Shown one piece after another: positions 1-64,000 of a DNA stretch of 64,000 bases. The translations under genes were made by a program, and so were the position numbers. Below the pieces are notes generated by a model that was given only the letters and a program-made list of their open reading frames with translations, ran no database searches and had not been told where the DNA came from. The stretch is taken from contig QPGO01000003.1 of NCBI GenBank assembly GCA_008632985.1, positions 62,001-126,000 on the forward strand, read 5' to 3'. Positions within the stretch are counted from its first letter, which is position 1; each line of letters starts with the position of its first letter. The DNA is from Psammoneis japonica. Taxonomy: Eukaryota.

Positions 1-3000
1 GGGCCTTCCTTGTTCGGGAGCGCAGTGGATTTCAGATAGGTTTTGAGGGGACTGGAGTCGTCCGCATCATCGTCAATAACAACCTCTTCCATGCGGCAAA
101 GCTTAAAACGGTTTGCAGCAATTCCACTTGCATTCTGTAGCTGTAGTCTCAAATCACCAATGTCGGCTAGTCTAGACATGGCAATTACATACTGCTCGTA
201 CACGAGTTGCTCCGATGGCGGTTTCACCGAGCGTGACTTCGGACTGTCAAAACGGTATTTCCCTGACTCTCCTTTTCTTGGTCTATTTAGAATGCGTGGG
301 CAGTTGTAAGCTGATGCTCTTCGTATTACGGTGCATTGAAACACAACTTCGGCAACAGTTGGAAACGGAAGCGATAATAGATTGAAAGGATCGAAGTTCC
401 TGCTGGAGAAGTGACAAGTGGGGCAAGTCACTGTATTTAGAACCTGTCCCATGGTGACATCCGCCATAATTGATCGATTGCGGCGAAGAAACCTATGCGG
501 AAGAAGAAAAAAAGCGTTAGACGCCCGCGCATTCTCCTAGTGTAGATTCATCGCAGAATCTTTGCTTACCGTCTCCAGGCTTCCTGTCCTACCCGCGCAA
601 GTCGGTTCTTAGCCACCCATTCATCTTCGAGAGCTTCGACATACGGTTTCTCCTTCACCTTATTGCTGTCTTCGTGCAGAACGTCAAGTAGGTAGCTTAG
701 AAGTTCCTAGGATTTCCGCCAACAAGAGTCACAGAGAATTTGTCAGTAACGACCTACATCAGCAAACGAGGTGCAAACGTGGCATCATGCCGTGAAATAC
801 TTTACCTGGGCGTCTTGCTGGTCTGCTGCAGCGAACTGCGAACGAGCCTTTCCCAACTGGCTCCGAAATCGAGTGGGTGTCCGCTCTCCATATTTCCCGC
901 TCCACATCACCCGCAATAAATCGGAAAACTCTTCCAAGAGCTTGCCTCCGGTTCCCAATGGATTGTCCTTGTTCAGGTCTCCTCGCGTTTTATACTGAGC
1001 ACTGAGGAGGTAGGATCTAACAAGTGGCATGTAACTAATGCACTGCAATGCAGAGTTCGCGTAGCAAGTGTTCCCGAGATTTGCCAGCCCACAAGCTCCG
1101 TATCCCGGGTACGTACAAACTTTTCCTCCGCCATTCTGATCAGTCGCTGCATCACTTCCAGCCTTCTTCCCGGAAGCAGCAGTCTTAGCTCTGGAATCTC
1201 CGGATGCCTGATTACCACTTTCGTTTTTAGCTTGATCGCCGTTAACATCCCTCCCTGTTGTAAAGCGCCCGGCTTTGGCAAGCCTGTCAGATTCAACACT
1301 TATCCATTCAGAGTGCCCACCGTGAGAGCTGAAGTCGACTCGAATCTGACGTGATACCACATCGGTCTCCTTTTTCTCCCCGTTGTAATCAAACGGTTTC
1401 ACCTCGGCAGCGCTGTCGCTATCTTCTTCGCTCTCGTCTGTGCCCGTGTCAGTGCTCTGAACTTGAAGGACCTCAACCTGATACCAGCACCCAGATGTAT
1501 CCATTGCATCGATTATCATTCCAACCAATTTTGGAGGGTTCGCTAAGGCTTTGCCACTCTCATCGACTCCTTTCACAAGTTGTCGAAACTTTGCATCCTC
1601 GGCTGCAAGGTGCCGCACTCGTCCGGCTCTAGCGGCAGCTTCTCTGGGCCACGAGAAGTCCCCCGCCTTGTTCAAAATCGCATACTCAACAAGAACCCTA
1701 TCGCCATTTCCCAGCCCAATACTTTCCACCGTTGCATGGTCTGCGTACGATTCCCAATCCTGCACGAGATCGGCAATGATGTCGTCAAAATCCGCACTCT
1801 GTGGCAGGATGGGCAGTGTAGCCGACCGATTCTTACACAAGAGACTCCACGGCCCGTATCTAGAGGAAGCGTCTTTGGCTGATATCTCTGTTGCGTCAAG
1901 TCTCTTCCACAGTCTCGCTCGACCGAACCCGTCGGCATCAGCAGCCTTAGGATGTGTCACCTGCAAACGAGTAATTAACTCAGCGTACAATCGCCAAAGT
2001 GGCTGATCTGGTGTTACCATGACACGAATAGACACCGGACCGGCGTCGCCTCGGCGATAAGGCTGTTGCGCATCACACACATGTGCGGAAAGGACCCAAG
2101 GATGAGTAGCTACCATCACCTCCTCGGGAATCTTCATTGGTGTCCCCATCGTTCGCGCGGACATCACTTCCACACTTTGTACTGAATCTTCTTCCTCCAT
2201 TTGCTTGCTGTCAGCAGAAAACGTTCTCTCTCGTGGATTCATCATTTTCATTGGAGGATTAATCATCCTGGGAAGGGGAGGCCCGCCACCGTATATCTCG
2301 TATAGCATATCCCACACACCAGGTGGAACCAAAATGTAGTCGACGCCCTTCGTTAAGGTGTGTTTCATTTCTTCGAAAGAACCAAGAGTTCCAGGACACT
2401 AGAGTCGGTCATGCGATTCAGTAATCTTTCTGTTGAGAGACTACCGGGTCGCTTCCGACCAAGCGACAACCCCCCTTCACCGTTCCAGTTCCACCCAACG
2501 TACTTCTCCCACGAGTCCCACCATTTCTTATCCACACAGTACAGAATGCCATATCCAAGGCCTCCCTTGCCATCATAACCGCCAAGGCCACCCCATACCT
2601 TTCTGCCATCTACTAGTGACGTCTGGGACTGGGGGTCTGCTCCTATGCCAACAAAAACTGATCGGACAGACTGACTCACATAGTCCAAAACCGTCCCTCC
2701 CTCTCCTTCGGCAGACCACATACGGGCACTGGCTTGTTGCCACTCCACCCATCGCTCACGCACCAATTCGCGTTCACCGGACGGGCTTGGGAGAATTCCG
2801 GTTGTGAATACGCGGTGCATGAATGCATCAATCGCCGCATCGTCAAGGGCTTTGTCGGCCCACGTAAGAAAGTCTTTCATGCTCCAACGTGTTCCAGGTT
2901 TCAAGTCCTTTGACGACTCAAATAACAGTTCCACCGATTGAGCCAATTCCAAGTCTTCGTACGATACAGTCCTACCTTCACGAACATCCTGCAGGTAATC

Positions 3001-4430
3001 CATCCAGTCTGATCGGACTCGATAACTGGATTTATCACTCTTGACATCACTGTTTCTTCGAAATCTGCTTCCATAGGTTCCACTGCCACGACGGGAGGGT
3101 GATGCACCGGACATTTTGTGGTCTGAATCTCGCGTCATTCCTTCTGTTTCTGCATCCGGATCAACCTCTTCCACGAGTAGCAAAGTGGCAATGGTATCCA
3201 CCACACAGAGGGCCATGACGTGCCCTCCAATTTCTTCGTTTCCAGAAGACACGTCAGCCGCAACAGGAGAGTCCAATGGAAGCGTTGTCCTGCAGTAGAA
3301 GTAATAATGTGCCAGCGAAGCAACGGAAATGATTGTATCATTTCCCACCTCCAACAAAAAGGTCGGCATGCCACCCGCCGGGTGAGACGCAAGGAAATGA
3401 GTCAAAATATCTGGCGGCATTAGTAGAAAGAAGAGAAAATGCAATCGCTGATAACGCGTAGCTCCTGTGAAAGAATTAAAAAAGTAAGAAACGTTTATGA
3501 TGTGAGAACCACAATGAACTTGAGCGAGTGGACAAGTACAATTAACTTACGCAAGGCCAGCGATGTCATGTAGCACAAGGCCGAAAGCGGTACACCCGCC
3601 GGAAGTGGATCTGCCAAGGAGCTATCCAACGGTGACGGCAGTGCGGGTGCCATAATGGTGGATTCTCCACCCTCTTGGTGGTTGACATCCATATTCAGAT
3701 CGGATGCAGTCTCGGCAGCAAGCTCTTCCACCAAATCCCAGTTATGGTAGAGTGCCTGCATCAGCACAAAGGCCGATCCAACCGGATCGATTGAATTTTT
3801 CCGTGGCCGCTTGTCTTGGCCAAGTCCGAGCCAAAAGTCATTGGCGGCTTCGTATTGAACGCAAAGACTACAGCCTCCGGCCATGATTTTGCGAATCGCC
3901 GTTTCATCGAGTAGGTGTTGCTTTTCGGCAATCATTTTACTTTCCATGCCTGCCAAGTTTGAATTTGAACTGGAACTGTAAAAACGACTTAGTTTGTTGG
4001 ATGTCGTCAAAGGCGGTGGTTTAAGTGACTGCACGACGAATCGAACACGCCGTTGTATCAACGTAATCTGGGTGGAGGACAGATTGTTAATCGTATCATC
4101 TATGCGCTCCTCCAGTACGGCATGAACATCGGCCGGATCAATCAACATGGGATGCATCTTGTCCCACAGAAACTTCCATCTCGAGTCGGGCTTGGGATGA
4201 GTAGTACTACTAGTAGCCCCGTTGGTACGGGACGTTCGTATCTTTCGTACCGGAGCCTTGAGACTGGATCGCTGAGATGAAGCGTTTTCCGGATACCGCT
4301 TTCGCGATCTGCCCGAGTCGCCAATGCTCTTGTTGGAGTTTTGTTTTTTCAATTGTCCTGAAGGAGGTGGTTGTTTCGATCGGGGTGGCGCGGACGCAAC
4401 CGCCTGAGGTTTAGACTGACATGGACCCAT
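1..4430 (-). CDS. Ubiquitin-specific protease (peptidase C19) with DUSP domain; 3' end runs off the window
   Basis: Cys-box GLANLGNTCYANSALQC. QQDAQ|ELLSYLLDVLHED across an intron, and VTCPTC...FDPFNLLSLP. DUSP-like WWDSWEKYVG...GVDYILVPPGVWDMLYEIYGGGP. GT-AG introns at 3465-3550, 707-805 and 493-569 restore the frame. N-terminal MGPC is a possible acylation site. One apparent 1-nt frameshift near 2395. Confidence 0.92.
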
Positions 4431-5436
4431 GGACTCTGACAGAAAGATATATGCGCAATGCCGGAGAATCTAAACCAACAAAAAATACCGTTGGGCTAAG
4501 TTCGATCCTGTAAGATTTGAATCAGATCTATAACCCAAAATCTCGCCTGTACAAGTCACTCTAAAGGAATCAATACACCGCAGAACACGCAGAATCTTAA
4601 ACAGAGGAGAATCCAGAGCAGAACAGCATCGAAAAAGGACCTCAAGCAAACCGATAGTTGAAATGGCGATGGCACATCGCTCCCCTTCCAGAGTTTTTTT
4701 TTTCGATGACAGCGATCGACAAACACATACCAAAGCGTGTGTACGATCACACGTACGTGAATGTTAAGTCGATTGAGTATGACAACATAATCATTTAGGT
4801 AAATGTCTGATTCAACGCTGTCTCTCGTAGAAGTAATATGAGTTCGACAGCCAATCACCTTTGTCTATTTTATATTATAATCCTCAATTATGAGGTATGT
4901 TAATGTCTAACTATGTCGTACCGTTATGAGAGTCTTTTTTATCATACTATATCTATGGTTGCGTATATGACAAATTAATGAAGCCACGTCACACATACGT
5001 CATCATTCTTCATTCGATTCGCTCGATTGTCGTTCAATTCTACTCTACTACCGGTACTCTAGAGCGAATGCACAAGATTATTACTTCTATTCTAGAGTCT
5101 ATCATAGCTAATCGACGACCTACAGCATTGATCTTAACACAACAGCTAGTAGAGCTGAATGTAAACAAAACATGGAAAAGGTCCGACTTTGACACCTTGT
5201 TGTTCCTGTTGCGAATCATCCACAATGCAAGAGAGCAAAAACCGACCGGGGAGAAGTTGATGCTGCTAAAAACAAAAGTTGCTCGAGCCATAGATCCGAA
5301 AAGGACAGGTAGGAGCAGGAAAGATCCGACGCAAACAGATGCTGCGGCACTTCTCGTCCTCTCGGAAGCATCCGAACGGAGCCCTTCTCGGCATTGGCTG
5401 ATTTAATCATCTGGTCTCCAACAAACGCTATACTTA

Positions 5437-6390
5437 TTAGGGAAGACGCTCCCAAGCAAGCAGTGTACCATCAATGTTGTTGCTCGCATATCCATCTGCA
5501 AAAAGTCGGAATTTGAAAACAGCACTGGTGAACTTCATTAAAGGCTCATGAGACACAGCATGCACAAACTGTTTACACGCACCTTCTGTCATGTAGAAAC
5601 TTCCATCTCGTAACTGCTTCCAAATCACTGATTCTGCCTCGAACGCAGCCTCCACAGCCATGGCACATGCGGCTGTAAGGCTCACCACCACCCCACCCGG
5701 TCGAATGACACGGGCCAATTCGGAGACTGCCATTTGCAAATGCTTGCTTGACAGCTCCTTATCCTGACCACCCGACAAGTAAATGGCATCCAGGGTTCCT
5801 TTTTCAAATGCACCATCAAACGTGTTATTGTCAAACGCAACAAGGTCTCGGCCATCCGCCACCAACAAGGAGACTCCTTTTACACTGCAATTGTCGTTGT
5901 TTCGCAAACGATCCCGTCCTAAAAGAGCTTTGGCACAATGGATTCCTTCGGGAGCATAATCAAATGCCGTAATGTTGTGATAACCAGCGTCAAACATTTC
6001 TACAATGGCTCCATCGTTGCCGATACCAGGAATCAACACGTGCCCTTCCGTACACAACAGCTCCATGACAAAGGGTTCCAAATCGGACCACTCGGAATAC
6101 CAAGAAAATGGTGTAGTATCATCGGACTCTTTATAAAAGTCATTCCAATACTCTTTTCGACCAAATTGAGAGTCAGACGATGATGGTTCGGGTAATAGCG
6201 CCGCTTCGTCGGGTGGTGTTGTCGATGCAAGACGTAATGTTGTTGTGCTTCTTGTTGTTGTTGCGATGGAGAGAGGATTGCGACGACGACGAAATGCACC
6301 GTGTTTATGAATCCCAAAGGCATTCGCTGGGATATAGAGATAGAGTATGAAGGCTCGTGTGCATAAGCTCTGCAAACAAGCCATTGTCAT
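5437..6390 (-). CDS. Class I SAM-dependent methyltransferase (EEF1AKMT4/METTL13-like), probably plastid-targeted
   Basis: Motifs FGRKEYWNDFY, FSWY, VLIPGIGND, ITAFDY, FDGAFEKGTLDAI and ELARVIRPGG. Signal peptide ending ANA-F followed by a Thr/Arg-rich transit-like stretch. Likely 87-bp in-frame intron at 5496-5582. Confidence 0.8.
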   Translation of the reverse strand: MTMACLQSLCTRAFILYLYIPANAFGIHKHGAFRRRRNPLSIATTTRSTTTLRLASTTPPDEAALLPEPSSSDSQFGRKEYWNDFYKESDDTTPFSWYSEWSDLEPFVMELLCTEGHVLIPGIGNDGAIVEMFDAGYHNITAFDYAPEGIHCAKALLGRDRLRNNDNCSVKGVSLLVADGRDLVAFDNNTFDGAFEKGTLDAIYLSGGQDKELSSKHLQMAVSELARVIRPGGVVVSLTAACAMAVEAAFEAESVIWKQLRDGSFYMTEGACKQFVHAVSHEPLMKFTSAVFKFRLFADGYASNNIDGTLLAWERLP

Positions 6391-6617
6391 GGTGAAAGGA
6401 GCGAGAGAGACGTTTTGTGTGCGAGAAAAAACGTTTGAATAGAGCACGAGAGCCGAAATAAAATAGAATTACGATGCGTCCTTCCATCTTCCGTTAGACT
6501 CTGACGCATGACGCAATTCTGCTCATTTTTTGTTGTTGCAACTTCGCAACCCCTTTTCGATGCAAGGAGCATAAGGAGAGATTATATCGACAACCACTAT
6601 AGTATTGCTTGATAAAG

Positions 6618-7383
6618 ATGAACCACCACCATCTTCTCTTGCTGCTTTTCTCTGCTTTGTTCTTCACTTTTGCTCCCGAGACGATTGCATTTAGCACAGT
6701 TGCAAGACCAACTACTCGCGGTCGAATCATCAAGGGCATTCATCATGAATCTCAGACTGAATTCCAAATAGCGAGAAGAAAAAAACGATTGGAAAGCACA
6801 ATGACACTATCCATGACGAGTACGGACAAGAATGAAGACGACAAATTTTCGTTTGCTCAACGAATTGAATCGATAAAATGTGTAGTGGTTGGCGCCTTGG
6901 CGGGTGGGGTTGCGTTGACACCCTTTTCCGCCCTTCACGACATTATATTTTCCTCCAACAACAATGGCCTTGCTCAATGGGAATTCGATACCGACATGGG
7001 AAGTCTGGAAGCGGCACTCTTTGCCATTGTTTATCGATATGCGATTCGTAACGACGAGAATCCAATGCTCAATATGGGAGTCGTGGGGGCATTTGTTCTT
7101 ACTAGGACACTGTCGAGGGTACAAGTTCCATCGTATTGTTCTGCAATACCTTTACAGTGTACGTTAACAAGGTTCCTTGTGTTTTTGTTGTTTCGTTCAT
7201 GATGGTGACAACTCATCTTTGGTCATATACTGTGTTTCAGGCGGAGCCCCGTTGGGATACTTTGATTTTGACATGTTGGGACAAGTGGCACTGAGTGGTT
7301 TGGAAAGCGCTGCTCTGTTTGGCGCTGCTGCCTATGCAATGGACTATTGCTTTTCAAAAAGCTTTATATCTAAATTTCCGTAG
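6618..7383 (+). CDS. Probable plastid-targeted membrane protein of unknown function
   Basis: Signal peptide ending TIA-F plus a basic transit-like peptide. Hydrophobic helices with [14 protein letters not shown]...GVVGAF. Intron 7159-7240 joins the two ORFs in frame. Confidence 0.7.
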
Positions 7384-7515
7384 CGACGGTAAACGGTCCA
7401 GCCCCGTCATGTGCTGTAGTGCTCAACCTCTATTCTCTAGAGAGAGAAGCAAAAAACTTTGTAATGACTCTATAACAATCCATTGTACTGTCACTAGTAG
7501 TGCTCAGCTGTGTTT

Positions 7516-7869
7516 TTAGTAATCGCCACCCTCGTCCCCGCCAAACATATCCATACCGCCTCCAAGGTCGGCCTCTTCTTCCTCGACCTTTTCTTCTTCC
7601 TTTTCTTCCTCGGCATCACCGCCACCGCCACCACCACCGGCACCTCCTCCTCCGCCGCCGCCACCACCGCCTCCAAACTTGGCAAGCATTTCCGATCCCG
7701 ATTCCATCAATTCGCCCAGGTCCTTTCCTTCCAATTCGGACATCAAAGCCGAGAGACGTTCATCGTCCGACTCGACGCCGACGGCAGCAAGAGCCTTGGT
7801 CACGTCGGCGGCAGTGGGACTATCGTTCCCTCCGAGGACCAACAAGAGATAGGCAGCTAATTCTTTCAT
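7516..7869 (-). CDS. RPLP2: 60S acidic ribosomal protein P2
   Basis: [33 protein letters not shown]...[10 protein letters not shown], a Gly-rich hinge, and an acidic tail [21 protein letters not shown]. Probable 5'UTR intron at 7880-7980. Confidence 0.95.
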
Positions 7870-8444
7870 TGTCAAACTACTAGTGATTGAATAGAAAAAA
7901 TCAGAGGAGCAAAATGTAAGACGGATTCCGTCACGAGAAAATTTCAAAAGTCCGCCAGTACAAAAAACGTAGAATTTTACGAGAGAAAATTTCTCGGATC
8001 AGTGCGGTCCAGACAACACTCCGTTCTCGACGACTTTTTTTATGTTCTTTCGCTTCAAACACCACATACACACAAGACCATTTCATTCGACAACCCCATG
8101 ACTTACATTTGTATTCAAAAAGAGAGTGTATTGGTATGCCTCACAAGCTTGTTTAAACGGTGCTCCGTCGCAAGTGAAGTGAGAACAGATGCTCAGTAGT
8201 AACCGGTAGGCGGGAAAAAAAACGTGCGGCGATCAGGCCATGATGTCGCTGCAGCGCGCGCGCGACCGCGATGGTTTCGAGCTCGGAGCTCGTAAAGATT
8301 AGGAGTTGAAAACGTGACGTCACGAGAAATCAACGTCGCTCGAGATCCTTTTCGAAATTTTGCGAACACAACGCATGGGAAGCGCAATGGCAGAACAGCG
8401 CCGCTAGTACTGTACATGAGAGCGCAATACAACAGCAAAGAGAT

Positions 8445-10085
8445 ATGAATAACCAAACCCAACCATCTGATGCTCTCGAGGAGCGTGAGAAAGCGACGGA
8501 GGCCGACATTGAACTTTCGAAAAGCACGGTAGCAAGATGTGTCGTGACAGCCATGTCCGACTTTGAGCCCATTTCACAAGTCATTCGAGAGAAAAAGCAA
8601 GAAAAGATTCTTGCCGAATTAAAAAAGAATGAAGATGAAGATGAAGAGATTGATTCGATTTCGGACAATGTGGCAACTAGTATGACGGCGTACTTGCATG
8701 ATTTACAAGGTATGGATACTGCTAGTACTACTACTACCCAGGAAGAAACTACGCCACCCGCCGGAGAATCGTTTCGGGATACCTTTGATCGATGGAGAAC
8801 GACTCTAGCTCGTAAGCCTCGCAAGGATCAAGTAAGAACTCCTGCAAAAGAGAGCGTCGAGAAATTACAGAAAGATAAAGTGGAAGAATCTCCTGCGTCG
8901 GTTACTGAAATTAGCACCTTGGAAACCGAGAATGGGAGTAGTGAACAGAATATGGTGCCAGTGATCAAGGAATTCGAAAACGAAAACGTTGCTGCTGATG
9001 ATGATGCAGCTTTGATTATTTCATCAAAGTCTCAAGAGAGCCCAAAAGTGCCGTCCTCTTCACCGTCATCGCTTCTCAAGGTACCCATCAGCACGGAACA
9101 CGCGCATGAGTTTGAAGAACACACCTACCGTTCTCCTACGCACTGTAATATTTGTGACGGTCTCTTGGTGGGTCTTTGGTCACAGGGACTTCAATGCAAA
9201 CATTGCGGTATGAATGTACACCGCGGTGCGGGTGCCAAGAGTGACGAAATTTATGATTGCCGTGCCGAAGCACTGTTGAGCACCAAGTGTTGTCCCGCAG
9301 CAGCCAATACAAAAGACGACGAACAAGAAAAAACCGTAAGCAACGTGTTGCGTGAAGTAAGTGAGCTTGCAAGACAGTCACCGGGTTTCTTTAAACAAGT
9401 CACCGACCAGTTGGATAAGGATATGAAGGCCGTGGCCAAGGATGCCATTGTCAAGACGGGAGTCCAAGAGGAACGATCGAAACGACTTGCGCATGTCAAG
9501 ACGCACGTCACGTGGATTGTGGAGACGGCCGATGCGATTGCCTCACATGGAAGCGCTTTGTCCACTGTGTTTCTCGTGGTCCTTCAGTTGCTTGTCACAT
9601 TGTGTGTAACGACGGTATCGTTTCTGATCTTGTTGGTTTCACTTTGGCTGCGCTTTGTGTTTTTGGCACGAGCTACGGCAATCACGGAGTATCATCCAAC
9701 CATTCTACCATTAGCTTGGCTGCATGTAACCACAATGGGAGCTGCAGTCAACTACATTGGTTTGATTTTGGCACTTGTGTGTTTCAGGCTGTCACTATTA
9801 TTCGCAAGACGAGTCAACATTTACGACCGCTTTTTGCGAGACCTCTTTCAAATCGATGCCCAAGCCGATATTGGGATCTCCGTTGCTGGTGCAGCAGAAC
9901 GAGCTCATACCTGGAGTTTTTTGTGGATTATTTCGAGCTGTGTTTTGTGTGCAGCAATGTCAGTATTTTGGCATTGCCTACAACCAGATCAGTTGGTCTA
10001 TGGGACAATTCAAGAGGCGGAAGCATCGTACCTATGCACTGCTGATGAGATGTTGGAAGAAGAGGCGCTCGTACACGAAACTTAG
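8445..10085 (+). CDS. C1 (phorbol ester/DAG-binding zinc finger) domain protein with C-terminal transmembrane helices
   Basis: 546-aa ORF with [39 protein letters not shown]. About three hydrophobic segments in the C-terminal third. Confidence 0.85.
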
Positions 10086-10183
10086 AAAAGTCGAGTGCAT
10101 CACTCACTAAAAGTAGACATTCTTACAGTTAGAGAAACTAAAACCGCAATTTCTCCATCTATGCATATGTTGTGCATCTTCTC

Positions 10184-10582
10184 CTAACCGAATCCAGGTG
10201 ACTGCTGCGCCTGTTGCTGCTTCTTACCCAACCTTCCAATCATGAATTCGTTCGTATCGAGCCATTTATTCGTAGTACTCGAAATGCAAACCACCTCCTT
10301 GGACGACAAACTGTCCCCACTTGGTTTTCCCGTCACACATTTCTCAAATGCAACGTCACAAATGTTTGTAATGGCCTTTTGAATCAAAGACTGTTGCTGC
10401 AAGGCCATGGCAAACTGCTGCATCTCGGCTTGAGCTCCTCCGGCAGATGGTGCCGATGACATGAGATTATCGCCGCCGCCGCTTGGAAACGACGACGACT
10501 CATCGACGGACGAAAAGTCCTTGGCTTGGGTTGACGACGAAGCGTTGCTATCGTCTCCGCTGCTACCGCCCCAGAATCCCAT
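10184..10582 (-). CDS. Small Tim (Tim10/DDP family, Tim13-like) mitochondrial intermembrane-space chaperone
   Basis: LQQQSLIQKAITNICDVAFEKCVTGKPSGDSLSSKEVVCISSTTNKWLDTNEF matches the small-Tim helix-loop-helix pattern. ATG at 10582. Confidence 0.8.
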   Translation of the reverse strand: MGFWGGSSGDDSNASSSTQAKDFSSVDESSSFPSGGGDNLMSSAPSAGGAQAEMQQFAMALQQQSLIQKAITNICDVAFEKCVTGKPSGDSLSSKEVVCISSTTNKWLDTNEFMIGRLGKKQQQAQQSPGFG

Positions 10583-11002
10583 GGCTATGATGCACTTGTA
10601 ATGAGTGATTTGACGCTGTTTGTGCACGACGAAAGGCCTCGAAAAGCTCGAAGCGACAGCGACGCGACAGCGAATAAGCTGGATGATGGCAAGACGGTCT
10701 CTACACCACCGGCGAGGAAAATGGTACAACAACGCAACTATTACACTCGGCCTCTTTGATCTTCTTGGCCATAGACTCTCTATTTATTACATCACATCAA
10801 AATCTTTCAATCGTCTAATAATATAGTCTAATCGTGAAGTCCGGTAGTCGCAAGATGGTAACAACTCCAAAATTGTAGAGGAAAATGAGTACTCTAGAGA
10901 ATATGACAGAGGCATTCAGCTCGAACTGATGCTCTAGCATTTTGGTGTAGACATACTTTTATTGCATTTTTCGCTTCGACGATATAAGGGTCAAAATTCA
11001 AG

Positions 11003-11959
11003 CTACCTCGATCGGATATTACTAATGCTGGGTTGCTTTCGCTTATTGTTGCTGCCACCACCGCTGCTCCTAATGATTGTTTTTGATTTTTGTTGTTCTG
11101 ATTTCTCTATAAGCTTTTTCTCACGCATCGCCAACGCCTTGACAAGCTTACGCATTTTGGCGCGTTCCTTCTCCACCATTTTTTCTGACTTTTCTTCCAC
11201 CTGCTTGAGCTGGGCATCTTTTTGTTTGAGCTTCTTCTCCAGATCTTGTTTGAACTTCTCGTCCGCTTGACTCTGAACCCGTTTTTCTGCCTCGGCAACC
11301 TCCAATGCGGCTTGCTTCTTAGCTTCCTTTCTGGCACTTTCCTCTGCATCAGCAACACGCTGCGCCATGAGCACCTCCATATTGTTCATCTGACGTGCGG
11401 AGCCTTCCATCAGTTCCTGTCTTGTTTGCTCCAGTTCTGCCTTATGAAACTCCTTTTCTTGCAATGCTTTCGTTTCGAGTTCGTCCTTTGATTGAGTCAG
11501 AGTGTCAATTTGATCGTTTTGTAATTCAATTAGCTTTTGCAACTCTTCTCGAATCCCTTCGAGGGCTTCAATTCGAGCTCTCAGAGTCGCAATTTCTTCG
11601 TTGAGCTCTTTCCGTATGCTGTGAAACGCAGCGGATTTCTCGTGACGCTCCGACTGAAGATGGAGCTGACAACGTTCTCGGAGCTGTGCAGTCTCCTCGT
11701 GAGCTGTGCGCAATTGACGATCCAACACTTCTACTTGCATTTCGAGAGACTTGCGATAGGCCTCTTGAGCTCTTCGTTTCTGAGATGAAAGACCAAACGA
11801 AGGAAACCAACCACCGCCGCCACGGACTGAAACAAGTGAGTGTCTGTCCTTCCAAGATTCTACAGAAATCATGGTAAGTAACATGATAAGGAGTAACATC
11901 GTCCAACGAGCGCTCTTATGCAACAGAAACATGATTGACAGCAACAACAAGTACGACAC
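11003..11959 (-). CDS. Coiled-coil protein with N-terminal signal peptide; start codon uncertain
   Basis: Long E/K/Q/L-rich heptad ORF. Hydrophobic N-terminus followed by VRGG. Confidence 0.7.
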   Translation of the reverse strand: MSYLLLLSIMFLLHKSARWTMLLLIMLLTMISVESWKDRHSLVSVRGGGGWFPSFGLSSQKRRAQEAYRKSLEMQVEVLDRQLRTAHEETAQLRERCQLHLQSERHEKSAAFHSIRKELNEEIATLRARIEALEGIREELQKLIELQNDQIDTLTQSKDELETKALQEKEFHKAELEQTRQELMEGSARQMNNMEVLMAQRVADAEESARKEAKKQAALEVAEAEKRVQSQADEKFKQDLEKKLKQKDAQLKQVEEKSEKMVEKERAKMRKLVKALAMREKKLIEKSEQQKSKTIIRSSGGGSNNKRKQPSISNIRSR

Positions 11960-12574
11960 AGCAATGAGCTACTAGGGCCCCTACACTATCGGTGCGGTGT
12001 GCGATCCAGATCGTTGTTTCAAAATTCAGTACCACGAGGCTACGGGGAAAACACGTGGCAGCCAAATATTGCATATACACAGTATTCAAGTATTTAGAAA
12101 CATAATAATAAAAAGCCGTTCGTCCTTCGTCGACAATGTTTTGCCTGAATCATCCACACCATTTGCCAGGGTAATACTAGAGCAGAGCCCAAATAGTCTA
12201 GACCTACATTGCTCTAGCTACAGCAATCTTTGTGCGCTACCAATTAGCTACTCTCTAGAGACAGAATGATGAGCTGTAACTGAGGGAGGGGTTGAACACG
12301 TCAATCTAGAGAAGACGGAAGATGCTTTGTCGAAGCATTTTGAAGGATAAATCATCCAGAGCAAAACAACCTTGAAACAGGTTGAGAGGTAGAAGGTGTT
12401 GACAAATTTCGTTGTAGTGGATAGCTTTACGAGTAGTCCACACTCATTAAAAGGTACGCATTGAAATGTCAGCAAAACTCAATTAGATAAAAATAACTAG
12501 TAAAGGTGCGGCAATATAAAAAGCTGTACTGCGACTCTAGCAAAATAGGATTCCCTTCCTAAGACATCATTTGC

Positions 12575-13908
12575 CTAGTACAACGTGCATGTACAAATGG
12601 CGGCTGCAGCTTTTCTCTTACAAGTATGCGACACTGCCCCGGAGCAGCTCTCATTCACCACTTTTTCGGCGGAAAGGCATGCACCACCACGCTTTGTGCA
12701 GTAGCTTTCGCATTTTCCGCCGCCCAAGTCGGCATAAAAGGTACACCCAGAATTGTCCGCGCTACACATGCTAGTTCGACGGCTTCCATACTTCTTTGAG
12801 CATAAATCATTTATTGTTGTAGAAACACTCTTTGGCGGAGGTGGCTTCTTGAACGTAGTCGCGTTCGATGTCGGTGATGGAATTGTGTTGGATGTCGACG
12901 GCGTGGGCTGCTCGGTTTGCACAATCTTGGGTGGAGGTGGCTTCTTGAACGAAGTCACCTTTGGAGTCGGTGAAGGAGTTGGGTTTTCCATTGATAAAGT
13001 CACTGGGCTCGTTGTGGGCGCGGAGGTAAGCACAAGCACTGGTTCTTCGCTCGTCGCTCCGTTGTGAGCGGTGAATTGAAAGCTCGGATCACTTGAGGAT
13101 GTCACCACTCCATTGACTTCTTTCGAAAACATCGTTGATGAGAACATTATCTCTTCGCAATCAAATGAAATAACTTGTGTGAGATACTCGTTCATCCATG
13201 TTTCAAAGCTGGGTTCGAGTGAACCGTCGTTTGGGGCAGACTCCAAGGCTCGTCTTGCGTCCTTGTCGTCGTTGAGACACAAGTCACAGGTAGCCTTGAT
13301 GTTGAGGCTGAACTTGCGTCTTTTCCTTCGTGTCCCTTTCTTCCTCCGTCTTTTTCCTTGAGGGCCAATAGAGTTAAACGCCGCTTGGACTAGAGCTTCC
13401 GCAACCTCGTCGACGGGGTGATCTTCCAACGGAACCTTCTGCTTGGTAACAAGTTCATCACCTTCAAACACGCGCAATCTTGCGGCATCATGGTTTACTA
13501 CGGTCATGGAGATTTTTTCCTCGTCTTGGTGAAATAATATTCTGCTTATCGCCCACTCGATGCCGTGGTGCAACTGCCTGACTTTGGTTTCGTTGTTTTT
13601 CACATGTTGAGCGTATTGAGCATAATACTTCTGGGCAAAGTTGTTCATGTTTGATGCCATTGACTTTTGAATGCACACGACAACTCCATCGGACGGCCCA
13701 TTGTCGTTGTCATCCGGCCCTCCTTCGGCCACATCTTCCTCCATATCAATCATGTAACGGTACGTCACGTCATCGGAGGCTTGTTCAAGATCCCGTTGCG
13801 CTGACTTCAGTGGATCGCCTCGTAAAGAAGCATTGGCATTCCCACAAAAGCAGGCTGCTAGCATTGATGTTGACCGCAGAATGCTAGTGAGAGAGATTCC
13901 CATGGTCA
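12575..13908 (-). CDS. Secreted protein with polybasic tract, Pro/Thr-rich linker and C-terminal 10-Cys module (paralog A)
   Basis: Signal peptide, SLRG and RDL motifs, KRRRKKGTRRKRRK, and FKKPPPPK repeats. Collinear with 14576-15916. Confidence 0.85.
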
Positions 13909-14575
13909 TGCAATCAGTTCGTTGTTTTTTCTCAACATTCGAGCGAGGAGGGATCACAAAGAGATTTGATTATTGCCCCCTTTGTGACCAGTTTCATCTC
14001 CCACTATGACTTTTTAAAATGCACACTAATGTTCCTCGTGTACTTTCGACATTCTGCGAATAATGACTTTCATTTTTTTCTCTACTGTCTTGGTCTGGCT
14101 TGGTCGTAGAAATGTCGTAAAAATAGACACGACGATCGACGGTTCCTTTTGATAGACTCGTCATTTAAGCCCTCCAGTTGTGGCAGGCACTGCAGCGCGC
14201 AGTGGACTTCAGCTCAATGATGGGGATTACCAATGCCAGTGGTAGGCTAGAGTATGCACGACCATCATGTGAAGTTTGTCAATCCATCCTCTTGGGAGAA
14301 AAAAGGAAGAAAGACTACCGTAGACTACTAATGGAGCTTCAATGAAAATGTTCCCCTTGAAAACACAGTGCCAAACGACACAAGAAAACCGTCCCGTTTT
14401 CTGAACGCAAACCGAAATCTCACGAGTCGTCGCCAACAGAAATTATGCTAACTGCTACCTGTCTAGTGCAAACCGCTTGTGGTCACCCCCACAAATCGAC
14501 ACCCTGAATAATGAAAGTATGCGTTTATAGAGTAAAATAGGTTAGCAGAAGGCAGGAGCATTATTTTGTACCAAA

Positions 14576-15916
14576 CTATAACGTGCAGGTACAAATGGCG
14601 GCGGCAGCTTTTCTTTTACAACCGTGTGACCCTCCACTGGAGCAGCTCTCATTCACCACTTTTTCTGCTGAAATGCATGTCCCACCTCGTTTTGTGCAGT
14701 AGCTTTCGCATTTTCCGCCGCGCAAGTCGACATAAAAGGTACACTCAGAATTGTTCGCGCTGCACATGTTCGTGCGACGGCTTCCATACTTCATTGCACA
14801 GCCAATATTCATTGTGGTGGAAAAATGCTTTGGTGGAGGGGGCTTCTTGAACGTAGTCATGTTCGATGCGGGTGATGGAGTTGGATTGACTGTTGATAGA
14901 AGCAGTGAGGTCGTGGGTTGAGAGGTTGGCGATCTTTTAGGCGGAGGCGGCTTCTTGAACACCGCCACGCTTTGTGTAGGCGACGGAGTTGATTTGTCTG
15001 CTGCTGGATGACTTGGGCTTGGTGTGGGTTGGGAGGCTATTAATAGGAAAGGTTCTTCGCTTGGGCCTCCTAAAGGGGAATTGAATTGAAATGTCGCGTC
15101 ACTTGAAGACGTCACAACTCCGTTCACTTCTTTGGAAAACGTCGTTTCTGTAAACATTATCTCCTCGCAATCTAACGATATCACTTGTGAGAGAAACTCA
15201 TTCATCCAGGTTTCAAAGCTAGGCTCGAGTGAGCCGTCTTCAGGGGCATCCTCAATGGCTCGCCTTGCGTCCTTGTCGTCATTGAGGCATAGGCTGCAGG
15301 CAGCCTTGATATTGAGACTGAACTTGCGTCTTCTCCTTCGCGTCCCTTTCTTTCTCCGTTTTTTTCTTTGAGGACCGACTGAATTTCCTGGAGAGGTAAA
15401 TGCCGCTTGGACTAAAGCTTCCGCAATCTCATCTACAGGCCGGTCTTCTAATGAAACCTTCTCCTTAGCAACGAGTTCGTCGCCATCAAAAACCCTCAAT
15501 CTTGCGGCATCGTTGTCTACTACGGTCATAGAGATCTTTTCCTGGTCATAATTGAATAGTATTCTGTTTATCACCCACTCTGTGTCTTGGTGCAATCGCC
15601 TTCCACTGGCTTCTTTGTGATCGAAATTTTGTGCGTATTGAGCATAGTACCTTTGAGCAAAGTTGTTCATATTCGATGCCATTGACTTTTGAATACATAT
15701 GACAACTCCATCCGATGGCCCATTGTCATTGTCATCGGGCCCTCCCTTATCCACATCTTCCTGCATGTCAATCATGAAACGGTACATCACATCGTCGGAT
15801 GCTGCTTCCAGATCCCTTTGCGCATTCAGGAGAACGCCGCGTAAAGAAGCGCTAGCTATCCCACAAGCTGCTAGTAATGATGTTGCCCGAAGGGTGTTGA
15901 TAAGAGAGATTCCCAT
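14576..15916 (-). CDS. Secreted protein, tandem paralog B of 12575-13908
   Basis: Same architecture, with long identical peptides (GGPDDNDNGPSDGVV, DGSLEPSFETWMNE, GGKCESYCTKRGG). Confidence 0.87.
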   Translation of the reverse strand: MGISLINTLRATSLLAACGIASASLRGVLLNAQRDLEAASDDVMYRFMIDMQEDVDKGGPDDNDNGPSDGVVICIQKSMASNMNNFAQRYYAQYAQNFDHKEASGRRLHQDTEWVINRILFNYDQEKISMTVVDNDAARLRVFDGDELVAKEKVSLEDRPVDEIAEALVQAAFTSPGNSVGPQRKKRRKKGTRRRRRKFSLNIKAACSLCLNDDKDARRAIEDAPEDGSLEPSFETWMNEFLSQVISLDCEEIMFTETTFSKEVNGVVTSSSDATFQFNSPLGGPSEEPFLLIASQPTPSPSHPAADKSTPSPTQSVAVFKKPPPPKRSPTSQPTTSLLLSTVNPTPSPASNMTTFKKPPPPKHFSTTMNIGCAMKYGSRRTNMCSANNSECTFYVDLRGGKCESYCTKRGGTCISAEKVVNESCSSGGSHGCKRKAAAAICTCTL

Positions 15917-16019
15917 GGTCGTTCAATCAGCCTTGTCCTTTTTATTAGTTCATAATCGTGAAAGGGCTTTTTGTGCACAGTCAACACAGTCGATGGGTGG
16001 TTTTGGCAAGGGCATATTT

Positions 16020-16036
16020 GTGTGTGTGTGTGTGTG
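16020..16036. repeat. (TG)n microsatellite
   Basis: gtgtgtgtgtgtgtgtg seen directly. Confidence 0.8.
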
Positions 16037-16165
16037 CACAGGGCTAAGTGTCTAATTTACGACTACCGGTACAAGCATGGACGAGCCACAGGTCTGTCTC
16101 ACAATCCAAAGATCAGAGATTTCGCATGATGACTCGTACATAAGACAAAAAAAAGTGCCAGTTAA

Positions 16166-16559
16166 GGGGGGTCATCCCCGCGTTTATCCTAAAATTACCG
16201 TTGCATTTGAATAAGGTTTTTTATAGTGTTTATTTTTGAATACAAGAATTATTCATAGTCACACCCGATCGCGCACGAAAACGAGAACCATCACCACCGC
16301 GACCGAAGCACGACGATGATGACAATCATCGACATTTCTCAAAAACGTAGTTTGCCGTCTACCAACTTTTCATGTATATACAATCTTTGATACATAACAA
16401 ACATAAAATAAATGAGAGTTGGTAGACAGACCACCTCCGTCACAGACTTATGGCTTGTTGTTTTCACCACGGTGAAGCACGGTGAAATTCAGGAAAAATC
16501 ATGCAAAACACGAGCTGTTCGGCCGAATTCGAGCTAAAAAAAGTGGCAACCGACCACCC
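16166..16559. mobile_element. Putative non-autonomous DNA transposon (MITE) with TTAA flanks (Kolobok-like termini)
   Basis: TTAA-GGGGGGTC ... GACCACCC-TTAA. Internal inverted repeat gtctaccaact / agttggtagac at ~16357-16427. No coding capacity. Confidence 0.5.
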
Positions 16560-16571
16560 TTAAAAGGAAAG

Positions 16572-16738
16572 TGCAGCAACTCACTTGCACGCTTCTGATG
16601 TACAGCATCAATGGTTTTGGACATTAGATTAACGTAGCCGTTTGAGAGAGGCTCGCCAGCGTTCGCCAACGCTTGGGCTCCCCTCTCTTCGGTCCACTCA
16701 CTTCTTTGTTTTGACATCAGTTTCAGCTTGAGCTTGCA
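16572..16738 (+). repeat. 5' LTR (167 bp)
   Basis: TG...CA termini. Direct repeat of 21854-22017. Confidence 0.95.
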
Positions 16739-16949
16739 CTGCAATTGCAGTCGGTTGCAAAGAGCTGAATGAGAAACAACGATGCAACTAATGGGCTTGC
16801 GAAACAAGAGAAAAGAACATTGAGAGCGAAGGCAGCGAACTGGGCTTTGGAACAAAAACGGCAAAAGGAGACACGAAAACAATGCGAACAGGATTTGGCG
16901 ATTCGGGTTGCACAGCTCGAGTCGAAGGTAGAGTGCTTGAAGCAGTTTC

Positions 16950-18188
16950 TTGGAGGACCAACTTGGCCTGATGAGCAATCGCGAGAGCCTCAAAGAACCG
17001 TGCATTTTGCATGCTGTGAAATTTGCTCACTCGGATTTGGAACTTGTGAAGTTGACTCAATCGCATGATGATGGCAGCACGCGTACGAAGAAGTGCCCTT
17101 GTTTTGATGGAACTGATGGCATTGAAGCACTGTTGTTCGTGGAAGATCGTTTTCGCAAACTGGCTGCAAAACTTGAACTCACTGCAGGCGAAGAACTGTT
17201 TGACAATTTCGAGGAAGTGTTGGCAGATGCCGCTGAAGATGAATGGTCCAATCTCACCATGGCAATTCCGAATGTGCAGAAGACGGTGGCTCGTTTTGAC
17301 CAAGAATTGGCTCGTTTTTATTTGTCACATTGTGAAACTGAAGCGCGTGACACGATGATTGAATGCTTGCTCTCTCTTAAAAAGCCACATGATGTTGAAG
17401 TGCAGGCACACGCGGATCGAATGGAGACCTCAGTGCGACACATGAACAAGTTGCCGGGAAATGATCCAGTTGTCACTCAGAACCAGAAGAAGAAGATGAT
17501 CTTTGATGGCTTCCCTTTGTCGTGGCACGAGATGCACACAAGAGCAGGACGCACGATTGGAAATGATGCGTTGGCGGAAATTGTCGCGCATGTGAGCACG
17601 GAGAAATCATTTGCAGACAGGAACAAGAAGACTTCGAAGAAGCGCAAAGACGGAGAGTCGAAAGGTGGCGGCTCTGCCAAGAAGAAAGGCAATCGCATTG
17701 ACCCAGAATCTCAATGTCCTTTGCATGCTCACAACCACAAGTGGAAAGATTGCGTCATGAATCCCGACTCCAACAACTGCCGTCCAAGAACTGATCGCGG
17801 AGGTCGCGGACATGGTGGCCGTGGCGGTCGAGGTGGCGGTCGAGGTGGAGGTCGTGGTCATGGCGGAGCGCAAGGTCGTGGTTGGCAAGGCCGTGGCCAT
17901 CAAGGTCATGGTGGTGGCCAAGGAAACTGCGGTGGTCGCGGAAACTGCAACTCTGGCGGCAACAGCGGCGAGCATCATGATGATGGTGGCTCTCACATGC
18001 AATGTCAAAACGACACCCGAACCAATGCAGATGGCGGCGGTTGCGGCAATCCGGCCAGAACGGCTCCTCCCAATGATTGGTCTGCTGAAAGCCATCATCT
18101 TGATTCGACAGGAGGGCCTCGAGAGCATCGAGGTGGAACGGGAAGTTTTCGACCTGGTGGTCGCTTCTCGGGACGCGGTCGACACTGA
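16950..18188 (+). pseudogene. Gypsy gag (mutated)
   Basis: Open 412-aa frame with zinc knuckle CPLHAHNHKWKDC and an RGG-rich tail. Only one Tyr. Confidence 0.85.
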
Positions 18189-18239
18189 CCCAATGAGCTT
18201 GAAGAGCTGTCGTCCGAGTGTGTCGCTCCTGATTCTTGT

Positions 18240-21200
18240 GTGTTTGATGATTGCACTGATTGCATTGATGATTGTCATGCATGTGCTGCTGATTCATTTG
18301 ATGATGACGATTTCGGAAATTGCACCATGAATGACGAAGACGATGTGGGACTTGAGTGCACTGTGCCAACTCCAAAAACAAAACCAATTGAACCATTGAA
18401 CATGGTCCCTGCAACCTTGTTCGCGGCGCGATTCATTCAAGACAAGGAAAGCAAGCGTGTGATGCGGGTGTCATTTGATTCCGGTGGAACCCATTCAATG
18501 ATTCATGCTCGGGTGTTGCGGTTGGAGCGGTTCCAGCATTGGAAGAGACAGGACCGATTCGTGCAAAGTTCAGGACAACAGCAGGAGAATTCGAATCAAC
18601 TCGTCATGCTCGACTGCAGGACTTGGTGCTCCCTGAAATCGACAAGACCAAACATGTTGACGGCATGCATGCGTGTGTGTTTGACTCACCCTGCCAATGT
18701 GACATGATCCTTGGACAGGACTTCTTGGCGAGAGCGGGCATCACATTGGATTTCGAACACGGAATTGTCAAGTGGCTTGGTTCAAGCATTGCGATGAAGC
18801 CGAGGAATCAGCGGACCAGTGTCCAGCAATGGCTCGATGATTTGACTGATGAGCCAGCTGATGATGATGACGTGTGGGATGGCTGCATCCTCGATGCAAA
18901 GCATGAGGAGACGTCCCCTTCTGAAGCGGCTTCAGCTCAGAAGCATCTCACTGCCGAAACAGCAAGAGAAATTGCGTCTCGTGTTGGAGAAACACACCAC
19001 TCTTTTTGATGGCACCCTTGGCAAGCATGCTGGCGAAAAAGTTCACCTTGACATTGACCCTAACGCCGTTCCGCACCATTCTCGAGCGCATGCAGTGCCG
19101 CACAATGATCTCGAGACTTTTGAGCGAGAATTGGATCACTTGGTGGCTCTTGGCGTTCTTGAAGAAGCCGGAACTTCGGAATGGGCTGCAGGTGCCTTTA
19201 TTCAGCCAAAGAAAGATGGTCGAGTGCGGCGGCTCAGCGATTTTCGGGAACTCAACAAAGCCCTCAAGCGCAAGGTTTGTCCCTTGCCGATCATCCAAGA
19301 TGTGTTGCAAAAGAGAGCCGGGTGCAAATTTCTTACAAAGTTGGATCTCTCAATGATGTGCCACACGTTTGAACTGGACGACGATTCCAAAGATCTGACG
19401 ACAATCGTGACACCCTTTGGAAAGTGTCGACACTGCCGTCCAGCAATGGGTTTGAAGCCGGCTCCGGATGTTGTGCAATGCTTGATTGAGAAAACTGTGC
19501 ATGACTTGGACGTTGACGCGTGTGTTGATGATCTCGCTCAATTTGATGACAATTTTGATGTTCACCTTGCTCGTCTCGACAAACTCCTGCAACGTTTGGA
19601 AGAAGCTGGATTTAAAGTGAATCCTTTGAAATGTGAATGGTGTGTGCAGGAAATGGATTTCCTTGGGCATTGGCCAACTCCGACTGGAATTCATCCGTGG
19701 AAGAAGAAAGTGGAAGCCATTCTGCGAATGCAACCTCCGGAAAATGTCAAACAGCTTCGTTCGTTTCTTGGTGCTGTGACATGCTGTCGCAACATGTGGC
19801 CTCGGCGTTCTCACTTGTTGAAACCCTTGACAGATCTCACAGGCAAAGGCTCGTGGACGTGGACAGCAGATTGTCAGGCAGCGTTCGAAGAGATGAAAGC
19901 AGTGCCAATGGCCGAGACGTTGATGGCGCATCCGAATCATGACAAACCCTTCCATGTCTGTGCCGATGCCAGTGATTGCCAAACAGGCACAGTGATTGCA
20001 CAAGACGGAAAACCCATTGCATGCTGGTCTCGAAAGCTGAGCACGGCGCAACAAAACCACTCAACGATCGAAAAAGAACTCTTGGCCATTGTCATGTGCT
20101 TCCGCAAATTCCGAACGATGCTCCTTGGCGGCGACTTGCATGTGTTCACCGGACCACAAGAACCTTGCCTTTCGCACCTTGAATTCACAACGTGCACTCC
20201 GTTGGCGCCTCTTTCTGGAAGACTTTGCCCCTCAATTCCATTGTGTCAAAGGCCGCTTGAATGTCTTGGCTGATTGTTTTTCTGTTTGCCTTGCACGGAT
20301 CCTCCCTCTGAAGGGAAGAGCTTGGCTCCGGGTGAAGGAACTGTTGTTGATTTTGCTCGCTCGATTCGAAGTTGGTCCCGAGTGAGGAACCATCCGAAGT
20401 CGAGGATTTCCGCGATGAGGACTTGGAGCTCGGCGCATGCCGATTCAAGTGTTGTCGCAACATTGAAAATGAAGGCCACTCACACTTCTTCTCTTTCTTT
20501 GTTGATGAGCTGGAACTGTTCGACTCCTTTTTGAATCACCCTGCGATGCAGGAGATGCAAAATCCAATGACGTTACAACGGATTCAAGAGTGCCAGTTCG
20601 AGGACCAACAATTGAACCAGATGCGCATTGCTCACCCTGATCATTTCCTCGTGGAATGTGTGAACAATCGACCGCTTGTGTGTCATCGCATGCGACCAAA
20701 TGATCCTCCAGGACAGTGGAAAATCTGTTTGCCGACTGCGCTCATGCCCAACATTTTATGATGGTGTCATCTCGTCCTTGGCCATGCCGGAAGCCAGCGC
20801 ATGCGTGAAACAATCCAGGCTCATTGTTGTCACCCTGGGTTGCGTCGCATGTGTGATGAACATTCTTGCGCTGATTGCCAATGCAACAAAACTTGGGGTC
20901 CTGGCTGTGGAGAGCTGCCCGAACAAGAAGCTCCATTGACTCCCTGGTCGGAAGTGGCGGTTGACCTCATTGGCCCGTGGAAAATCAAAGCACCAAATGG
21001 AGAGATTGAGTTTCGGGCGTTGACCTGCATTGATCCTGTCTCTGATCTTGTTGAACTGGCGAGAATTGAGAACAAAACTGCTTGACATGTTGCCAACCAA
21101 TTCGAGAACTGCTGGCTTGCACGCCATCCCAGACCGAATCGATGCATCCACAATGACGGCGGCGAGTTCACCGGGTGTGAGTTTCAGATGCTGTTGCAAC

Positions 21201-21730
21201 AAGCCGGAATTGATGATGTGCCGACTGCTTCACACAACCCTCAAGCCAACGCTGTTTGTGGGCGAATGCACCAGACTGTCGGCAATGTGCTGTGCACGCT
21301 CATTGCTTCCAATCCACCTCAAAACCTTCAGGATGCAGCCAGCCTCGTGGACGATGCTTTGGCAACTGCAATGCATGCAACCCGCTGTGCTGTTTCCCGT
21401 TCCTTGCAGATTTCACCAGGTGCCATGGTGTTCGGACGTGACATGATCTTGGATGTCCCAGTGCTGGCGGATTTGTTGATGATTCAAGGCCATCGCCAGA
21501 TGCTGATCAACAACAACTTGCGACGAGCTGATGCCAAGAGAAGATCCTGCGATTGTCAAGTGGGTGATCAAGTTCCAATCAAGCACGTTGAGCCATCCAG
21601 ACTCGAGCCTCGTGCTCATGGTCCTCATCCCATTGTTCAAGTGCGTGCAAATGGCACAGCCTCAGTTCGTCAAGCTCCTCATGTGGTTGAGCGCCTCAAC
21701 ACTTGGCGCCTGATTCCTTTTCGTGGTTGA
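18240..21730 (+). pseudogene. Gypsy pol (protease, RT, RNase H, integrase) with frameshifts, TGA stops and Tyr>Cys/His changes
   Basis: PR: RVSFDSGG...[49 protein letters not shown]...CADC, VAVDLIGPW, HNPQANA. Confidence 0.95.
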
Positions 21731-21853
21731 TCAGGGGGTTTTCTTCCCAACACCTGGGTTTCCTCCTGTTGTTGTCTTTGCTTTTGGTTTTGGTCCTTGG
21801 TTTTTGGCCCTTTGCATGATCCTCCAGTTCTTTCGGATCATGGAAGGGAAGAG

Positions 21854-22017
21854 TGCAGCAACTCACTCACGTGCTTCTGACACATGGCATCAATTTTGGA
21901 CACCAGATTGACGCAGCCGTTTGAGAGAGGCTCGCCAACGTTCGCCAACGCTTGGGCTCCCCTCTCTTCGGTCCACTCACTTCTTTGTTTTGACATCAGT
22001 TTCAGCTTGAGCTTGCA
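21854..22017 (+). repeat. 3' LTR (164 bp)
   Basis: Follows the polypurine tract and is followed by the GAAAG target-site duplication. Confidence 0.95.
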
Positions 22018-22266
22018 GAAAGAAGAGAGTCATCTGTGTTCTGAATTCCACACATGTTGAACATGGAGATTCTTTGTCGCATCCACCGCCTGCAACAGCG
22101 CTGCGCTCCCATGATTTCGTTCCTGCACTTTTGATTGAGCCCACATGTGCCCTGCTGTCGCCATGTTGCAAGCTTGAGAGACTTTTCATTTTTGAGCCCT
22201 TGGCATGCTGCACATGACCTTCGCATGTTACGACGCATTGCGTGCCACATCACAACGCGTAGACTA

Positions 22267-22597
22267 CCCTGATTGTCATAGAAAGTCTGTGCCGAAAAAT
22301 AAAATCTGTAAGAATTTTTTAGGGGCCGAATGAAATCTGTAAGTTTTTAGAACCGAAAATCTGGAATCTGTGCAACGTCTGTCTTCCCCCCTCTTTAGTA
22401 CAAATGTACGCAGGGTGTACACAGACCGCGCCGGGCCTACTTTTAACGCGCCGGGCCTGCAGAAGGGTTCTTCTAAGATCGCAGAATTAGCCGAGTTCCA
22501 GCAAAAATCAACCCCAGTTTTCGCCGAATCATTAAAAATTTGTGCTTTTTGAAAATCTGCAACTGTTTCTGCGGACCCCTTGAAAATCTAATCAGGG
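22267..22597. mobile_element. Putative MITE with TA target duplication (Tc1/mariner-like ends)
   Basis: TA-CCCTGATT ... AATCAGGG-TA perfect short terminal inverted repeat. Internal repeated AAATCTG motif and duplicated cgcgccgggcct. Confidence 0.55.
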
Positions 22598-22956
22598 TAC
22601 CGTAGAGAACGAAGACCATGTCCGTGACTCAATTATTTTGAGTGCTTTTGTGTTTGTACCGTACTTTATCCTCGTACAGTACCCACGATACTATTTTAGC
22701 CCTTTTTTGGTCACAGACATCTATGACTCTTTCGTACAAAAATGACTTATGAGATCCATACGACCACGACATTTAGGCCCCACAGAATGCCCAAGGATGA
22801 TGCTCAATGCCGCCGAGGTCCGTCAGAGACGCGAATGGTCGAATGGTCTTTAATTTTCTGCGTCGAAAAACAGAAAACACCACTGGGGACATCATTCACC
22901 TCCTACTGTGTCAAGCGAATAGAGAAGATCTTGATATCCTTCCTATTCATTCAACG

Positions 22957-25900
22957 ATGAGGAATGCATTCTTTCGCATGCCGTTGCCGTCTGCAGTAAC
23001 ATTGTTATCATTCATCATCCTACAGGTTGCTCGTTGCCAATCATATTCACGAGACATTGACCCACTCAAGGAAAGGCCGCGAAAAAAGAACAAGGACAAG
23101 TGGCTCCAAGAGAATGCCGGTAGTGCCGAAATCCTTAGAATCGCCGCTGATGATAAAAAGGCACTCCCCGAAGAGTTCTCTCTCTTCGTCAAGTACAAAA
23201 ACAGAAAAGGAAAGTCGTTTGCGAGGAAGGCGTCGAATACTTTCGAGAGACTACCCAAGCATCCCATTGTATCAATCGAAGCAAAGAACAAAGATGCACT
23301 GCGTTCATTGCTGGACGATCCCAATATTGATTTCGTTGAGGTCAATCACAAGATGCATGCGTTGCAACAACTAGACCATTCCACGGTGTCATTGTCTCCC
23401 GAGGAACGAAACCGGCGTCTCATGCAACTTGTCGGGTACGGCATCAAAATGGTTCAGGCGGACCAAATGTGGGACATTCCAAGAACCTCTCATCAAGAGA
23501 AAGACATGACTATTTGTGTTATTGACAGTGGCATGGCATTTGGACATCCTGATCTCCCGACCGAAGGCGTCACTGGGACAAGCACCGGAATGGGCGATTG
23601 GAAGGTCGATGAGTACGGCCACGGCTCACATTGCGTTGGTACGATAGCGGCGCTCGGAAACAACAATCTTGGTATCACTGGTGTGCTTGGAAACCTAACT
23701 GGTTTTAACCTCCATATCAGCAAGGCCTTGAATAAGAGAGGTGATGGCTCAGAATTCCTAGTGTTGCGGGCCCTTGATGGATGCATCACGGCAGGTTCTA
23801 AGATCATAAGTATGAGTATCGGGGGTCCAAGAGTAAGCGATCTCACCCGCGATGCGTTCCAGAAGGCGTACGACGCTGGTGCCTTGCTTTTAGCTGCATC
23901 TGGCAATGCTGGTGATACTGCATACTCTTTTCCAGCCTCTTTCTCTACCGTTATGTCGGTGTCTGCAGTTGGAGAAGACGAAGACATTGCAACTTTTTCC
24001 CAGTACAATGACCAAGTGGAGATTGCTGCTCCTGGCGTCCGTATTTTGTCTACTGTCCCTGTATCCGGTGGACGATACGGCATTGGTTCCTGGAGTGGTG
24101 CGTGTATTGAAAGCCCAATGGACCAACGTTGTACACCTACACTAACTCCTTCTTTTTATTCTTCCCTCCAGGTACAAGCATGGCAACACCTTTTGTAGCT
24201 GGCATTGCAGCCATGGTTTGGTCTCATTTTGAAGAATGTACTAATCACCAAATCAGGAACGTTCTGATCCGAACCGCAAGAGACTTGGGAGAATCGGGTT
24301 GCGACCACGACACGGGTTTCGGTATTGTGCAAGCAAAGGCGGCCTATGATCTTTTGAAACGTGAAGGATGCACAGCAGGTGGTGAGTCTCCAAAGCCACT
24401 TTCAAAAGGAGCCGTTGGTGGTTGCCAGCAAGACCCTTTCTATACCCAGCCTCCCACACCATCTCCTACAGAGTTTCCATGTGACGAAAAGGTGTTTATG
24501 CTCAATCTGACGACAGATGAGTGGGGTGAGGAGACCTCTTGGACTCTCATGAATTCGACAAAGGGTGTCATCGAAACGGGGTCGCGGTATAAGGCGAATA
24601 GAACGTACGCCACGTGGCTCTGTTTGCCCCTTGATAGCTACGTCTTTACCATAGAAGACACAGAGGGTGATGGAATCTGTTGCGACTACGGAAACGGTAG
24701 CTACTCGCTGTACTTTGATGGTGAGCTTGAGAAAGCTGGTGGCGAATTCGGAAATATGGAAGTAGTCAAGTTTGGTATTAAAAGATCATCTGGTGACGTT
24801 TCATCCGAAGATGGCTCATCTCCCAACACTCCGATACGAACTTCATCACCTTCAAGCATACCGACAAGCCCTTTAAACACGGAATCTGGGAAACGACCGC
24901 TAAGGGTACCGTGTATCGACGATCAAGCTTGGGTATTCAAGACGAAGAAGGGGCTCGAGAAGCGCTGTAGATATCTGAAATCCAAATCCGAGTCGAGGTG
25001 CAAGCTAGTTGGAAAAAGAGCAAACGGGGATCAAGCATCCGGCTTCGAAGCTTGTCCATCTACCTGTGGGTCCTGTCCCGAACCCGATACGACTAGCACT
25101 GTCACGCTGTCGCCGACTTTGTCGCTTTCTCAAAGTCGATCGTCGCTCACTCCATCTCCAACAAGTCAGCTTACCTCGCTACCAACTAAGCAGCCAACAA
25201 GCAACCCAACTTCACGGCCAACGACGACCCCAACGTTATCCCCTACATCTCAGCCAACTTATTCACCGACGAGCGCAACATTGTCTCCTACAAGTTGGCC
25301 TACGTTGTCCCCTACGAGTGGGCCTACGTTGCCCCCAACAAGGCCTCCGACTCCCTCTCCAACAATCCAGCCTACGTTGGAGGCAACCAATCCCCCAACC
25401 AACAAGCCCACCTCATCGCCTTCCCGAGCGCCTCCTATTGCCGCTCCCACCGGCACCGATTCAAATGCAGCTCGCAGTAGCACCATTAAAAATGAATCGG
25501 AATGCCACGACGATATGGATTGGGTCTATACCGTAAAGGGCAACCCAAAGACCTGCAAATATGTTGCGAAGGCACCTAACAAGCGGTGTCAGTCTTATGG
25601 GGTGAATGGCAATGGCGACTCAGTATCTGGCGTCGTTGCTTGTCCTTTGTCGTGTGGGGTATGTAGCGTCAGCGCGTCGCAAACGACTCCGGCTCCGTCG
25701 CCATCGCCTATCGCAACACCCTCGTCAACAGAAGGTCCTCCCTGTGAGGATGACAAAGACTGGCACGCTAGCATGTTTGGCCATCGGATGGATTGCAAAT
25801 ATCTGGAGACGAAATCCTCTTCCTGTTGGTTACCTGGCAGGAACGCCAAAGGAGAAACGCAGTCGGGTTACGATGCTTGTCCCGTCGCATGTGACACTTG

Positions 25901-26810
25901 CCCGGTGTCGACCATCATACCGTCAACACTGTGCAATGTTGGATACAAAGCAGGCATTCACTTGTGTGATGAAGATGAGGCAGAAATGGAATGCAACGTG
26001 TACGTTGAGCTTGATGGGGACAGTTGCGATGATTTTTGTGCACAGCAAGGAGGCACTTGCATCTCGGCGTCTGGAGTGGCTGGTCCGGGTGCTACCTGTA
26101 GAACCGCTCATCCGAGTAGATGCAGCTATCCGAGTTCCCGCAATGTTTGCAAATGCTCATTGAGCGACAGCAACGTTCAGTCAGCAGCGCCTCCGCAAGT
26201 GGCGTCATCCTGTAATGATCTCAATGGCGATAGTCTGCTCATGTGCGAAGAGAGTGAATCACAGTGTTCTGCTTACGTAAGATTGCACGGCAAAAGTTGT
26301 AAGGACTTTTGTGAGCGGCAAGGGGCGTCCTGCGTATCGGCAGTAGAAAGTCGTGGCCACACTGCGAAATGCAAAACCTCGTGGCCCGAAGATTGCAGTG
26401 ACAGGGCGTACACGAGCATTTGCACTTGCGAGCTGGGTGGCGGTGGCAGCACCAGTAGAGGCACACCACCACCACCTGCGGCAGCCACACAAAGTTTCCA
26501 AAGAGACGACGGCATGGACATCCGCTTGTGCGAGGTCAAGGAATCAGAAGGCACAGCGAACGTGCAACTAGATGGCCACAGCTGCAATGATTTCTGTAGA
26601 CGCCGAGGTGCGATCTGCATTGCCGCGTTCGAAAGCAGAAGCGAGCGCAGCTGTTCCAAATCTGGCACGTCATTCTGCAGCCGGGAACATTCAAGCGACA
26701 GAACATGCACGTGCTCCTTTGACACTGATCAAGTTACGCCAGCCACACAACCAACAGGGAGCATTAGTTTTTGGAGCGGTCATACAAGCAGATACCATTT
26801 TCCCCACTAA
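22957..26810 (+). CDS. Secreted subtilisin-like serine protease (S8) with multidomain Cys-rich C-terminal extension
   Basis: VIDSG, HGSHCVGTI, ASGN, and SG|TSMATP across intron 24098-24171. Signal peptide and pro-domain. Then a TTDEWGEETSW...GDGICC domain, three ShK-like ACPxxCxxC modules, PT repeats and three copies of a ~10-Cys module. Confidence 0.93.
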
Positions 26811-27441
26811 ATTTTTATTAAATTCCACCGTCAGAAGGCAACTTTCTTATGCAGGTAACCAACTGATCTGTTGTGGTAAATGGAGCACAACAGCAAGTAG
26901 CAGACGCCTTCGAGAGAGCGCAAATAAAAAGAATGAAAATATTCTTTGCCAAGATAGCTCCAGCATCTGTCATGGCCCAGTCTTCAAGCAGAATTAAAGC
27001 ACCAAGAAGCGCTCAGCAATCACGCTCTCCTTTTCTGTTCCGACGCGGCAATGACGACACGTCGTTCTTTGTAATGGTAGCTACCAACGTATTTCAAATA
27101 ATAACACTGAACATAATCAGCCGTGCCTGTGAATTCAACAGAAAGTAGCGCATTCGATGAACGATCGCTTGCATTGCTCAACAACAGGTGCCGGTAATGA
27201 TTGTCTTTTATTCAGAAGAAAATACAATGCCGAGAGTATTTTCCCGCCAAATAATGTGTACTGTACAAACTTATATACAAGTCTGAATAACATTCAAATT
27301 TGAAATACCGGAGGGAAGTTTCGAAGAGATTCACAAACCCCATCGAAACGACCGCGGCGGTCATGATGTGATTGTCACGGGACGTGTACAGGATGCCGTG
27401 TCGAAGCACACAATCCATTCGCCATCATCATCATCACGACA

Positions 27442-28218
27442 ATGATAAGTTCCTTGCGGTGTTTGCCATTATTGCTGCTGTTCGTCTCGTCGTGCCATGC
27501 ACAGCAAGGTGAAACAAGCAGCATTACGGTTTGTTCCAACACGGCCGTCACGGTGACTCAATTGCAAGTCACGTGCGATTCTCCCGGAACGTTTTATTAC
27601 GGAAGTGGTGGGTACCGAAATAGCAAATATTGCAACGTGGGAGACAAGGCCCATGTTGTTGTATATTTTGATATAAACCAACAACAAGATGTGATGTTTG
27701 TGACCTTGACGTGTTTTGCGACAAACCAAAAGGTTCAAATCTATCAAAAAGCAGACGTGTGTAGTGTCAGCAACCATGCAACATCAAGTTTGAATGGAAG
27801 CAGCAACTGTCCCGCGGCTGGATCGTACAAGCTGGAAACGCACTTTTATTTTCAAGGCGGTGACAATGCCAGAAACGATAAAGGATATTCTTCCTACAGC
27901 AACGGCAGTGATTCATTGACAGAGAATACGTACTTTGTACCAACCGTCATGGTTGGATTCTCGTCAGTGCTCGACAATCGTGATGATGAATTTGATTTGG
28001 GTGGTGCCAATCTCGACAAGTGTGCAGGAAACAGTCGACAAGAAATTGTTGCATCGTACCCTGCTAGTAGTAATCAAGAAGCACTCGTCAACTTTGCCGT
28101 GTGCATGGCAATCTTGCTGTCAATCTTGTGTCTGTTGGTATTTGGTATTTGGTTTGTCTTTGTCAAAACAACAAGTAGCTCCGAGGCGGGCTATTTGGAA
28201 GAGGACTTGATGGCATGA
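27442..28218 (+). CDS. Single-pass membrane protein with Cys-containing ectodomain, function unknown
   Basis: 258-aa ORF with a signal peptide, a C-terminal TM helix and a short acidic tail. Confidence 0.8.
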   Translation: MISSLRCLPLLLLFVSSCHAQQGETSSITVCSNTAVTVTQLQVTCDSPGTFYYGSGGYRNSKYCNVGDKAHVVVYFDINQQQDVMFVTLTCFATNQKVQIYQKADVCSVSNHATSSLNGSSNCPAAGSYKLETHFYFQGGDNARNDKGYSSYSNGSDSLTENTYFVPTVMVGFSSVLDNRDDEFDLGGANLDKCAGNSRQEIVASYPASSNQEALVNFAVCMAILLSILCLLVFGIWFVFVKTTSSSEAGYLEEDLMA

Positions 28219-28523
28219 CGACGAATCGAGCCGAAAGGCACAATTAATGGTAAGAGCGGGGAGGTTGGTTCTCTTTTTGAAAATGGGGCGATAAATGATT
28301 TTCGATATATTGCTTTGTTGCTCATTGGTTTTAGAAGTGCTGTCTCTAGACGTAAAGTAGCACCGGTAGTAACTTTGCTTCAAGATCCGACTGATTCTAA
28401 ATACAGTAGTTTGAAATGTAAATCATTCCATCGTATCGTTCAAAACATGTTGTATCCGTCGCGAACAACAAACTGTAGTTATACGCCGTTACAATCTAAA
28501 CGTGCACATTTCTTTCTCTCTCT

Positions 28524-30247
28524 CTATTTCGCATAAAACAAGCACGACTTTTTACACTTTTTCAATCCACACCCCTGACATTTGCCGGATGCACCCTTGG
28601 TACTCAACTTTTGCTTTTCCTTCTTGAGATTTTCCTTGGCCTTCTTTTCTCGTTCCTCTTGTTGGGCAAGATGATCCAGCTGCCGTTGTGCCTCCATGGC
28701 TTGTTTGAATTGCGATCGTTCCTCCTCTTCTCGCTTTTTCAATGCCTCTTGTCGTTTCGTTTCCTCCTCACGTTCCTTATCAATTTGACCTTGTTCCTCT
28801 TGGACCTTGTCGTGTGTCTCTTGCATCGCCATGGCAGATTCGTCCATACTAGAATACCCCAATGCCTTTGTTAAATTCTCGAGTGCTTCCAGAGCGGCAT
28901 CCCGAATTTCTTCAAATTGTACATTTTGAGCCACCTTTTGCAATTCCGGAACAAGCAATGGTCCAAAGGGTTTTACGGATGAGGGTTCATCGACGAGTTT
29001 ACTCATGTTGGAAATGACCAAACACGCCGATCGTTTGTGAATGGCCAATTTTTCCTTGAGACCACGTGCCAACACGGGACACAATATGGACAACGTCGAT
29101 GCATCCACGGCCGTGACAAAGGTGGTGGCCATTAATTCTTGAATGGCCTTGGTGACAAGTGTCGGTTTACAAATGGCTTGTACAACGGCAGGAATGGCCG
29201 GTGCCACATCGGGATTGGGATTGGAACGACAGAGTGCCAACAAGGTCGTGGAGGCTGCTTTCGAGACTTGTGCCTTTGTATCCCAAACTTGTCCAGTAAC
29301 AATAGGGATCAAGTCGGGCAACAATTTGTAAACCAATAGTGGTTCCTTGGTGGCACATTGTGCCAACCGTTCCATGGCATTGTACTTGACTCTCCATTCC
29401 GTCGATTGTTCCAACGATTGAACCAACACGGGAATGGCCAGTTTGGAAAGAGCGTAGCCATTCATGAGTTGAATCAAGGACGACGATGCGTCTTCGGCGG
29501 CTTGTCGTACCGTACTCTGGGTACTGCCACACTCGTCCAACGCTGCCGCGAAAAAGCCATGCATCATCAAGTACGGTTCTGCCATGGTTCCAAGAGCTTC
29601 CGCCAAGGCCCGGACCAAGAGCAAACACCCCTCGCGTGCCACAGCCGGAGTCGTCTTGCCACGCTTGGAATCGGTACCCACCGTCGTGGCGGTGGTGTTG
29701 GCTGTTTCTAACTGGCCAAACTGGCTGTCGATGCCGAGTGTGGCATATTGTTTGCAGTAGAATTACGAGCAAAAAACAATCCATCCATGCCATTTTGAGG
29801 TAACAACGTGGATTGCATTTGAAGCAGTACGCCACATTTCTTGAGTACAAAGGATATACCAAATTCACGACACAGTACCGCAACGTCGGCAGCCGCACCG
29901 GCACGATCCCGTGTAGTGCTGGCGGTTTTCGTGGGTGCCTTGAGAAAATCAGCAGCATGGAGCTCTTCACCCAGGGTCTTCAAAAAGTACAATTCCACCA
30001 ATTCACGTTTCTTTGCATCATCAGAAATGGATTTCAATTCTTGTACAGATGCATCCGTCTTGTAAGCGACAGGTTTCAAGGGAGGAGCAACCGAACCGCG
30101 ACGACCACCCAATGCAGGTTTTTTTGTTAATTGCTTCTTCTTGTTGAGAGTTGTTGCTGAACCGATTCCAATTTTCGTGCTCTTGCTTACACCAGGTTGT
30201 TTTTTGACCTTGATGGAATGGGTTGTTGTTGCACCAATCGTTGCCAT
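28524..30247 (-). CDS. HEAT-repeat protein resembling the eEF3/GCN1 N-terminal region, lacking ABC domains
   Basis: WRVKYNA, LIPIVTGQVWDTKAQVSKAA, NPDVAPAIP, ATTFVTAVDASTLSILCPVLARGL, IKRSACLVISNMSKLV-like (HKRSAC). Coiled-coil and CQGCGLKKCKKSC tail. Apparent 1-nt frameshift at ~29710 joins ORFs 29708-30247 and 28524-29681. Confidence 0.85.
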
Positions 30248-30879
30248 TGTCTTTGTATTTTCTTACCGGAAAACACTCTCTACAAAGTAGAAAACAGATA
30301 CCGTATGCAAAACAGCAACAACGAAACGAAACACGAGAAAAAGTTATTGTGGTCCTCGCTATTTTTTTTTCTGCGGTTGGCGGTTGGCAGCGAAAAAAAT
30401 GTGTGGCCACGCGACATACACGACCACGCACGCAACGACGTGTCCGAACCACGTCTGACGATTGTCACAGACACACAAACACAACACACGGTCAGACACA
30501 CAATTATTGTGTCAATTTGTGATGTCTTGGGGTTCTCTTTTTTCATTCCCGATTGCAGAAATGTTCCCTGACAGCATCCAAAATGGCCGACTGATGACAA
30601 CCTGACATTCTTTGCCTGCCAAGAGAGCATCCCCAAGAGGGGGGGCTGTGCACACACAGGCACCACACAGCTCTCCAGAGCAAGTGTCTGCCAGACAGAG
30701 CCAATCTTCAAACAATCATCATGGCCAACAATGATGGCGCTTTTGGAGATGCTGGGAACAGTTTGGAGAATGCACCAAGTGTTTCTTGACTGGCCTGCAT
30801 GGTCACAGCTCATGAGCCAGGTCACTTGTTGTTTTTGGGCAAAGAGGGCGTGTGTGACCAGCTTTTGAACAAGTCGGCC

Positions 30880-31200
30880 AACCTCTCACCCAAACAAGGT
30901 TGGCCCCATCTCTGCTGACATTTGCTCCAAAAAAGAAACGCAATTTGTTGTGCTTCCCAAATTTAAATTCCACAAATCAGCGTTCCCCGAATGTGCATTT
31001 CGGTCGGACCAAATCGGCACTTTGGTCAGACGAAATTTGTTGACAAATTTGATGCTCGTGACCAAAGTGATTTTGTTTCCCAAAAATGTCATTTTGGCAG
31101 GAGGGGGGGGTGAAATGCTTTTGTCGACCAAATTGCCAGACCAAACAAATCAATTTGGTTAACCAAATTGACGTTTGCAAAATCTCGACCAAATTCATTT
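30880..31200. repeat. Cluster of GACCAAA(T) motifs in both orientations, probably transposon subterminal repeats
   Basis: Repeated gaccaaat / atttggt / tttggtc. Confidence 0.5.
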
Positions 31201-33339
31201 CATGTTCATTTCCACACAAACAATGCTGGTGCAGCTTCTGCAAAAATTCCACGGCGTGTCAACACGTCATGGCATGACATGTGCGCCACATCAATCACAT
31301 GATGATGCATCACTTTCTGTGCACTGATTGTGCTCCCACTCACATGTGTGCTTTTGTTGACTGTTGCAAGAAGGGGGAGATGAAAAGGGTGCTGATGTTT
31401 GTGATTGTCAGTTGACTGATCTGTCAAAACATGCCCATGGCAAGTGCAGTTTTGTCTGCCCCAGCTCCGCAACATGACATGTTCATGAAGTTGCTGTCAA
31501 TGCACAGCACACAAACACACAATGTCAAGCACACACACCTTTGAGGGGCTGGAGTGGAGGTTGATGTTGGTTGCCAGCCAATCACAAAAAAATGTTCCTT
31601 GTGCTTTCCTGTGTGACAAAAAGGTGCTCTGCAAAAAGTTTGCTTTCCACATTCAAATGCCCAGCACCATGAACAACACACACACACACACCTCCTGCTG
31701 CACTCTTGCAAGATGTTGCTGCTTTAAAGAGTGGGGGAGACCAACAATGCCCACATGTTGGGTGTTCTGTGGCTGTGGTGGAAGGTGAAAGTCTGGCTCA
31801 AGCCAAGCTGCAAAAAATTGGGTGAATTGGGGCACACATCACAGGGCTCCTCAAAACTTGTGACTTGGGCATGTGGACAAAGGGAGGTTGACCCTTTCTC
31901 AACACCAAGACAGATGATGACATCCACACAAAACCCTCTTGGTCACAACACTCCATTGAAGCATTCCAGCCCTGGCTGGGCTGGGTGTGACCTTGTGCTG
32001 CATGGCTGCAATGTCGATGCTTTTTGTCATGCACCGCATGTTGCACTCACACATTTCTGCATGTCTTTGGTGGCACCTTGAATCATTGTTTTGCCACACA
32101 ACAATTGGGTGATCCACTGAACAATGTTTTGCATTTGTTCACACAAAGCAACTCTTGAGCATCCACAGAAAATGCTGGCACAGGTGGATTTTCAAAAATT
32201 TTGAGTTTGAAGAGGTGAGAACATGCTGGTGCAAAATTTTCCATTGTTCAGATGTTGTTTTCAAACAATGTGCCCATGTTGCTCAGTGTGTGAGCTGCAA
32301 AGCTTGCACACAGAACTTCGTGGACCCATGTTGACACACAAGCCCTGGCTGCTTGTGGGGCCAGAATGCCTCCATTTCATGGCTTGCTGTTGACCTCCTG
32401 AAAACTGCATTTCACCTCTCTTTCATGCTGAAAATGTGCTGCACAATCTATGAAGACTTGCTGCAAGCCACGCTTCTGAGTTCTCAGATTTGACATCATT
32501 TTGCATCTCTCTGTGGTCACTCTAGAGAGCAAACTCAAGCAAGGCAGAGTCTCCATTCACTGAAACTTGTTTTTGTTCTGTGGGGTGGTGGCATCAATGC
32601 AATTTGGTCAACATTGCTCAATTGCTTTTTCCTTGAACCACACGTCAAGAATCTTGTCAGCAAACTGCACTCTGTGTGCTCTCTGCCTCAAGCACAGCTC
32701 TCTCTCTTTCTCTCTTGAAGGAACGATCAAAATTGGCAAAGGTGTCAAGGTGGAAAAGGTTCTTTGGAGCCACACACTTGCTCTGCTCATGAGAGCCCTG
32801 GTGCACCAGCATCTCTTGCTTGGGTGATGGCATTGGCCAGAGCTGCTCCCTTGAGCCTTGCAGGGCCAGCACCTCACTCTCAGTTGCTGTTGGGCAAATC
32901 TCCTTGGCCAGAGCTTTCTCATGCCACCACCATTTTGCACTTGTGTTTTTTGGCCTTTCATTGCTGCCCAGCTTTGCCCCAGAGGGTGCTAAAATTTGGC
33001 ACATTGTTGGTGAGTGCAGAGATGGCACACAACATGGTGTTGCACCAAGTGACAGAGCTGGTGTGCTTCAACCAATTCTTGATGGAGAGTGGGTCTCCAA
33101 TTGGATGATTGCAACCTTGCATGAATGAGGATCTGATGGAGCCACCCTTGCTGTGGTCCAAGAAATGATGAATGTTCAGGCACCTCATCTGCCGTGTCAA
33201 TGTCGCCATTGGCTTCAAGAGGGTTTTTGTCATCATTGTAACTGTGGCGGTGGTCTGTGCGCACTCATGCCAATCGAACAATGCTCATGCACACAGCAGA
33301 TCAAGAACAACACATTGTTCCCTCTTTCACTCCAATCCA

Positions 33340-34570
33340 TGCCATTCCAAACTGACAATCAGTCTGCCACAGACTTTTGTTTGCATCGGCACAATGCTCT
33401 GACTCACAAAGAATCAAGACAAGAAAAACACATGGTTAAACTCAAAATGCTTGAACGACTCTGCGACATTGTGTGCTCGACAAGAGTGCCGCTGCCGCAG
33501 AGCTTTTTCAGTTGGCACGCACTTTTGCTGTTTTCTGGGCCTTCTTTTTTGCCATTTCAGGCAACACCCTTCTTCACATGTTCTCTGCAAGACACCCTGG
33601 ATTGTCCAGGCAGGACAGTGTGAATGTCACAACAATCACAAGGACTTGTGTCAAAAAGTTGGTGTGTGATGCCGGCCGAAGATGAGCATGTCGCCATGGT
33701 TGTTTCTTGGTTGGCGTGGAGGTGCAACGTTTTTGTGCAACACACAGTTGGTGCTTTGTTTTTTGTGCCTTCCGTTTTTGGCTGGTTTACACCCAAGCTG
33801 TCTTTGAGTTTGGTGTGTCCAGGAATCATGAGCGAAATGGGGTGGGAATTGCAAGACATTCTCTTGTGTGTCATCAAGCAATGCACGCATCCAAATGGTG
33901 ATTCTGACGCACCAGTTTCAGTGAGCATCTTGCATGGAGCGTCACTTCTTAATGCATCACAAGTGTGATTTTCATGGTCGAATGTCTCTCATGCTCTTGT
34001 CTCTTGTGTGGACTCTGGTTGCTTGTGCTGACACCTCGTCATTCTGTGACGTGCACATTGGGCACTCCCTTTGTGTTGCACTGTCGCACCTTTCAACTGG
34101 TGCATTGCTTGTGCTTTGATTTGCAAATGCCCGGTGCATTCATTGCCTTTGCCAATTCATGTGCCAAGGCACTGAATGTTGCAGTGCAAAACAAGTTGAG
34201 ACAAATGCAAGCCTGGAGTTTTTTTGGATGTGCAGTGTCGTGTTGGTCTCAAGGGATTCATTTTTTGCATCATTGTCACAAAGTTGTCATTGCAGTTTGT
34301 AAAAAGCCGATGCACCGCTGGTGCTGTTGGTGTCCACAAGCTTGATTGCACCAGTGCTTTTGGTGTTTTCAATTGGAAACATTTCATTCAGACACACTTT
34401 CAATGGTGGCAAAAATTCCAAACCATGCCGACACAAATGCTTGGTTCCCAACAGCAACAACAGCAAACATGCAGCAGATGACTCAGCTCCTTTGCCATGT
34501 TGGCATCAGCTTCAATGCAAGAGTCTGGCCCTGTTTCATTGAAATTGAGAGAGGAACTCAAGGGCAAATG
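33340..34570 (+). repeat. Dispersed repeat, copy 1 (homologous to ~60530-61760)
   Basis: Shared tracts such as gccgcagagctttttcagttggc, ccaggaatcatg..aaatggggtgggaa, and tggtgtccacaagcttgattgcac. Confidence 0.88.
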
Positions 34571-35999
34571 AGGTGCTTGTTTGAAAGAGAAACTCACTGA
34601 GCAGTTTGAGAAACAATCTGTGAGTCCATCTGTCTCTCCTCTCTCCAAAACCCAGAGCCAGAACACAGCAAGAAAAGTGCTGATGCAAAATGCTGTGGAG
34701 GCGTCAACTCCCACAGCAGCACTGCAACAATCACACCATTGTGGCACAAAAACCAAAGAAAAAAATGCATCACCATGTGAAATGCCGCCATTTGACGGTG
34801 ATGCAATGCTGGCTCTCTTCTTCCACCTCCTCATCTGAGTTTTCCTTGCAGACATGCAAACAACAACAGCACGGCTTAGACACCATCATCGTGCCATTTT
34901 GTCTGCAGCTGTCCTTGCGTGTTCTTTGTCAACAAAACAAATTCTCCTGATGAGCCCAAAATTTTACATCTTGAACAAACAAGGGAGGGGGGGGGGGGGG
35001 GGGTTCTGTGCTGGTGCTGTGGTGGGTGGGGACCAGAGGAGAAGCTGTGTGGTGTGTGTGCAAAAGAAAGAAGAGAGACAAACAAAAGCCAACATCTTGC
35101 TTGTGTGTGAAAAAAGTGGTGGCCAATGTCCAGGGCAAGACATTCCAGAATGAAAAGGTGAGCCTCACACATGAGAAAAGTGAGCCATGGCAAAGCTGGC
35201 TGTCCCATGCCATTTTGGTGGAGTTGCCCCATTTCTGGCTGTCACACAGCCCCAAGGCCACTCTCTCCTCTTGTTTTTTGCCAAGGTGTTGGCTGCAGTG
35301 CTGGAGGGGAGGGGGGCAAACAGGCAGAGACAGGGTGGTGCAAATGGGAGACACAATTTTTGAATGATGAGTTTGGTTTGGAAAAAACTTGTCAGGCACT
35401 TGACAAAGATCTCATCATCTGCTCTGCACAAAAAAAGGAGAAAACGTGGGCTGTGATGACCCCTGACAGGGGTTCTTGGGTGTGCCCACTCTGCAGTCAC
35501 ACACAGCATTGTGCACACATGCTGGCAATCTAAGAGCAGCAATGCGCTGAAAAACAAGCCTGGTTTGTGAGCCCTGTTGCACACCTTTGCCCAGCAGTGC
35601 TGGTGTCAGCATGCCCGCACTTCTGTCACACTGTGCTGCAATGTGCCAGAAGGGCAAAAACTGGCCAGAAGATGTGTCACCTGGTTGTGGGGCCCAACAG
35701 AAAGAACAGGTGATGGCATGAGTGCAACAAAGCATGAAGGACATTTGCTTCTTTGATGCTGTTTTTTGGATGTGGTCCAGTCATTGCAGCCAATCTGAAA
35801 GCAACACAGTGCTGCACAAAACAACAACTGACCAGGCACTCTGCATCATTTGCTGGCCTCTCACAGATGTTCAGCTCCATTTTGTGCCTTGCCACTGCTC
35901 CAAGGGCTCAACATGCACCTCGTTGCTGATGTTCACTCAGGCTTTTTGCCAAAGCCAGTTGTGTGCGCAGCTCTTGTTCAGCAGTTTGGCCTCAAACCA

Positions 36000-38900
36000 G
36001 TGCACAGCCAAGAGCACCTGAGGAGGGAGCTCAGCAAATTTGAGGGGAAAAGATTGGATTTCCTGGGGCATCCAGCTTGGCTCCCAGCAGCACTCTGCAA
36101 AGTGGGCTCCAGCTGCTCCATGCAGCCTGGCTGCTGGCTGCTGGTGGCTGTGCACTTTGTGGTGACATCCACCTCAAGAACCAGCTGCATGACATTTGCA
36201 GAGCTCAAATCCTGTGTTCTTGGCAAAAGATGCACAAACATGCAACGTGACAGCAAACATCCTTGGCCCAAAGAATGTGAAGAGCAAGTGCTGCGCAACT
36301 TGTGACAACAGAGTGGTGGACGAGTTCTGACTGCTGGACAAAAAGGCTGGCAAGCAAGTTGTGGCATTCAAAGAAGTGAACAACATTGAACTGTGTGCCT
36401 TCACACTGAGCCAGGGGTTCTTTGACTGTGCAAAAGATCTCCAAGAAACTGAGGTGCATGTGAGCATGCTGCTGTCAAAGAAGACGAAGAGACAAAGAAG
36501 ACTGTCAAGAGGCACAGGAGTGCATCTGGGGCCATGGCTCCCCAACAGAAGAGCAGCTTTTCACAGGCCACACCAAGAGGAGGGAGGTGGCAAGTGCTGA
36601 GCAAGCACTCAGAATGTGCTGTGAAGCTGGAACAACTTTCAGTGTCAGGGATGTTCAAATGATTTTGCTTTTGAGCCAGGTGAAGAACTTGCCCATCATG
36701 CCTGAAGGTGTGCACAGAATGGCGGCCATTTGGGGTCCACCAACAGATGCGTCAAAGGGCAAAACCAAACATGCACATCACTGCAGCTGCTCCACCTGAG
36801 ACACACAAGAAGCAGAGAGAAGATGTGATCCTCTGCATTGAAGGTGTGGAAGCATGCAGAGTGTCAAGCTGCCACACACAACAGACTCCAAGATGATCTG
36901 GTGTCAATCAAGTGTGAGGTGTGAGACTCAGGTGTGAGAGTCATGCCAATGTGTGCAATGCACTGGACATGATTCTCTGACAGCACAACATGGCTTTGTT
37001 TAAAATTGACTTCATTGAGTGTGATCCTGAGTTCAAGGCTGTGCCAGTGGAAGCTGCCAATGGCATGGATCTAGAGCTGATTTCCACAAACACAAGCGAC
37101 CATGTTCCTGAAGTTGGGCAGAGCATGCAGACCATCAAGGAGCAAACTTGAGCCACTGTGCACCACCTCCTGCACAAGACAACACTCAAGTTGATGCACA
37201 TGCATGCAGTGGTCAAGAACCCTCCTGTCATGTTGAATGTGCACCCACAGAAGGAGAGAATTTCTGACACTTGCAGTCTGCATGCCATTGTGCCCTTGAT
37301 CATGACAAACACTTCAAGTTCAAGTTCAGGGGATTTGCTCCATCTTGCATTGAGAATGATGACCTGACAAATGCCGGGGATGTGCGTGGTGTTGGCAGTG
37401 TTCACCTGCAATCACATTTTGATTTGACCAAAGGTGGCCACCACACACTGCAAACCTGCACACATGCAAGCTTTTGAACCCAACAAGTTTGCTGCCACAC
37501 CCTTGACTGACGTGTGCACACAAGCTGTCAAGAAGATGGTCACATCACAGGGCATCAAAGAGCTCAAATTCTTGGGACAATGTGAAGACAATCTGTGTGA
37601 TGCTGGCTGGACTGCGGCAGTGGACAATGACAAAAGCAAAAGTGATGATGACAGTGAAGATGAAAACAAAAACCAAAACAACCACTTTGATGCCAACTGC
37701 ATGACCAAGGCAGAAGATGAAGATTGTGAAGACAAAGCAGGAGACTCACATGATGAGCATGAAGAAGCAAATGAGATCCAAGCCTGCAAAAGATCCAGCA
37801 CAAATCCCAAGAAGACAAGAGATGGGAAGGAGAAAGACAATCAGAGGAAGATGCAAGAGCCACATCTGGCAGAGCAGCCAGAAGCAGTGCATCATTTGGT
37901 GCATTCTTCAAACATCAAATCACAGGAACACAGAGAAAAGAAAGCTCAGTTTGCAGGAGTGGCAGATGACATCAAAGCAGAATGAGAGCAAAGTGAGCTC
38001 AAATGCTGCCATCATTTACAAACAAACATGAGTCCCAACCCAGAGGACAACATCAAGCAATGTGTGAAAACAGCAATGGTGCTGACACAACTCATGTGTG
38101 AGATTGATGACTGACTGTGATCAGGGAAGGGCATTTCCTTTGCCCAACAACATTTGCTGCATGAGTGCCCAAAAGTGTTTTTGCGCCAGCACCAAGGCTG
38201 CAGTTGCCTTGGTGTCCCCAATGGAGAAATGAGGTGGTTGTGTCAAAGGGCCAATGGTTTGCAGTGGGAAACTGGCTGGACAATGGCTGAACAAGGATGA
38301 TTCAGCCAGCCTGACAGCACTGTTGGAAGGAGTGCCAATGACAGCTGTCATTGATGCTGTAGAAGATTGTGGCACAATGAGTGCCAATGCACCAACATGT
38401 TCTTTGTGCAGACTCTGATTCTGGAGCCCAAGGAAAGTGGCGAGGACTGGATCATGACAAAGGTTGCAGGAGTGTTGGTCAAGATGCCAGCAAGCATTGA
38501 TCTCAACCCACGTGCTGCACGCGGTCATGGAAAAGGGGAAAAGAGTCCTCTGCATCCAAGTCATCAGAGCTGTGTGTGGCATGTCAGTCACAGCCTCACC
38601 ATGGCACAAGCAATTTTGAGAAGATGGAGTCCAAGCTCAACCCACATCCAACTGAACAGTCCAAGGCAAGCAGCACACTGTCCATTGCCATGTGGATGAC
38701 CCACAGTCAAGTGACAAGAACTAAAAAGCAAATGACAAATTTTCAAGCTGGCTGAACAAGATGTGTGGAAGCCATGGCAAAGTCCTTGCAACACGGGGAA
38801 AGATGCATGACCACCTTGGCATGACCCTGGACTTCAGCTGCACAAGGGCAATTTAAAGGGTGACAAACTGACTGCATTCACAAGATGATTGATCAGTCCT

Positions 38901-39700
38901 GGAAACAGTGAAGAAAGTGGACAGTGCCATGATGCCAGCTGGAGAGAACACATTTGACTCCAGTGGCACAAGATTGCCAACCAAGAAAGCAAAGACATTC
39001 CATGCATGGGTGGCCAGGGGGGCAGGGACCACTTGTGTCCAAAAGAGGCCACATGAATGTGCACTGCACAGTCCTCTCTGCATTGTGCACATGAGTTCAG
39101 AGAGCTTGCCAACAAGGGCTGGGGAAAACCAGTCCATTGCCTCAAACATTTGAGCTGGGCACAACACAAAGTCACCACACTGAGCATGAAGGACCCCCAA
39201 GTGAACAAGTGGGATGTGAGTGCATTGTTTGCAGTGCATCCAGATTTCAAGAGCCACAGAGGAGGAGAGTTGTGGCCATGGGCAATGAAGCAGTGCATGC
39301 ATGTTAAAATGCCAGAAGCTCAAAACCCAAAGCAGCACAGAGGGGCTGAACTCACAGGAGTCAACGACTCAATGGCCATGATTCTGTGGATGAAGTTGTT
39401 CATGGAGCACCAGGGGCATCACAATTGACAAGAACACCCTGCATCAGGACAACAAGAGCACCATGATGCTGTTGGAAACCAGTGGGTGCCGGAGTGCAAG
39501 AAAGCAATCCAGAGCACTCAACATTCTTTGTCATTTCTTTGTCATCAATCAGATCATGAAGGGCAATCTCAGAGTGCAGCACTGCCCTGCTGATGGCATG
39601 CTTGGGGACTTCATGGCTGCGCCATTACAGGGCAAGAAGTTTTGAAAGTTCAAATGAGCCATTGTGGACTGTCAACCTCAAGCATGGCAGGAGTGTGAGT
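36000..39700 (+). mobile_element. Degraded Ty1/Copia element of the diatom CoDi type (IN-RT-RNase H); LTRs not resolved
   Basis: VKNLPIMPE..AIWGP..KGKT. Integrase DHVPEVGQSMQTIKEQ. RT TAVIDA, GKQHTVHCHVDD. RNase H FAVHPDFKSH, HQDNKS, VQHCPADGMLGDFMAAPLQGKKF. Followed by caggagtgtg. Left boundary uncertain. Confidence 0.88.
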
Positions 39701-40759
39701 CATGGACAAAGAGGCACAACCCAGTGCAAGCTGTGCAAAAAATTGGAAGGGCATGGCATGACAAAGCATGCAATCACATGTCTGCTGCTGTGCTGATGGT
39801 CTCCCTCCATGATGATCTGAGCCCATCATCTGAAATCAAATCATTTGGTGCAGAGGCACATGCAAGACCAAGGAACACTGGCAAATTGTTTGATGTTGAG
39901 CCTGGGGGCAAGGCATGAGATGCTGTTGCATTGGAGAGCATGATGACAGCAATGAACATGATGAAGAAAATGTTGCAGAATTAAAGAGCAACAATTTGAA
40001 GTTTGCCATGGACAGACGTGCTGTCAATGATTTGGGCAGGCTGTCAATGGTCAAGGTTGTCCCACCCATGACTTTGGCACACTCAGAGCTTGTGGTGTCC
40101 ATGCAGCAAAGTTGTGAGAGAGAGAACTCATCACACTTGAGCGGAACATTTTGTGGAGCATGTGCGAGGCATTGCATGCTTGTTCAATGATGTGGTTGAT
40201 TGTGCCAACAAGGGAAAGTGCATGGCTCATCTGCGCACATTTGTGATTTGCAAGATGTCAGCACTGAGGCAACTGATGTGCCTGGCAACATTGTGGTCAA
40301 CATGCCCCAGGGATCAATCTCCCCTGGATGCAAAGCATCGCAGCAGAGCACTGGTGCAAGTGGCAGGGGTGTGTTGGAACATCTGGATCATGGAAAACAG
40401 AAGAAACCCAGGTGTGATGAAGATGAAATTTTGTGGCTCCTGATGTGGCAAATTTGGCAACTCTTTGTGAGCTGGATTTCATTGTCACCAATCTCTCTCA
40501 CCAATTTTGTGTTTGGCGCCACTGGGCATCTGCTGCATTGGAAGTTTGAGGTTTGTTTGACAACTTCTGTGCAACCCATCCATGGCCGCTGCAAGCAACC
40601 AAGGGGAGTGTGTCAAGCAGCGCATGAAGCCTGGCAGTGCTCCCTTTGGCAACACACAGAAAACCCATTTCCCCCAAGATGGAGCCCAACTTGGGGGGCC
40701 TTTTTCACCCTTGACATGTCCTGCCCCTGCACCCCTCCACTGCCGCATGCAGAGGGGTC

Positions 40760-43710
40760 ATGCCTCAACTCAAGGGTTTTCTGTCTGTGTTGCATCATGT
40801 CAAGGGTTGTCATGTCAAGGCAACTCACCTGACTTGCACTCCCATGATGTCACCTGTGAATGTCACTTGCTCCAGTTCTGAGACTTGATGTCACACTTTG
40901 GTGCAATTTCACAACATCAGATCCCCTCCTCCACCCCAAAGGGATGATGTCATTGCTGCAATGTCAGAATTTTTGATCAGGCCCATCCATGCTAAACTCT
41001 GAAATGGGCATTTGTGCCATCTCACATTGTGCATTTTCCATCTCAGCTCGGCTGTTTTGCCAGATTGCACATTTCAACACATGACAGAATCATCAAACCA
41101 TCTTGTTGTTTCTGCTTCTGCCAAATTCATCACCTTCAGATGCCGCACTCAGCTGCCATTCATGCAATCTCACACTTCCATCTTTTGTTTCTTCTGGAGA
41201 TGCCCCTGCTCTGCAGCTGTTGGCCACCACAAGCAATGCAATGTGCCACCCCACAGCACCCGTTGTTTTTTGCATCACACATCCAACCTGCTCTGCGGTT
41301 GTTCTCCATCCTCTCAGTTTGTGACATTTGCATTTGAACCCAACAAGCTCCCACTCCCACCTGTGAGTGACATTTGCAGCCGTGAGAGAGCCACATGCCA
41401 TTCTTGTTGTGAAAGGAAATGACAATGCAAGACACACATGTGGCGCACACTTGCCTCTTCAATGACTTCATCCTCCTTGGCCTGCTTGATTTCCTGCTCT
41501 GCATCTTAAAACAAATCTTGCAGCATCAACCTTGATTGTTTCTCTTGTCTGTGGCATCCAGCCCATTCACTGTCCATGTCATTCTGCCTGCAACAGCTTG
41601 GGGGTTCCTGTTGTTGGTGCCGCCCCCAGCAGCACTCTGGTTGTTCATGCTTTGTGTCCAATGTTCAGTCAAAAAGTTGATTTGTGTGTTGGCCAGTTGC
41701 AGCTCTGTCGGATGTGTCCTCAGCAGTTTTCAAAGTTTTCACAGTTGCTGTTTGCAAATGTTGGAAATGTGCTCATTGCTGAAGTTCTTAATTTTGAATT
41801 TGAACAATGATGACACGCAGTTGTGCATTTGTTCAATGTGTTTGTTTTGAACAATGCAGATGTCCAGCCTTAAAAAATGCTTTTTGAAGCTTGTGTTTTC
41901 CTTTGTTGATGAAGATCCCTCTTGCAATGTCTGATTTCCTTGTGACGTGGACACCTTTTTTGTGCTGCAGGGCTGTGTCACAAATGCAAACATCAGATTT
42001 TAGCTGCTGCTCTCTGCCAGCTACAGCAGAGAGGGCCTGCTGGAGCTGACAGGAATGATGCTGCACTTTTGCACCACCTGCAGCATGCAGCTGCCATCAA
42101 CAGTGCTGCTGTGGCCCCTGTCTGACATTGTCAAAGCAGCTCCTGCTCACTCTGTGGCAGAGGTCACACATTTGCAGCTGCCATTGCCAAAGCCCCTTCC
42201 TGTGTGCAACACAGATTGACAGCATGTTGCCACAGCCCCTGGCTTGATGATTTGCAAAATGCTCTGCAGCAGAGTTCATTTTTCATCATTTTTGAATTTG
42301 CCATTTTTTTTTTTTGCAAGTGCATCCATTGCCATTGGTCGTTGTGTCCTCTGCAGAGTTTCAGGGTTGCCACAGCCAGCGAACACCAACAATCCACATG
42401 CGCCAGCTTTCTGGGGCAGCCAAACTCTTTCAACAGAGATTTTGGGTCCAAAACATTGAATGGCACCCCCTTCCTTGGAGGTGTCACTCTCGGTCTCACC
42501 GGGGAGCAAGCCCACAGCTCTCAGAGGCTGTCTTGATGTTCAGAGGTGGGGGGAGCCACAGGCATCCCAGGCCACATGAACAACTTTGCAGAAAGACATT
42601 GTGTGGGCACAGCTGCAGCTGGCAACCCAGGCAGTTGCTCAAAATGTTCAGAGACAAGAGCAACCTTGTCTGCTGTTTGCAGCCAGACTTTTCAAAAAGC
42701 AGCAGATTGCAGATTCAAAAAATGAATGAACACTCTTCACCCTTGGACCACTCCACATGGTGCTCAAGTTGAGCTTCACAATGAGGCACTGGCATCTGCT
42801 TGAGCTGCCCAGCAAGGTGTTGGCATCCACTCATTGAGCTGCCTCACATGTCGCAGCATCCACTTGAGCCACCATGTTTGAAGTGGCATCAACTCAAGCC
42901 ACCCGCATGACATGGCATCAACTTGAGCCGCCCGAATGACACAGTGTCAACTTGAGCTGCCCTGCATGACATGGCAATTTCCTGTGGAAACATGGACAAA
43001 GATCAAAGGAAAACAAGAGGTTGAGAAAACAAAAAAAAAGGCACTGAATTGTCACAATCCATCAAATGCCGTGGAGTGATTCACTGACTGAATGTGAGAA
43101 TGAAATGACAGCATGATGACAGAAGCAGCTTTCATTCATTTTTGGACTTTCTCTCACCTCTCTTTTCACAGATGTGCTCATCAGAAGCAAAACAAATCAT
43201 GCCATGCAATGGCATTGTTGGTGGGAAAAGTGTTTGGTGGCAAAACATGGCAACGGTTGATGATGCCGTCATGGCAGTTTTAGTGGCGGTTGGCGGGGCA
43301 GTGTGTTTTGAAATGGGGAGAGGGAAATCTGACCTGACCGTCATGATGTCACATGATGTTTCACCGTGTGGTCCATGGTGTGCCAGAATCTGACATTGTT
43401 GTGGTGACATGAGCAGCTGCGCATGGGAACAATGTGAAACATCATGAGGACACAGAGGGAAATCTGACCTCATGTTGTGACGTTGCATGACATTTTGCTG
43501 CAGTGAGCCAGGTGAGAATCTGACATTGCGGCCATGACATCAAATGCCCAGACAAGAACACAACAAAATGTTGCCATCAACTAAAAAATGTCTGGTGTGA
43601 CATTGCCAAGCAGAGGGACATCAACACAAGGGAGGTCAGGGGGGAAAGTCACTTGAGATGGTGAACCCCTGACATTGAAACCCAACACGAGAGACTCCCT
43701 TGAGAAAGAG
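40760..43710. mobile_element. Possible relic DNA transposon with long degenerate inverted ends
   Basis: The reverse complement of 40769-40833 resembles 43635-43704 (gtcagg..cttga.atg..aacccc/ttgacat..caacac..cccttgag). AATCTGAC repeats at 43320-43530. Confidence 0.35.
42791..42975 (+). repeat. Degenerate ~29-30 bp minisatellite, about 6 units
   Basis: Consensus approximately ggcatcaacttgagccgcccgcatgacat. Confidence 0.75.
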
Positions 43711-43769
43711 TCCCTTGCAATGGAAAAAACACCCTTGAGCTGTGCAAAGTCTGGCGGAGCCCATTTCCT

Positions 43770-46700
43770 GTGCATTGACTTGCTGACTCAACAGTGACTC
43801 ACAGACGGACAAAATCCAGCCACAGCACCTTCTTTTGTGAGTCCCTTGGGGGCACAACAGCTCATTTGACTTTTTCCACACCCTTTCCATGGCAACAACC
43901 CCAATGTTTTTGCAGGTGAGCACCCCTTGACAGCGCCACATCTGCGTGTGCCAGCTGCAAGTCACCAACCTCTTGGCTTCCTTGAGACTTTCTTTGAGTC
44001 TGGGTTTGACCACATTGGTCCAATTTTGAATGCGTGTTGCAGCAAAGGTCTGTTGTTCTTCTGTGGAATCAAGCAATGCCCCTTGTTCTTTTGCCAAGCA
44101 TTCCTGCTGCTTGTTGCACATGGCAGTCAATTTGGCCTCCACTTTCCATCTCTGAGAAGATTTTCTCATGTCTGCGTCATGTCCATGGACGTGCTTGTCA
44201 TGTTCTTCCCACAAAGCCCACCAATGCCGCCATGCAAACAACCCCATCTGAACTGTCCAATTTGGTGGTTGCTTGTTCTCCTTGTGGCACTGACAAAGAA
44301 CACCTGAATCTCTCAGACATCTGGACTGAATGACATTCCACAGGGAAGAGCACTGTCCATTGAACACTTGTCTCTGCCCCACGTCTGTTTGAGCTCGCCA
44401 TGGGGATCTGCACCTGCAATCTGTCTCTTCCAGACATGCTGTTTTGCCGGCAAACCATGCTTCAATGGATTGCAATGAGAAATCTCGAAGAGTGGGCATG
44501 GCATCAATGCGGTCACAATGTCTCCTCAATCCTTGCAAAAACTTTCTGCGCCAAGGTTCGTTGTGCGGACATTGAAGCACATGATCCCAATCTTCCATTG
44601 GATGCTCGCAGTGAAGACATTGGTGCGGTCGAACCGAATTGTGTCGGTGGACTGTCTTGTTGGTTGGGAGATCATGAACGAGCTTGACTGTTCCAACATG
44701 TTGCTTGGAGTGACGTTTGATGAGAATGGCGTGAGCATCCCAGTCTGTCAAATCGATCACCTCTGGTTGCCACTGATTTCGCTTGCCAATGCATTGCAGG
44801 AGTTTTGGGGTGGTGGCCACACATCTGATGTGACGCTTGTAACCTGCCATCAACGTGCTGTCTTTAAGACTCAAACATGAGTGACAGTGAGGAAAGGGTG
44901 TCACCATTGTGGTGCCCCACATGTGCTGGTCTTGATGTGCACCTGCCAATCAATCAGTGCAGACATTTGCTCTTGCGTTGAGGGGCAAAGCATGAATTGG
45001 AGCATGTCTGTCTTGGTGGCCTTTTGCCCATTTGACTGGGAATGGCATCTTGAGTCTGGTGTGCAACATCTCATCAATGACGTCCCAATCTGAGGATGTG
45101 CTGTTGGCGCCGTGATGTCTGATGTGAAAATCTCTTGCCTCATTTGACTGGTCTCCTGAGGTTGGTGCCGGAAGGGCAAAAGTGAATTGTTCCAGACAAG
45201 ACACCAAAGCTTCATTGTTGCAGTGTGATTCCATCTCTGGAAATCTCTCTAACTTGCAGCATTCCATGAACCGGCAGATGAAGCGAGTGAGAGACAGGAT
45301 GCCACAAGCCTCTGCACAATGTGAGGATGGTTGTCTTCCAAAGACTGGGCCAGTGTCCCTGCCAGAGTGATCGTCCACCCAAATGTGGCACCTTCTTTAA
45401 CGGATCCATCACTTCTGGTGGTTAATGTCGAGGATGCAAAAAGTTGAATCAGCACTTGGGATGACACGTGAAAATCCAGTTGTTCGAACAACTTAGCTTC
45501 CCATTGGGAGAGCGAATGCAGCATGTCGTGAAAGGTGTCCGGCAACCTGGACTGTGGGAGATCAGACAATGAAGTGTGGGGCAGGGCAAAGACCCATTGG
45601 CCATCTTCTGCAGTGGACAGCTCAACGGGGAAAGATTCTTTGGATGGATGCAGGACAGTCTCCAACTCCATGATGGAGTCAGTTCTTGTGCCATTTGCCT
45701 GAAAGATGCAACATCCATTGGGAGATCAAACATGCAAGTGATCTTTGGAAGGGGAGAAATGTGTGGTTGCTTGCATGTGCATGCAAGAAGGGGGCACTGA
45801 CCAATTGCCCCAAGAGGTTCCTTGAGAGTCTGTGTTGCCAGATGGCACAAGAAAGTGCAGAACTTTCTCCAAGCTGTCCAGGCTCTTGTTCCTGGTTTCT
45901 GCTGCTCAATGTTGTTCAAAGCACCAGTGCTGCTCTGGAGCAAAGGATCTCCTGCCATTTTTGAAGCATCCAATTGTCATGCCGTCTGACAAAGTGATGT
46001 CGGACACGGATGACACCTGCAGATGCAAATGACAATGATTGATCCATCAAACTTCATGGTGAGAGAAGAGTTGGGACTGGAGCACAGCATCCATGATGTG
46101 CTGGTTGTCATCTCGTTGGAGAGGGAGAACTCCAGAATGTGCCAAACATGCTTTCCCATGAATTCTGTGCAAGAATGCACGAACAGAAGCAAACCAACAC
46201 GACTCCACATGTGGGAGAGCAGTGCCCACATCCCACAGGAAGCTCACACCTGTGCCCAAGTTCAGTCGGATCCAAGAGACTGCGATGTGCAGCAATTTGT
46301 GTGGTTGATCCTCTCCCAGATGAAGATTTGCAACTCCTCTGGAATGCTTGAGCAGCATTTGCAATTGAGCAACTCCTTGTTCCACGTCCAGCGAGCAAAA
46401 ACCACCGCCACTGAGAGCTTGTGGACCGCACAGGATGAGTCGTTTTGTGTTTTGGTTGCACCCACATTTGGCAAATGTGATCTGCATTGCTTTCTGTTGA
46501 ACGGTGAGCAACTCTTTTGGGACAAAAGTCGAGTCGTCAGGGAGAACACAAGTCATTGAGGAGAGACAGCATGCATGGCAGCATCTCCATGTTTTGGTGT
46601 GATCAAGAGGGCAAGAACAAAGGAAAAGGGCCGCAGCATCGCTCTTGTGTTGGAGTTTCTTTCACTGGGTCTTCTGGGTGCCGATGGGAGCCACACAGTG

Positions 46701-49700
46701 TCCGAGAGTTTCATGCGGAGCACAAGCTGAGAGTTGCGTGCTAGAATGGGAGTTGGACCTGTCTGCTGAGAAGATTTCAACATCAAGATCTTCATGGCAT
46801 GGACGAATGTAAGGCTCTCCACACTCAGTGAAATCCCACTCAACGGCATGAAAAGAACACTTCGGCAGTTCAAGTTCATGTCCAGCTGCATCCAGCAAGT
46901 CACACCACAGTTGATCACCCTGTTGTAAAGAAAAGGACAGATCAAGTGCCAAAGGTTGAGGACTTGCACGAAAATCATTGACTTGTTTGGACACATCATC
47001 TGCACATCCTCGGTTGAAGACTCAAATGTGGAATCAACCATCAGGGGTTTCGAAATAAGCTCCAATCGCTCTGGCATCAAACATGTTGAAAAGATGGCTG
47101 CACAGGGTGTTCCAATGCCACGGAGAGTTGCCACTGTGCCTTGCCCTGTGCCACACAGAGGGAGATCTTCTGTGTGGGAGTGACTTTGCTGAGACAAGCC
47201 TGGCAGGGTTCGGAGCCAGCACCGAGCGTGATGCAGAGCATCCATGTTCACTTCAACCGCTCGCGAGTGCACTCCATTGCTCTGAGAGCAAAGTCCAGCA
47301 ATTGCGGGAACATTTCTGTCAAAGCACGAGGTGCAATCATCATTGCTCGTCAGCATCGTCTTACGAGAAGCTCGTGACATTTCTGACATCATGTTTTCAA
47401 GAAACATGGGAGTTTGTGCAGAAAGGAATGAGCGGCATCCACAAATGCTGGGGTTGCACATCCGGTGGTGCTCCATGTGCTGTGCCAATTCTCGCCATTT
47501 CACACTGGTGATGATTTGAAAGTCTGCTTCACAGATGTGGATGACCCGCAAGTGATGGATTTTGTTGTTCCTGGGTTCTTTGAAGATCATCACGTTGACG
47601 ATGTCTTTCCAACGGTCATGTGAGTGTCCCCACTTCAGAGCACAGTCAATGAGATGAAGGCATGTCACGAACAAGGCTTGCTGGACCTGACCCAGGTGCA
47701 ACTTCTTTGGAGTCGGATTGCCTTGTGCATCTTGATCTTTGGAATGTGAATGAGGGACATGCAGTGCCTTCCAATGACCAAGATGCAAACCTGATTTCAG
47801 CAAGGTGGACGTTGATTTGGACCACATCTTCAATTTTGACAATCAAGCAGTGAAAGACATTTCATTGCTCACCACCGGAGGTGTGCATCAATGGAGGTGC
47901 TGGACAAGCAAGGAGGCAGCAAGATTTAACTGACTGGTGTTGCACTCCCCATCCAAAACAAGTTCTGCCACAATGGTGTTCCTTTCATGTCCCAAATCCA
48001 CGGACAGGGGAGATGCGTTCCAGCTCCAGGTGGGACCTTGCACCACTGCACTGTGACATCAACAGTTTTTTGGATCGTGTCACATGTCGCGCACGTGCAT
48101 TTCTGCATGTCATGTTCTACGAAATTGTTTCATGTTCCCTGTTTTGCAAAGCCAAAGGCTTTCTATTTTCAACAGTCATGAGAATGAAAATGCGCTGGTC
48201 ATGTTCTTTAATGTCTGCAGAACATGCATGGGCAAACTGTCATTGATGCACTCCAAGCATGAAGGAGAACATGCGGTCGTAAAATTGCCTCTTTTTCTGT
48301 TGGCAATCACGGAGCTTGCACGTGGAATTCTGTGGGCCCAATGTCACACGGAGTCCCACCTGGGACTGGAACCCGTCGGGAGGGACGGCAGGTGGTGTGC
48401 CTTTGGCTTGGCTAAAATGGTGTTGGTTCCGCATTTGGAGTGCTGCTGCAACATCATCTGGAGCGTCTGTTGTCATCCAATGTTTGCATGTCTTTGGGCC
48501 ATCATGAGAGTCAGCTGGCACTTGGACAGTCTTGATGCTCGAGTCTGCTTTTGCCTTGCAAGCATCAATCTTTTGGAACATTTTCTTCGTCTCTTCCGCA
48601 CAACGTAGATTGCGTAGAATTCTCGCCTGGGCTGCAGACACTTTGGTGCCATCCAGTTCCAATTCCGCAATCTTGGTGTCTCTTTCCGCATCTTGGTGTT
48701 TCTGGCTCTCTTTTGCGACCTGACGGCATTCTGACTTGGCCCGGCACAATGCGTCTGAACATTCTTGGATTGTCATGGGAAGAAGAAAGGCAGTGGAGAG
48801 TTCACACTTCTCTCTGAGGATTGAAGGCACCATGTCCTTGCGGTTTTGGAACATGGACATCATCCTGGACAAGACAAAAACTTGTTTCTGAAGGTCCAAT
48901 GATTTGAGGGACCACTCTGCTTCTTTGCAACATTTGCATTGTTTGGCTGCTGCAAGCGAGAACTGCATCATGTCTTGATCCAAACGCTCTGCAAGGCTGT
49001 GGTTAGGAGCATCTGATGAAAACAGAGCCTCTGCATGGGCTTGAAGATTCCGGCTGTTGATCAAGGGTGCCATGGTTTCAAGATGAGTGGCAACATGCTT
49101 GGGCAATGAAGCTTGAAGATCTCTGTGCTGTGGTCTCGGCAGGTCCACTGACGGACCACCAAATGGGGCAACGGTGTCGAAGTCCATGAAATGAGCACGG
49201 TGGTCTGAAGACATGCGACACCCGAGTGGCTCACACCCACAGAGCCGCACCACTGCAAGAGCACCTGGTGTTGCAAGGACACAGTCCAAATGTCTGGATC
49301 CTTGCAGGTGGGTGGTGAAGTCCAAACATTCATGCTGATGATGCATGACATCTGACATGTTGAATCATTGGGCCATGGATGCCAAGGTGTCAGAATCATG
49401 GTGGAAGTCTGTGTTGAAATCACCAGCCAGGATCACTTCTCAATTCGGTTCATCCAGAAATTGTTCTAGGATGTGCGTGAGGTCAGCACAGAAAGCGCGA
49501 CAAGGGTCGGGATTTGCTCTGCCTTGTTGTCAGAGGAGAGCCAATTGCTGTGCGCATGCTGTTGTCTTGCCGGCAATGGATGATGAATTGGAGCACACTT
49601 GGCAACATGAGACAAACACAACTTGACATCCATGCTTTCCATTGAAGATCTGTGTAGACCAACGTCTCAAGGGATCTTCATGTTGAGTTCAACATCTTGC

Positions 49701-52100
49701 GGAAAGGGAATTGCATGACATTAAATCGGTGCCCCCTGGTTCACATGGGGCAGAGAAGGGAGTCTTGGACGCTGAACAGGTGATTCTGCAGTGATGAAGT
49801 GATCGTTTCACCACTGCCACACAGCTGTGCCAGACTTGAAATTGTGCAGTGTCCAAACACATCTTGGAAATTCCAATGACATTGGCTTGGATTTCCATGG
49901 CCACTTGTGCACAATCATTAAAGTCCCTGCCTTGGTGGTCAAAGGAACACCCATTGGCATTGAACGCGTGCAATCTTGTGTGTCTGGGCGAGGGCAATTT
50001 AGGAAGCAATGGATCACCAACTGGGTCATTGGAGGACAATCTGGAGCAGTTGATGGTGGCAGAGGGAGGGGCACAATTGCGTCCTGACAACAGCTGGGTC
50101 CACTGCTGAGCAGCGGGATCAACTGCATGCAAAGGGGTGTCACCCCTCATGTGCAAGCCATGCTTCCTCAAAGGAAGGCTGCAGGAAGACTTTTGTCTGC
50201 GTCATGGACAAGTGGCAGGTGAGACGACTGGGCCTGACCCATGGAAAATCCAAATTGTCCACTTCAGTCATCGAAGTGTCCTCAGGAGGATTGTGTGAGG
50301 AAGAACCTGCTGGAGCCGACGCAGCTGGCTTCTTCTGATGGGGGGAGACTGGGACATCTGGAATGACAGAGGCAAACATCTCTTGCATCACAGTCTGCAA
50401 TTGAGAAGCGAGAGTGGTTTGCAACTGGGAAGCAACTGCTTGCTGCAACTGAGTCGACAGAGCCAAAATGGATTCTTGATGTTTCCTCTCTAATTCTGCA
50501 AAACGTTTTTCTTGATCTTGCTGGTTTTGGTGAACAAGTTGTTGCAGTTCAGCGATTTCCACAGATTGGTTCGACACATCCAAGATGGGAATGGCACCTG
50601 GGATGACTGCCCCTGGCGTGTTCTTCAAAACTTGGGAATGTGCAGGAAAACCCGCATGCACTCCAATGCTCTTTGGTGCTGGAGGTCCTTTGGAATCTGA
50701 CGCCTGTGGAGGAGCAATGGAAGCCACTGGAGAAATGTCTGAAATGTCAAGAGACGCCCAACTTTGAATGTTTGTGGATGAGATGGATTGAACCGCATCG
50801 GACACATTGTCGTTGATGCCGGGGATCACAGGCCCAGGTTGACTGTCCGGAATTCCTGCCTCAACTGCAATGGCTTGGAACCACTCGGGGAGATGTTTGG
50901 CAATGCAGTGTTTGGCTTGATGAAAACAATCCTCATTGACAAGAATGTTGTGCCACTGGACCGCAGATGTTTTCTTCGATGGGACGACGTCTGGCACTCC
51001 AGTCACCTTTTTAATTGTGTCGGTCAGACAGAACAAATGGGCTTCTGTGCAGTGAAGCAATGGGATGACATGAGTCTTGGCACTTGTCTTGCATTGTTTG
51101 CGGATTGCTTTGTCAAAAGCTTCCGGTTGAGAGTGACGCCAGCAGGATGGGACTGTCACAAGTGGATGTTCTTTCAGAACCTCCAACAAGGCGTGGATCA
51201 CATCTTTTGCGTGGTCGCGGGGTGTTTCGATGGCACAAAAGTTGGTTCAAAGAGATGGATCTTTGGGAGATGAAGCCAACTGGACTGTCAACCTGAAGGG
51301 TGGCTTCAAGCGGCTGCGTTGAGGAAGAAGGGTCATCAACAATTTTTGAGCCACATCCTCTGGATGATGCTTTGGTGGCAGGTCGACAAGAAGAGCCACG
51401 CGAGCAAGGTCAATGATGGTCTCGTCCCAATGGTGGCGGCGCATGCAGATGCCATTGTCTTTCAATGCTTTGTTGATGAAAGGAGTGTTCCTGATGTCAG
51501 CAAGAGACAAAGATGTTTGGATGCGGTGTGCAACAACAAACGTTGGGGAGCGATGGCACGAACCTCCAATGCGATGCACAACAAAGTGTTGAGAATGAGC
51601 AAGTCCAGCAGTCCACTTGATGACATTGATTTCGGGGATTTTGAGACTGCGGTTTGACAGAATCGTCATCTGATTCATCAAAGGGTCTTGGGAGGCTTTC
51701 TGTTGGAGGGTGTTGAGGATGGCAGCATGACCCATGGCTGAGACCGTGGATGCATTGTTGTCAGATGAGGTCAATTTGAAACGGATGGCAATCTCCTTGA
51801 GCTTGGAGCTTTTGGGTTTTCCAGATCCAGTTCTGGTGGGAGCAGGTGGAGCATCATCCATGACAGGCATCCATGACAGGGGGGGATCAGGCTGAGGATC
51901 ACCAGCATGGCCAACCTGCGGTGGCGGAGGGTTCATCATGGTGATGAGTTTTTGGTGCAAATTTTGCACAGAATTCCACATAGAAACTGTCAACAGGTGC
52001 TTGCATGGAAAAGTGTCACCATCATCATCAGGTGGTGCCATGTGCTGAAACAGTTGGCAAAAGCACACCCATTGCAGCAAACTGTTGTGCATGTGCATGC
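43770..52100 (-). mobile_element. Non-LTR retrotransposon (LINE) with ORF1 and APE-RT-RNase H-CCHC ORF2, Ambal-like, mutated
   Basis: APE LHAFNANG...LDCVLAT...SSDHRA. RT KIHHLRVIHICEADF, DCTSCFDR, GTGQG, GCADD. RNase H SDGS...AEACG...WAKGHQD...NVC. Knuckle CLHCEHPMEDWDHVLQC. ORF1 relic at ~50140-52098. Clade assignment is from domain architecture only. Confidence 0.9.
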
Positions 52101-54423
52101 ATCACACAGTGAACAAAACCATCAACATGCTGAGGCACACATGCTTTGTTGATCAAGGAAACAAGCCCTCAATGGATGTTGCACCCCTCAAAGCCCACAA
52201 CATTTTTCTGGTGAAGTTGTGACAGCTGCTGCTCAGCCTGTGTTTTCTGTTTCTTCTCTCATCTTCCTCTTCCTCCTCTGAGCCCTCCTCTGAGCCCTCC
52301 TCTGGGCCCTCTTCTGAGCTGACTTCTTTGAGTCATCCTCTTCCTTGTGGTCTTCTGGGAGAGCCGCTGCTGCTGACAAGATCAAGAACTTTTGTTGTTG
52401 TCATTTGCAACAAGCTCTCTGAAGAGCACTTCTGCTGCTCAACTTCTCCTCCAAGCTCTGGCACCACAGTGGGTTTGGCAAGAGCACCAGTGCACACCAG
52501 ATGCAGAGCAGCTGGCACTCCTTTTTGACAAGCCACTGCAGTGGTGCGAATGCACTGAGGTCAGGCATGCTTGGTTTGTGCAAGCAAGTTTGGCTGGTCT
52601 TGCCCGTCAGCTGCAAAACAAGTGCTTGGGAGGACAGCCTGAAAAACTGTCAGCTGTCATCTCTCTGGCTGCCAAATCTGGGCAGTTGTGTCCAGGCCAA
52701 GCATTTCAAAGAACAGCTCTAAAAGCAGTTTGATGACATTGTCTTCTGGCACTGCTTTGCAGCACTTTCTGCAGAACTTGAAAAGTGCTGCCAACAATGA
52801 CAGAGATTTTGTGGCAGCCACACTCCACACACAGGAGGGGTTTCGCACATGTGTTTTGTGCACACCATGGCGGTGACACACTGACAACTCTGTCTGATGT
52901 CCATTTGCCTGTGCATGGCAAAAGACAATCAGCTGCCACACAACAGATGCTGTGCCCCCAGCAGAGGCTGCCATTCAAAGATGGCAGCAACGTGCAGCAT
53001 GTGTTGATCCCACAGGCTGCTCTGTGACCAGCGTCAGTTGCCGTGCCACCTCACTGCCATCTCCACATCTGGCAGCAGCAACTTTTCATGACAAAAATCC
53101 CAATGATCAATGACTCGCACATCCACACATGTGCAGACACACAAAACCAGGCCTGTGGGGAGCATTGACAACTTGTCTTTCTTTGTGGGTGTGTGCCATT
53201 GCATGCTGCATTGTGTGTGCACACGTGCCGGTGCGGCCCTGCTGCACTGTGCTGCCACCAGCATGGCCACTGCACACCGGTGACATGGATGACCATCACA
53301 TTTGATGGCTCACGCCATTTTTGGGGCTGCAGCGAGAGGTGCGCGGACACTCTTTTTTTCCCAATTTGTTGCCATGACAGCGCACATCACACAAGCGCAC
53401 TCATTGTTCGACATGTTTTTTCCAATGTGACTGTTTTGTGTGCAATTCATGTCAATTTCTCTTCACACAAAGTTGAGTGCATTTTTCAACATGCCATGCC
53501 AGCAATCCCAATTTTGCATCACTTTCGATCTCTCCTGAAAAACCACTCCACGCACCCCGTCGCAGGGAACCCATCAATTTTTTAGGATGTCCCCACAACC
53601 TCCAATGTCCTCTCAATGATCATTCTGCAAATCCGAGCAATTCATTTGCACCAAACAACCCATGTCATTCCAAAATCACAGGGACACACTTTCAAATGCG
53701 GGCAGACTGACTGCCGGGCCGACTGTCCGACATGAAAAAGTCCGCAATCACCAGCCACTGAGTGGTCAATGAAAAATGGCTCTGCACCTGCAATGTGCAA
53801 AGGTTAGACCTCCTGGTGGGGTGTGTGGAGAGGGGAGCCCACCCCTGGTCTTTTTTGTTGACTCAGATGCTGTCTGCAGAGCTCTTTCCCAGGTCAGGTG
53901 CAACAAAAGCTGGAGACTTCAAGGAGCAGAGAGAGGGGCTCAGCACCGTCTGTCTCCACTCGTGCTTGCAGATGCAGCACGCCCCCTGAATCTGCCTTGC
54001 ACCACAGCACCCTTGGCTGTTCTGTGTCAATGCTGTGTCCTCCGTTTTGCATGATGGCAGGCTGCTTTTGAGCGCACCAAGTCAGAGAGCTTGACAGAGG
54101 CTCTCAAAAGGAGCGCGCAGCACTTTTGCGTCACGGGTCATTTTCGAAAGATTCCCATTGATGTTGTACCGCCTGTAAAACACTGTCACACATCCAAAGG
54201 ACATAATTTTATGACTTTGATAAAAGGGCATAAAAAATTGAGTCATCGATGAAACAAAAAAATGTCTCGAGGAAGGATAAGGTTACCGGTTACCGGGCGG
54301 CAGGTACAGTAATTGTAACCTTACCGAGGTGCCGAAATCTCATCTCTTTGATGAGTCCCTGAACAGAGTGTCTCAAACCTGAACGTGAACTTTGTGTATG
54401 GGAAGAGGAAGAAGCGCTATGCA

Positions 54424-57194
54424 ATGAAATACGGAGTTGAGAGCTTGTTTGCGTTCTGGCTTGTCGTGGAAGTGAGAGGGGATGAATTTTTTAACAAACT
54501 GCCAGGTTGGGCATGCGATCGCTTTCAAGCGAAGAACCTCGGGATATTTGATTCCCCCGAAGAGTGCGGTCAAGCTGTTCTTGCAGACCCGGCGTGCACA
54601 AGTCCTGCAGCAGAATTCATGTTTGCGCACGAAAAGAAATCATGGGTAGGCCAGAAACGCCAGAGTACACTTCCTTCCGTCGACCTTTCAAAAAAGCGAT
54701 GCCTCATGCAACTTGTGTCTGCTCTACAAATTTTGCACTACTGTTTCTCGCACAGGGATGCAGATGCTGCCACGAGAACCCATTCCCATACAAACCATAC
54801 CCGCTAATCTACAACAGAAACCATAACTGGAACATTTACGCCCGTAAAGATCCGAGAGGCGACGATTTCTACAATCGACTACCAGGCCGAGCATGCACAA
54901 ATTTTGAGGCGAAGATACTAGGCTATAACTTTAAGTCCCCCAAAGAGTGTGGTCGAGCGGTTCTTACAGACTCGGCGTGCACCAGTGAATCGGGAGACTT
55001 TATGTGGTCACCCGGGAAGAATGAAGTATGGGTGAGCACGGATATTTGGGCACCACCGTGTTTATTAGAAGCCAACGCTCACCCGCATTCTGTTGCTGTT
55101 GCGTTCCTTGCGTCAACTGACACAATACTCAAGCAGGGATGTAGATGCTGTCGTGACAACCCGACCCCGCACTTGCCAGACGTCCAAGTCTACAACTCTG
55201 ACTATAACTGGAATATTTACGCTCTCAAACAATCGTTAACTTTGAGTCCTACCCATCAACCGACGGCAAGTCCTACTCCGAAACCGACAACGAGGCCAAC
55301 TCCCGATCCTACGTCTTCTCCATCGAGAGCACCAATCCCTCAACCCACTCCTTACCCTACTTCCCCCCCAACAAGTTATCCGACTCCACCGCCGACTCGA
55401 GACCCGACGCCAAGACCAACAACTTCACCAACAGATAAACCAACGGCCACGCCGACAATGGCGCCAACTGCAAAGCCTTCCGTGCCCATAACAAACGCTC
55501 GTACGCCGGTTCCGACTGTAAAGTCATTAAGCTCACCTACAAAGGGACCGACGAAAATGCCAACATCTCCACCTACTCCACTGCCTTCCATACCTCCAAC
55601 AGACGCCCCTACGCGTACGCCGGTCCCATTGTTTGTGTCTCCAACACAGCCCCCAACCTACTCACCAGCTGCGCCACCTACGCAAAAAGCATCAACCAAT
55701 AAACCGACCGAGATGGTAACGTTTACAGCAAACCAGAAGAAGAGAGTTGGCACGGGGAAAACGTGCTCTCAAAACGATGATTGTAAGTCGAACGTATGTA
55801 GATCAGGGGCTTGCATGGCTTCCGCTGCATGTCACCCATTGAAGCATAAGGATGGTACACCTTTTGACATCAACAGCATCAACATTGTCTTTGTCGGATC
55901 AGGGTTTGACAAGGCCACACATGAGCGCTGGCAAGGTCAAGCTAGAAAAGCCTACAGATTCTTTCGCAGATTCAACATGTTCGGAAACGGTATTGACCAA
56001 CTCAACTTCTTTCGAGTAGACCCTGTGAAGCATGAGAAATCATTCTGCGATTACGGTTGTGCCTCTATCGATCGCTTGTTGTGCTGTAGCGTCGATGTTG
56101 TGGAACGATTGGCAAGTCAGTGTTTCCCTGTCGGAGCCAATTTACAAACATTGGTGATTCATAACAATAACAAATACGGTGGCGCCGGGTACAGAGATCA
56201 AAACATTGCCACCATGAGCACACATCCAAATGGTTTGATGGTCGCCTTTCATGAGCTTGGGCACTCATTGTTTGAGCTTGCCGACGAATACTCTTACGGA
56301 GACGGGAATGCGTACGATGCCAACTGCGACGCTTCTCCGTACTGCTCAAAGTGGGCTGATCTAGTTGAAAACTCTCCACCGGGCTACAATCGCGTGTCGT
56401 GCGTACCAGGTTGTAGAGACGGAAAGTATTTCATATCTGGTACATCGTACATGAATGCATTGAGTGATCCTGTTGGGGCCGTGTAAGCAAAATGAAGTGC
56501 TGCTTTAATCCCTTAGAATTGCATCTGACATTGCTTTTCTTTTCACTCCATTCCAAGCAACGAGCGCTTGTCCTGTTGCACGTACCTTGCTCTTACCAAG
56601 ACTATGCCAGCGTACTGTAAAGTCTTTGATGTGGAACCAAATTATTTGTACAATTACTGCAAGGAAAATGACTATCAGCACTACGGACCAGATAACTACG
56701 TCAACGCTACAGCCATTCGCATCCACTCACCAAATGAACAAGAAGCAATACTTGTCGACGCGAACACCAACTACGTACATGTGACGAAGCCTGTGCAGGT
56801 GAAAGTCAGATTTAGGAAGAACCGTGAAACCGCAAAAGGAAGCAAACCAATACCTTTGCAACCCGGCATGTTCCTCAAAACTCAAGTCCGTGGTCACTTT
56901 AGTAAGCTAAAGGATGCTTCCAAACAGGGGGTCAAGTCTGTGGTGAAGGTAAAGGTGTTTTACAGCTCCGGAACTGAGATCTTATTCTTTACACCAAGGA
57001 CGGCGATTGAGGTCCCGCTACCTCCAGATCTCAATGTAACAACAGGCGTTACCGGTAGGGAACCACGAACTGTGTCGCAACTGTCGGATAGCATTGAAAT
57101 GGTTTTGGAAACATCTGGGAGAAAAGTGAGGAAAGTTCGAGCCATGTTTTTAGCCACAGAAGGGAAACGAAAGAAAGTGCCGGGATTTGCATGA
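54424..57194 (+). CDS. Secreted zinc metallopeptidase, M64 (IgA peptidase)-like, with two N-terminal Cys-rich repeats and PT linker
   Basis: Signal-like MKYGVESLFAFWLVVEVRG. INIVFVGSGF, YGGAG, HELGHSLFELADEY. Introns at 54646-54755, 55032-55136 and 56483-56557 keep the frame. Confidence 0.82.
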
Positions 57195-57293
57195 AAAATC
57201 GAAATTTTCATTTTCCCCTGTTTTTTGCGCATTTTCAAACTTTCGCGCGAAGCGATGTAGGCTGGGTGGGTGGTAGTTAACGTTCGTTAATGC

Positions 57294-57408
57294 CCAATTT
57301 TCTTGCTCTTGCTTACACTGGGCTGTTTCTTGACCTTGATGGAGTGTGTTGTTGTTGCGCCAATCGTTGCCATTGTTTTTGTTTTGCACTGTGCATGCTG
57401 GAAAACAC
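57294..57408 (-). pseudogene. Duplicated 5' fragment of the HEAT-repeat gene
   Basis: Encodes MATIGATTTHSIKVKKQPSVSKSKKIG versus MATIGATTTHSIKVKKQPGVSKSTKIG at 30168-30247. Confidence 0.9.
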
Positions 57409-60400
57409 GATTGCAGCAGGCACTTTTCCGTGACATCTGCAGGAGCTTGCCCCCACAATGACACCAGGCGCACCTGCTTGGATCCCTTTCATCTCCGGCA
57501 GATTCCATCATCACAGGCAACATGCACAAATCACCCATCACCACTTCACATGCTGCCTCTGCTTGGCCAGACATTTTGAGCATTTGTGCACAGACGCAGC
57601 TGGGCACACCATGGTTTGCACCACGTGACAGATGCCATCCATTGCAGCAGGCTGCAGTGCCTGCAATGCAACAACATCGAAGAAAGGAAGTGAGCCCCAT
57701 GTTTTTGGCAAAAAAAGGTGCAACTGTGCCAGCACTTGCATCCCACAGGACTCATGCACAGGGACCTTGTCAAAATGACTTTCTTGTCATTGCTTTCTCA
57801 TCTCATTTTCTGTGCAAATCTCCAAGCGCAAAACCACACACAGAAATGTTCTTTTGTCTCCCCGGCTCCCTCTGTGCACTCCAGCTGTGACAAAGAAAAC
57901 CTGTGTGGGCAAGTTTTGGCCACGGGCTGGAACATGTCCATGACATTTTAGATGCAGCAGCAATTTGCACCGCCCGCCCCCCAAGGTCATTGTGGAGAGG
58001 TCCAAACACGCCATTTTGGGATCTCATTTGAAAAACCTGTTTTCGTGCACAAAGTGAAATTTCAATTCCCTTGTTTTCACATTTTCGTGAGCTTTTCATG
58101 AGCCAAAGCTTGTGACATGCCACCACCCTCAATCTCTGTGATGTTTTGAAACTCTAAAAATTCAGTGCTGTGCTGCGTGGGCATTTTGCTCAAAACAAGC
58201 AAATTTTGAGCAACAATGTTTCGAAAAAACACCTGCTGCCTTTGTGGCCATTGCAGCATTCCACTTTAATTGCACTTTGGTGAAAAAACAAAAAATGCCA
58301 TTTTTTGCTCAAACATGTCATGTTTGAGCAAATGGGATTCAATGTTTGAGCAATTGCTTGCTCAAACATGCTGCTCAAAGACGTGTTTGATGGATGACTC
58401 AAACTTGTGCAAGCTTGAGCAGTTGCTCAGCCAAACATGCACTTTGAGCCCAAAACAGTGGCTGCCACCACAAAGCCACTGTGCAGCACCAGCCTGCTGC
58501 ACAGTGCCAGCTGTGTGCACTGTGAGTGCTGCTTTCACTGCGTGCAGGTGTCAGCAGTGCCAAACAAGTGCAATGGAGACAAAGTGCTTGCAGCCATCAA
58601 CAACAAACAACACAATCGCAGCCATTGTGCTGTGATGAAATGAGCAATGATTCTTCAACAACAACACCTTCACAAAACCCAACAATCTGACAAAAACATG
58701 GACACAAACTTGTGCACAAAATGTCAAAAATTCATGCGGAACAGGCTTGTTGGGGGGGAACAACAAGAAACAACATTGTGTGGCAAAGTGCGCCAAAGCA
58801 CTGACATGCACTTTGACATTAATGTCCATTGTTCTGAGTCAAAAATGTTGGCCGGTGTGGCAAATGGGCCTTCAGTGCTGGCATTGTCTTTGTTCCTGTC
58901 ATGCCAGCACAGATTTTTTGTGCGCAGAGGGCCTCAATGCACTGGGTGCATGTTTGAGCAATTGCTTTGAACTTGCCAAATTTGAGCAAATGAGGGACTT
59001 AAGTTTGAGCAATTGCTCAAACTTTCAGTTGCAAAAGCCAAGACTAGAACTCTCAGTCAGGACCATCAGTTTTTGCTTGGCATGGTGTTCGATCACATCC
59101 ATTGTGTTTGCGCACACACACGTGTTTGAGCCGTTTTGGTTTTTGTTCACTCACATCTGCATTTCTGAGGATTTTTTCATTTTTGCATGAACAAGACTGT
59201 GCACGCATGGCCAGAATCACTTGCTTTCCTTGGCAGCTCTCGTCGAACAGTGTGGGAAAAACTGCGTGACAACAACACTCAAGTGGGCGGTCGCTTCTCA
59301 AGCAAATCTTCCTTGTGCAGCTCAAGACTTTGTGAGCTGCATGAGGGAAGTTTGTGAGCTGCACAACTTGACTTTTCATCAGCCCTGCCCTCCCTTGCAC
59401 AGCTTGTGACTTTGTCAGCTGTGTGAGGGAAGTTTGTGAGCTGCACAATGAAATGTTTTGTGTGCCACACAATGACACTTGGTCAATTGCTTGGCATGAG
59501 TTATTGTCCACAACAGCAAATTTGCACACACAATGCCCAGATGATGGACATGCCTCCCCTCACAAGAAAAACACCATGACAGCAGCAAGCAACAGCTGAT
59601 GCCAGATTCTGCTGCCAAACCTTTTCCCCCACCAACAACACCAGTGCGCACTGCATGCCATGTTTTGCTCTGACAAATGCATTTTTCTGTCATTCCTGCT
59701 CAAATCCCACAACTTTGACAGCTGGCGCTGCTTCACTGTCAAACTTTTCCTGCCAACAATGCTTGGAAAAGCATGCGTGAGAAAAGAGAGGTGAGAGAAA
59801 GTCCAAAAATGGACAAACACTCCTTCTGAGATTTTGCTGACATCCACACTCTTTTGTCACAACTGTCATGCTTCAATTTGTTTGTTCTCAACAGGTTGAA
59901 GAGTGCAGAAACCACTGCACAGCTGGTTGAGACTCTGTGCAATGCCAAGTGTTGGGCAAAGTTGGTTGGGTTGGTGAGCACAGCAGAGTGAGGCAGGCTG
60001 GAGGATGACAGCAAGGGGAGCAAAAGGGGGTCAGAGGAAGGCACCTCAAGGGCATGGAGCATTTGACGTGGCAATTTGCAATCTGCCACTTTTGGAAAAT
60101 CTGGGAACAACTGGCAGATGAGGTTGCCATCATCTCCAAACATTTGAGTCTGAGGACTGCCTGGGTTGCTGACTGCAGCATCACCCAGGCAGCTTTTTTC
60201 TGCAAAGATGTTCACACAACCTGGGGTCCCAATCCCCCCACCTCTGAAAACATTGAGACAGCCAATGAGAGCCAAGGGGTTGCTCCCTGGTGAGGCATTG
60301 ATTGATGCTTCCAAGGAAGGGAGTGTCTTTCAACACCACCATGGTGGTTGGTGCTGCTGTTGTGCATTTGTTCCAAGACTTCAATGTCCAGTTCACTTTG

Positions 60401-62660
60401 GCATGTTGACTCTCACTTCACTAAAGTCAAGTTAATCAAGACACTCTCCCCACACCAGGCAGGTGAAAAATTGCCTGTTCCTCTCCTCATTCATTCCAGC
60501 TCTAGCCCAGCATGTTGTTCACACCGGCAGGGCCAAACTGATGCTTGGTCTGTCACAGACTTTAATTTGCATTGGCGCTCTCTGACTTGATGAAAAGAGT
60601 CAAGACAAAGAAAACACATGGTTGAACTCAGAGTGCTCAAATGACTCCTTGACATTGCACTCAATGAGAGTGCCACTGCCGCAGAGCTTTTTCAGTTGGC
60701 GTGCATGTTTGCTGTTTTCTGGGCCTTCTCAGTTGCCATTTCAGGCAACACCCTTTGTCACTTGTTGCACAAGAAACCCCTGGATTGTCCAGGTGGGGTG
60801 ACATGAACATCACACAATGATTGCAAGGATTTGTGTCAAAAAGCTGGTGTGATGCCAGCCAAAGACAAGAAGCATGTTGCCATGATCACATCTTGGTCTG
60901 TGTGACTGTGTGACATTTTTGTGCAACGTGCAGTCAGTGGTTTGTTTTTTATGGTGTCTTTGGTTCTTGGCTGCTGGTTTGCACCCGAGCTGTCTTCAAG
61001 TTTGGCATGTCCAGGAATCATGGGCAAAATGGGGTGGGAACTGCAAGACATTCCCTTGTGTGTCATCAAGCAACACAAGCATCCAAATGTTGGTTGTGAT
61101 GTGCCACTGTCAGCAAGCATCTTGTGGAGCATCAACCATTCATGTGTTGTGTGAAATGCAGTTTTCCTGGTTGTGTGCTGTCTCTCATGCTCTTGTCTCT
61201 TGCGTGAACTCCAGTTGCTTGTGCTGACAACTCATCATTCTGTCTTGTGCACATTGGGCACTCCCTTTGTGTTGTGCTGTTGCACCTTTCAACTTGTGCA
61301 CAGCTTGTGCTTTGATTTGCAAATTTCAAGTGTGTTCCTTGTCATCACCAGTGCACACACCAAGGCAATGAATGTTGCAGCTCCAAAAGAGTTGTCACAA
61401 ATGCCCAAGCCTGGAGTTTTTTTTTGTGTGTGTCATGGTGTGTTGGTCTTGTGGGACTCAGTTTTGTGTCATTGTCACAAGGTCATTGTTGCAGTTCATG
61501 AAGCTGATTTGCCACTGGCACTGATGGTGTCCACAAGCTTGATTGCACTGAAGCTTTTGGCTTTTAACTGGGCATGTGTTGCACTCAGCCATGCTGTCAA
61601 CAATGTCAAAAATTCCAGACCATGCCACCACCCATGTTTGGTTCTCAACCACAACAATGGCAAACATGCAACAGATGACTTGGCTCCTTTGCCATGTCAG
61701 CTTCAGCTTCAATCCAAGAGCTGAGCCCTGTTTCTTCAAAGCTGAGAGAGGAGCCCAAGTTTTGTTGTTCGTTGATGGCAATCTCATCATTTTTTGCCAT
61801 TGTTTCTTTCATGAGCACATCACAATGGCTCCTCAGTGATGATTTTTTACATCTTTTGTTGACCTGCTTGTCTGTCAAACACAGAGGATTCTCACACAAA
61901 AATGCCCCGCCACCCACAGCACGGGCACTCACTCTCTTTGCACATTTTCTCTTGGCAGCAGCGCTGCTCCTGTGCCAACACAGACATCTCTGTCAAGCCA
62001 TGAGCAGCACTTTTTCACAGCAAAAGTGTGCCCATCCACCATGCCATGAAATGACGCCACTCCTCCCCCCTTCTTTCTGACAAAGTGGCTGAGAGTTTGC
62101 AGTGTGTGAGCTCTGCTGCTCTGTCAACTGCAGCAGTGTGGCTGCAGCTGCTCTGTTTTTGCACATCCTCTGCCAATTGTTTGTGTTGACATTTGCAACA
62201 ATTCAGTGCATCCTCCTTTGCACTCACTCAGATGCCCCTGTTGGCAGCACACCAGCAACCCATCTGGCACTCCTGCTGCCCTGTGTTGAGCGAGATGGTT
62301 TGTTGACCGCTGCACAACATGACCCTGCCAACAGCACTGCTCCAAAACAGCAACAGCATGCCATGTGAAATTCTTGACTCTGCAGGCAGGCTGCTCTGTT
62401 GCTGGCATCAGCCCACAGCATGTGTCACGGAGCCTCCTGCTGGCTGGCAGCATCCACCCCCACCAGTCATCTTTTGCAAAAAGAAACATCCCAAATTGTC
62501 CATGACCGACACACGCAGTGTCCTCACAAGGGGAAAAATTCTGAAGTGTTGCCCACAAAGTTTGAGCTGCAGACGTTGCTGTGGCAATGTCAATGCACTT
62601 GTGTGGATGGATGAACCTGGGTGCATGGAGAGGGGATCCCACCCCTGATCCCGATGGCTC
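57320..62660. repeat. Second degraded TpA/CpG-depleted repeat block, partly homologous to 30.5-54.1 kb
   Basis: TpA nearly absent. Contains TTTGAGCAA/TTGCTCAAA motif clusters (58190-59020), an inverted match of ~60270-60335 to ~42455-42515, and the 60530-61760 repeat. Confidence 0.85.
60530..61760 (+). repeat. Dispersed repeat, copy 2 (homologous to ~33340-34570)
   Basis: Collinear direct match. Differences are dominated by transitions. Confidence 0.88.
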
Positions 62661-63396
62661 TAGCAGAGAAAGAGCTCGTCTCCTGGTCGGTCAGATGTGT
62701 GACAGACTCGGGCGATGGCGCAGGCCGCCGCGTACGCGGGCGGGCGAGACTATTCACGGATCGCGATCAGGATCATGGGCTTGAGACTGCTATCACGCAA
62801 CAAAGAACAACGCAACATTGAACTCTGATAATACACTTTATGATGCTGTCTGGACTGCTTTTGAGTGCGTCAATGAAATGAACAAAACTGCTGCTACGGC
62901 AGTCACCACAGCGGTGTTGGCAACAGAGAGTCAGAGAGTTCCGCAGAGGCTCTCAAAAGGAGACGTGCAGCACCGGAGATGTGCGATGTGCATGGCCACG
63001 AGGGATGTTAACGCATCGTGTGAGAGGTTCGGTCATGCTTTGCGCCGGCAAGGTATGTCACAACGTTGCGACTCAACTTTTGCGCTGACACATTCCTCGT
63101 AGCACGCACCGCAAGTGACGGAATGAAGCAAGAGTGTTATTGTTGTCGGTTTAACGTAAAAGATATTGTAGCAGTGCGCATGTTGAGAATGAAATCTCGA
63201 TTGCGCCTCGACTGATGCTCCATGCTCCGAAACAGGCAGCCATAATTATTATGGGTGGCAGGGCCATTGGCAACTCTCGACTTTGGCAAGTTGTTTCACA
63301 AGTATGACACGTGATCGTTCTAAATTCTGAAAAGTTTCTCTGTAACTTGTCCAACACAGGCTATTCGTAGCGAGTTCCGATGTCGCCAGGAGGGTT

Positions 63397-64000
63397 TCAG
63401 GGAATATTGTTCACCGAGCATGTGCATAAATTTGTGTGCAAACGTTCACTACACCAGCTACCCCCATCGCCGACACAGGTGTCTCCGCGATTGTCTTCTG
63501 CAAAACTGCACACTCCTCCTCGCGCTCCGCAATAATCATCGCAACTTTGATTACCCAACACGACAAAGAAAGTGCATTCAGAAGCGTCCTCCCGACAAAC
63601 AATAATATCATCACCGTATTGGTCGGTACATGGCGTGGGATCTGGCTTTGGTGGAGGCGGTGGCCCTTCTCCAAGAGAGCACGTGCAGATTAACGGAGGC
63701 ATAGGGTCATGACAAGATCGAACTTTATTGCCCACGACGCACGTCTCCCCTTGCCTATTTTGAGCAGCCGCCAAACAAATGCCGCCATTGCTCTCGCAAA
63801 GGTCGCTGCAGGTGATCCCACGTTGATCGATAAAAATGCTACACTCTGACTCGTTCTCATGGCAAAAAACAAGGTCGTCACCGTATTGATCTGTACACGT
63901 GCCACGGCTGGCTGGTCCCTGCGCGGGTCGAGAAGATGGAGAAGCAGCAAGTATGTTTGTTGGGAACTCCTTGGGCTCTTGAGTAGGGGGTGCGATCGGT
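63397..64000 (-). CDS. 3' end of a Cys-rich, probably extracellular protein with at least two 10-Cys modules; 5' end outside the window
   Basis: Frame is open from the window edge: CTDQYGDDLVFCHENESECSIF...CSDLCESNGGIC...ICTC and CTDQYGDDIIVC...CDDYCGARGGVC...LCTC. Confidence 0.85.
   Translation of the reverse strand, partial: PIAPPTQEPKEFPTNILAASPSSRPAQGPASRGTCTDQYGDDLVFCHENESECSIFIDQRGITCSDLCESNGGICLAAAQNRQGETCVVGNKVRSCHDPMPPLICTCSLGEGPPPPPKPDPTPCTDQYGDDIIVCREDASECTFFVVLGNQSCDDYCGARGGVCSFAEDNRGDTCVGDGGSWCSERLHTNLCTCSVNNIP

Follow-up and report, generated by a model that had tools for sequence, protein, structure and literature searches.

A dead Ty3/gypsy-type retrotransposon in a diatom genome probably bears the mark of post-integration rewriting of TpA to TpG and CpA

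The window analysed here (the whole stretch of 64,000 nucleotides from the diatom Psammoneis japonica) holds a Ty3/gypsy-type LTR retrotransposon at 16572-22017 (Table 1). Its direct LTRs have TG...CA termini, share a TGCAG start and a TTGCA end, and are framed on either side by the 5-bp target-site duplication GAAAG, which is perfect as the first-pass annotation of this DNA had reported. The pol order protease - reverse transcriptase (RT) - RNase H - integrase is present, with protease and integrase placed by alignment to homologues as neither region gave a Pfam match of its own. With 13 and 60 hits, the protease-region ORFs resemble homologues in their N-terminal portions, the integrase-region ORFs align with the C-terminal portions that bear the integrase, and the RT-RNase H ORF matches RVT_1 (2.8e-13), RT_RNaseH_2 (2e-26) and RT_RNaseH (4.1e-18), with CVDD as the RT catalytic motif. 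The gag-like ORF carries an Arg/Gly-rich repeat with a 9-nt period at 17797-17959 and matched no Pfam family, and no primer-binding site was identified behind the 5′ LTR from the sequence of the window alone. Three frameshifts and two internal in-frame TGA stops interrupt pol. The frameshifts, two of them near 18956 and 20150 in the RT-RNase H ORF, coincide with 1-bp indels relative to the other copies in sequencing run X1 (these have an extra C behind 18518), and the stops in the integrase region at 20759-61 and 21083-85 read CGG and CGA, respectively, in every run X1 contig covering those places (6 and 10 contigs). Such a copy lends no support to the earlier description of the element as young, and the rapid tempo of mutation proposed with it is likewise without support.

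Table 1. Features of the retrotransposon and its borders in the window
Feature	Position	Strand	Remarks
Left target-site duplication GAAAG	16567..16571	.	same letters as 22018-22022
5′ LTR, 167 bp, TG...CA termini	16572..16738	+	4 TA kept (16601, 16625, 16630, 16635); TA o/e 0.40
Leader behind 5′ LTR	16739..16940	+	
gag-like ORF, 415 aa, one Tyr	16941..18188	+	ends at TGA, in frame with next ORF
Protease-region ORFs, two frames	18189..19009	+	frameshift near 18518
RT-RNase H ORF, 475 aa, zero Tyr	18846..20273	+	Pfam
Integrase region, three ORFs in one frame	20351..21730	+	alignment to PF00665/PF17921-bearing homologues
Polypurine tract GGAAGGGAAGAG	21842-21853	+	adjoins 3′ LTR
3′ LTR, 164 bp, zero TA	21854..22017	+	
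Downstream flank with mutation signature	22018..22228	.	opens with right target-site duplication (22018-22022)

The element keeps 15 TA against ~241 expected (observed/expected ratio, o/e, of 0.05), ~94% of its TpA steps having been rewritten to TpG or CpA, and its remaining ratios are 1.28 for AA, 0.99 for AT, 1.24 for TT and 0.84 for CG (295 CG). As 78 related gypsy loci from metagenomic data have a TA o/e of 0.45-1.00 (median 0.73), TA poverty is not native to the lineage, and relative to the median of these loci the dinucleotide mass balance of the element is -226 for TA, -31 for CG, +139 for TG and +75 for CA. When the six pol ORFs are compared with 120 homologues, Cys (TGY, 10) or His (CAY, 8) now stands in each of the 18 columns of conserved Tyr, and Tyr is absent from all six ORFs (0% vs 3.9%). 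Leucine has become proline at CCA codons in 2-3 cases, and Arg in pol has seldom changed (R→Q 3, R→C 1). At the level of sequence comparison, these outgroups fix the direction of change, with TA ancestral and TG and CA derived, and the same data establish the dinucleotide specificity together with both products, TpG and CpA. The earlier suggestion of hits on both strands is borne out by the presence of TGY and CAY codons alike. For the element as a whole the Tyr codons also uphold the proposed TA ancestry, and together with the CpG ratio they do not fit a family that carried CG where TA is derived.

The LTR strings quoted in the first-pass annotation are all present in the window. The two LTRs differ by one 3-bp indel at 16612-16614 and by 14 substitutions (5′-LTR positions 16586, 16587, 16589, 16590, 16599, 16600, 16601, 16603, 16604, 16624, 16625, 16631, 16635 and 16659), all of them transitions with no transversions. 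With the transition share taken from a pair of host-gene paralogues in the same window (147 transitions : 132 transversions), such an outcome has P = 1.3e-4. The 102 bp from 16637 to 16738 contain only one difference. LTR-divergence dating is invalid here, as had been claimed, since the hypermutable dinucleotides TA, TG, CA and CG hold 12 of the 14 differences. Discordant pyrimidine-purine dinucleotides comprise CA/TG (3), CA/TA (3), TA/TG (1), CA/CG (1) and CG/TG (1), and those alike in both LTRs comprise CG (7), CA (14) and TG (9). At the four TA kept by the 5′ LTR the 3′ LTR reads CA, CA, TG and CA. Since these four are gone from the 3′ LTR, the element was presumably TA-normal when inserted, and with the three TG/CA-discordant sites they imply up to ~7 TA in the 167 bp of the newly inserted LTR, a number that shows no depletion.

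TA ancestry does not extend to every discordant LTR site, however. In the cluster 16586-16591 each LTR retains one CG and the other copies read CG, CA, CG (loose-end consensus, 5 contigs, 0.92 agreement), which makes a CG-type ancestor more parsimonious, and this cluster is probably CG-ancestral. In the cluster 16599-16604 the same loose-end consensus (5 contigs, 0.92 agreement) reads CA, CA, TA and thus backs TA ancestry at only one of three sites. The three TG/CA-discordant sites read TA, CG and CA once each in this sole 5-contig view of other copies, which counts against TpA rewriting as the main reading. An older TGTA...TACA form of the termini had also been proposed, but all four termini are TGCA and nothing backs an earlier TA.

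The mutation signature continues beyond the element. The flank from 22018 to 22228 has no TA, with o/e values of 1.83 for TG, 1.73 for CA and 0.55 for CG; given the TA density of the flank, 211 bp free of TA has P = 1.4e-5. Normal composition returns over the following 570 bp (TA 0.78). A 1-kb profile shows normal host DNA around, and TA sites run up to 16561 upstream and resume at 22229 downstream. The comparisons show TA loss restricted to the element together with 211 bp of adjoining flank, and related elements elsewhere lack it. A depth-49 contig of run X1 spans the LTR end and the 22018-22228 flank; it represents the same insertion but shows CG/TA-type transitions relative to the window at 22205, 22223 and 22236. 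Taken together, the discordance of the LTRs and the TA-free flank speak for mutation of the chromosomal DNA once the element had integrated, and the flank, which the first-pass annotation had not used, is the stronger argument of the two. The flank could also be an older mutated fragment, which would count against this reading. Along the element the process shows polarity, with 9 of the 15 surviving TA concentrated in its first 810 bp (P = 7.6e-5). Conversion is less advanced in the 5′ LTR and the initial 0.8 kb than in the 3′ LTR and downstream flank, where it is complete. On the sense strand TG gains exceed CA gains, and together with the polarity this fits, as a hint only, coupling to sense transcription.

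Within the window the clearly affected sequences are all retroelements, namely the gypsy element and a LINE-like relic, which leaves room for a process at the RNA/cDNA stage and counts against the main reading. Another retroelement ORF, on the minus strand at 46556-47842, has four Y→C and two Y→H changes, and the repeat pair 33347-34562 / 60533-61759 has 46 CA/TG-discordant sites vs 2 in host paralogues of similar divergence. In the older repeat blocks CG o/e is 0.05-0.55 and TA is lost there too. Outside the window, Cys or His occupies conserved Tyr columns in 3 of the 120 homologues, which come from other public samples.

RNA editing and RT error had been argued against on the basis of the LTRs, and the pattern indeed fits neither; that argument is weaker for DNA intermediates, whose editing could in principle make LTRs differ. 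In such a model an adenosine deaminase would act before integration on element RNA and on the DNA intermediates of reverse transcription (minus-strand DNA, plus-strand strong-stop DNA), each copy would arrive hypermutated, and the LTRs would differ through templates completed at different times. The restriction of identifiable targets in the window to retroelements is in keeping with this, as are the mostly transitional differences of family copies from one another and the more heavily mutated 3′ LTR (0 vs 4 TA), which late minus-strand editing would predict, given the known order in which LTRs are synthesised. However, the signature extends 211 bp into a flank that was never part of the element RNA, where the junction contig of the same insertion differs at its three CG/TA-type places, and the two products are similar in number (10 TGY : 8 CAY). 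Losing ~94% of TA in a single replication cycle would moreover be extreme, an RT without Tyr would be unable to sustain further cycles, and the precedent in Bigelowiella natans is, as far as the preprint text at hand describes it, chromosomal and on a single-copy DNA-virus insert. We regard editing before integration as quite unlikely.

Run X1 agrees with the window over the unique flanks, free of mismatches at a word depth of ~50-130, in mismatch-free contigs of 500-800 bp, and the family is multi-copy with a summed depth of 1200-3600 vs 50-130 in the unique flanks. Other copies differ from the window mainly by transitions (394 vs 63 places), and 530 of 2669 placed contigs are at least 99% like it. 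We compared 34 best-supported places, drawn from the best 40 of 460 variant places, a choice that favours sites where other copies agree. Among these best-supported places a family TA corresponds to CA in the window at only 2 of 34 and a family CG to TG or CA at 11 of 34, 12 of 34 are transitions outside pyrimidine-purine steps, and at three or more sites from the best 40 of 460 the window has TG where all other copies have CA; each of these observations counts against TpA rewriting as the main reading. At 16758-9 in the leader the window reads CA and the other copies TA in 12 of 12 contigs. The window's own letter is missing from the contigs at many places, and contigs drop rare variants.

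By these comparisons a parallel, weaker CpG→TpG/CpA process also acts on the element copy, dominant only in the older repeat blocks; such slower decay is as expected for methylated transposons. CpG deamination on its own, with CG as the family state wherever the LTRs are discordant and double hits behind the TA of the 5′ LTR, would account for the cluster 16586-16591, for the 11 private CG→TG/CA changes among the 34 places, for both TGA stops, derived from CGG and CGA, and for the low CG of the older blocks, and diatom transposons are described as CpG-methylated in the consulted part of PMC9998398. Yet CpG in the element is near normal, with a deficit of ~31 against ~226 missing TA, and the 18 conserved Tyr codons, which had TA inside and no CG, became TGY or CAY with few Arg changes. 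The Tyr codons and the mass balance refute CpG deamination as the sole cause; in that role it is exceedingly improbable, and it survives only as a minor accompanying process.

An artefact of assembly or base calling, in which TG or CA was called in place of a true and possibly modified TA within repeats beyond the reach of short-read polishing, also seems very improbable. It would agree with the confinement of the effect to repeats, with the many element places where the window's letter is in no run X1 contig and with the three departures of the depth-49 junction contig, and the library type of the sequencing runs is without record. If the reads had TA at the ~226 lost sites, however, likeness of contigs to the window would be capped at ~96%, yet about a fifth (530/2669) reach at least 99%, and changes from family TA to window TG/CA should dominate, but make up 2 of the 34 places from the best 40 of 460. 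The flank depth of ~50 and the mismatch-free contigs fit accurate reads, which would read modified bases normally, the three homologues with Tyr-to-Cys/His changes stem from unrelated public assemblies, and Illumina mutation-accumulation data show the process to be real in another alga (10.64898/2026.01.13.699255, available text).

Taken as a whole, the element is likely a dead copy of a multi-copy Ty3/gypsy-type family whose TpA was rewritten after integration, in a dinucleotide-specific manner, to TpG or CpA (A:T→G:C, either strand). The element would have integrated TA-normal with identical LTRs, and a TpA-specific process would then have made A:T→G:C transitions on either strand, with slower CpG→TpG/CpA decay acting in parallel. 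As TA and CG are self-reverse-complementary, a change on one strand gives TG and on the other CA, so that once-identical LTRs would be left with TG vs CA, or TA vs TG/CA, at the same sites. We infer that the target is chromosomal DNA of silenced or foreign sequence and the role genome defence, and chemically an adenine that follows T may be deaminated to inosine and then read as G. Unlikely, though compatible with every count made because TA is palindromic and T→C on one strand equals A→G on the other, is that the same chromosomal process modifies the T of TpA in silenced DNA (e.g. to 5-hydroxymethyluracil), which mispairs or is mis-repaired to give T→C with no adenine deaminated. In dinoflagellates 5-hydroxymethyluracil replaces T preferentially at TpA, which favours this route, but nothing in our analysis speaks for T modification in diatoms, and the authors of the only direct study, in its available text, prefer an adenine deaminase resembling ADAT2, likewise unproven (10.64898/2026.01.13.699255). 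Near-total conversion of TA to TG/CA in a diatom retrotransposon after its insertion would be the mark of a targeted DNA-mutating defence.

We found no literature report of TpA hypermutation in diatoms; so far it has been reported only in one unrelated alga, the chlorarachniophyte B. natans, which is the closest precedent. According to the part of the preprint available, it hits integrated giant-virus and virophage DNA there (bioRxiv 10.64898/2026.01.13.699255, 2026), 230 of 231 new mutations in the integrated viral DNA of mutation-accumulation lines being A→G/T→C and every one of these lying at TpA, and TpA-poor coding sequences are enriched for reverse transcriptase and DDE domains; its authors liken the process to RIP as a genome defence (10.64898/2026.01.13.699255). 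Both systems, on the same text, show A:T→G:C at TpA with TpG or CpA by strand, in TpA-poor, CpA+TpG-rich clusters confined to foreign or mobile DNA inside a normal genome. They differ in that B. natans is a rhizarian and our host a stramenopile, with LTR and LINE-like retroelements as targets, and the preprint text at hand contains none of the words 'diatom', 'stramenopile', 'retrotransposon' or 'LTR' (10.64898/2026.01.13.699255). As described there, B. natans transitions occur only at TpA, whereas the diatom element adds a minority of C→T/G→A at CpG and elsewhere, as well as CpG decay, polarity and spill-over into the flank; it is near saturation (TA o/e 0.05 vs 0.45 in the B. natans viral region), and its evidence is comparative only, in contrast to de novo mutations in lines.

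Methylation-driven CpG decay likewise yields TpG/CpA on either strand and TG/CA discordance between paralogues (minor in the element, strong in the older blocks), but loss of TpA and the exchange of Tyr codons for Cys/His codons lie beyond its reach, and the CG deficit of the element is small beside that of TA. Fungal RIP resembles the diatom case as a transition-only, dinucleotide-biased chromosomal hypermutation of repeated or foreign DNA that kills transposons and lets paralogues diverge independently, and it can spread into neighbouring sequence. Its chemistry is opposite, however: RIP makes C:G→T:A changes, typically CpA→TpA, and enriches TpA (PMC2621366, as far as consulted), which the diatom element loses by A:T→G:C. 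Fungal RIP is triggered by duplications longer than a threshold, acts premeiotically and relies on a RID-type enzyme. A diatom DNMT4 is related to RID, its function being given as unknown in the consulted part of PMC9998398. Clustered transitions that inactivate retroelements are also left by APOBEC3, on minus-strand cDNA, and by ADAR hyper-editing of double-stranded RNA, ADARs favouring U before the edited A (cited in the Discussion of 10.64898/2026.01.13.699255, text available in part). Such editing is strand-biased, precedes integration and leaves flanks untouched, whereas the diatom element has nearly equal strands, differing LTRs and an affected flank. Finally, the stretch 16136-16703 at the upstream border has a summed depth of 6900-11700 and yet normal TA, so copy number alone is no trigger.

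The element is delimited by two direct repeats, LTRs that both begin with TGCAG and end with TTGCA, by a perfect 5-bp duplication (GAAAG) on either side, and by a polypurine tract, GGAAGGGAAGAG, directly 5′ of the 3′ LTR. An older TGTA...TACA form of the termini, proposed in the first-pass annotation, is unsupported, as all four termini read TGCA and offer nothing for or against it. The internal ORFs run from a gag-like frame with an Arg/Gly-rich repeat through a protease region and an RT-RNase H frame to an integrase region, which is the Ty3/gypsy order. In Pfam the RT-RNase H ORF matches RVT_1 (2.8e-13), RT_RNaseH_2 (2e-26) and RT_RNaseH (4.1e-18), and the integrase-region ORFs are alignable to homologues bearing integrase. 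The top protein relatives share 59% identity and all named ones are from diatoms (Cylindrotheca, Cyclotella, Thalassiosira, Nitzschia, Chaetoceros); many diatom proteins share 62-64% identity with an elongation-factor-3-like host gene in the window. The host is thus a diatom, and one whose near relatives are not represented by sequence in the collections searched. No further copies of the family lie within the 64-kb window, and a 26-base query from the conserved LTR part had 0 matches in metagenome_contigs.

Features of the window discussed in the text (window positions)
Feature	Position	Strand	Remarks
Tandem paralogous host genes	12575-13969; 14576-15922	minus	77% DNA identity
High-copy stretch	16136-16703		
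Ty3/gypsy-type element	16572-22017		
5′ LTR	16572-16738		167 bp
3′ LTR	21854-22017		164 bp
Long subtilisin-linked ORF	24111-26810	plus	
Elongation-factor-3-like host gene	28524-29762		
First depleted block	~30.5-54.2 kb		TG/CA o/e ~1.4-2.2 over 30500-54200 (23 kb)
LINE-like retroelement relics	43639-52101	minus	five long ORFs; relatives with RVT_1, Exo_endo_phos, zf-RVT, some below Pfam cut-offs
Second depleted block	57.3-62.7 kb		
Repeat pair	33347-34562; 60533-61759		76.5% identity

The direction of change was polarised by aligning six pol ORFs of the element with 120 homologous proteins, a conserved column being one with Tyr in at least 70% of the homologues. All 18 conserved Tyr columns are now Cys (TGY, 10) or His (CAY, 8), the six ORFs contain no Tyr (3.9% in the homologues), and the catalytic motif of the RT reads CVDD. 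As Tyr codons contain TA and no CG, TA is the ancestral state; Arg, the target codon family of CpG decay, is barely altered in these ORFs (R to Q 3, R to C 1). The element as a whole retains 15 TA dinucleotides (observed/expected, o/e, 0.05), with AA at 1.28, AT at 0.99, TT at 1.24 and CG at 0.84. For comparison we used 78 related gypsy loci from metagenomes, taken from the best 80 of 398 confirmed matches and biased to intact copies, whose TA o/e is 0.45-1.00 (median 0.73). Relative to their medians the element is missing ~226 TA and ~31 CG and has a surplus of ~139 TG and ~75 CA, a balance that fits conversion of TA to TG or CA plus a small CpG contribution. GC-biased gene conversion was rejected as the cause, given the lack of any depletion of AA, AT and TT. 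An inherent tendency of the lineage to avoid TA was likewise rejected, on account of the TA content of the relatives, the lost catalytic Tyr and the broken frames.

If the missing TA sites were an artefact of assembly, the reads should still carry them. One sample, comprising three coded runs of one study (X1, X2 and X3), contains the stretch; X2 covers the flanks only, no X3 contigs were placed, and uncovered parts were excluded as evidence. In X1 the unique flanks are represented by mismatch-free contigs at a word depth of ~50-130 and the bins of the element sum to 1200-3600, so the family comprises tens of copies. The 2669 X1 contigs aligned to the window (530 at 99% identity or above, 700 at 95-99%, 973 at 90-95% and 466 below 90%) differ from it at 394 transition and 63 transversion places. 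Two observations argue against an artefact, which we consider unlikely: real TA at the ~226 missing sites would bar any contig from being 99% alike, and places where the reads have TA and the window TG or CA, which should top the best-supported differences were the reads TA, are 2 of 34 of them (among the 40 of 460 variant places listed). Within the same 40 of 460 places, 11 of the 34 are CG in the other copies and TG or CA in the window, transitions outside pyrimidine-purine steps make up 12 of the 34, and at three sites the window has TG and all other copies CA. CpG decay contributes beside TA loss in the element. This copy is not pristine, as its internal TGA stops at 20759-61 and 21083-85 read CGG and CGA in every contig covering them and its three frameshifts (near 18518, 18956 and 20150) coincide with 1-bp indels relative to the other copies; in view of this damage, the suggestion that the element is young is unsupported.

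Both LTRs of a retrotransposon are copied from one template at integration. The pair differs by 14 substitutions, all transitions, and one 3-bp indel, with a single difference in the 102 bp from 16637 to the end. Twelve of the 14 fall inside pyrimidine-purine dinucleotides: TG faces CA at three sites, a TA of the 5′ LTR faces CA or TG of the 3′ LTR at four, and CG faces CA or TG at two. Two host-gene paralogues in the window, at comparable overall divergence, differ by 147 transitions and 132 transversions with only 2 CA/TG sites, and given their transition share 14 transitions out of 14 have P = 1.3e-4. Because change from TA and change from CG to TG or CA yield identical discordance, the LTR pair alone cannot be polarised. 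The LTRs of other copies are seen only through the loose ends of 5 contigs, weak evidence whose consensus (agreement 0.92, median length 14) reads CG, CA, CG over the cluster at 16586-16591, CA, CA, TA over that at 16599-16604, and TA at 16609-10, where both window LTRs have CA. Each window LTR retains one CG in the cluster at 16586-16591, making a CG-type ancestor the simpler reading, and CG ancestry is probable for this cluster. By this comparison the three TG/CA-discordant sites look to be one TA-ancestral, one CG-ancestral and one undecided. The strings quoted in the first-pass annotation are all present in the window; the process behind its proposed TATATA ancestor is supported, while that ancestor is not established site by site.

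The LTR pair does carry information on timing. Four TA remain in the 5′ LTR (16601, 16625, 16630 and 16635), and the 3′ LTR, with none, has CA, CA, TG and CA at these sites. With the direction taken as TA to TG or CA, the inserted LTR had up to ~7 TA per 167 bp, which is a normal density; the element was therefore TA-normal on arrival and depletion came later. The depletion extends into the flank, where 211 bp past the 3′ LTR contain no TA (TG o/e 1.83, CA 1.73, CG 0.55; P = 1.4e-5 for such a run at the TA density of the flank) and the next 570 bp are normal (TA 0.78). An X1 contig of depth 49 joins the LTR end to this flank, and since the neighbouring flank contigs have depths of ~48-68 the 211 bp look single-copy. 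Upstream, TA sites are present up to 10 bp before the 5′ LTR, and 9 of the 15 residual TA lie within the first 810 bp of the element (P = 7.6e-5), so that the depleted domain is displaced 3′-ward relative to it. A signature in DNA that was never part of the element RNA is the best argument for a process acting on the chromosome, and together the LTR pair and the TA-free flank support the earlier proposal of mutation after integration, in the chromosome and on both strands. For diatom genomics this also means that LTR-divergence dating, as had been anticipated, is invalid for this element.

The junction contig (21988-22292) itself has CG for the CA of the window at 22205, CA for CG at 22223 and TA for CA at 22236. 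These differences could come from another haplotype or strain with the same insertion, or be assembly errors; if allelic, they record CG- and TA-type transitions after insertion.

Two further blocks of the window are depleted, with TA o/e of 0.00-0.11 and CG of 0.05-0.55, and no LTR pairs were found in these TA-poor blocks. No ORF of 30500-54200 could be placed in a Pfam family. Among the LINE-like relics of the first block, six relatives were recovered for one ORF, RVT_1 being present in one of the six, and 849 for another, whose similarity is to the C-terminal ends of long proteins; in these, RVT_1 and zf-RVT match weakly, below Pfam cut-offs, and one Exo_endo_phos match lies above its cut-off; a minus-strand relic shows four Y to C and two Y to H changes. 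The repeat pair differs by 191 transitions and 82 transversions and has 46 CA/TG-discordant sites, and 30168-30259 matches 57294-57385 at 89% with a nearly equal offset. The intervals 57290-62700 and 30168-35600, the latter at the start of the first block, are collinear and are probably two copies of one element made near-unalignable by independent mutation. Transposon proteins without Tyr escape domain searches: Pfam returned no family for six of the seven element ORFs, and of 29 ORFs between 30.5 and 63 kb 27 had none, the remaining two matching M64 peptidase (a host gene) and, below its cut-off, GSAP-16. As TA-free DNA cannot contain TAA or TAG, stop-to-stop ORFs abound in the depleted blocks, and gene callers would over-predict such long spurious ORFs at 30500-63000. 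ORFs of this kind, 150-440 aa long, occur there on both strands (29 of the 35 listed) with 0-1 Tyr each.

Three of the 120 RT homologues, from other public samples, are also Tyr-poor (0.8-1.5%). Most of their residues in the 18 conserved Tyr columns are Cys or His: C8 H5 Y3 F2 in P0010, C6 H2 F5 Y3 in P0030, which has many Phe as well, and C5 H1 Y3 F1 in P0098; three control homologues keep 14-16 Tyr. The DNA of these three is absent from the set of 78 loci, and their protein sequences suggest the same mutation of TA to TG or CA in gypsy elements of other organisms. Their Cys and His residues indicate that the signature is not private to this genome.

Together these data demonstrate a TpA-specific A:T to G:C change on both strands, near saturation and with weaker CpG decay alongside, and a hypermutation confined to mobile DNA plus its immediate flank. 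A chromosomal, targeted process that disables transposons would account for it. A possible chemical step that fits the data is the deamination of an A that follows T, yielding inosine that is then read as G; a mispairing modification of thymine would instead give identical counts, TA being palindromic. Were the process coupled to sense transcription, starting in the 5′ LTR and reading through the 3′ LTR, the 3′-ward domain, the sparing of the 5′ LTR edge, the complete mutation of the 3′ LTR, its spread into the 211 bp of flank and the excess of sense-strand TG over CA gains (139 vs 75, ~1.8-fold) would all fit. However, the 10:8 split of the Tyr codons shows no strand bias, and the coupling is only a hint. 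That diatoms possess a defence like RIP and chemically opposite to it, in which an adenine deaminase or equivalent erases TpA from new retroelements to near saturation in a manner coupled to sense transcription, is a tentative proposal that we consider less likely than not.

Whether RIP-like mutational genome defence exists beyond fungi is a long-standing question. Fungal RIP follows a similar logic with the opposite chemistry, C:G to T:A, which makes TpA. The closest known case, going by the available text of a 2026 preprint, is the chlorarachniophyte Bigelowiella natans, where, of 231 new mutations that mutation-accumulation lines acquired in an integrated giant virus and a virophage, 230 were A to G or T to C, all at TpA (10.64898/2026.01.13.699255). 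The rate was ~6e-7 per site per generation with only some lines affected, TpA-poor coding sequences were enriched for reverse transcriptase and DDE domains, and the authors propose an ADAT2-like DNA adenine deaminase and liken the process to RIP; a term search of that text finds no mention of diatoms, stramenopiles, retrotransposons or LTRs (10.64898/2026.01.13.699255). As far as that text describes it the signature is the same, but here the host is a diatom, the targets are retrotransposons and the change is far nearer saturation. Diatom DNMT4 enzymes are related to the RIP factor RID and of undefined function (PMC9998398). Full-text searches outside subscription journals and preprint supplements turned up no account of diatoms losing TpA or undergoing RIP-like mutation. 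This kind of hypermutation has been described once, in 2026, and the present locus, which indicates the TpA signature in a diatom retrotransposon with the LTR pair and flank dating the event to after integration, adds a new lineage and a new target class. If the RIP-like defence proposed above is real, the sharing of its signature by a rhizarian alga and three unrelated environmental elements would mark it as ancient and widespread among the SAR lineages, and an enzyme behind it, if there is one, would be a naturally occurring DNA editor that converts A to G (A:T to G:C) in a defined, TpA-specific context.

Nowhere is the summed contig depth nearly as high as in the stretch running into the 5′ LTR, which reaches 6900-11700 (unique DNA, 50-130), contains numerous internal joints between copies and has no Rfam match over 15800-16900. 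TA is normal at 16100-16571 (o/e 0.65), and the stretch is possibly a short repeat of very high copy number that the TA process spares; being very deep with its TA kept, it indicates that copy number alone is not the trigger. Further upstream, the products of the tandem paralogues are Pro/Thr-rich and secreted-looking with a Cys-rich module at the end, and similar modules are repeated several times near the end of the subtilisin-linked ORF.

Follow-up and report, generated by a model that had tools for sequence, protein, structure and literature searches.

In a 64,000-nt window of the diatom Psammoneis japonica (contig QPGO01000003.1, positions 62,001 to 126,000), TpA is almost absent from three sharp-edged blocks of mobile-element DNA, with an observed/expected ratio (O/E) of 0.03-0.04 against 0.59 in the remaining window, and an excess of TpG and CpA parallels the loss (Table 1). 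The best overall explanation, at a probability of roughly 0.75, is a post-integration process that changes TpA to TG or CA and is of the same kind as that described in Bigelowiella natans. The signature is limited to the mobile-element blocks, in agreement with a previous sequence-only reading, which had claimed TpA loss within repeat blocks. Its manual counts hold on recounting: 15 TpA in 16572-22200 and 63 in 30500-54100, compared with 8 in a short segment of the subtilisin gene (24541-24660). With chance expectation set by the host TA density (0.0396 per bp), 6 TpA are observed in 17401-22228 versus 191 expected, 62 versus 938 in B2 and 14 versus 212 in B3; the longest TA-free run reaches 1683 bp (chance probability ~1e-29).

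Table 1. Features of the window, with strand and TpA content (ratios are O/E).
Feature	Position	Strand	Remarks
Block B1	16636-22229		5594 bp; TpA n = 11, O/E 0.03; CG 0.83, TG 1.59, CA 1.36
Block B2, composite	30506-54167	.	23662 bp; TpA n = 62, O/E 0.04; CG 0.27, TG 1.80, CA 1.82
Block B3, old repeat	57315-62661	.	5347 bp; TpA n = 14, O/E 0.04; CG 0.19, TG 1.91, CA 1.92; diverged pieces common to B2
Rest of window			29397 bp; TpA n = 1179, O/E 0.59; CG 0.99, TG 1.18, CA 1.19
Host tandem paralogues (control)	12579-13917 and 14577-15930	-	79% identical, normal TpA
Short multi-copy repeat directly upstream of Gypsy	16190-16572	.	unconverted; 22 TpA in 383 bp
Complete Ty3/Gypsy LTR retrotransposon (gag, PR, RT, RNase H, INT)	16572-22017	+	15 TpA in 5.4 kb
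5' LTR	16572-16738	+	partly converted; 4 TpA left, all within first 65 bp (counted on 16573-16741)
RT/RNase H frame	18846-20273	+	475 aa, 0 Tyr
3' LTR	21854-22017	+	conversion complete, 0 TpA
TpA-free flank past 3' target-site duplication	22018-22228	.	211 bp; P ~2e-4 at host TA density
Non-LTR (LINE) retrotransposon within B2	43639-52101	-	
B3 repeat copy	60533-61759	+	second copy in B2, 33347-34562; 77% identical

The element of block B1 lies between the two copies of a 5-bp target-site duplication (GAAAG, 16567-16571 and 22018-22022), carries the Pfam domains RVT_1, RT_RNaseH and RT_RNaseH_2, and gives blastx matches in gag (17094-17804), RT/RNase H and integrase (20351-21724). Eight of the nine organism-named matches of its RT, all transposon homologues, are from diatoms. 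Every one of the 15 conserved-Tyr columns of its RT/RNase H now reads Cys (9 columns) or His (6 columns); Arg, by contrast, persists at 14/14 columns and Gly at 16/17. Such replacements indicate that an ancestral TA has mutated, as opposed to a native composition, and the occurrence of both Cys (TG) and His (CA) bears out that both strands are affected. The sequence-only reading was likewise right that this frame lacks Tyr and that it holds CVDD, FGKCRHC, RKVCPLP, FLGHWPTP, VCADASDCQ and QQNHST; the protease string RVSFDSG lies at nt 18465. Its further claim, that catalytic motifs are destroyed, extends to a second element, since none of the eight conserved-Tyr columns of the LINE RT keeps Tyr (Cys 4, His 2, Trp 1, Phe 1). 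When the query is set beside 241 homologues (242 RT sequences in all), the conserved-Tyr columns are predominantly Cys or His in the query and in only four other proteins, all Tyr-poor (P0131 and P0243, P0219, P0151; JGI/IMG and ENA records). TpA O/E is 0.42-0.99 in 77 related metagenomic Gypsy loci, and no 1-kb window of any of them drops below 0.3. Compared with 30 relatives, the sense strand of the Gypsy pol gains 41 TG per kb and loses 3 CA per kb, an unexplained asymmetry that contrasts with the 9 TG to 6 CA of the Tyr codons.

The two LTRs of this element differ by 14 transitions and no transversion over 163 aligned bases, and among the differences are three TG/CA swaps and four sites where only one LTR has TA and its partner has TG or CA. 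Since LTRs of one element differ at converted sites, conversion appears to follow integration and to act on DNA. The depleted zone is offset from the element, as the 5' LTR keeps TpA and the zone extends past the 3' LTR into a flank that reflects either spill-over or a previously converted, older fragment; judged from such edges, the process stops no more than a few hundred bases from the ends of the element. All other copies in the public run X1 have TA at 16758 and 22236, where the window reads CA. Over 1206 aligned bases, the two repeat copies shared by B2 and B3 differ by 46 adjacent TG/CA swaps, which implies independent conversion after the copies separated, as compared with only two swaps in 1330 bases of the host paralogues. 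These swaps form 26 runs versus 24.0 +/- 3.4 expected, and this absence of run structure argues that the outcomes at neighbouring sites are independent. Tyr columns, LTR pair and repeat copies thus bear out the proposed A:T>G:C change at TpA to TG or CA. Collectively, sequence comparison portrays a DNA-level mutational process that appears to have struck integrated LTR/Gypsy, LINE and older repeat DNA and to turn each TA into either TG or CA, with a random and independent outcome at every site, until ~95-97% of TpA is lost. In B2, the LINE ORF2 aligns with AP-endonuclease and RT homologues across 50048 to 43960, and no Pfam family was found beyond the LINE; because CpG O/E varies per kb from 0.05 to 0.55, the pieces of this block are of differing age.

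In B1, ~95% of TpA is lost while CpG O/E is still 0.83, so that conversion of TpA is far faster than CpG decay within the same DNA. Two relatives (L031 and L039) combine CpG depletion with a normal TpA content; together with the contrast in B1, this indicates that TpA loss is separate from CpG decay, and the earlier view that 5mC deamination is inadequate is upheld. Survival of TpA depends on context: 0.002 in RTAY, 0.041 in the mixed class and 0.248 in YTAR, with TTAA the most resistant (~50% survival). YTAR accounts for 55/86 of residual TpA versus 176/1082 in host DNA (P = 7e-21). Regeneration of TpA from TG or CA would give a YTAR share of just 23%. Of the ten sites in YTAY Tyr codons, 7 became TG and 3 became CA; a strand assignment in which the altered A precedes a pyrimidine (T-A-Y) would fit these ten sites.

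The bases themselves recur in X1 contigs assembled from exact 31-letter words (up to 315 kb). Three of them cover the start of B2 and its approach: 26902-31062 (record 6; depth 60, 5 differing letters), 31175-32942 (record 7; depth 63, 6 differing letters) and 32920-33999 (record 8; depth 60.5, 0 differing letters). Flank records with single-copy genes have depths of 48-61, which the TpA-free B2 contigs match, and this implies reads free of TA and of any TG/CA mixture. X1, possibly the window's own assembly data, reproduces the TpA-free sequence and excludes a strand-mixed or long-read artefact, without being independent confirmation. Base modification confined to certain regions can lead some long-read base-callers astray, and the true DNA could on that account be TA; this is scarcely credible, since noisy reads or a strand mixture of TG and CA could not yield X1 contigs that differ at only 0-6 letters per 1-4 kb at depth ~60. 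Frames are also disrupted beyond TA sites, and changes of identical type were called from Illumina reads in B. natans.

The notion of a repeat-targeted 'reverse RIP' fares less well. Against it stand the start of B2, which is single-copy in X1 data, the untouched 1.3-kb host paralogues, the B. natans case, and the ~380-bp repeat next to the Gypsy element, unconverted in spite of its abundance in X1 (bin depth 7836; 25 or more contigs at 16428 and 16517). At 16517 the window has TG, and most other copies by depth have TA. Silenced foreign or mobile DNA accounts for these targeting facts better than repeats do, and the trigger is more likely to be silencing or foreignness than sequence duplication. 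Conversion of TpA may serve a defence function.

The sequence-only reading knew of no description of such a system, and one exists in a 2026 preprint: in B. natans, viral DNA that has integrated undergoes de novo hypermutation of TpA to TpG or CpA (Mettrop et al., bioRxiv 10.64898/2026.01.13.699255). According to its main text, 230/231 de novo mutations in two viral inserts, detected by Illumina in mutation-accumulation lines, are A>G or T>C and are stated to be all on TpA; the main target is single-copy, and coding sequences with RT or DDE are TpA-depleted (10.64898/2026.01.13.699255). The preprint proposes adenine deamination by an ADAT2-like protein and its Discussion states that ADAR favours U preceding the edited A (10.64898/2026.01.13.699255). 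The likeness lies in changes that are solely A:T>G:C at TpA, in their restriction to foreign or selfish DNA inside an otherwise normal genome, and in long-term TpA depletion with CpA and TpG enrichment in clustered windows covering RT, endonuclease-RT and DDE coding sequences; by analogy, the diatom process would be of the same kind. The signature is thus real and interesting, yet precedented in a distant alga. B. natans is a chlorarachniophyte (rhizarian), whereas the present host belongs to a different supergroup branch (stramenopiles). The diatom signature is saturated, compared with a Rho of 0.45 in the B. natans NCLDV insert, and is carried by genuine LTR and LINE retrotransposons, unlike those viral inserts. 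The rate was measured directly in B. natans, while the evidence here consists of sequence comparisons and not of de novo events. Relative to the main text of the preprint, where 'TTAA' and 'trinucleotide' have 0 occurrences (its supplements could hold context data), the erasure of RTAY and resistance of TTAA, site independence, LTR-pair timing and edge behaviour are new.

As to chemistry, our favoured candidate, at the level of a guess, is adenine deamination. At about even odds, a host enzyme would deaminate adenine to hypoxanthine in T-A-Y, on either strand, in silenced foreign or mobile chromatin, and I would then be read as G at replication. The element would be irreversibly inactivated, with loss of all Tyr codons and other TA-containing codons. 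The TadA/ADAT2-3 family offers a comparison: as far as is known, U33 always precedes its target A34, bacterial TadA naturally works on a U-A-C-G loop, a T-A-Y context, and evolved TadA (adenine base editors) deaminates DNA. Natural members act on tRNA, whereas the diatom changes are on DNA, and a purine follows A34 in most ADAT2/3 substrates, unlike the T-A-Y context seen here. TpA is palindromic, and A>G on one strand is indistinguishable from T>C on the other; duplex data such as these therefore do not separate adenine deamination from a thymine-based chemistry. A TET/JBP-type dioxygenase might mark the T of TpA in silenced repeats as 5hmU, and further 5fU, the modified base then mispairing with G or undergoing faulty repair to give T>C, much as CpG decays via 5mC. 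The per-site, strand-symmetric, run-free pattern resembles such a decaying symmetric duplex mark. This route is nonetheless unlikely, because TpC is intact (TC O/E 1.07, 1.00 and 0.84 in B1, B2 and B3 versus 1.09 in the rest) and because ~95% TpA loss at a CpG O/E of 0.83 needs a mark far more mutagenic than 5hmU is known to be. A parallel is dinoflagellate 5hmU, which preferentially replaces T in TA and TC, is enriched in repeats and silences transposons (PMC11572971). It thus shares with the diatom case a TpA-centred mark on repeats tied to transposon silencing, in the same supergroup, and differs as an epigenetic base for which the passages on 5hmU in that article report no TpA>TpG/CpA decay.

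Other routes to the signature are much harder to sustain than adenine deamination. If heterochromatin were excised and resynthesized again and again by a polymerase akin to Pol eta, for which the somatic-hypermutation literature describes a WA hotspot with A>G changes, TpA could disappear gradually, and this would suit changes that are nearly all transitions; the route is very unlikely given intact ApA (AA O/E 1.18-1.28 versus 1.17 in the rest), a spectrum too clean for it, as in the transversion-free LTR pair, and a TpA loss too complete for a generally error-prone polymerase. ADAR-/ADAT-like A-to-I hyperediting of retrotransposon transcripts, fixed through reverse transcription and reintegration, would match the facts that both identified elements are retrotransposons, that the sense-strand gain in the Gypsy pol is nearly all TG, and that ADAR and fungal editing prefer U before the edited A. 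Editing before integration would leave the LTRs identical, so their difference at converted sites already contradicts it; T>C is common on the sense strand (His at 6/15 Tyr columns), conversion runs 211 bp past the target-site duplication, and in B. natans it is integrated sequence of a DNA virus that acquires the signature de novo, all of which makes this origin highly improbable. Many X1 copies within 85% identity could stem from one TpA-free master, in line with TpA-avoiding families or transfer from a TpA-poor donor. This reading is barely tenable, being already contradicted by Tyr loss at 15/15 and 8/8 conserved columns of two unrelated RTs, by LTR swaps, by TA in other copies where the window shows CA or TG, and by the normal TpA of the 77 relatives; old copies were also converted independently.

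Fungal RIP resembles the diatom process in its dense dinucleotide-specific transitions on both strands of integrated mobile DNA, its fairly sharp edges with possible spill-over, and the irreversible inactivation of elements. It is opposite in direction (C:G>T:A, mainly at CpA), creating TpA instead of removing it, and is inadequate for that reason, as previously argued. RIP events are moreover strand-coordinated, whereas the diatom swaps lack runs, and RIP itself requires sequence duplication and a premeiotic stage; no dependence on duplication is seen in the diatom data. Diatoms possess DNMT4 enzymes with a possible relationship to fungal RID (PMC9998398). Animal ADAR (RNA A-to-I) and APOBEC (cDNA C-to-U) are likewise host deaminases that mutate selfish elements, acting on one strand of RNA or pre-integration cDNA, whereas the diatom changes are post-integration, on both strands, at TpA only and near-complete. 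Deamination of 5mC likewise turns a palindromic dinucleotide into TG and CA, symmetrically and one site at a time; its target is CpG, in contrast to the diatom process on TpA, near-complete in B1 where CpG is largely kept. CpG decay clearly operates too in B2 and B3, which are strongly CpG-depleted while B1 is not, a loss that the sequence-only reading overlooked.

Three blocks of the window are almost free of TpA: B1, a Gypsy element; B2, a composite that includes a LINE; and B3, an old repeat (Table). Their edges were set by the gaps between successive TpA, after a 1-kb scan of the window. Host genes lying between the blocks have a TA observed/expected ratio (O/E) of 0.4-0.8, and base and dinucleotide counts give the blocks a GC content of 0.48-0.51. 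The longest TpA-free run measures 1683 bp (p ~1e-29 at host TpA density). Recounting of TpA returned 15, 63 and 8 where the sequence-only reading had counted by hand 15 in the Gypsy element, about 60 in the central block and 8 per 120 bp of a host gene. Overlooked in that reading is the strong CpG depletion of B2 and B3, not found in B1. TpA-poor DNA in the window coincides with the Gypsy element, the LINE and old repeats. At the borders of B2 and B3, normal sequence becomes TpA-free inside one or two TpA spacings, and in B1 the TpA-free zone is displaced relative to the Gypsy element. Block edges are sharp, with a spill-over of about 200 bp.

Table. Features of the window, with TpA counts and O/E of TpA, CG, TG and CA for the blocks, and depths for contigs from the sequencing runs X1 and X2
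Feature	Position	Strand	TpA	TpA O/E	CG O/E	TG	CA	Remarks
Tandem paralogous ORF, 464 aa	12575-13969	minus						77-79% DNA identity to the next
Tandem paralogous ORF, 448 aa	14576-15922	minus						
(GT)n microsatellite	16020-16036							Repeats 16009-16045 left out of read comparison
TA-rich short repeat	16190-16572							Directly upstream of Gypsy; deletion joints 16215>16295, 16215>16429, 16346>16480
Ty3/Gypsy element	16572-22017							
B1	16636-22229		11	0.03	0.83	1.59	1.36	
B1, 5' LTR			4					
B1, 660 bp after 5' LTR			5					
B1, interior	17401-21854		6					
B1, 3' LTR			0					
211 bp past B1 target-site duplication			0					P about 2e-4
X1 contig at B1 edge	22205-22236							Depth 49; differs at 3 sites in 32 bp
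Subtilase (Peptidase_S8)	22801-26810	plus						Overlapping frames 22801-24198 and 24111-26810
X2 contigs	23556-24422							22-61 letters differ from window
X1 contig	26902-31062							Depth 60; 5 letters differ from window
ORF with EF3/GCN1-type HEAT repeats	28524-29762	minus						About 0.7 kb from B2 left edge
92-bp stretch, first copy	30168-30259							89% identical to second copy
B2	30506-54167		62	0.04	0.27	1.80	1.82	
X1 contig	31175-32942							Depth 63; 6 letters differ from window
X1 contig	32920-33999							Depth 60.5; 0 letters differ from window
LINE in B2	43.6-52.1 kb	minus						Near full-length
ORFs in dead elements	43639-52101							Up to 437 aa
LINE frame	46556-47842							1367 phmmer/HMMER matches, best E = 3e-50
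92-bp stretch, second copy	57294-57385							
B3	57315-62661		14	0.04	0.19	1.91	1.92	
Rest of window (29.4 kb)			1179	0.59	0.99	1.18	1.19	

B1 is a complete Ty3/Gypsy element in the order gag-PR-RT-RH-INT, with direct LTRs of 167 and 164 bp ending in TG..CA and a 5-bp target-site duplication, GAAAG. Pfam and blastx detect regions resembling gag, RT, RNase H and integrase. Hundreds of homologues match the RT at 50-63% identity (down to E = 1e-171), and diatoms account for eight of the nine that carry an organism name; these names are the basis for regarding the host as a probable diatom. The summed depth of X1 contigs over B1 is 25-50 times the flank depth, a ratio that is not a copy number, and this family is therefore multi-copy. 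The LINE has an ORF2 with AP-endonuclease and RT, and its blastx alignment is collinear over residues 13-1543. Among the four homologues scanned, Exo_endo_phos (AP-endonuclease) lies above the Pfam cut-off in three and RVT_1 occurs below it in two; the LINE ORFs of the window itself fall below Pfam thresholds. Scans of 21 and then 142 ORFs found no Pfam family in B2 outside the LINE or in the whole of B3, and one Gypsy RT frame was recognized among the 142 block ORFs. Matches to Gamma-thionin, GSAP-16 and KfrA_N in block ORFs are under the curated cut-offs and were taken as chance. A blastx comparison of the window with the Gypsy and LINE homologues gave nothing beyond B1 and 43.9-50.0 kb. B2 and B3 have diverged pieces in common. 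The 92-bp stretch at or just outside the left edges of both could be a common element terminus or a duplicated host piece. TAA and TAG are almost missing from the blocks, leaving TGA as the sole frame breaker, so that dead elements contain deceptively long ORFs that could be mis-called as genes.

The TpA-free sequence is given by accurate reads. One public sample with three runs covers the stretch. Contigs built from exact 31-letter words of run X1, whose platform is not on record and which is possibly the source data of the assembly itself, reach 315 kb; their depth is the same over host genes as over the initial 3.5 kb of B2, with flank records at depth 48-61. Such contigs are impossible from noisy long reads or from a strand-mixed modified base, and they contradict the view that the TpA loss is an artefact. 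At the edge of B1, one X1 contig reads CG for CA, CA for CG and TA for CA of the window, and may represent a second haplotype with another conversion state at this edge.

The lack of TpA in the blocks is due to mutation of ancestral TA by A:T>G:C transitions giving TpG or CpA. When the Gypsy RT is compared with 60 homologues, all 15 conserved-Tyr columns are changed (Cys in nine, His in six), while Arg is kept in 14/14, Gly in 16/17 and Leu in 35/39. The RT/RNase H frame described earlier as Tyr-free indeed has no Tyr in 475 aa, and every motif quoted from it was found. The LINE RT keeps none of its eight conserved Tyr; four read Cys, two His, one Trp and one Phe, i.e. Cys or His in 6/8.

Conversion happened after integration, at the DNA level and separately in each copy. 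The B1 LTRs, identical at insertion, have since come to differ at 14 of 163 aligned bases, by transitions only and with no transversion. Three of the sites are TG/CA swaps (TG in one copy, CA in the other), and at four others TA in the 5' LTR faces TG or CA in the 3' LTR. A 1.2-kb repeat common to B3 and B2, 77% identical, contains 46 adjacent swaps versus two in control host paralogues of 79% identity. At 16517, 16758 and 22236 the window has TG or CA where the other X1 copies, all differing from it there, carry TA (at 16517 most of them by depth), and one more site at which all other copies differ from the window is a swap. Differences among X1 copies over the 20 kb compared comprise 606 transitions and 210 transversions, the four transitions being nearly equal, which is what swaps predict. 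Together, the LTR differences, the repeat swaps and the TA of other copies exclude a native TpA-free composition. They also exclude RNA editing followed by fixation through retrotransposition: in that case the LTRs would match and the sense strand would show A>G alone, but sense-strand T>C is present, as His in 6/15 of the Gypsy Tyr columns.

Familiar mutational processes do not account for this pattern. Fungal RIP runs in the opposite direction, since it converts C:G to T:A, makes TpA and lowers GC, whereas TpA is destroyed here. Deamination of 5mC, with CpG lost to TpG or CpA, is present in B2 and B3 as a second, separate layer; CpG decay cannot cause the TpA loss because B1, with its CG value still high, has lost about 95% of its TpA. 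Divergence of the B1 LTRs outside TA amounts to 4/163, and TpA conversion is complete before CpG decay. Related Gypsy loci from metagenomes (n = 77) have TpA O/E of 0.42-0.99, none falling below 0.3 in any 1-kb window. Two of them, L031 and L039, have CpG O/E of 0.11 and 0.27 yet TpA O/E of 0.76 and 0.81, and TpA loss is therefore no by-product of CpG decay. With L053 and L075 they form a group (CpG O/E 0.11-0.36, TpA O/E 0.42-0.81) that has undergone ordinary decay through methylation and lacks the window's extreme loss of TpA. The core of the sequence-only reading is supported: TpA is turned into TpG/CpA on both strands, elements are killed in this way, and the process is distinct from RIP and from 5mC decay.

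The targeting proposed in that reading, to repeats, is not supported. B1 is multi-copy and converted; the beginning of B2, also converted, is a single-copy sequence in X1. Conversely, a repeat of about 380 bp adjoining B1, found in at least 25 X1 contigs, keeps 22 TpA, and host tandem paralogues (1.3 kb, 79% identical) are unconverted. Targeting appears not to follow simple repetition, unless thresholds of length or identity apply. The tandem paralogous ORFs upstream of the Gypsy element match no Pfam family and have a normal TpA content. The TA-rich short repeat next to the element appears in X1 in several internal-deletion variants and may be a SINE, a MITE or a solo LTR.

The survival of TpA depends on flanking bases. 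Relative to host density it is 0.002 for RTAY (one site versus 321 in host DNA), 0.041 for RTAR/YTAY, 0.248 for YTAR and about 0.5 for TTAA. YTAR makes up 55/86 of residual TpA versus 176/1082 of host TpA (P = 7e-21), and a share of 23% would be expected if TpA were regenerated from TG or CA. The survival values of the first three classes are consistent with a model of independent attack on each strand, about fourfold faster in the favoured context. Tyr codons after a pyrimidine became TG in seven cases and CA in three, and those after a purine 6 to 5; these outcomes, small in number, fit a changed A that precedes a pyrimidine (T-A-Y). The 46 swaps fall into 26 runs, versus 24.0 +/- 3.4 when shuffled, with a balance of 24:22, and neighbouring converted sites are without strand coordination. 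On the sense strand of the Gypsy pol, compared with 30 relatives, TG is raised by 41 per kb and CA lowered by 3 per kb. Neither the LINE nor the other blocks show such a TG excess. It may be native composition or mutational bias, and as the two could not be separated, no transcription or replication model is proposed for it. An argument on ongoing versus one-off conversion, from the equal residual TpA of young and old blocks, was dropped, since events in the old copies may have come in more than one order.

A process with this signature has been described, contrary to the sequence-only reading, which took the system as undescribed. Work on mutation-accumulation lines of Bigelowiella natans found a mutation rate ~1000 times that of the remaining genome in two integrated viral regions, where 230 of 231 mutations are A>G or T>C, all of these stated to be on TpA (10.64898/2026.01.13.699255). 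According to the same preprint, the larger region is transcriptionally silent and single-copy, the process is active in some lines only, and de novo events arise in vegetative growth, with rates per site and generation of about 1e-7 to 1e-6. The preprint also reports 124 clusters of windows poor in TpA and rich in CpA+TpG, and an enrichment of RT, endonuclease-RT and DDE domains in TpA-depleted coding sequences. Its authors propose ADAT2-like adenine deamination and liken the process to RIP. Diatoms, TTAA and trinucleotide context are absent from its main text, and its supplements could hold context data (10.64898/2026.01.13.699255). A literature search of sources outside subscription journals gave no description in diatoms and the signature in this preprint only. 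The window resembles B. natans in the A:T>G:C change at TpA, in its confinement to foreign or selfish DNA with nearby host genes spared, and in its action on integrated chromosomal DNA, seen from the LTR differences and the target-site duplication. The process is grouped with that of B. natans, where the kind was first reported; the present host is a probable diatom. The signature here is saturated and lies on retrotransposons, and the constraints on mechanism are new. From the B. natans rates, the half-life of TpA can be estimated roughly at the order of 1e5 generations, which would account for the saturated state of a young element.

The best reading, with a probability of about 0.75, is that a host process mutates TpA in silenced mobile or foreign DNA. 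That the enzyme is an adenine deaminase has about an even chance. Such a host activity would work on mobile or foreign chromatin that is silenced, deaminating adenine at T-A-Y in the DNA one site at a time and on either strand, and the product, I, would be fixed as G by replication. A less likely rival puts the change on the other base, as a mispairing thymine mark at TpA. In dinoflagellates, 5hmU is reported to prefer TA and TC, to lie on repeats and to silence transposons (PMC11572971), but TpC is undepleted in the blocks. Removal of TpA by repair synthesis of the Pol-eta type is opposed by undepleted ApA and by the zero transversions between the B1 LTRs. Candidate families for the preferred host process are ADAT2/3 (10.64898/2026.01.13.699255), the stramenopile-specific deaminase-SAM-Tudor proteins (PMC3239186) and the diatom DNMT4 enzymes, possibly RID-related (PMC9998398).

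Signs of the same signature come from other proteins. When the query RT and 241 homologues (242 sequences in all) are compared at 20 conserved Tyr columns, these are mostly Cys or His in the query and four others only; the median Cys/His fraction is 0. Cys or His occupies 12/17 of the conserved Tyr columns in both P0131 and P0243, 6/10 in P0219 and 7/15 in P0151. These four, from JGI/IMG and ENA records, are 51-58% identical to the RT of the window and suggest that the signature exists in other element families elsewhere. A metagenome scan with the Tyr-poor proteins was the source of the 77 Gypsy loci above, none TpA-depleted; it did not recover the contigs of P0131, P0219 and P0151.

It is tempting to propose, tentatively and with the odds somewhat against it, that diatoms and chlorarachniophytes have in common a natural chromatin-targeted T-A-Y DNA adenine deaminase, an ancient genome immunity of SAR that chronically erases TpA. 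Such an enzyme, a 'natural adenine base editor', would edit duplex DNA one site at a time on either strand, acting on silenced transposons and integrated viruses in parallel to RIP and 5mC-driven decay and in the opposite direction, and the four Tyr-poor environmental RT proteins would be further instances. If the B. natans process also runs in diatoms, it would be a widespread way for eukaryotes to put mobile and viral DNA out of action for good, as well as a GC-raising, dinucleotide-specific mutational force on genome composition. Since converted elements lose their Pfam matches, the transposon and endogenous-virus content of such genomes will be underestimated. Diatoms include genetically tractable species, in which the enzyme could be found via knock-out. 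To our knowledge, DNA adenine deaminases are regarded in the base-editing literature as laboratory-evolved, and a natural one would matter to that technology.

Some observations concern neighbouring host genes. The split of the subtilase over two frames points to an intron or a frameshift, and the differences of the X2 contigs within it suggest a diverged allele or a paralogue. For an ORF encoding an M64 peptidase, an Atlas search gave weak bacterial clusters only. The EF3-like ORF near B2 is without ABC domains, and its sole strong homologue, P0397 (725 aa), is likewise HEAT-only.

Follow-up and report, generated by a model that had tools for sequence, protein, structure and literature searches.

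Hypermutation of TpA to TpG/CpA has been described in the chlorarachniophyte Bigelowiella natans (Mettrop et al., 2026, bioRxiv 10.64898/2026.01.13.699255). According to the main text of that preprint, the targets are integrated giant-virus and virophage DNA and TE-like genes. The mutations, 231 in the experiment, were measured de novo, and the process is ongoing and episodic at about 1000x the background rate. An adenine deaminase was proposed as the enzyme, with ADAT2/ADAT3 as the candidate family. For this alga, both TpA hypermutation and the proposal of a natural editor of adenine at TpA in DNA are therefore already in print. The locus analyzed here resembles the system, as far as that text describes it, since only A>G/T>C changes are seen, only at TpA, on both strands and only in foreign DNA. 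A long-term TpA depletion with gain of CpA+TpG, enriched in reverse-transcriptase and endonuclease-RT genes, is also common to both. However, the host here is diatom-like and does not resemble B. natans (diatoms supply the named relatives of the RT and of one host gene, and exons are long), the targets are retrotransposons in which TpA loss is near saturation (94-100%), and the process is known from sequence and not from de novo mutations. We also provide a flank hierarchy and a test of direction, whereas the main text of the preprint contains no flanking-context terms. New are a second, diatom-like lineage, the saturation in retrotransposons and the flanking-base rule.

Fungal RIP is comparable as a genome defence that introduces transitions into repeated or foreign DNA on both strands after integration, in a dinucleotide context and with sharp confinement, and that destroys reading frames. 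RIP converts C>T at CpA and thereby creates TpA, whereas the present process runs as its mirror image, removing TpA and making CpA/TpG. The attacked base and the kingdom differ as well, and a dependence on repeats is not apparent, most of the main block described below having about single-copy depth at 80% likeness (contigs, one sample). We rejected RIP, because loss of TpA with gain of CpA/TpG is the opposite of a TpA excess. In animals, APOBEC3 and ADAR likewise stand for deaminase-driven retroelement defence with a nearest-neighbor context, but they act on C in minus-strand cDNA or on A in dsRNA and leave one-stranded, pre-integration signatures.

TpA-specific hypermutation of integrated DNA

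The window, i.e., the whole stretch of 64,000 nucleotides under analysis, contains a block (B2, 30500..54160, no strand assigned) with only 63 TpA in 23,661 bases (O/E 0.04). About 960 would be expected, and the remaining sites make up ~6.6% of the ancestral number, as estimated from neighboring genes and not from true ancestors. CpG is depleted as well (O/E 0.27), while TG (1.80) and CA (1.82) are enriched. The window's normal parts hold 1144 TpA in 28.2 kb (O/E 0.59), with TG and CA at 1.18. The edges of B2 are sharp: a TpA at 30505 is followed by the next at 30964, the final inner TpA lies at 53805 and the next at 54167, and the density returns to ~40 per kb at the block edges. As a sequence-only reading of this DNA had noticed, AA and AT steps remain abundant. 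Their O/E values are 1.18 in B2 vs 1.17 in normal DNA for AA and 0.91 vs 0.92 for AT. The AG step is unchanged too, so that among the A-steps TpA alone is lost.

B2 is a nest of dead mobile elements, including at least one LINE-like retrotransposon, in a gene-dense, diatom-like nuclear genome. ORF pieces and homologues place a degraded non-LTR (LINE-like) element at 43636..52101 on the minus strand. Its pieces (284, 368, 374, 429 and 437 aa, among others) are split by TGA stops and frame shifts, and its relatives are proteins of ~2000 aa, with Exo_endo_phos in five of the six scanned and RVT_1 (below its cut-off) in three of six. The 429-aa ORF (46553..47842, minus strand) represents, judging by homologues, the region of the LINE protein that flanks the RT. 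With 1369 proteins matched at E<=0.001 (best 4.7e-50), this ORF contains one Tyr, 18 Cys and 24 His. For 13 kb of B2 no recognizable origin was found.

Two further blocks of the window bear the signature of B2. B1 (16563..22017, plus strand) is a Ty3/gypsy-type LTR retroelement whose LTRs (16563-16738 and 21844-22017) are identical at 158 of 177 positions and differ by TG/CA swaps. TpA is nearly absent from ~17400 to 22229, which includes 212 TpA-free bases past the 3' LTR, and CpG is normal. The LTR family amounts to roughly 30-50 copy-equivalents. The left edge (16450..17400, plus strand) is partly mutated, with 11 TpA (~12 per kb vs ~40). The other block (B3, 57315..62660, no strand assigned) retains 14 TpA and is CpG depleted. 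B2 and B3 share a repeat, with copies at 33347..34562 and 60533..61759 (both plus strand, 77% identity). Differences between the copies comprise 48 CA/TG double sites, 27 CG vs CA/TG sites and 2 TA/TG sites. Since B1 lacks TpA yet has kept its CpG, TpA disappears faster than CpG does. The CpG decay of the older blocks is a process of its own and proceeds more slowly.

The encoded proteins reveal the same change. The RT/RNase H ORF of B1 (474 aa, 18849..20273, plus strand) is entirely free of Tyr, compared with 3.7% Tyr in 40 homologues. At 24 conserved-Tyr columns the LTR element now has 13 Cys, 8 His and 3 other residues, and at 25 such columns the LINE has 14 Cys, 6 His and 5 others. Combined, Cys (27) or His (14) occupies 41 of the 49 columns, 8 hold other residues and none kept Tyr. 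By comparison, K>R or N>S was found at only one of 46 conserved Lys/Asn columns; AA>AG changes are thus far from being as frequent as TA>TG. Arg columns are intact at 14 of 16 positions in B1, and in the LINE 16 of 34 are now His, Gln or Cys. Because TpA is lost with a matching gain of TG/CA while the other A-steps are unchanged, we conclude that this DNA underwent TpA-specific A:T>G:C hypermutation, almost to completion.

Error-prone repair synthesis would have to look different. Polymerase eta introduces A>G at WA motifs, and the rarity of AA>AG together with the unchanged AA step and the absence of any kept conserved Tyr does not fit such mutagenesis, in agreement with the earlier reading, which had found this enzyme the poorer fit. 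A composition or assembly artefact was weighed along with it, since the contigs of run X1 possibly derive from the window's own sample and hence offer no independent check. The sharp block edges beside normal genes, the TpA O/E of 0.48-0.98 in unmutated RT relatives and the de novo measurement of the same signature in B. natans, as given in the preprint's main text, speak against it. We regard both possibilities as negligible.

The mutations arose on DNA, on both strands and after integration. TpG and CpA products occur side by side, both at the Tyr columns and at the CA/TG repeat sites, and TG and CA are balanced in the left part of B2 (1549 vs 1545) and in B3 (639 vs 634). Two mutated elements are retrotransposons, and RNA editors are reported, in the sources drawn on here, to favor a U on the 5' side of the A they edit. 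One could suspect for these reasons that transposon transcripts underwent A-to-I editing by an ADAR/ADAT-type enzyme and were then reverse transcribed and integrated. Yet such editing would not hit both strands, the LTRs, identical at integration, now carry TG/CA swaps, and the TpA-free tract extends beyond the 3' LTR. In addition, the flanks of fungal ADAT2/3 and ADAR (+1 purine), as given in those sources, are the reverse of the pattern here. This explanation is hardly credible. ADAR or APOBEC editing before integration was rejected on the LTR differences and the joint occurrence of Cys and His products. The process stopped sharply at the adjoining genes: the blocks carry the LTR element and the LINE, and the neighboring genes are spared.

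Flank dependence of TpA removal

The few remaining TpA are not a random sample. The sequence-only reading had tallied by hand about 60 survivors, two-thirds of them YTAR and none RTAY. Counting confirmed this picture, with 41 YTAR (TTAA 20, CTAA 9, TTAG 8, CTAG 4), 12 RTAR, 10 YTAY and no RTAY among the 63 sites of B2. Normal window DNA has 340 RTAY (30%), 317 RTAR, 297 YTAY and 189 YTAR (17%), and the survivor classes deviate from it strongly (chi-square 96.6, p=8e-21; P(0 RTAY of 63)=2e-10). The depletion is not uniform across NTAN after correction for composition either, as the flank composition of B2 itself predicts 13.2 RTAY and 18.5 YTAR (p=2e-9). A third control, 31 unmutated metagenome relatives of the retroelement (6125 TpA), has 28% RTAY and 21.5% YTAR (p=3e-16). 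The bias recurs throughout: YTAR accounts for 22/32 survivors in the left part of B2, 16/28 in the LINE part, 3/3 in the right part and 11/14 in B3 (the other three there being YTAY), and RTAY is zero in every sub-block of B2 and in B3. The sole RTAY near any block are two in the left edge of B1, where mutation is partial and the 11 TpA show an intermediate class mix (YTAR 6, RTAY 2, RTAR 2, YTAY 1).

An additive model, in which each strand contributes a half-site dose, describes the survivors (p=2e-23 against uniform removal in a likelihood-ratio test; residual deviance 8.0, 10 classes). With doses of 0.34 for A, 1.10 for G, 2.29 for C and 3.38 for T, the order of removal is TAT > TAC > TAG > TAA. 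An adenine would accordingly be most vulnerable before T, less so before C and then G, and least before A. About 0.52 of TTAA survived, compared with none of ~285 RTAY; the erased RTAY is favorable on both strands, and the half-surviving TTAA unfavorable on both. Protection is symmetric and reaches T at -3 and A at +2. Removal efficiency thus depends on the flanking bases.

The survivors might instead be later, new TpA from ordinary mutation of TG/CA, their context then reflecting creation and not the mutator. A back-mutation of ~1% of the 5352 TG+CA in B2 would indeed yield the observed count. However, 1430 of these 5352 (27%) stand in RTGY/RCAY context, so that ~17 RTAY would be expected where none is seen, and context-dependent removal would still be required. 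The partly mutated edge of B1, which represents an earlier stage, moreover shows this bias already. We consider this origin very improbable.

Direction of the flank preference

The earlier reading had derived a 5'-TAY target from the ranking of the survivors. This step does not hold, since a rule that reads the purine 5' of the T (RTA) gives the identical ranking; survivors alone cannot separate the two. The TAY preference itself draws on the products. We scored the direction of change at 24 asymmetric sites for which the ancestral state could be inferred: 20 Tyr codons in YTAY context (5:3 in the LTR element, 9:3 in the LINE) and four non-coding comparisons, in which TpA was assumed to be ancestral. 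Eighteen of the 24 were resolved as TAY>TGY (p=0.023), where a 3' rule predicts 19.2; the likelihood ratio in favor of the 3' rule is 38 against a directionless model and 1e9 against the 5' rule. Both classes agree (TTAY 9/11, CTAY 9/13 on the TAY strand).

Alternatively, there may be no strand direction. A factor, for example a dimer, might recognize R-T-A-Y in double-stranded DNA as a palindrome of 4 bp, every good half-site would add to binding, and either adenine would then be hit randomly. This model fits the survivor ranking, which is completely symmetric, equally well, and the symmetric protection at T -3 and A +2 speaks for it too. In all 20 Tyr codons the TAY strand is the coding strand, a possible confound; taken by themselves these codons give 14:6 (p=0.12), no different from the 13 Cys : 8 His of the symmetric RTAY control (Fisher p=0.74). 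A related RT from public data, likewise without Tyr, has 7 Cys and 10 His. The gain of products per kb, for which the baseline is doubtful, is divided: YTGY exceeds RTGR in B2 and B3 (21.2 and 35.5 vs 13.5 and 11.8), where CpG decay confounds the comparison, while in B1 YTGY falls below RTGR (2.1 vs 7.4), contrary to TAY. Against the absence of direction stand the 18 of 24 sites on the TAY strand, in both TTAY and CTAY, and the four non-coding comparisons, which all fall on that strand and are free of coding-strand effects. A directionless factor hence seems unlikely. TAY is the better reading than RTA, moderately supported on few (24) sites, and the flank that is read is quite probably the base 3' of the adenine (T-A-pyrimidine) and not the base 5' of the thymine.

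Candidate chemistry and enzyme

Modification of the thymine of TpA, e.g., to 5-hydroxymethyl- or 5-formyluracil, which pair with G and give T>C, would produce the same outcome. Such products of thymine oxidation belong to TET/JBP-type chemistry, and in dinoflagellate DNA 5hmU is enriched at TpA and TpC, which lends the idea some weight. As T>C is A>G of the other strand, all counts and the flank symmetry fit equally. On the other hand, oxidized thymines are mostly repaired back to T, the window holds no positive evidence for this route, and a T before the adenine is, in the sources drawn on here, what TadA and ADAT enzymes universally prefer at -1. We therefore regard a thymine target as improbable.

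Deamination of adenine to hypoxanthine in DNA has about an even chance of being the chemistry, by a deaminase with a preference nearer to bacterial TadA than to eukaryotic ADAT2/3 or ADAR; the TadA/ADAT-like adenine deaminase of the earlier reading is a candidate. It might be aimed at silenced foreign DNA by some mark. Only TpA is lost, and so a T stands immediately 5' of the target adenine, as TadA-type action demands. Wild-type TadA and ABEmax are reported, in the part of the literature drawn on, to favor UACG (C at +1), and TadA-8e to have no downstream preference. TadA thus shares with the locus an obligatory T/U before the adenine and an A>I>G outcome, and engineered forms act on DNA. Natural TadA, in contrast, edits one tRNA loop. 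Under the 3' reading a pyrimidine is favored at +1, with T at least as good as C, and at +2 only protection by A is seen; a preference for G at +2 is not visible because all TAY are gone. TadA-like enzymes need a single-stranded substrate, and the exposure of both strands that near-saturation over 24 kb would demand counts against this reading. A scan of 27 host-region ORFs of the window revealed no deaminase domain.

Eukaryotic ADAT2/ADAT3 (Tad2/Tad3) likewise has a strong U at -1, in the sources available. The sexual-stage mRNA editing of Fusarium graminearum, a eukaryotic ADAT2/3 system whose motif has been measured, is performed by FgTad2-FgTad3 (PMC11087585). Its reported flanks favor C/U at -2 and A/G at +1 and are depleted of C/U at +1 (PMC9600606). 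As described there, it favors YUAR, the very class that survives here, and edits RNA hairpin loops on one strand. With YTAR surviving and RTAY erased, the fungal ADAT2/3 motif does not describe this locus. ADAR flank preferences are given, in the sources drawn on, as weak, with G/A at +1. Since the flank rule, under the 3' reading, would fit the C at +1 of TadA UACG and is opposite to the fungal ADAT2/3 motif, TadA-type and ADAT-type should not be lumped together.

Taken together, the balance of evidence leans toward dead elements that underwent post-integration TpA hypermutation with a TAY preference, possibly through adenine deamination, and separately a decay of CpG. A mutator that works best on TA followed by a pyrimidine, as the survivors suggest, would hint at a natural editor of adenine in DNA.

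Near TpA-free blocks and their contents

Three blocks of the window are nearly free of TpA: B1 (about 17.0-22.2 kb), B2 (30500-54160) and B3 (about 57.3-62.7 kb). Only 63 TpA remain in the 23,661 bases of B2 (O/E 0.04). CpG stands at O/E 0.27, TG and CA at 1.80 and 1.82, and the AA, AT and AG steps are found at the levels of normal DNA, in agreement with the abundant AA and AT of the sequence-only reading. B2 is flanked by ordinary eukaryotic genes, whose products are Tim10, a subtilase, an M64-like peptidase, a C1-domain protein, an EF3-like HEAT protein and a DUSP-containing ubiquitin hydrolase of the USP type. Host ORFs in the window are long and closely packed, and tRNA genes were not found in it. 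Diatoms supply the named relatives of one host gene (an Asterionellopsis glacialis transcript, Nitzschia inconspicua and Cylindrotheca closterium) and of the B1 reverse transcriptase (Cylindrotheca, Thalassiosira, Nitzschia), and an Atlas lead likewise points to diatoms. Together, these matches suggest a diatom-like host lineage, with best identities that are low.

B1 is a Ty3/gypsy-type LTR element with LTRs at 16563-16738 and 21844-22017. Its RT/RNase H ORF (18849-20273, 474 aa) contains no tyrosine at all, compared to a mean of 3.7% in 40 homologues. Over the whole pol region, we counted a column as conserved-Tyr when 60% or more of the aligned homologues carry Tyr there. At these 24 columns B1 carries Cys 13 times, His 8 times and another residue 3 times, and Tyr never. 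In B2, an ORF of 429 aa (46553-47842) recovered 1369 relatives in a library-wide HMMER search (best E 4.7e-50). Many of these are about 2000 aa long, and a Pfam scan of six revealed Exo_endo_phos in five and RVT_1, below the cut-off, in three. We conclude that a minus-strand LINE, now degraded, occupies 43.6-52.1 kb; it came to light only through this search and scan, and the one Atlas lead was zf-RVT at 0.87, below trust level. At 25 conserved-Tyr columns the LINE shows 14 Cys, 6 His, 5 other residues and again no Tyr. A tblastn search of the window with all retrieved TE proteins gave no additional coding remnants for the left part of B2 or for B3. The 13 kb at 30500-43635 have no recognisable protein remnant, yet carry the same mutation signature, and may derive from a transposon, a virus or another source.

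Blocks that lack TAA and TAG stops and Tyr codons mislead gene callers and homology searches. Indeed, a Pfam scan of 64 block ORFs and four further B1 ORFs gave only chance-level matches, with no real match among the 64. Selection on stop codons was rejected as the cause, since the blocks are non-functional, and an artefact was rejected as well.

The block edges are abrupt on the gene side. The left edge of B1 is partly mutated and shows an intermediate TpA mix (YTAR 6 of 11, RTAY 2 of 11; R, purine; Y, pyrimidine). A TpA-free tract continues for 212 bases past the aligned end of the B1 3' LTR (22017-22229) and the 5' LTR retains four TpA; hence, the mutated zone is shifted relative to the element. 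The edges of B2 and B3 are alike in short stretches of 83-89% identity (30168-30260 with 57294-57385, and 54080-54123 with 62929-62973). The left stretch overlaps the start of the EF3-like coding sequence, and the likeness points to duplication of a flank or to a terminal sequence that both blocks have in common. A tandem paralogous gene pair of a family that was not recognised (12579-13917 and 14577-15930; 78% identity over 1370 bases) is not depleted of TpA; duplication alone is no trigger of the process here. The subtilase gene region (22400-24400) has about five times the single-copy depth in one sequencing run (X1) and diverged relatives in another (X2), a sign that the gene belongs to a family or that the sample contains a second genome.

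Flanking bases of the surviving TpA

The 63 survivors of B2 comprise 41 YTAR, 12 RTAR, 10 YTAY and no RTAY sites. The sequence-only reading, with its manual tally of about 60 survivors, two-thirds of them YTAR and none RTAY, was accurate. In the normal DNA of the window RTAY makes up 30% and YTAR 17% of TpA, and the survivors differ clearly from this baseline (p=8e-21). The bias also holds against the flank composition of B2 itself (p=2e-9) and against 6125 TpA in 31 unmutated retroelement relatives (p=3e-16). Furthermore, the pattern recurs in every sub-block of B2 and in B3.

In our model each NTAN class survives as exp(-(dose on top-strand A + dose on bottom-strand A)), and the window's normal DNA provides the ancestral TpA density. 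This additive model was superior to uniform depletion (p=2e-23; deviance 8.0 for 10 classes and 4 parameters), and depletion is thus not uniform across NTAN. The fitted doses per base 3' of the adenine were 0.34 for A, 1.10 for G, 2.29 for C and 3.38 for T, giving a removal order of TAT > TAC > TAG > TAA. Survival was 0.52 for TTAA, 0.22 for CTAA/TTAG, 0.09 for CTAG and 0.01-0.08 for the mixed classes; RTAY was erased (0 of about 285), while TTAA was half spared. T at -3 and A at +2 were enriched among the survivors (54% vs 27%).

The sequence-only reading had deduced a TAY target from the survivor ranking. This step does not hold, since strand symmetry gives a rule that reads the base 5' of the thymine (RTA) the same numbers. 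The products do discriminate: at YTAY/RTAR sites a 3' rule predicts YTGY and a 5' rule RTGR. The ancestor could be inferred for 24 asymmetric sites, 20 of them Tyr codons. Tyr codons after a pyrimidine became Cys 5 and His 3 times in B1, and Cys 9 and His 3 times in the LINE. Comparison of the B1 LTRs gave one site with GTAG in the 5' LTR and GCAG in the 3' LTR, and the repeat pair of B2 and B3 contributed TTAC vs TTGC. At two sites most other copies of the LTR family keep TpA (GTAA vs GCAA in the window; CTAT vs CTGT in the window); these were the informative ones among the 40 listed of 1149 differences from 2831 X1 contigs aligned to 16400-36399, where the family has a depth of about 1950-3200 vs about 60 for single copy, equivalent to roughly 30-50 copies.

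The TAY strand was hit at 18 of the 24 sites (p=0.023), compared with 19.2 predicted from the fitted doses under the 3' rule. This rule is favoured by a likelihood ratio of 38 against a model without direction and of 1e9 against the 5' rule. A caveat is that the TAY strand is the coding strand at all 20 Tyr-codon sites. As a control, symmetric RTAY codons gave 13 Cys to 8 His, and YTAY and RTAY did not differ significantly (Fisher p=0.74). A composition-based test of NTGN gain, with neighbouring genes as baseline, favoured YTGY in B2 and B3 and did not do so in B1. The gains in B1 are inconsistent in total, which makes this baseline unreliable and the test weak. Nevertheless, the products favour TAY, and the flank that is read is probably the base 3' of the adenine.

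In the two coding elements, survivors in asymmetric context mostly read YTAY along the sense strand (all 4 in the B1 interior, 9 of 12 in the LINE part), above the 56% expected from unmutated relatives.

Mutation of integrated DNA on both strands

The replacement of TAY by TGY (Cys) or CAY (His) is direct evidence that TpA was turned into TpG or CpA via transitions on either strand. K>R or N>S was observed at only 1 of 46 Lys/Asn columns; AA>AG is therefore rare and not as common as TA>TG, and Pol eta was rejected on this ground. Thymine-directed chemistry is a possible alternative to adenine deamination.

The two LTRs of B1 were identical when the element integrated; at matching positions, one now has TG where the other has CA. 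Likewise, the copies of a 1.25-kb repeat in B2 and B3 are distinguished by 48 CA/TG double sites, 27 CG vs CA-or-TG sites and 2 TA/TG sites, and TG equals CA in most of B2 (1549 vs 1545) and B3 (639 vs 634). These data reveal that the process acts on integrated DNA, on each copy independently and on both strands. Consequently, editing of RNA, or of cDNA before integration, is excluded. In both retroelements TG exceeds CA on the plus strand (553 vs 410 at 17085-22228; 973 vs 818 at 43636-52101), even though their sense strands are opposite, while TG equals CA in the other parts of the blocks. Replication direction or ancestral composition may account for this skew.

Conserved Arg columns of the LINE have decayed at CpG, with 16 of 34 now His, Gln or Cys, whereas 14 of 16 are intact in B1. 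TpA loss is thus separate from CpG decay and faster. Similarly, CpG is normal in B1 (275 CG in 5.1 kb; 17000-22230) and strongly depleted in B2 (O/E 0.27) and B3, so that TpA loss comes before CpG decay and does not depend on it. Within B2, CpG ranges from about 5-15 per kb at 31-43 kb to about 25 per kb at 43-52 kb.

A precedent and the candidate enzyme

A literature search for reports of TpA hypermutation in transposons, algae or diatoms brought up one relevant preprint, on the alga Bigelowiella natans (Mettrop et al., 2026, bioRxiv 10.64898/2026.01.13.699255). According to its main text, de novo A>G/T>C hypermutation hits TpA only, in an integrated giant virus and a virophage; TpA-poor, CpA+TpG-rich genes are enriched in reverse transcriptases; and an adenine deaminase is proposed, with an ADAT2-like candidate named. 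The present case is of the same kind, but in another lineage, with retrotransposons as targets and near saturation. Flanking bases are not analyzed in that main text, relative to which the flank hierarchy and the first test of direction are new.

Flank preferences have been measured for several known enzymes. Wild-type TadA and ABEmax favor UACG, and TadA-8e favors UA without a downstream preference. Fusarium ADAT2/3 mRNA editing favors U at -1, C/U at -2 and A/G at +1, and C/U at +1 is depleted (PMC9600606). ADARs have a slight liking for G/A at +1. The favorite class of Fusarium ADAT2/3, YUAR, is thus the very class that survives in the blocks, whereas the UACG preference of bacterial TadA resembles the flank rule found here. 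By this analogy, the rule would narrow the enzyme search to a TadA-like rather than ADAT2/3-like preference, and it bears on the ADAT2-like candidate named for B. natans.

The signature exists in other public records. One relative of the B1 reverse transcriptase (P0019, NCBI-sourced) has 7 Cys, 10 His and no Tyr at 17 conserved-Tyr columns, and another (P0010, JGI) has 9 Cys, 4 His, 3 Tyr and 2 Phe. A metagenome scan with P0010 gave 31 loci, none of them TpA-depleted (O/E 0.48-0.98), which served as baseline. A saturated signature in diatom-like retrotransposons, in another lineage than B. natans, raises the possibility that the process may be widespread in marine protists, with which the Tyr-free relatives agree. 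The flank rule offers a simple assay read-out and a means of finding such blocks in other genomes.

We tentatively propose, as a possibility that we rate below even, that diatoms and chlorarachniophytes, distant SAR branches, share a genome defense that would mirror fungal RIP, but with A:T>G:C changes. Silenced transposon and viral DNA would be the target of a nuclear adenine deaminase that acts on DNA, has a TadA-like T-A-pyrimidine specificity and edits both strands until hardly any TpA remains. We know of no natural defense enzyme that attacks adenine in chromosomal DNA by deamination, and adenine base editors are products of laboratory evolution. If true, the proposed enzyme would be a natural adenine base editor working on chromosomal DNA.
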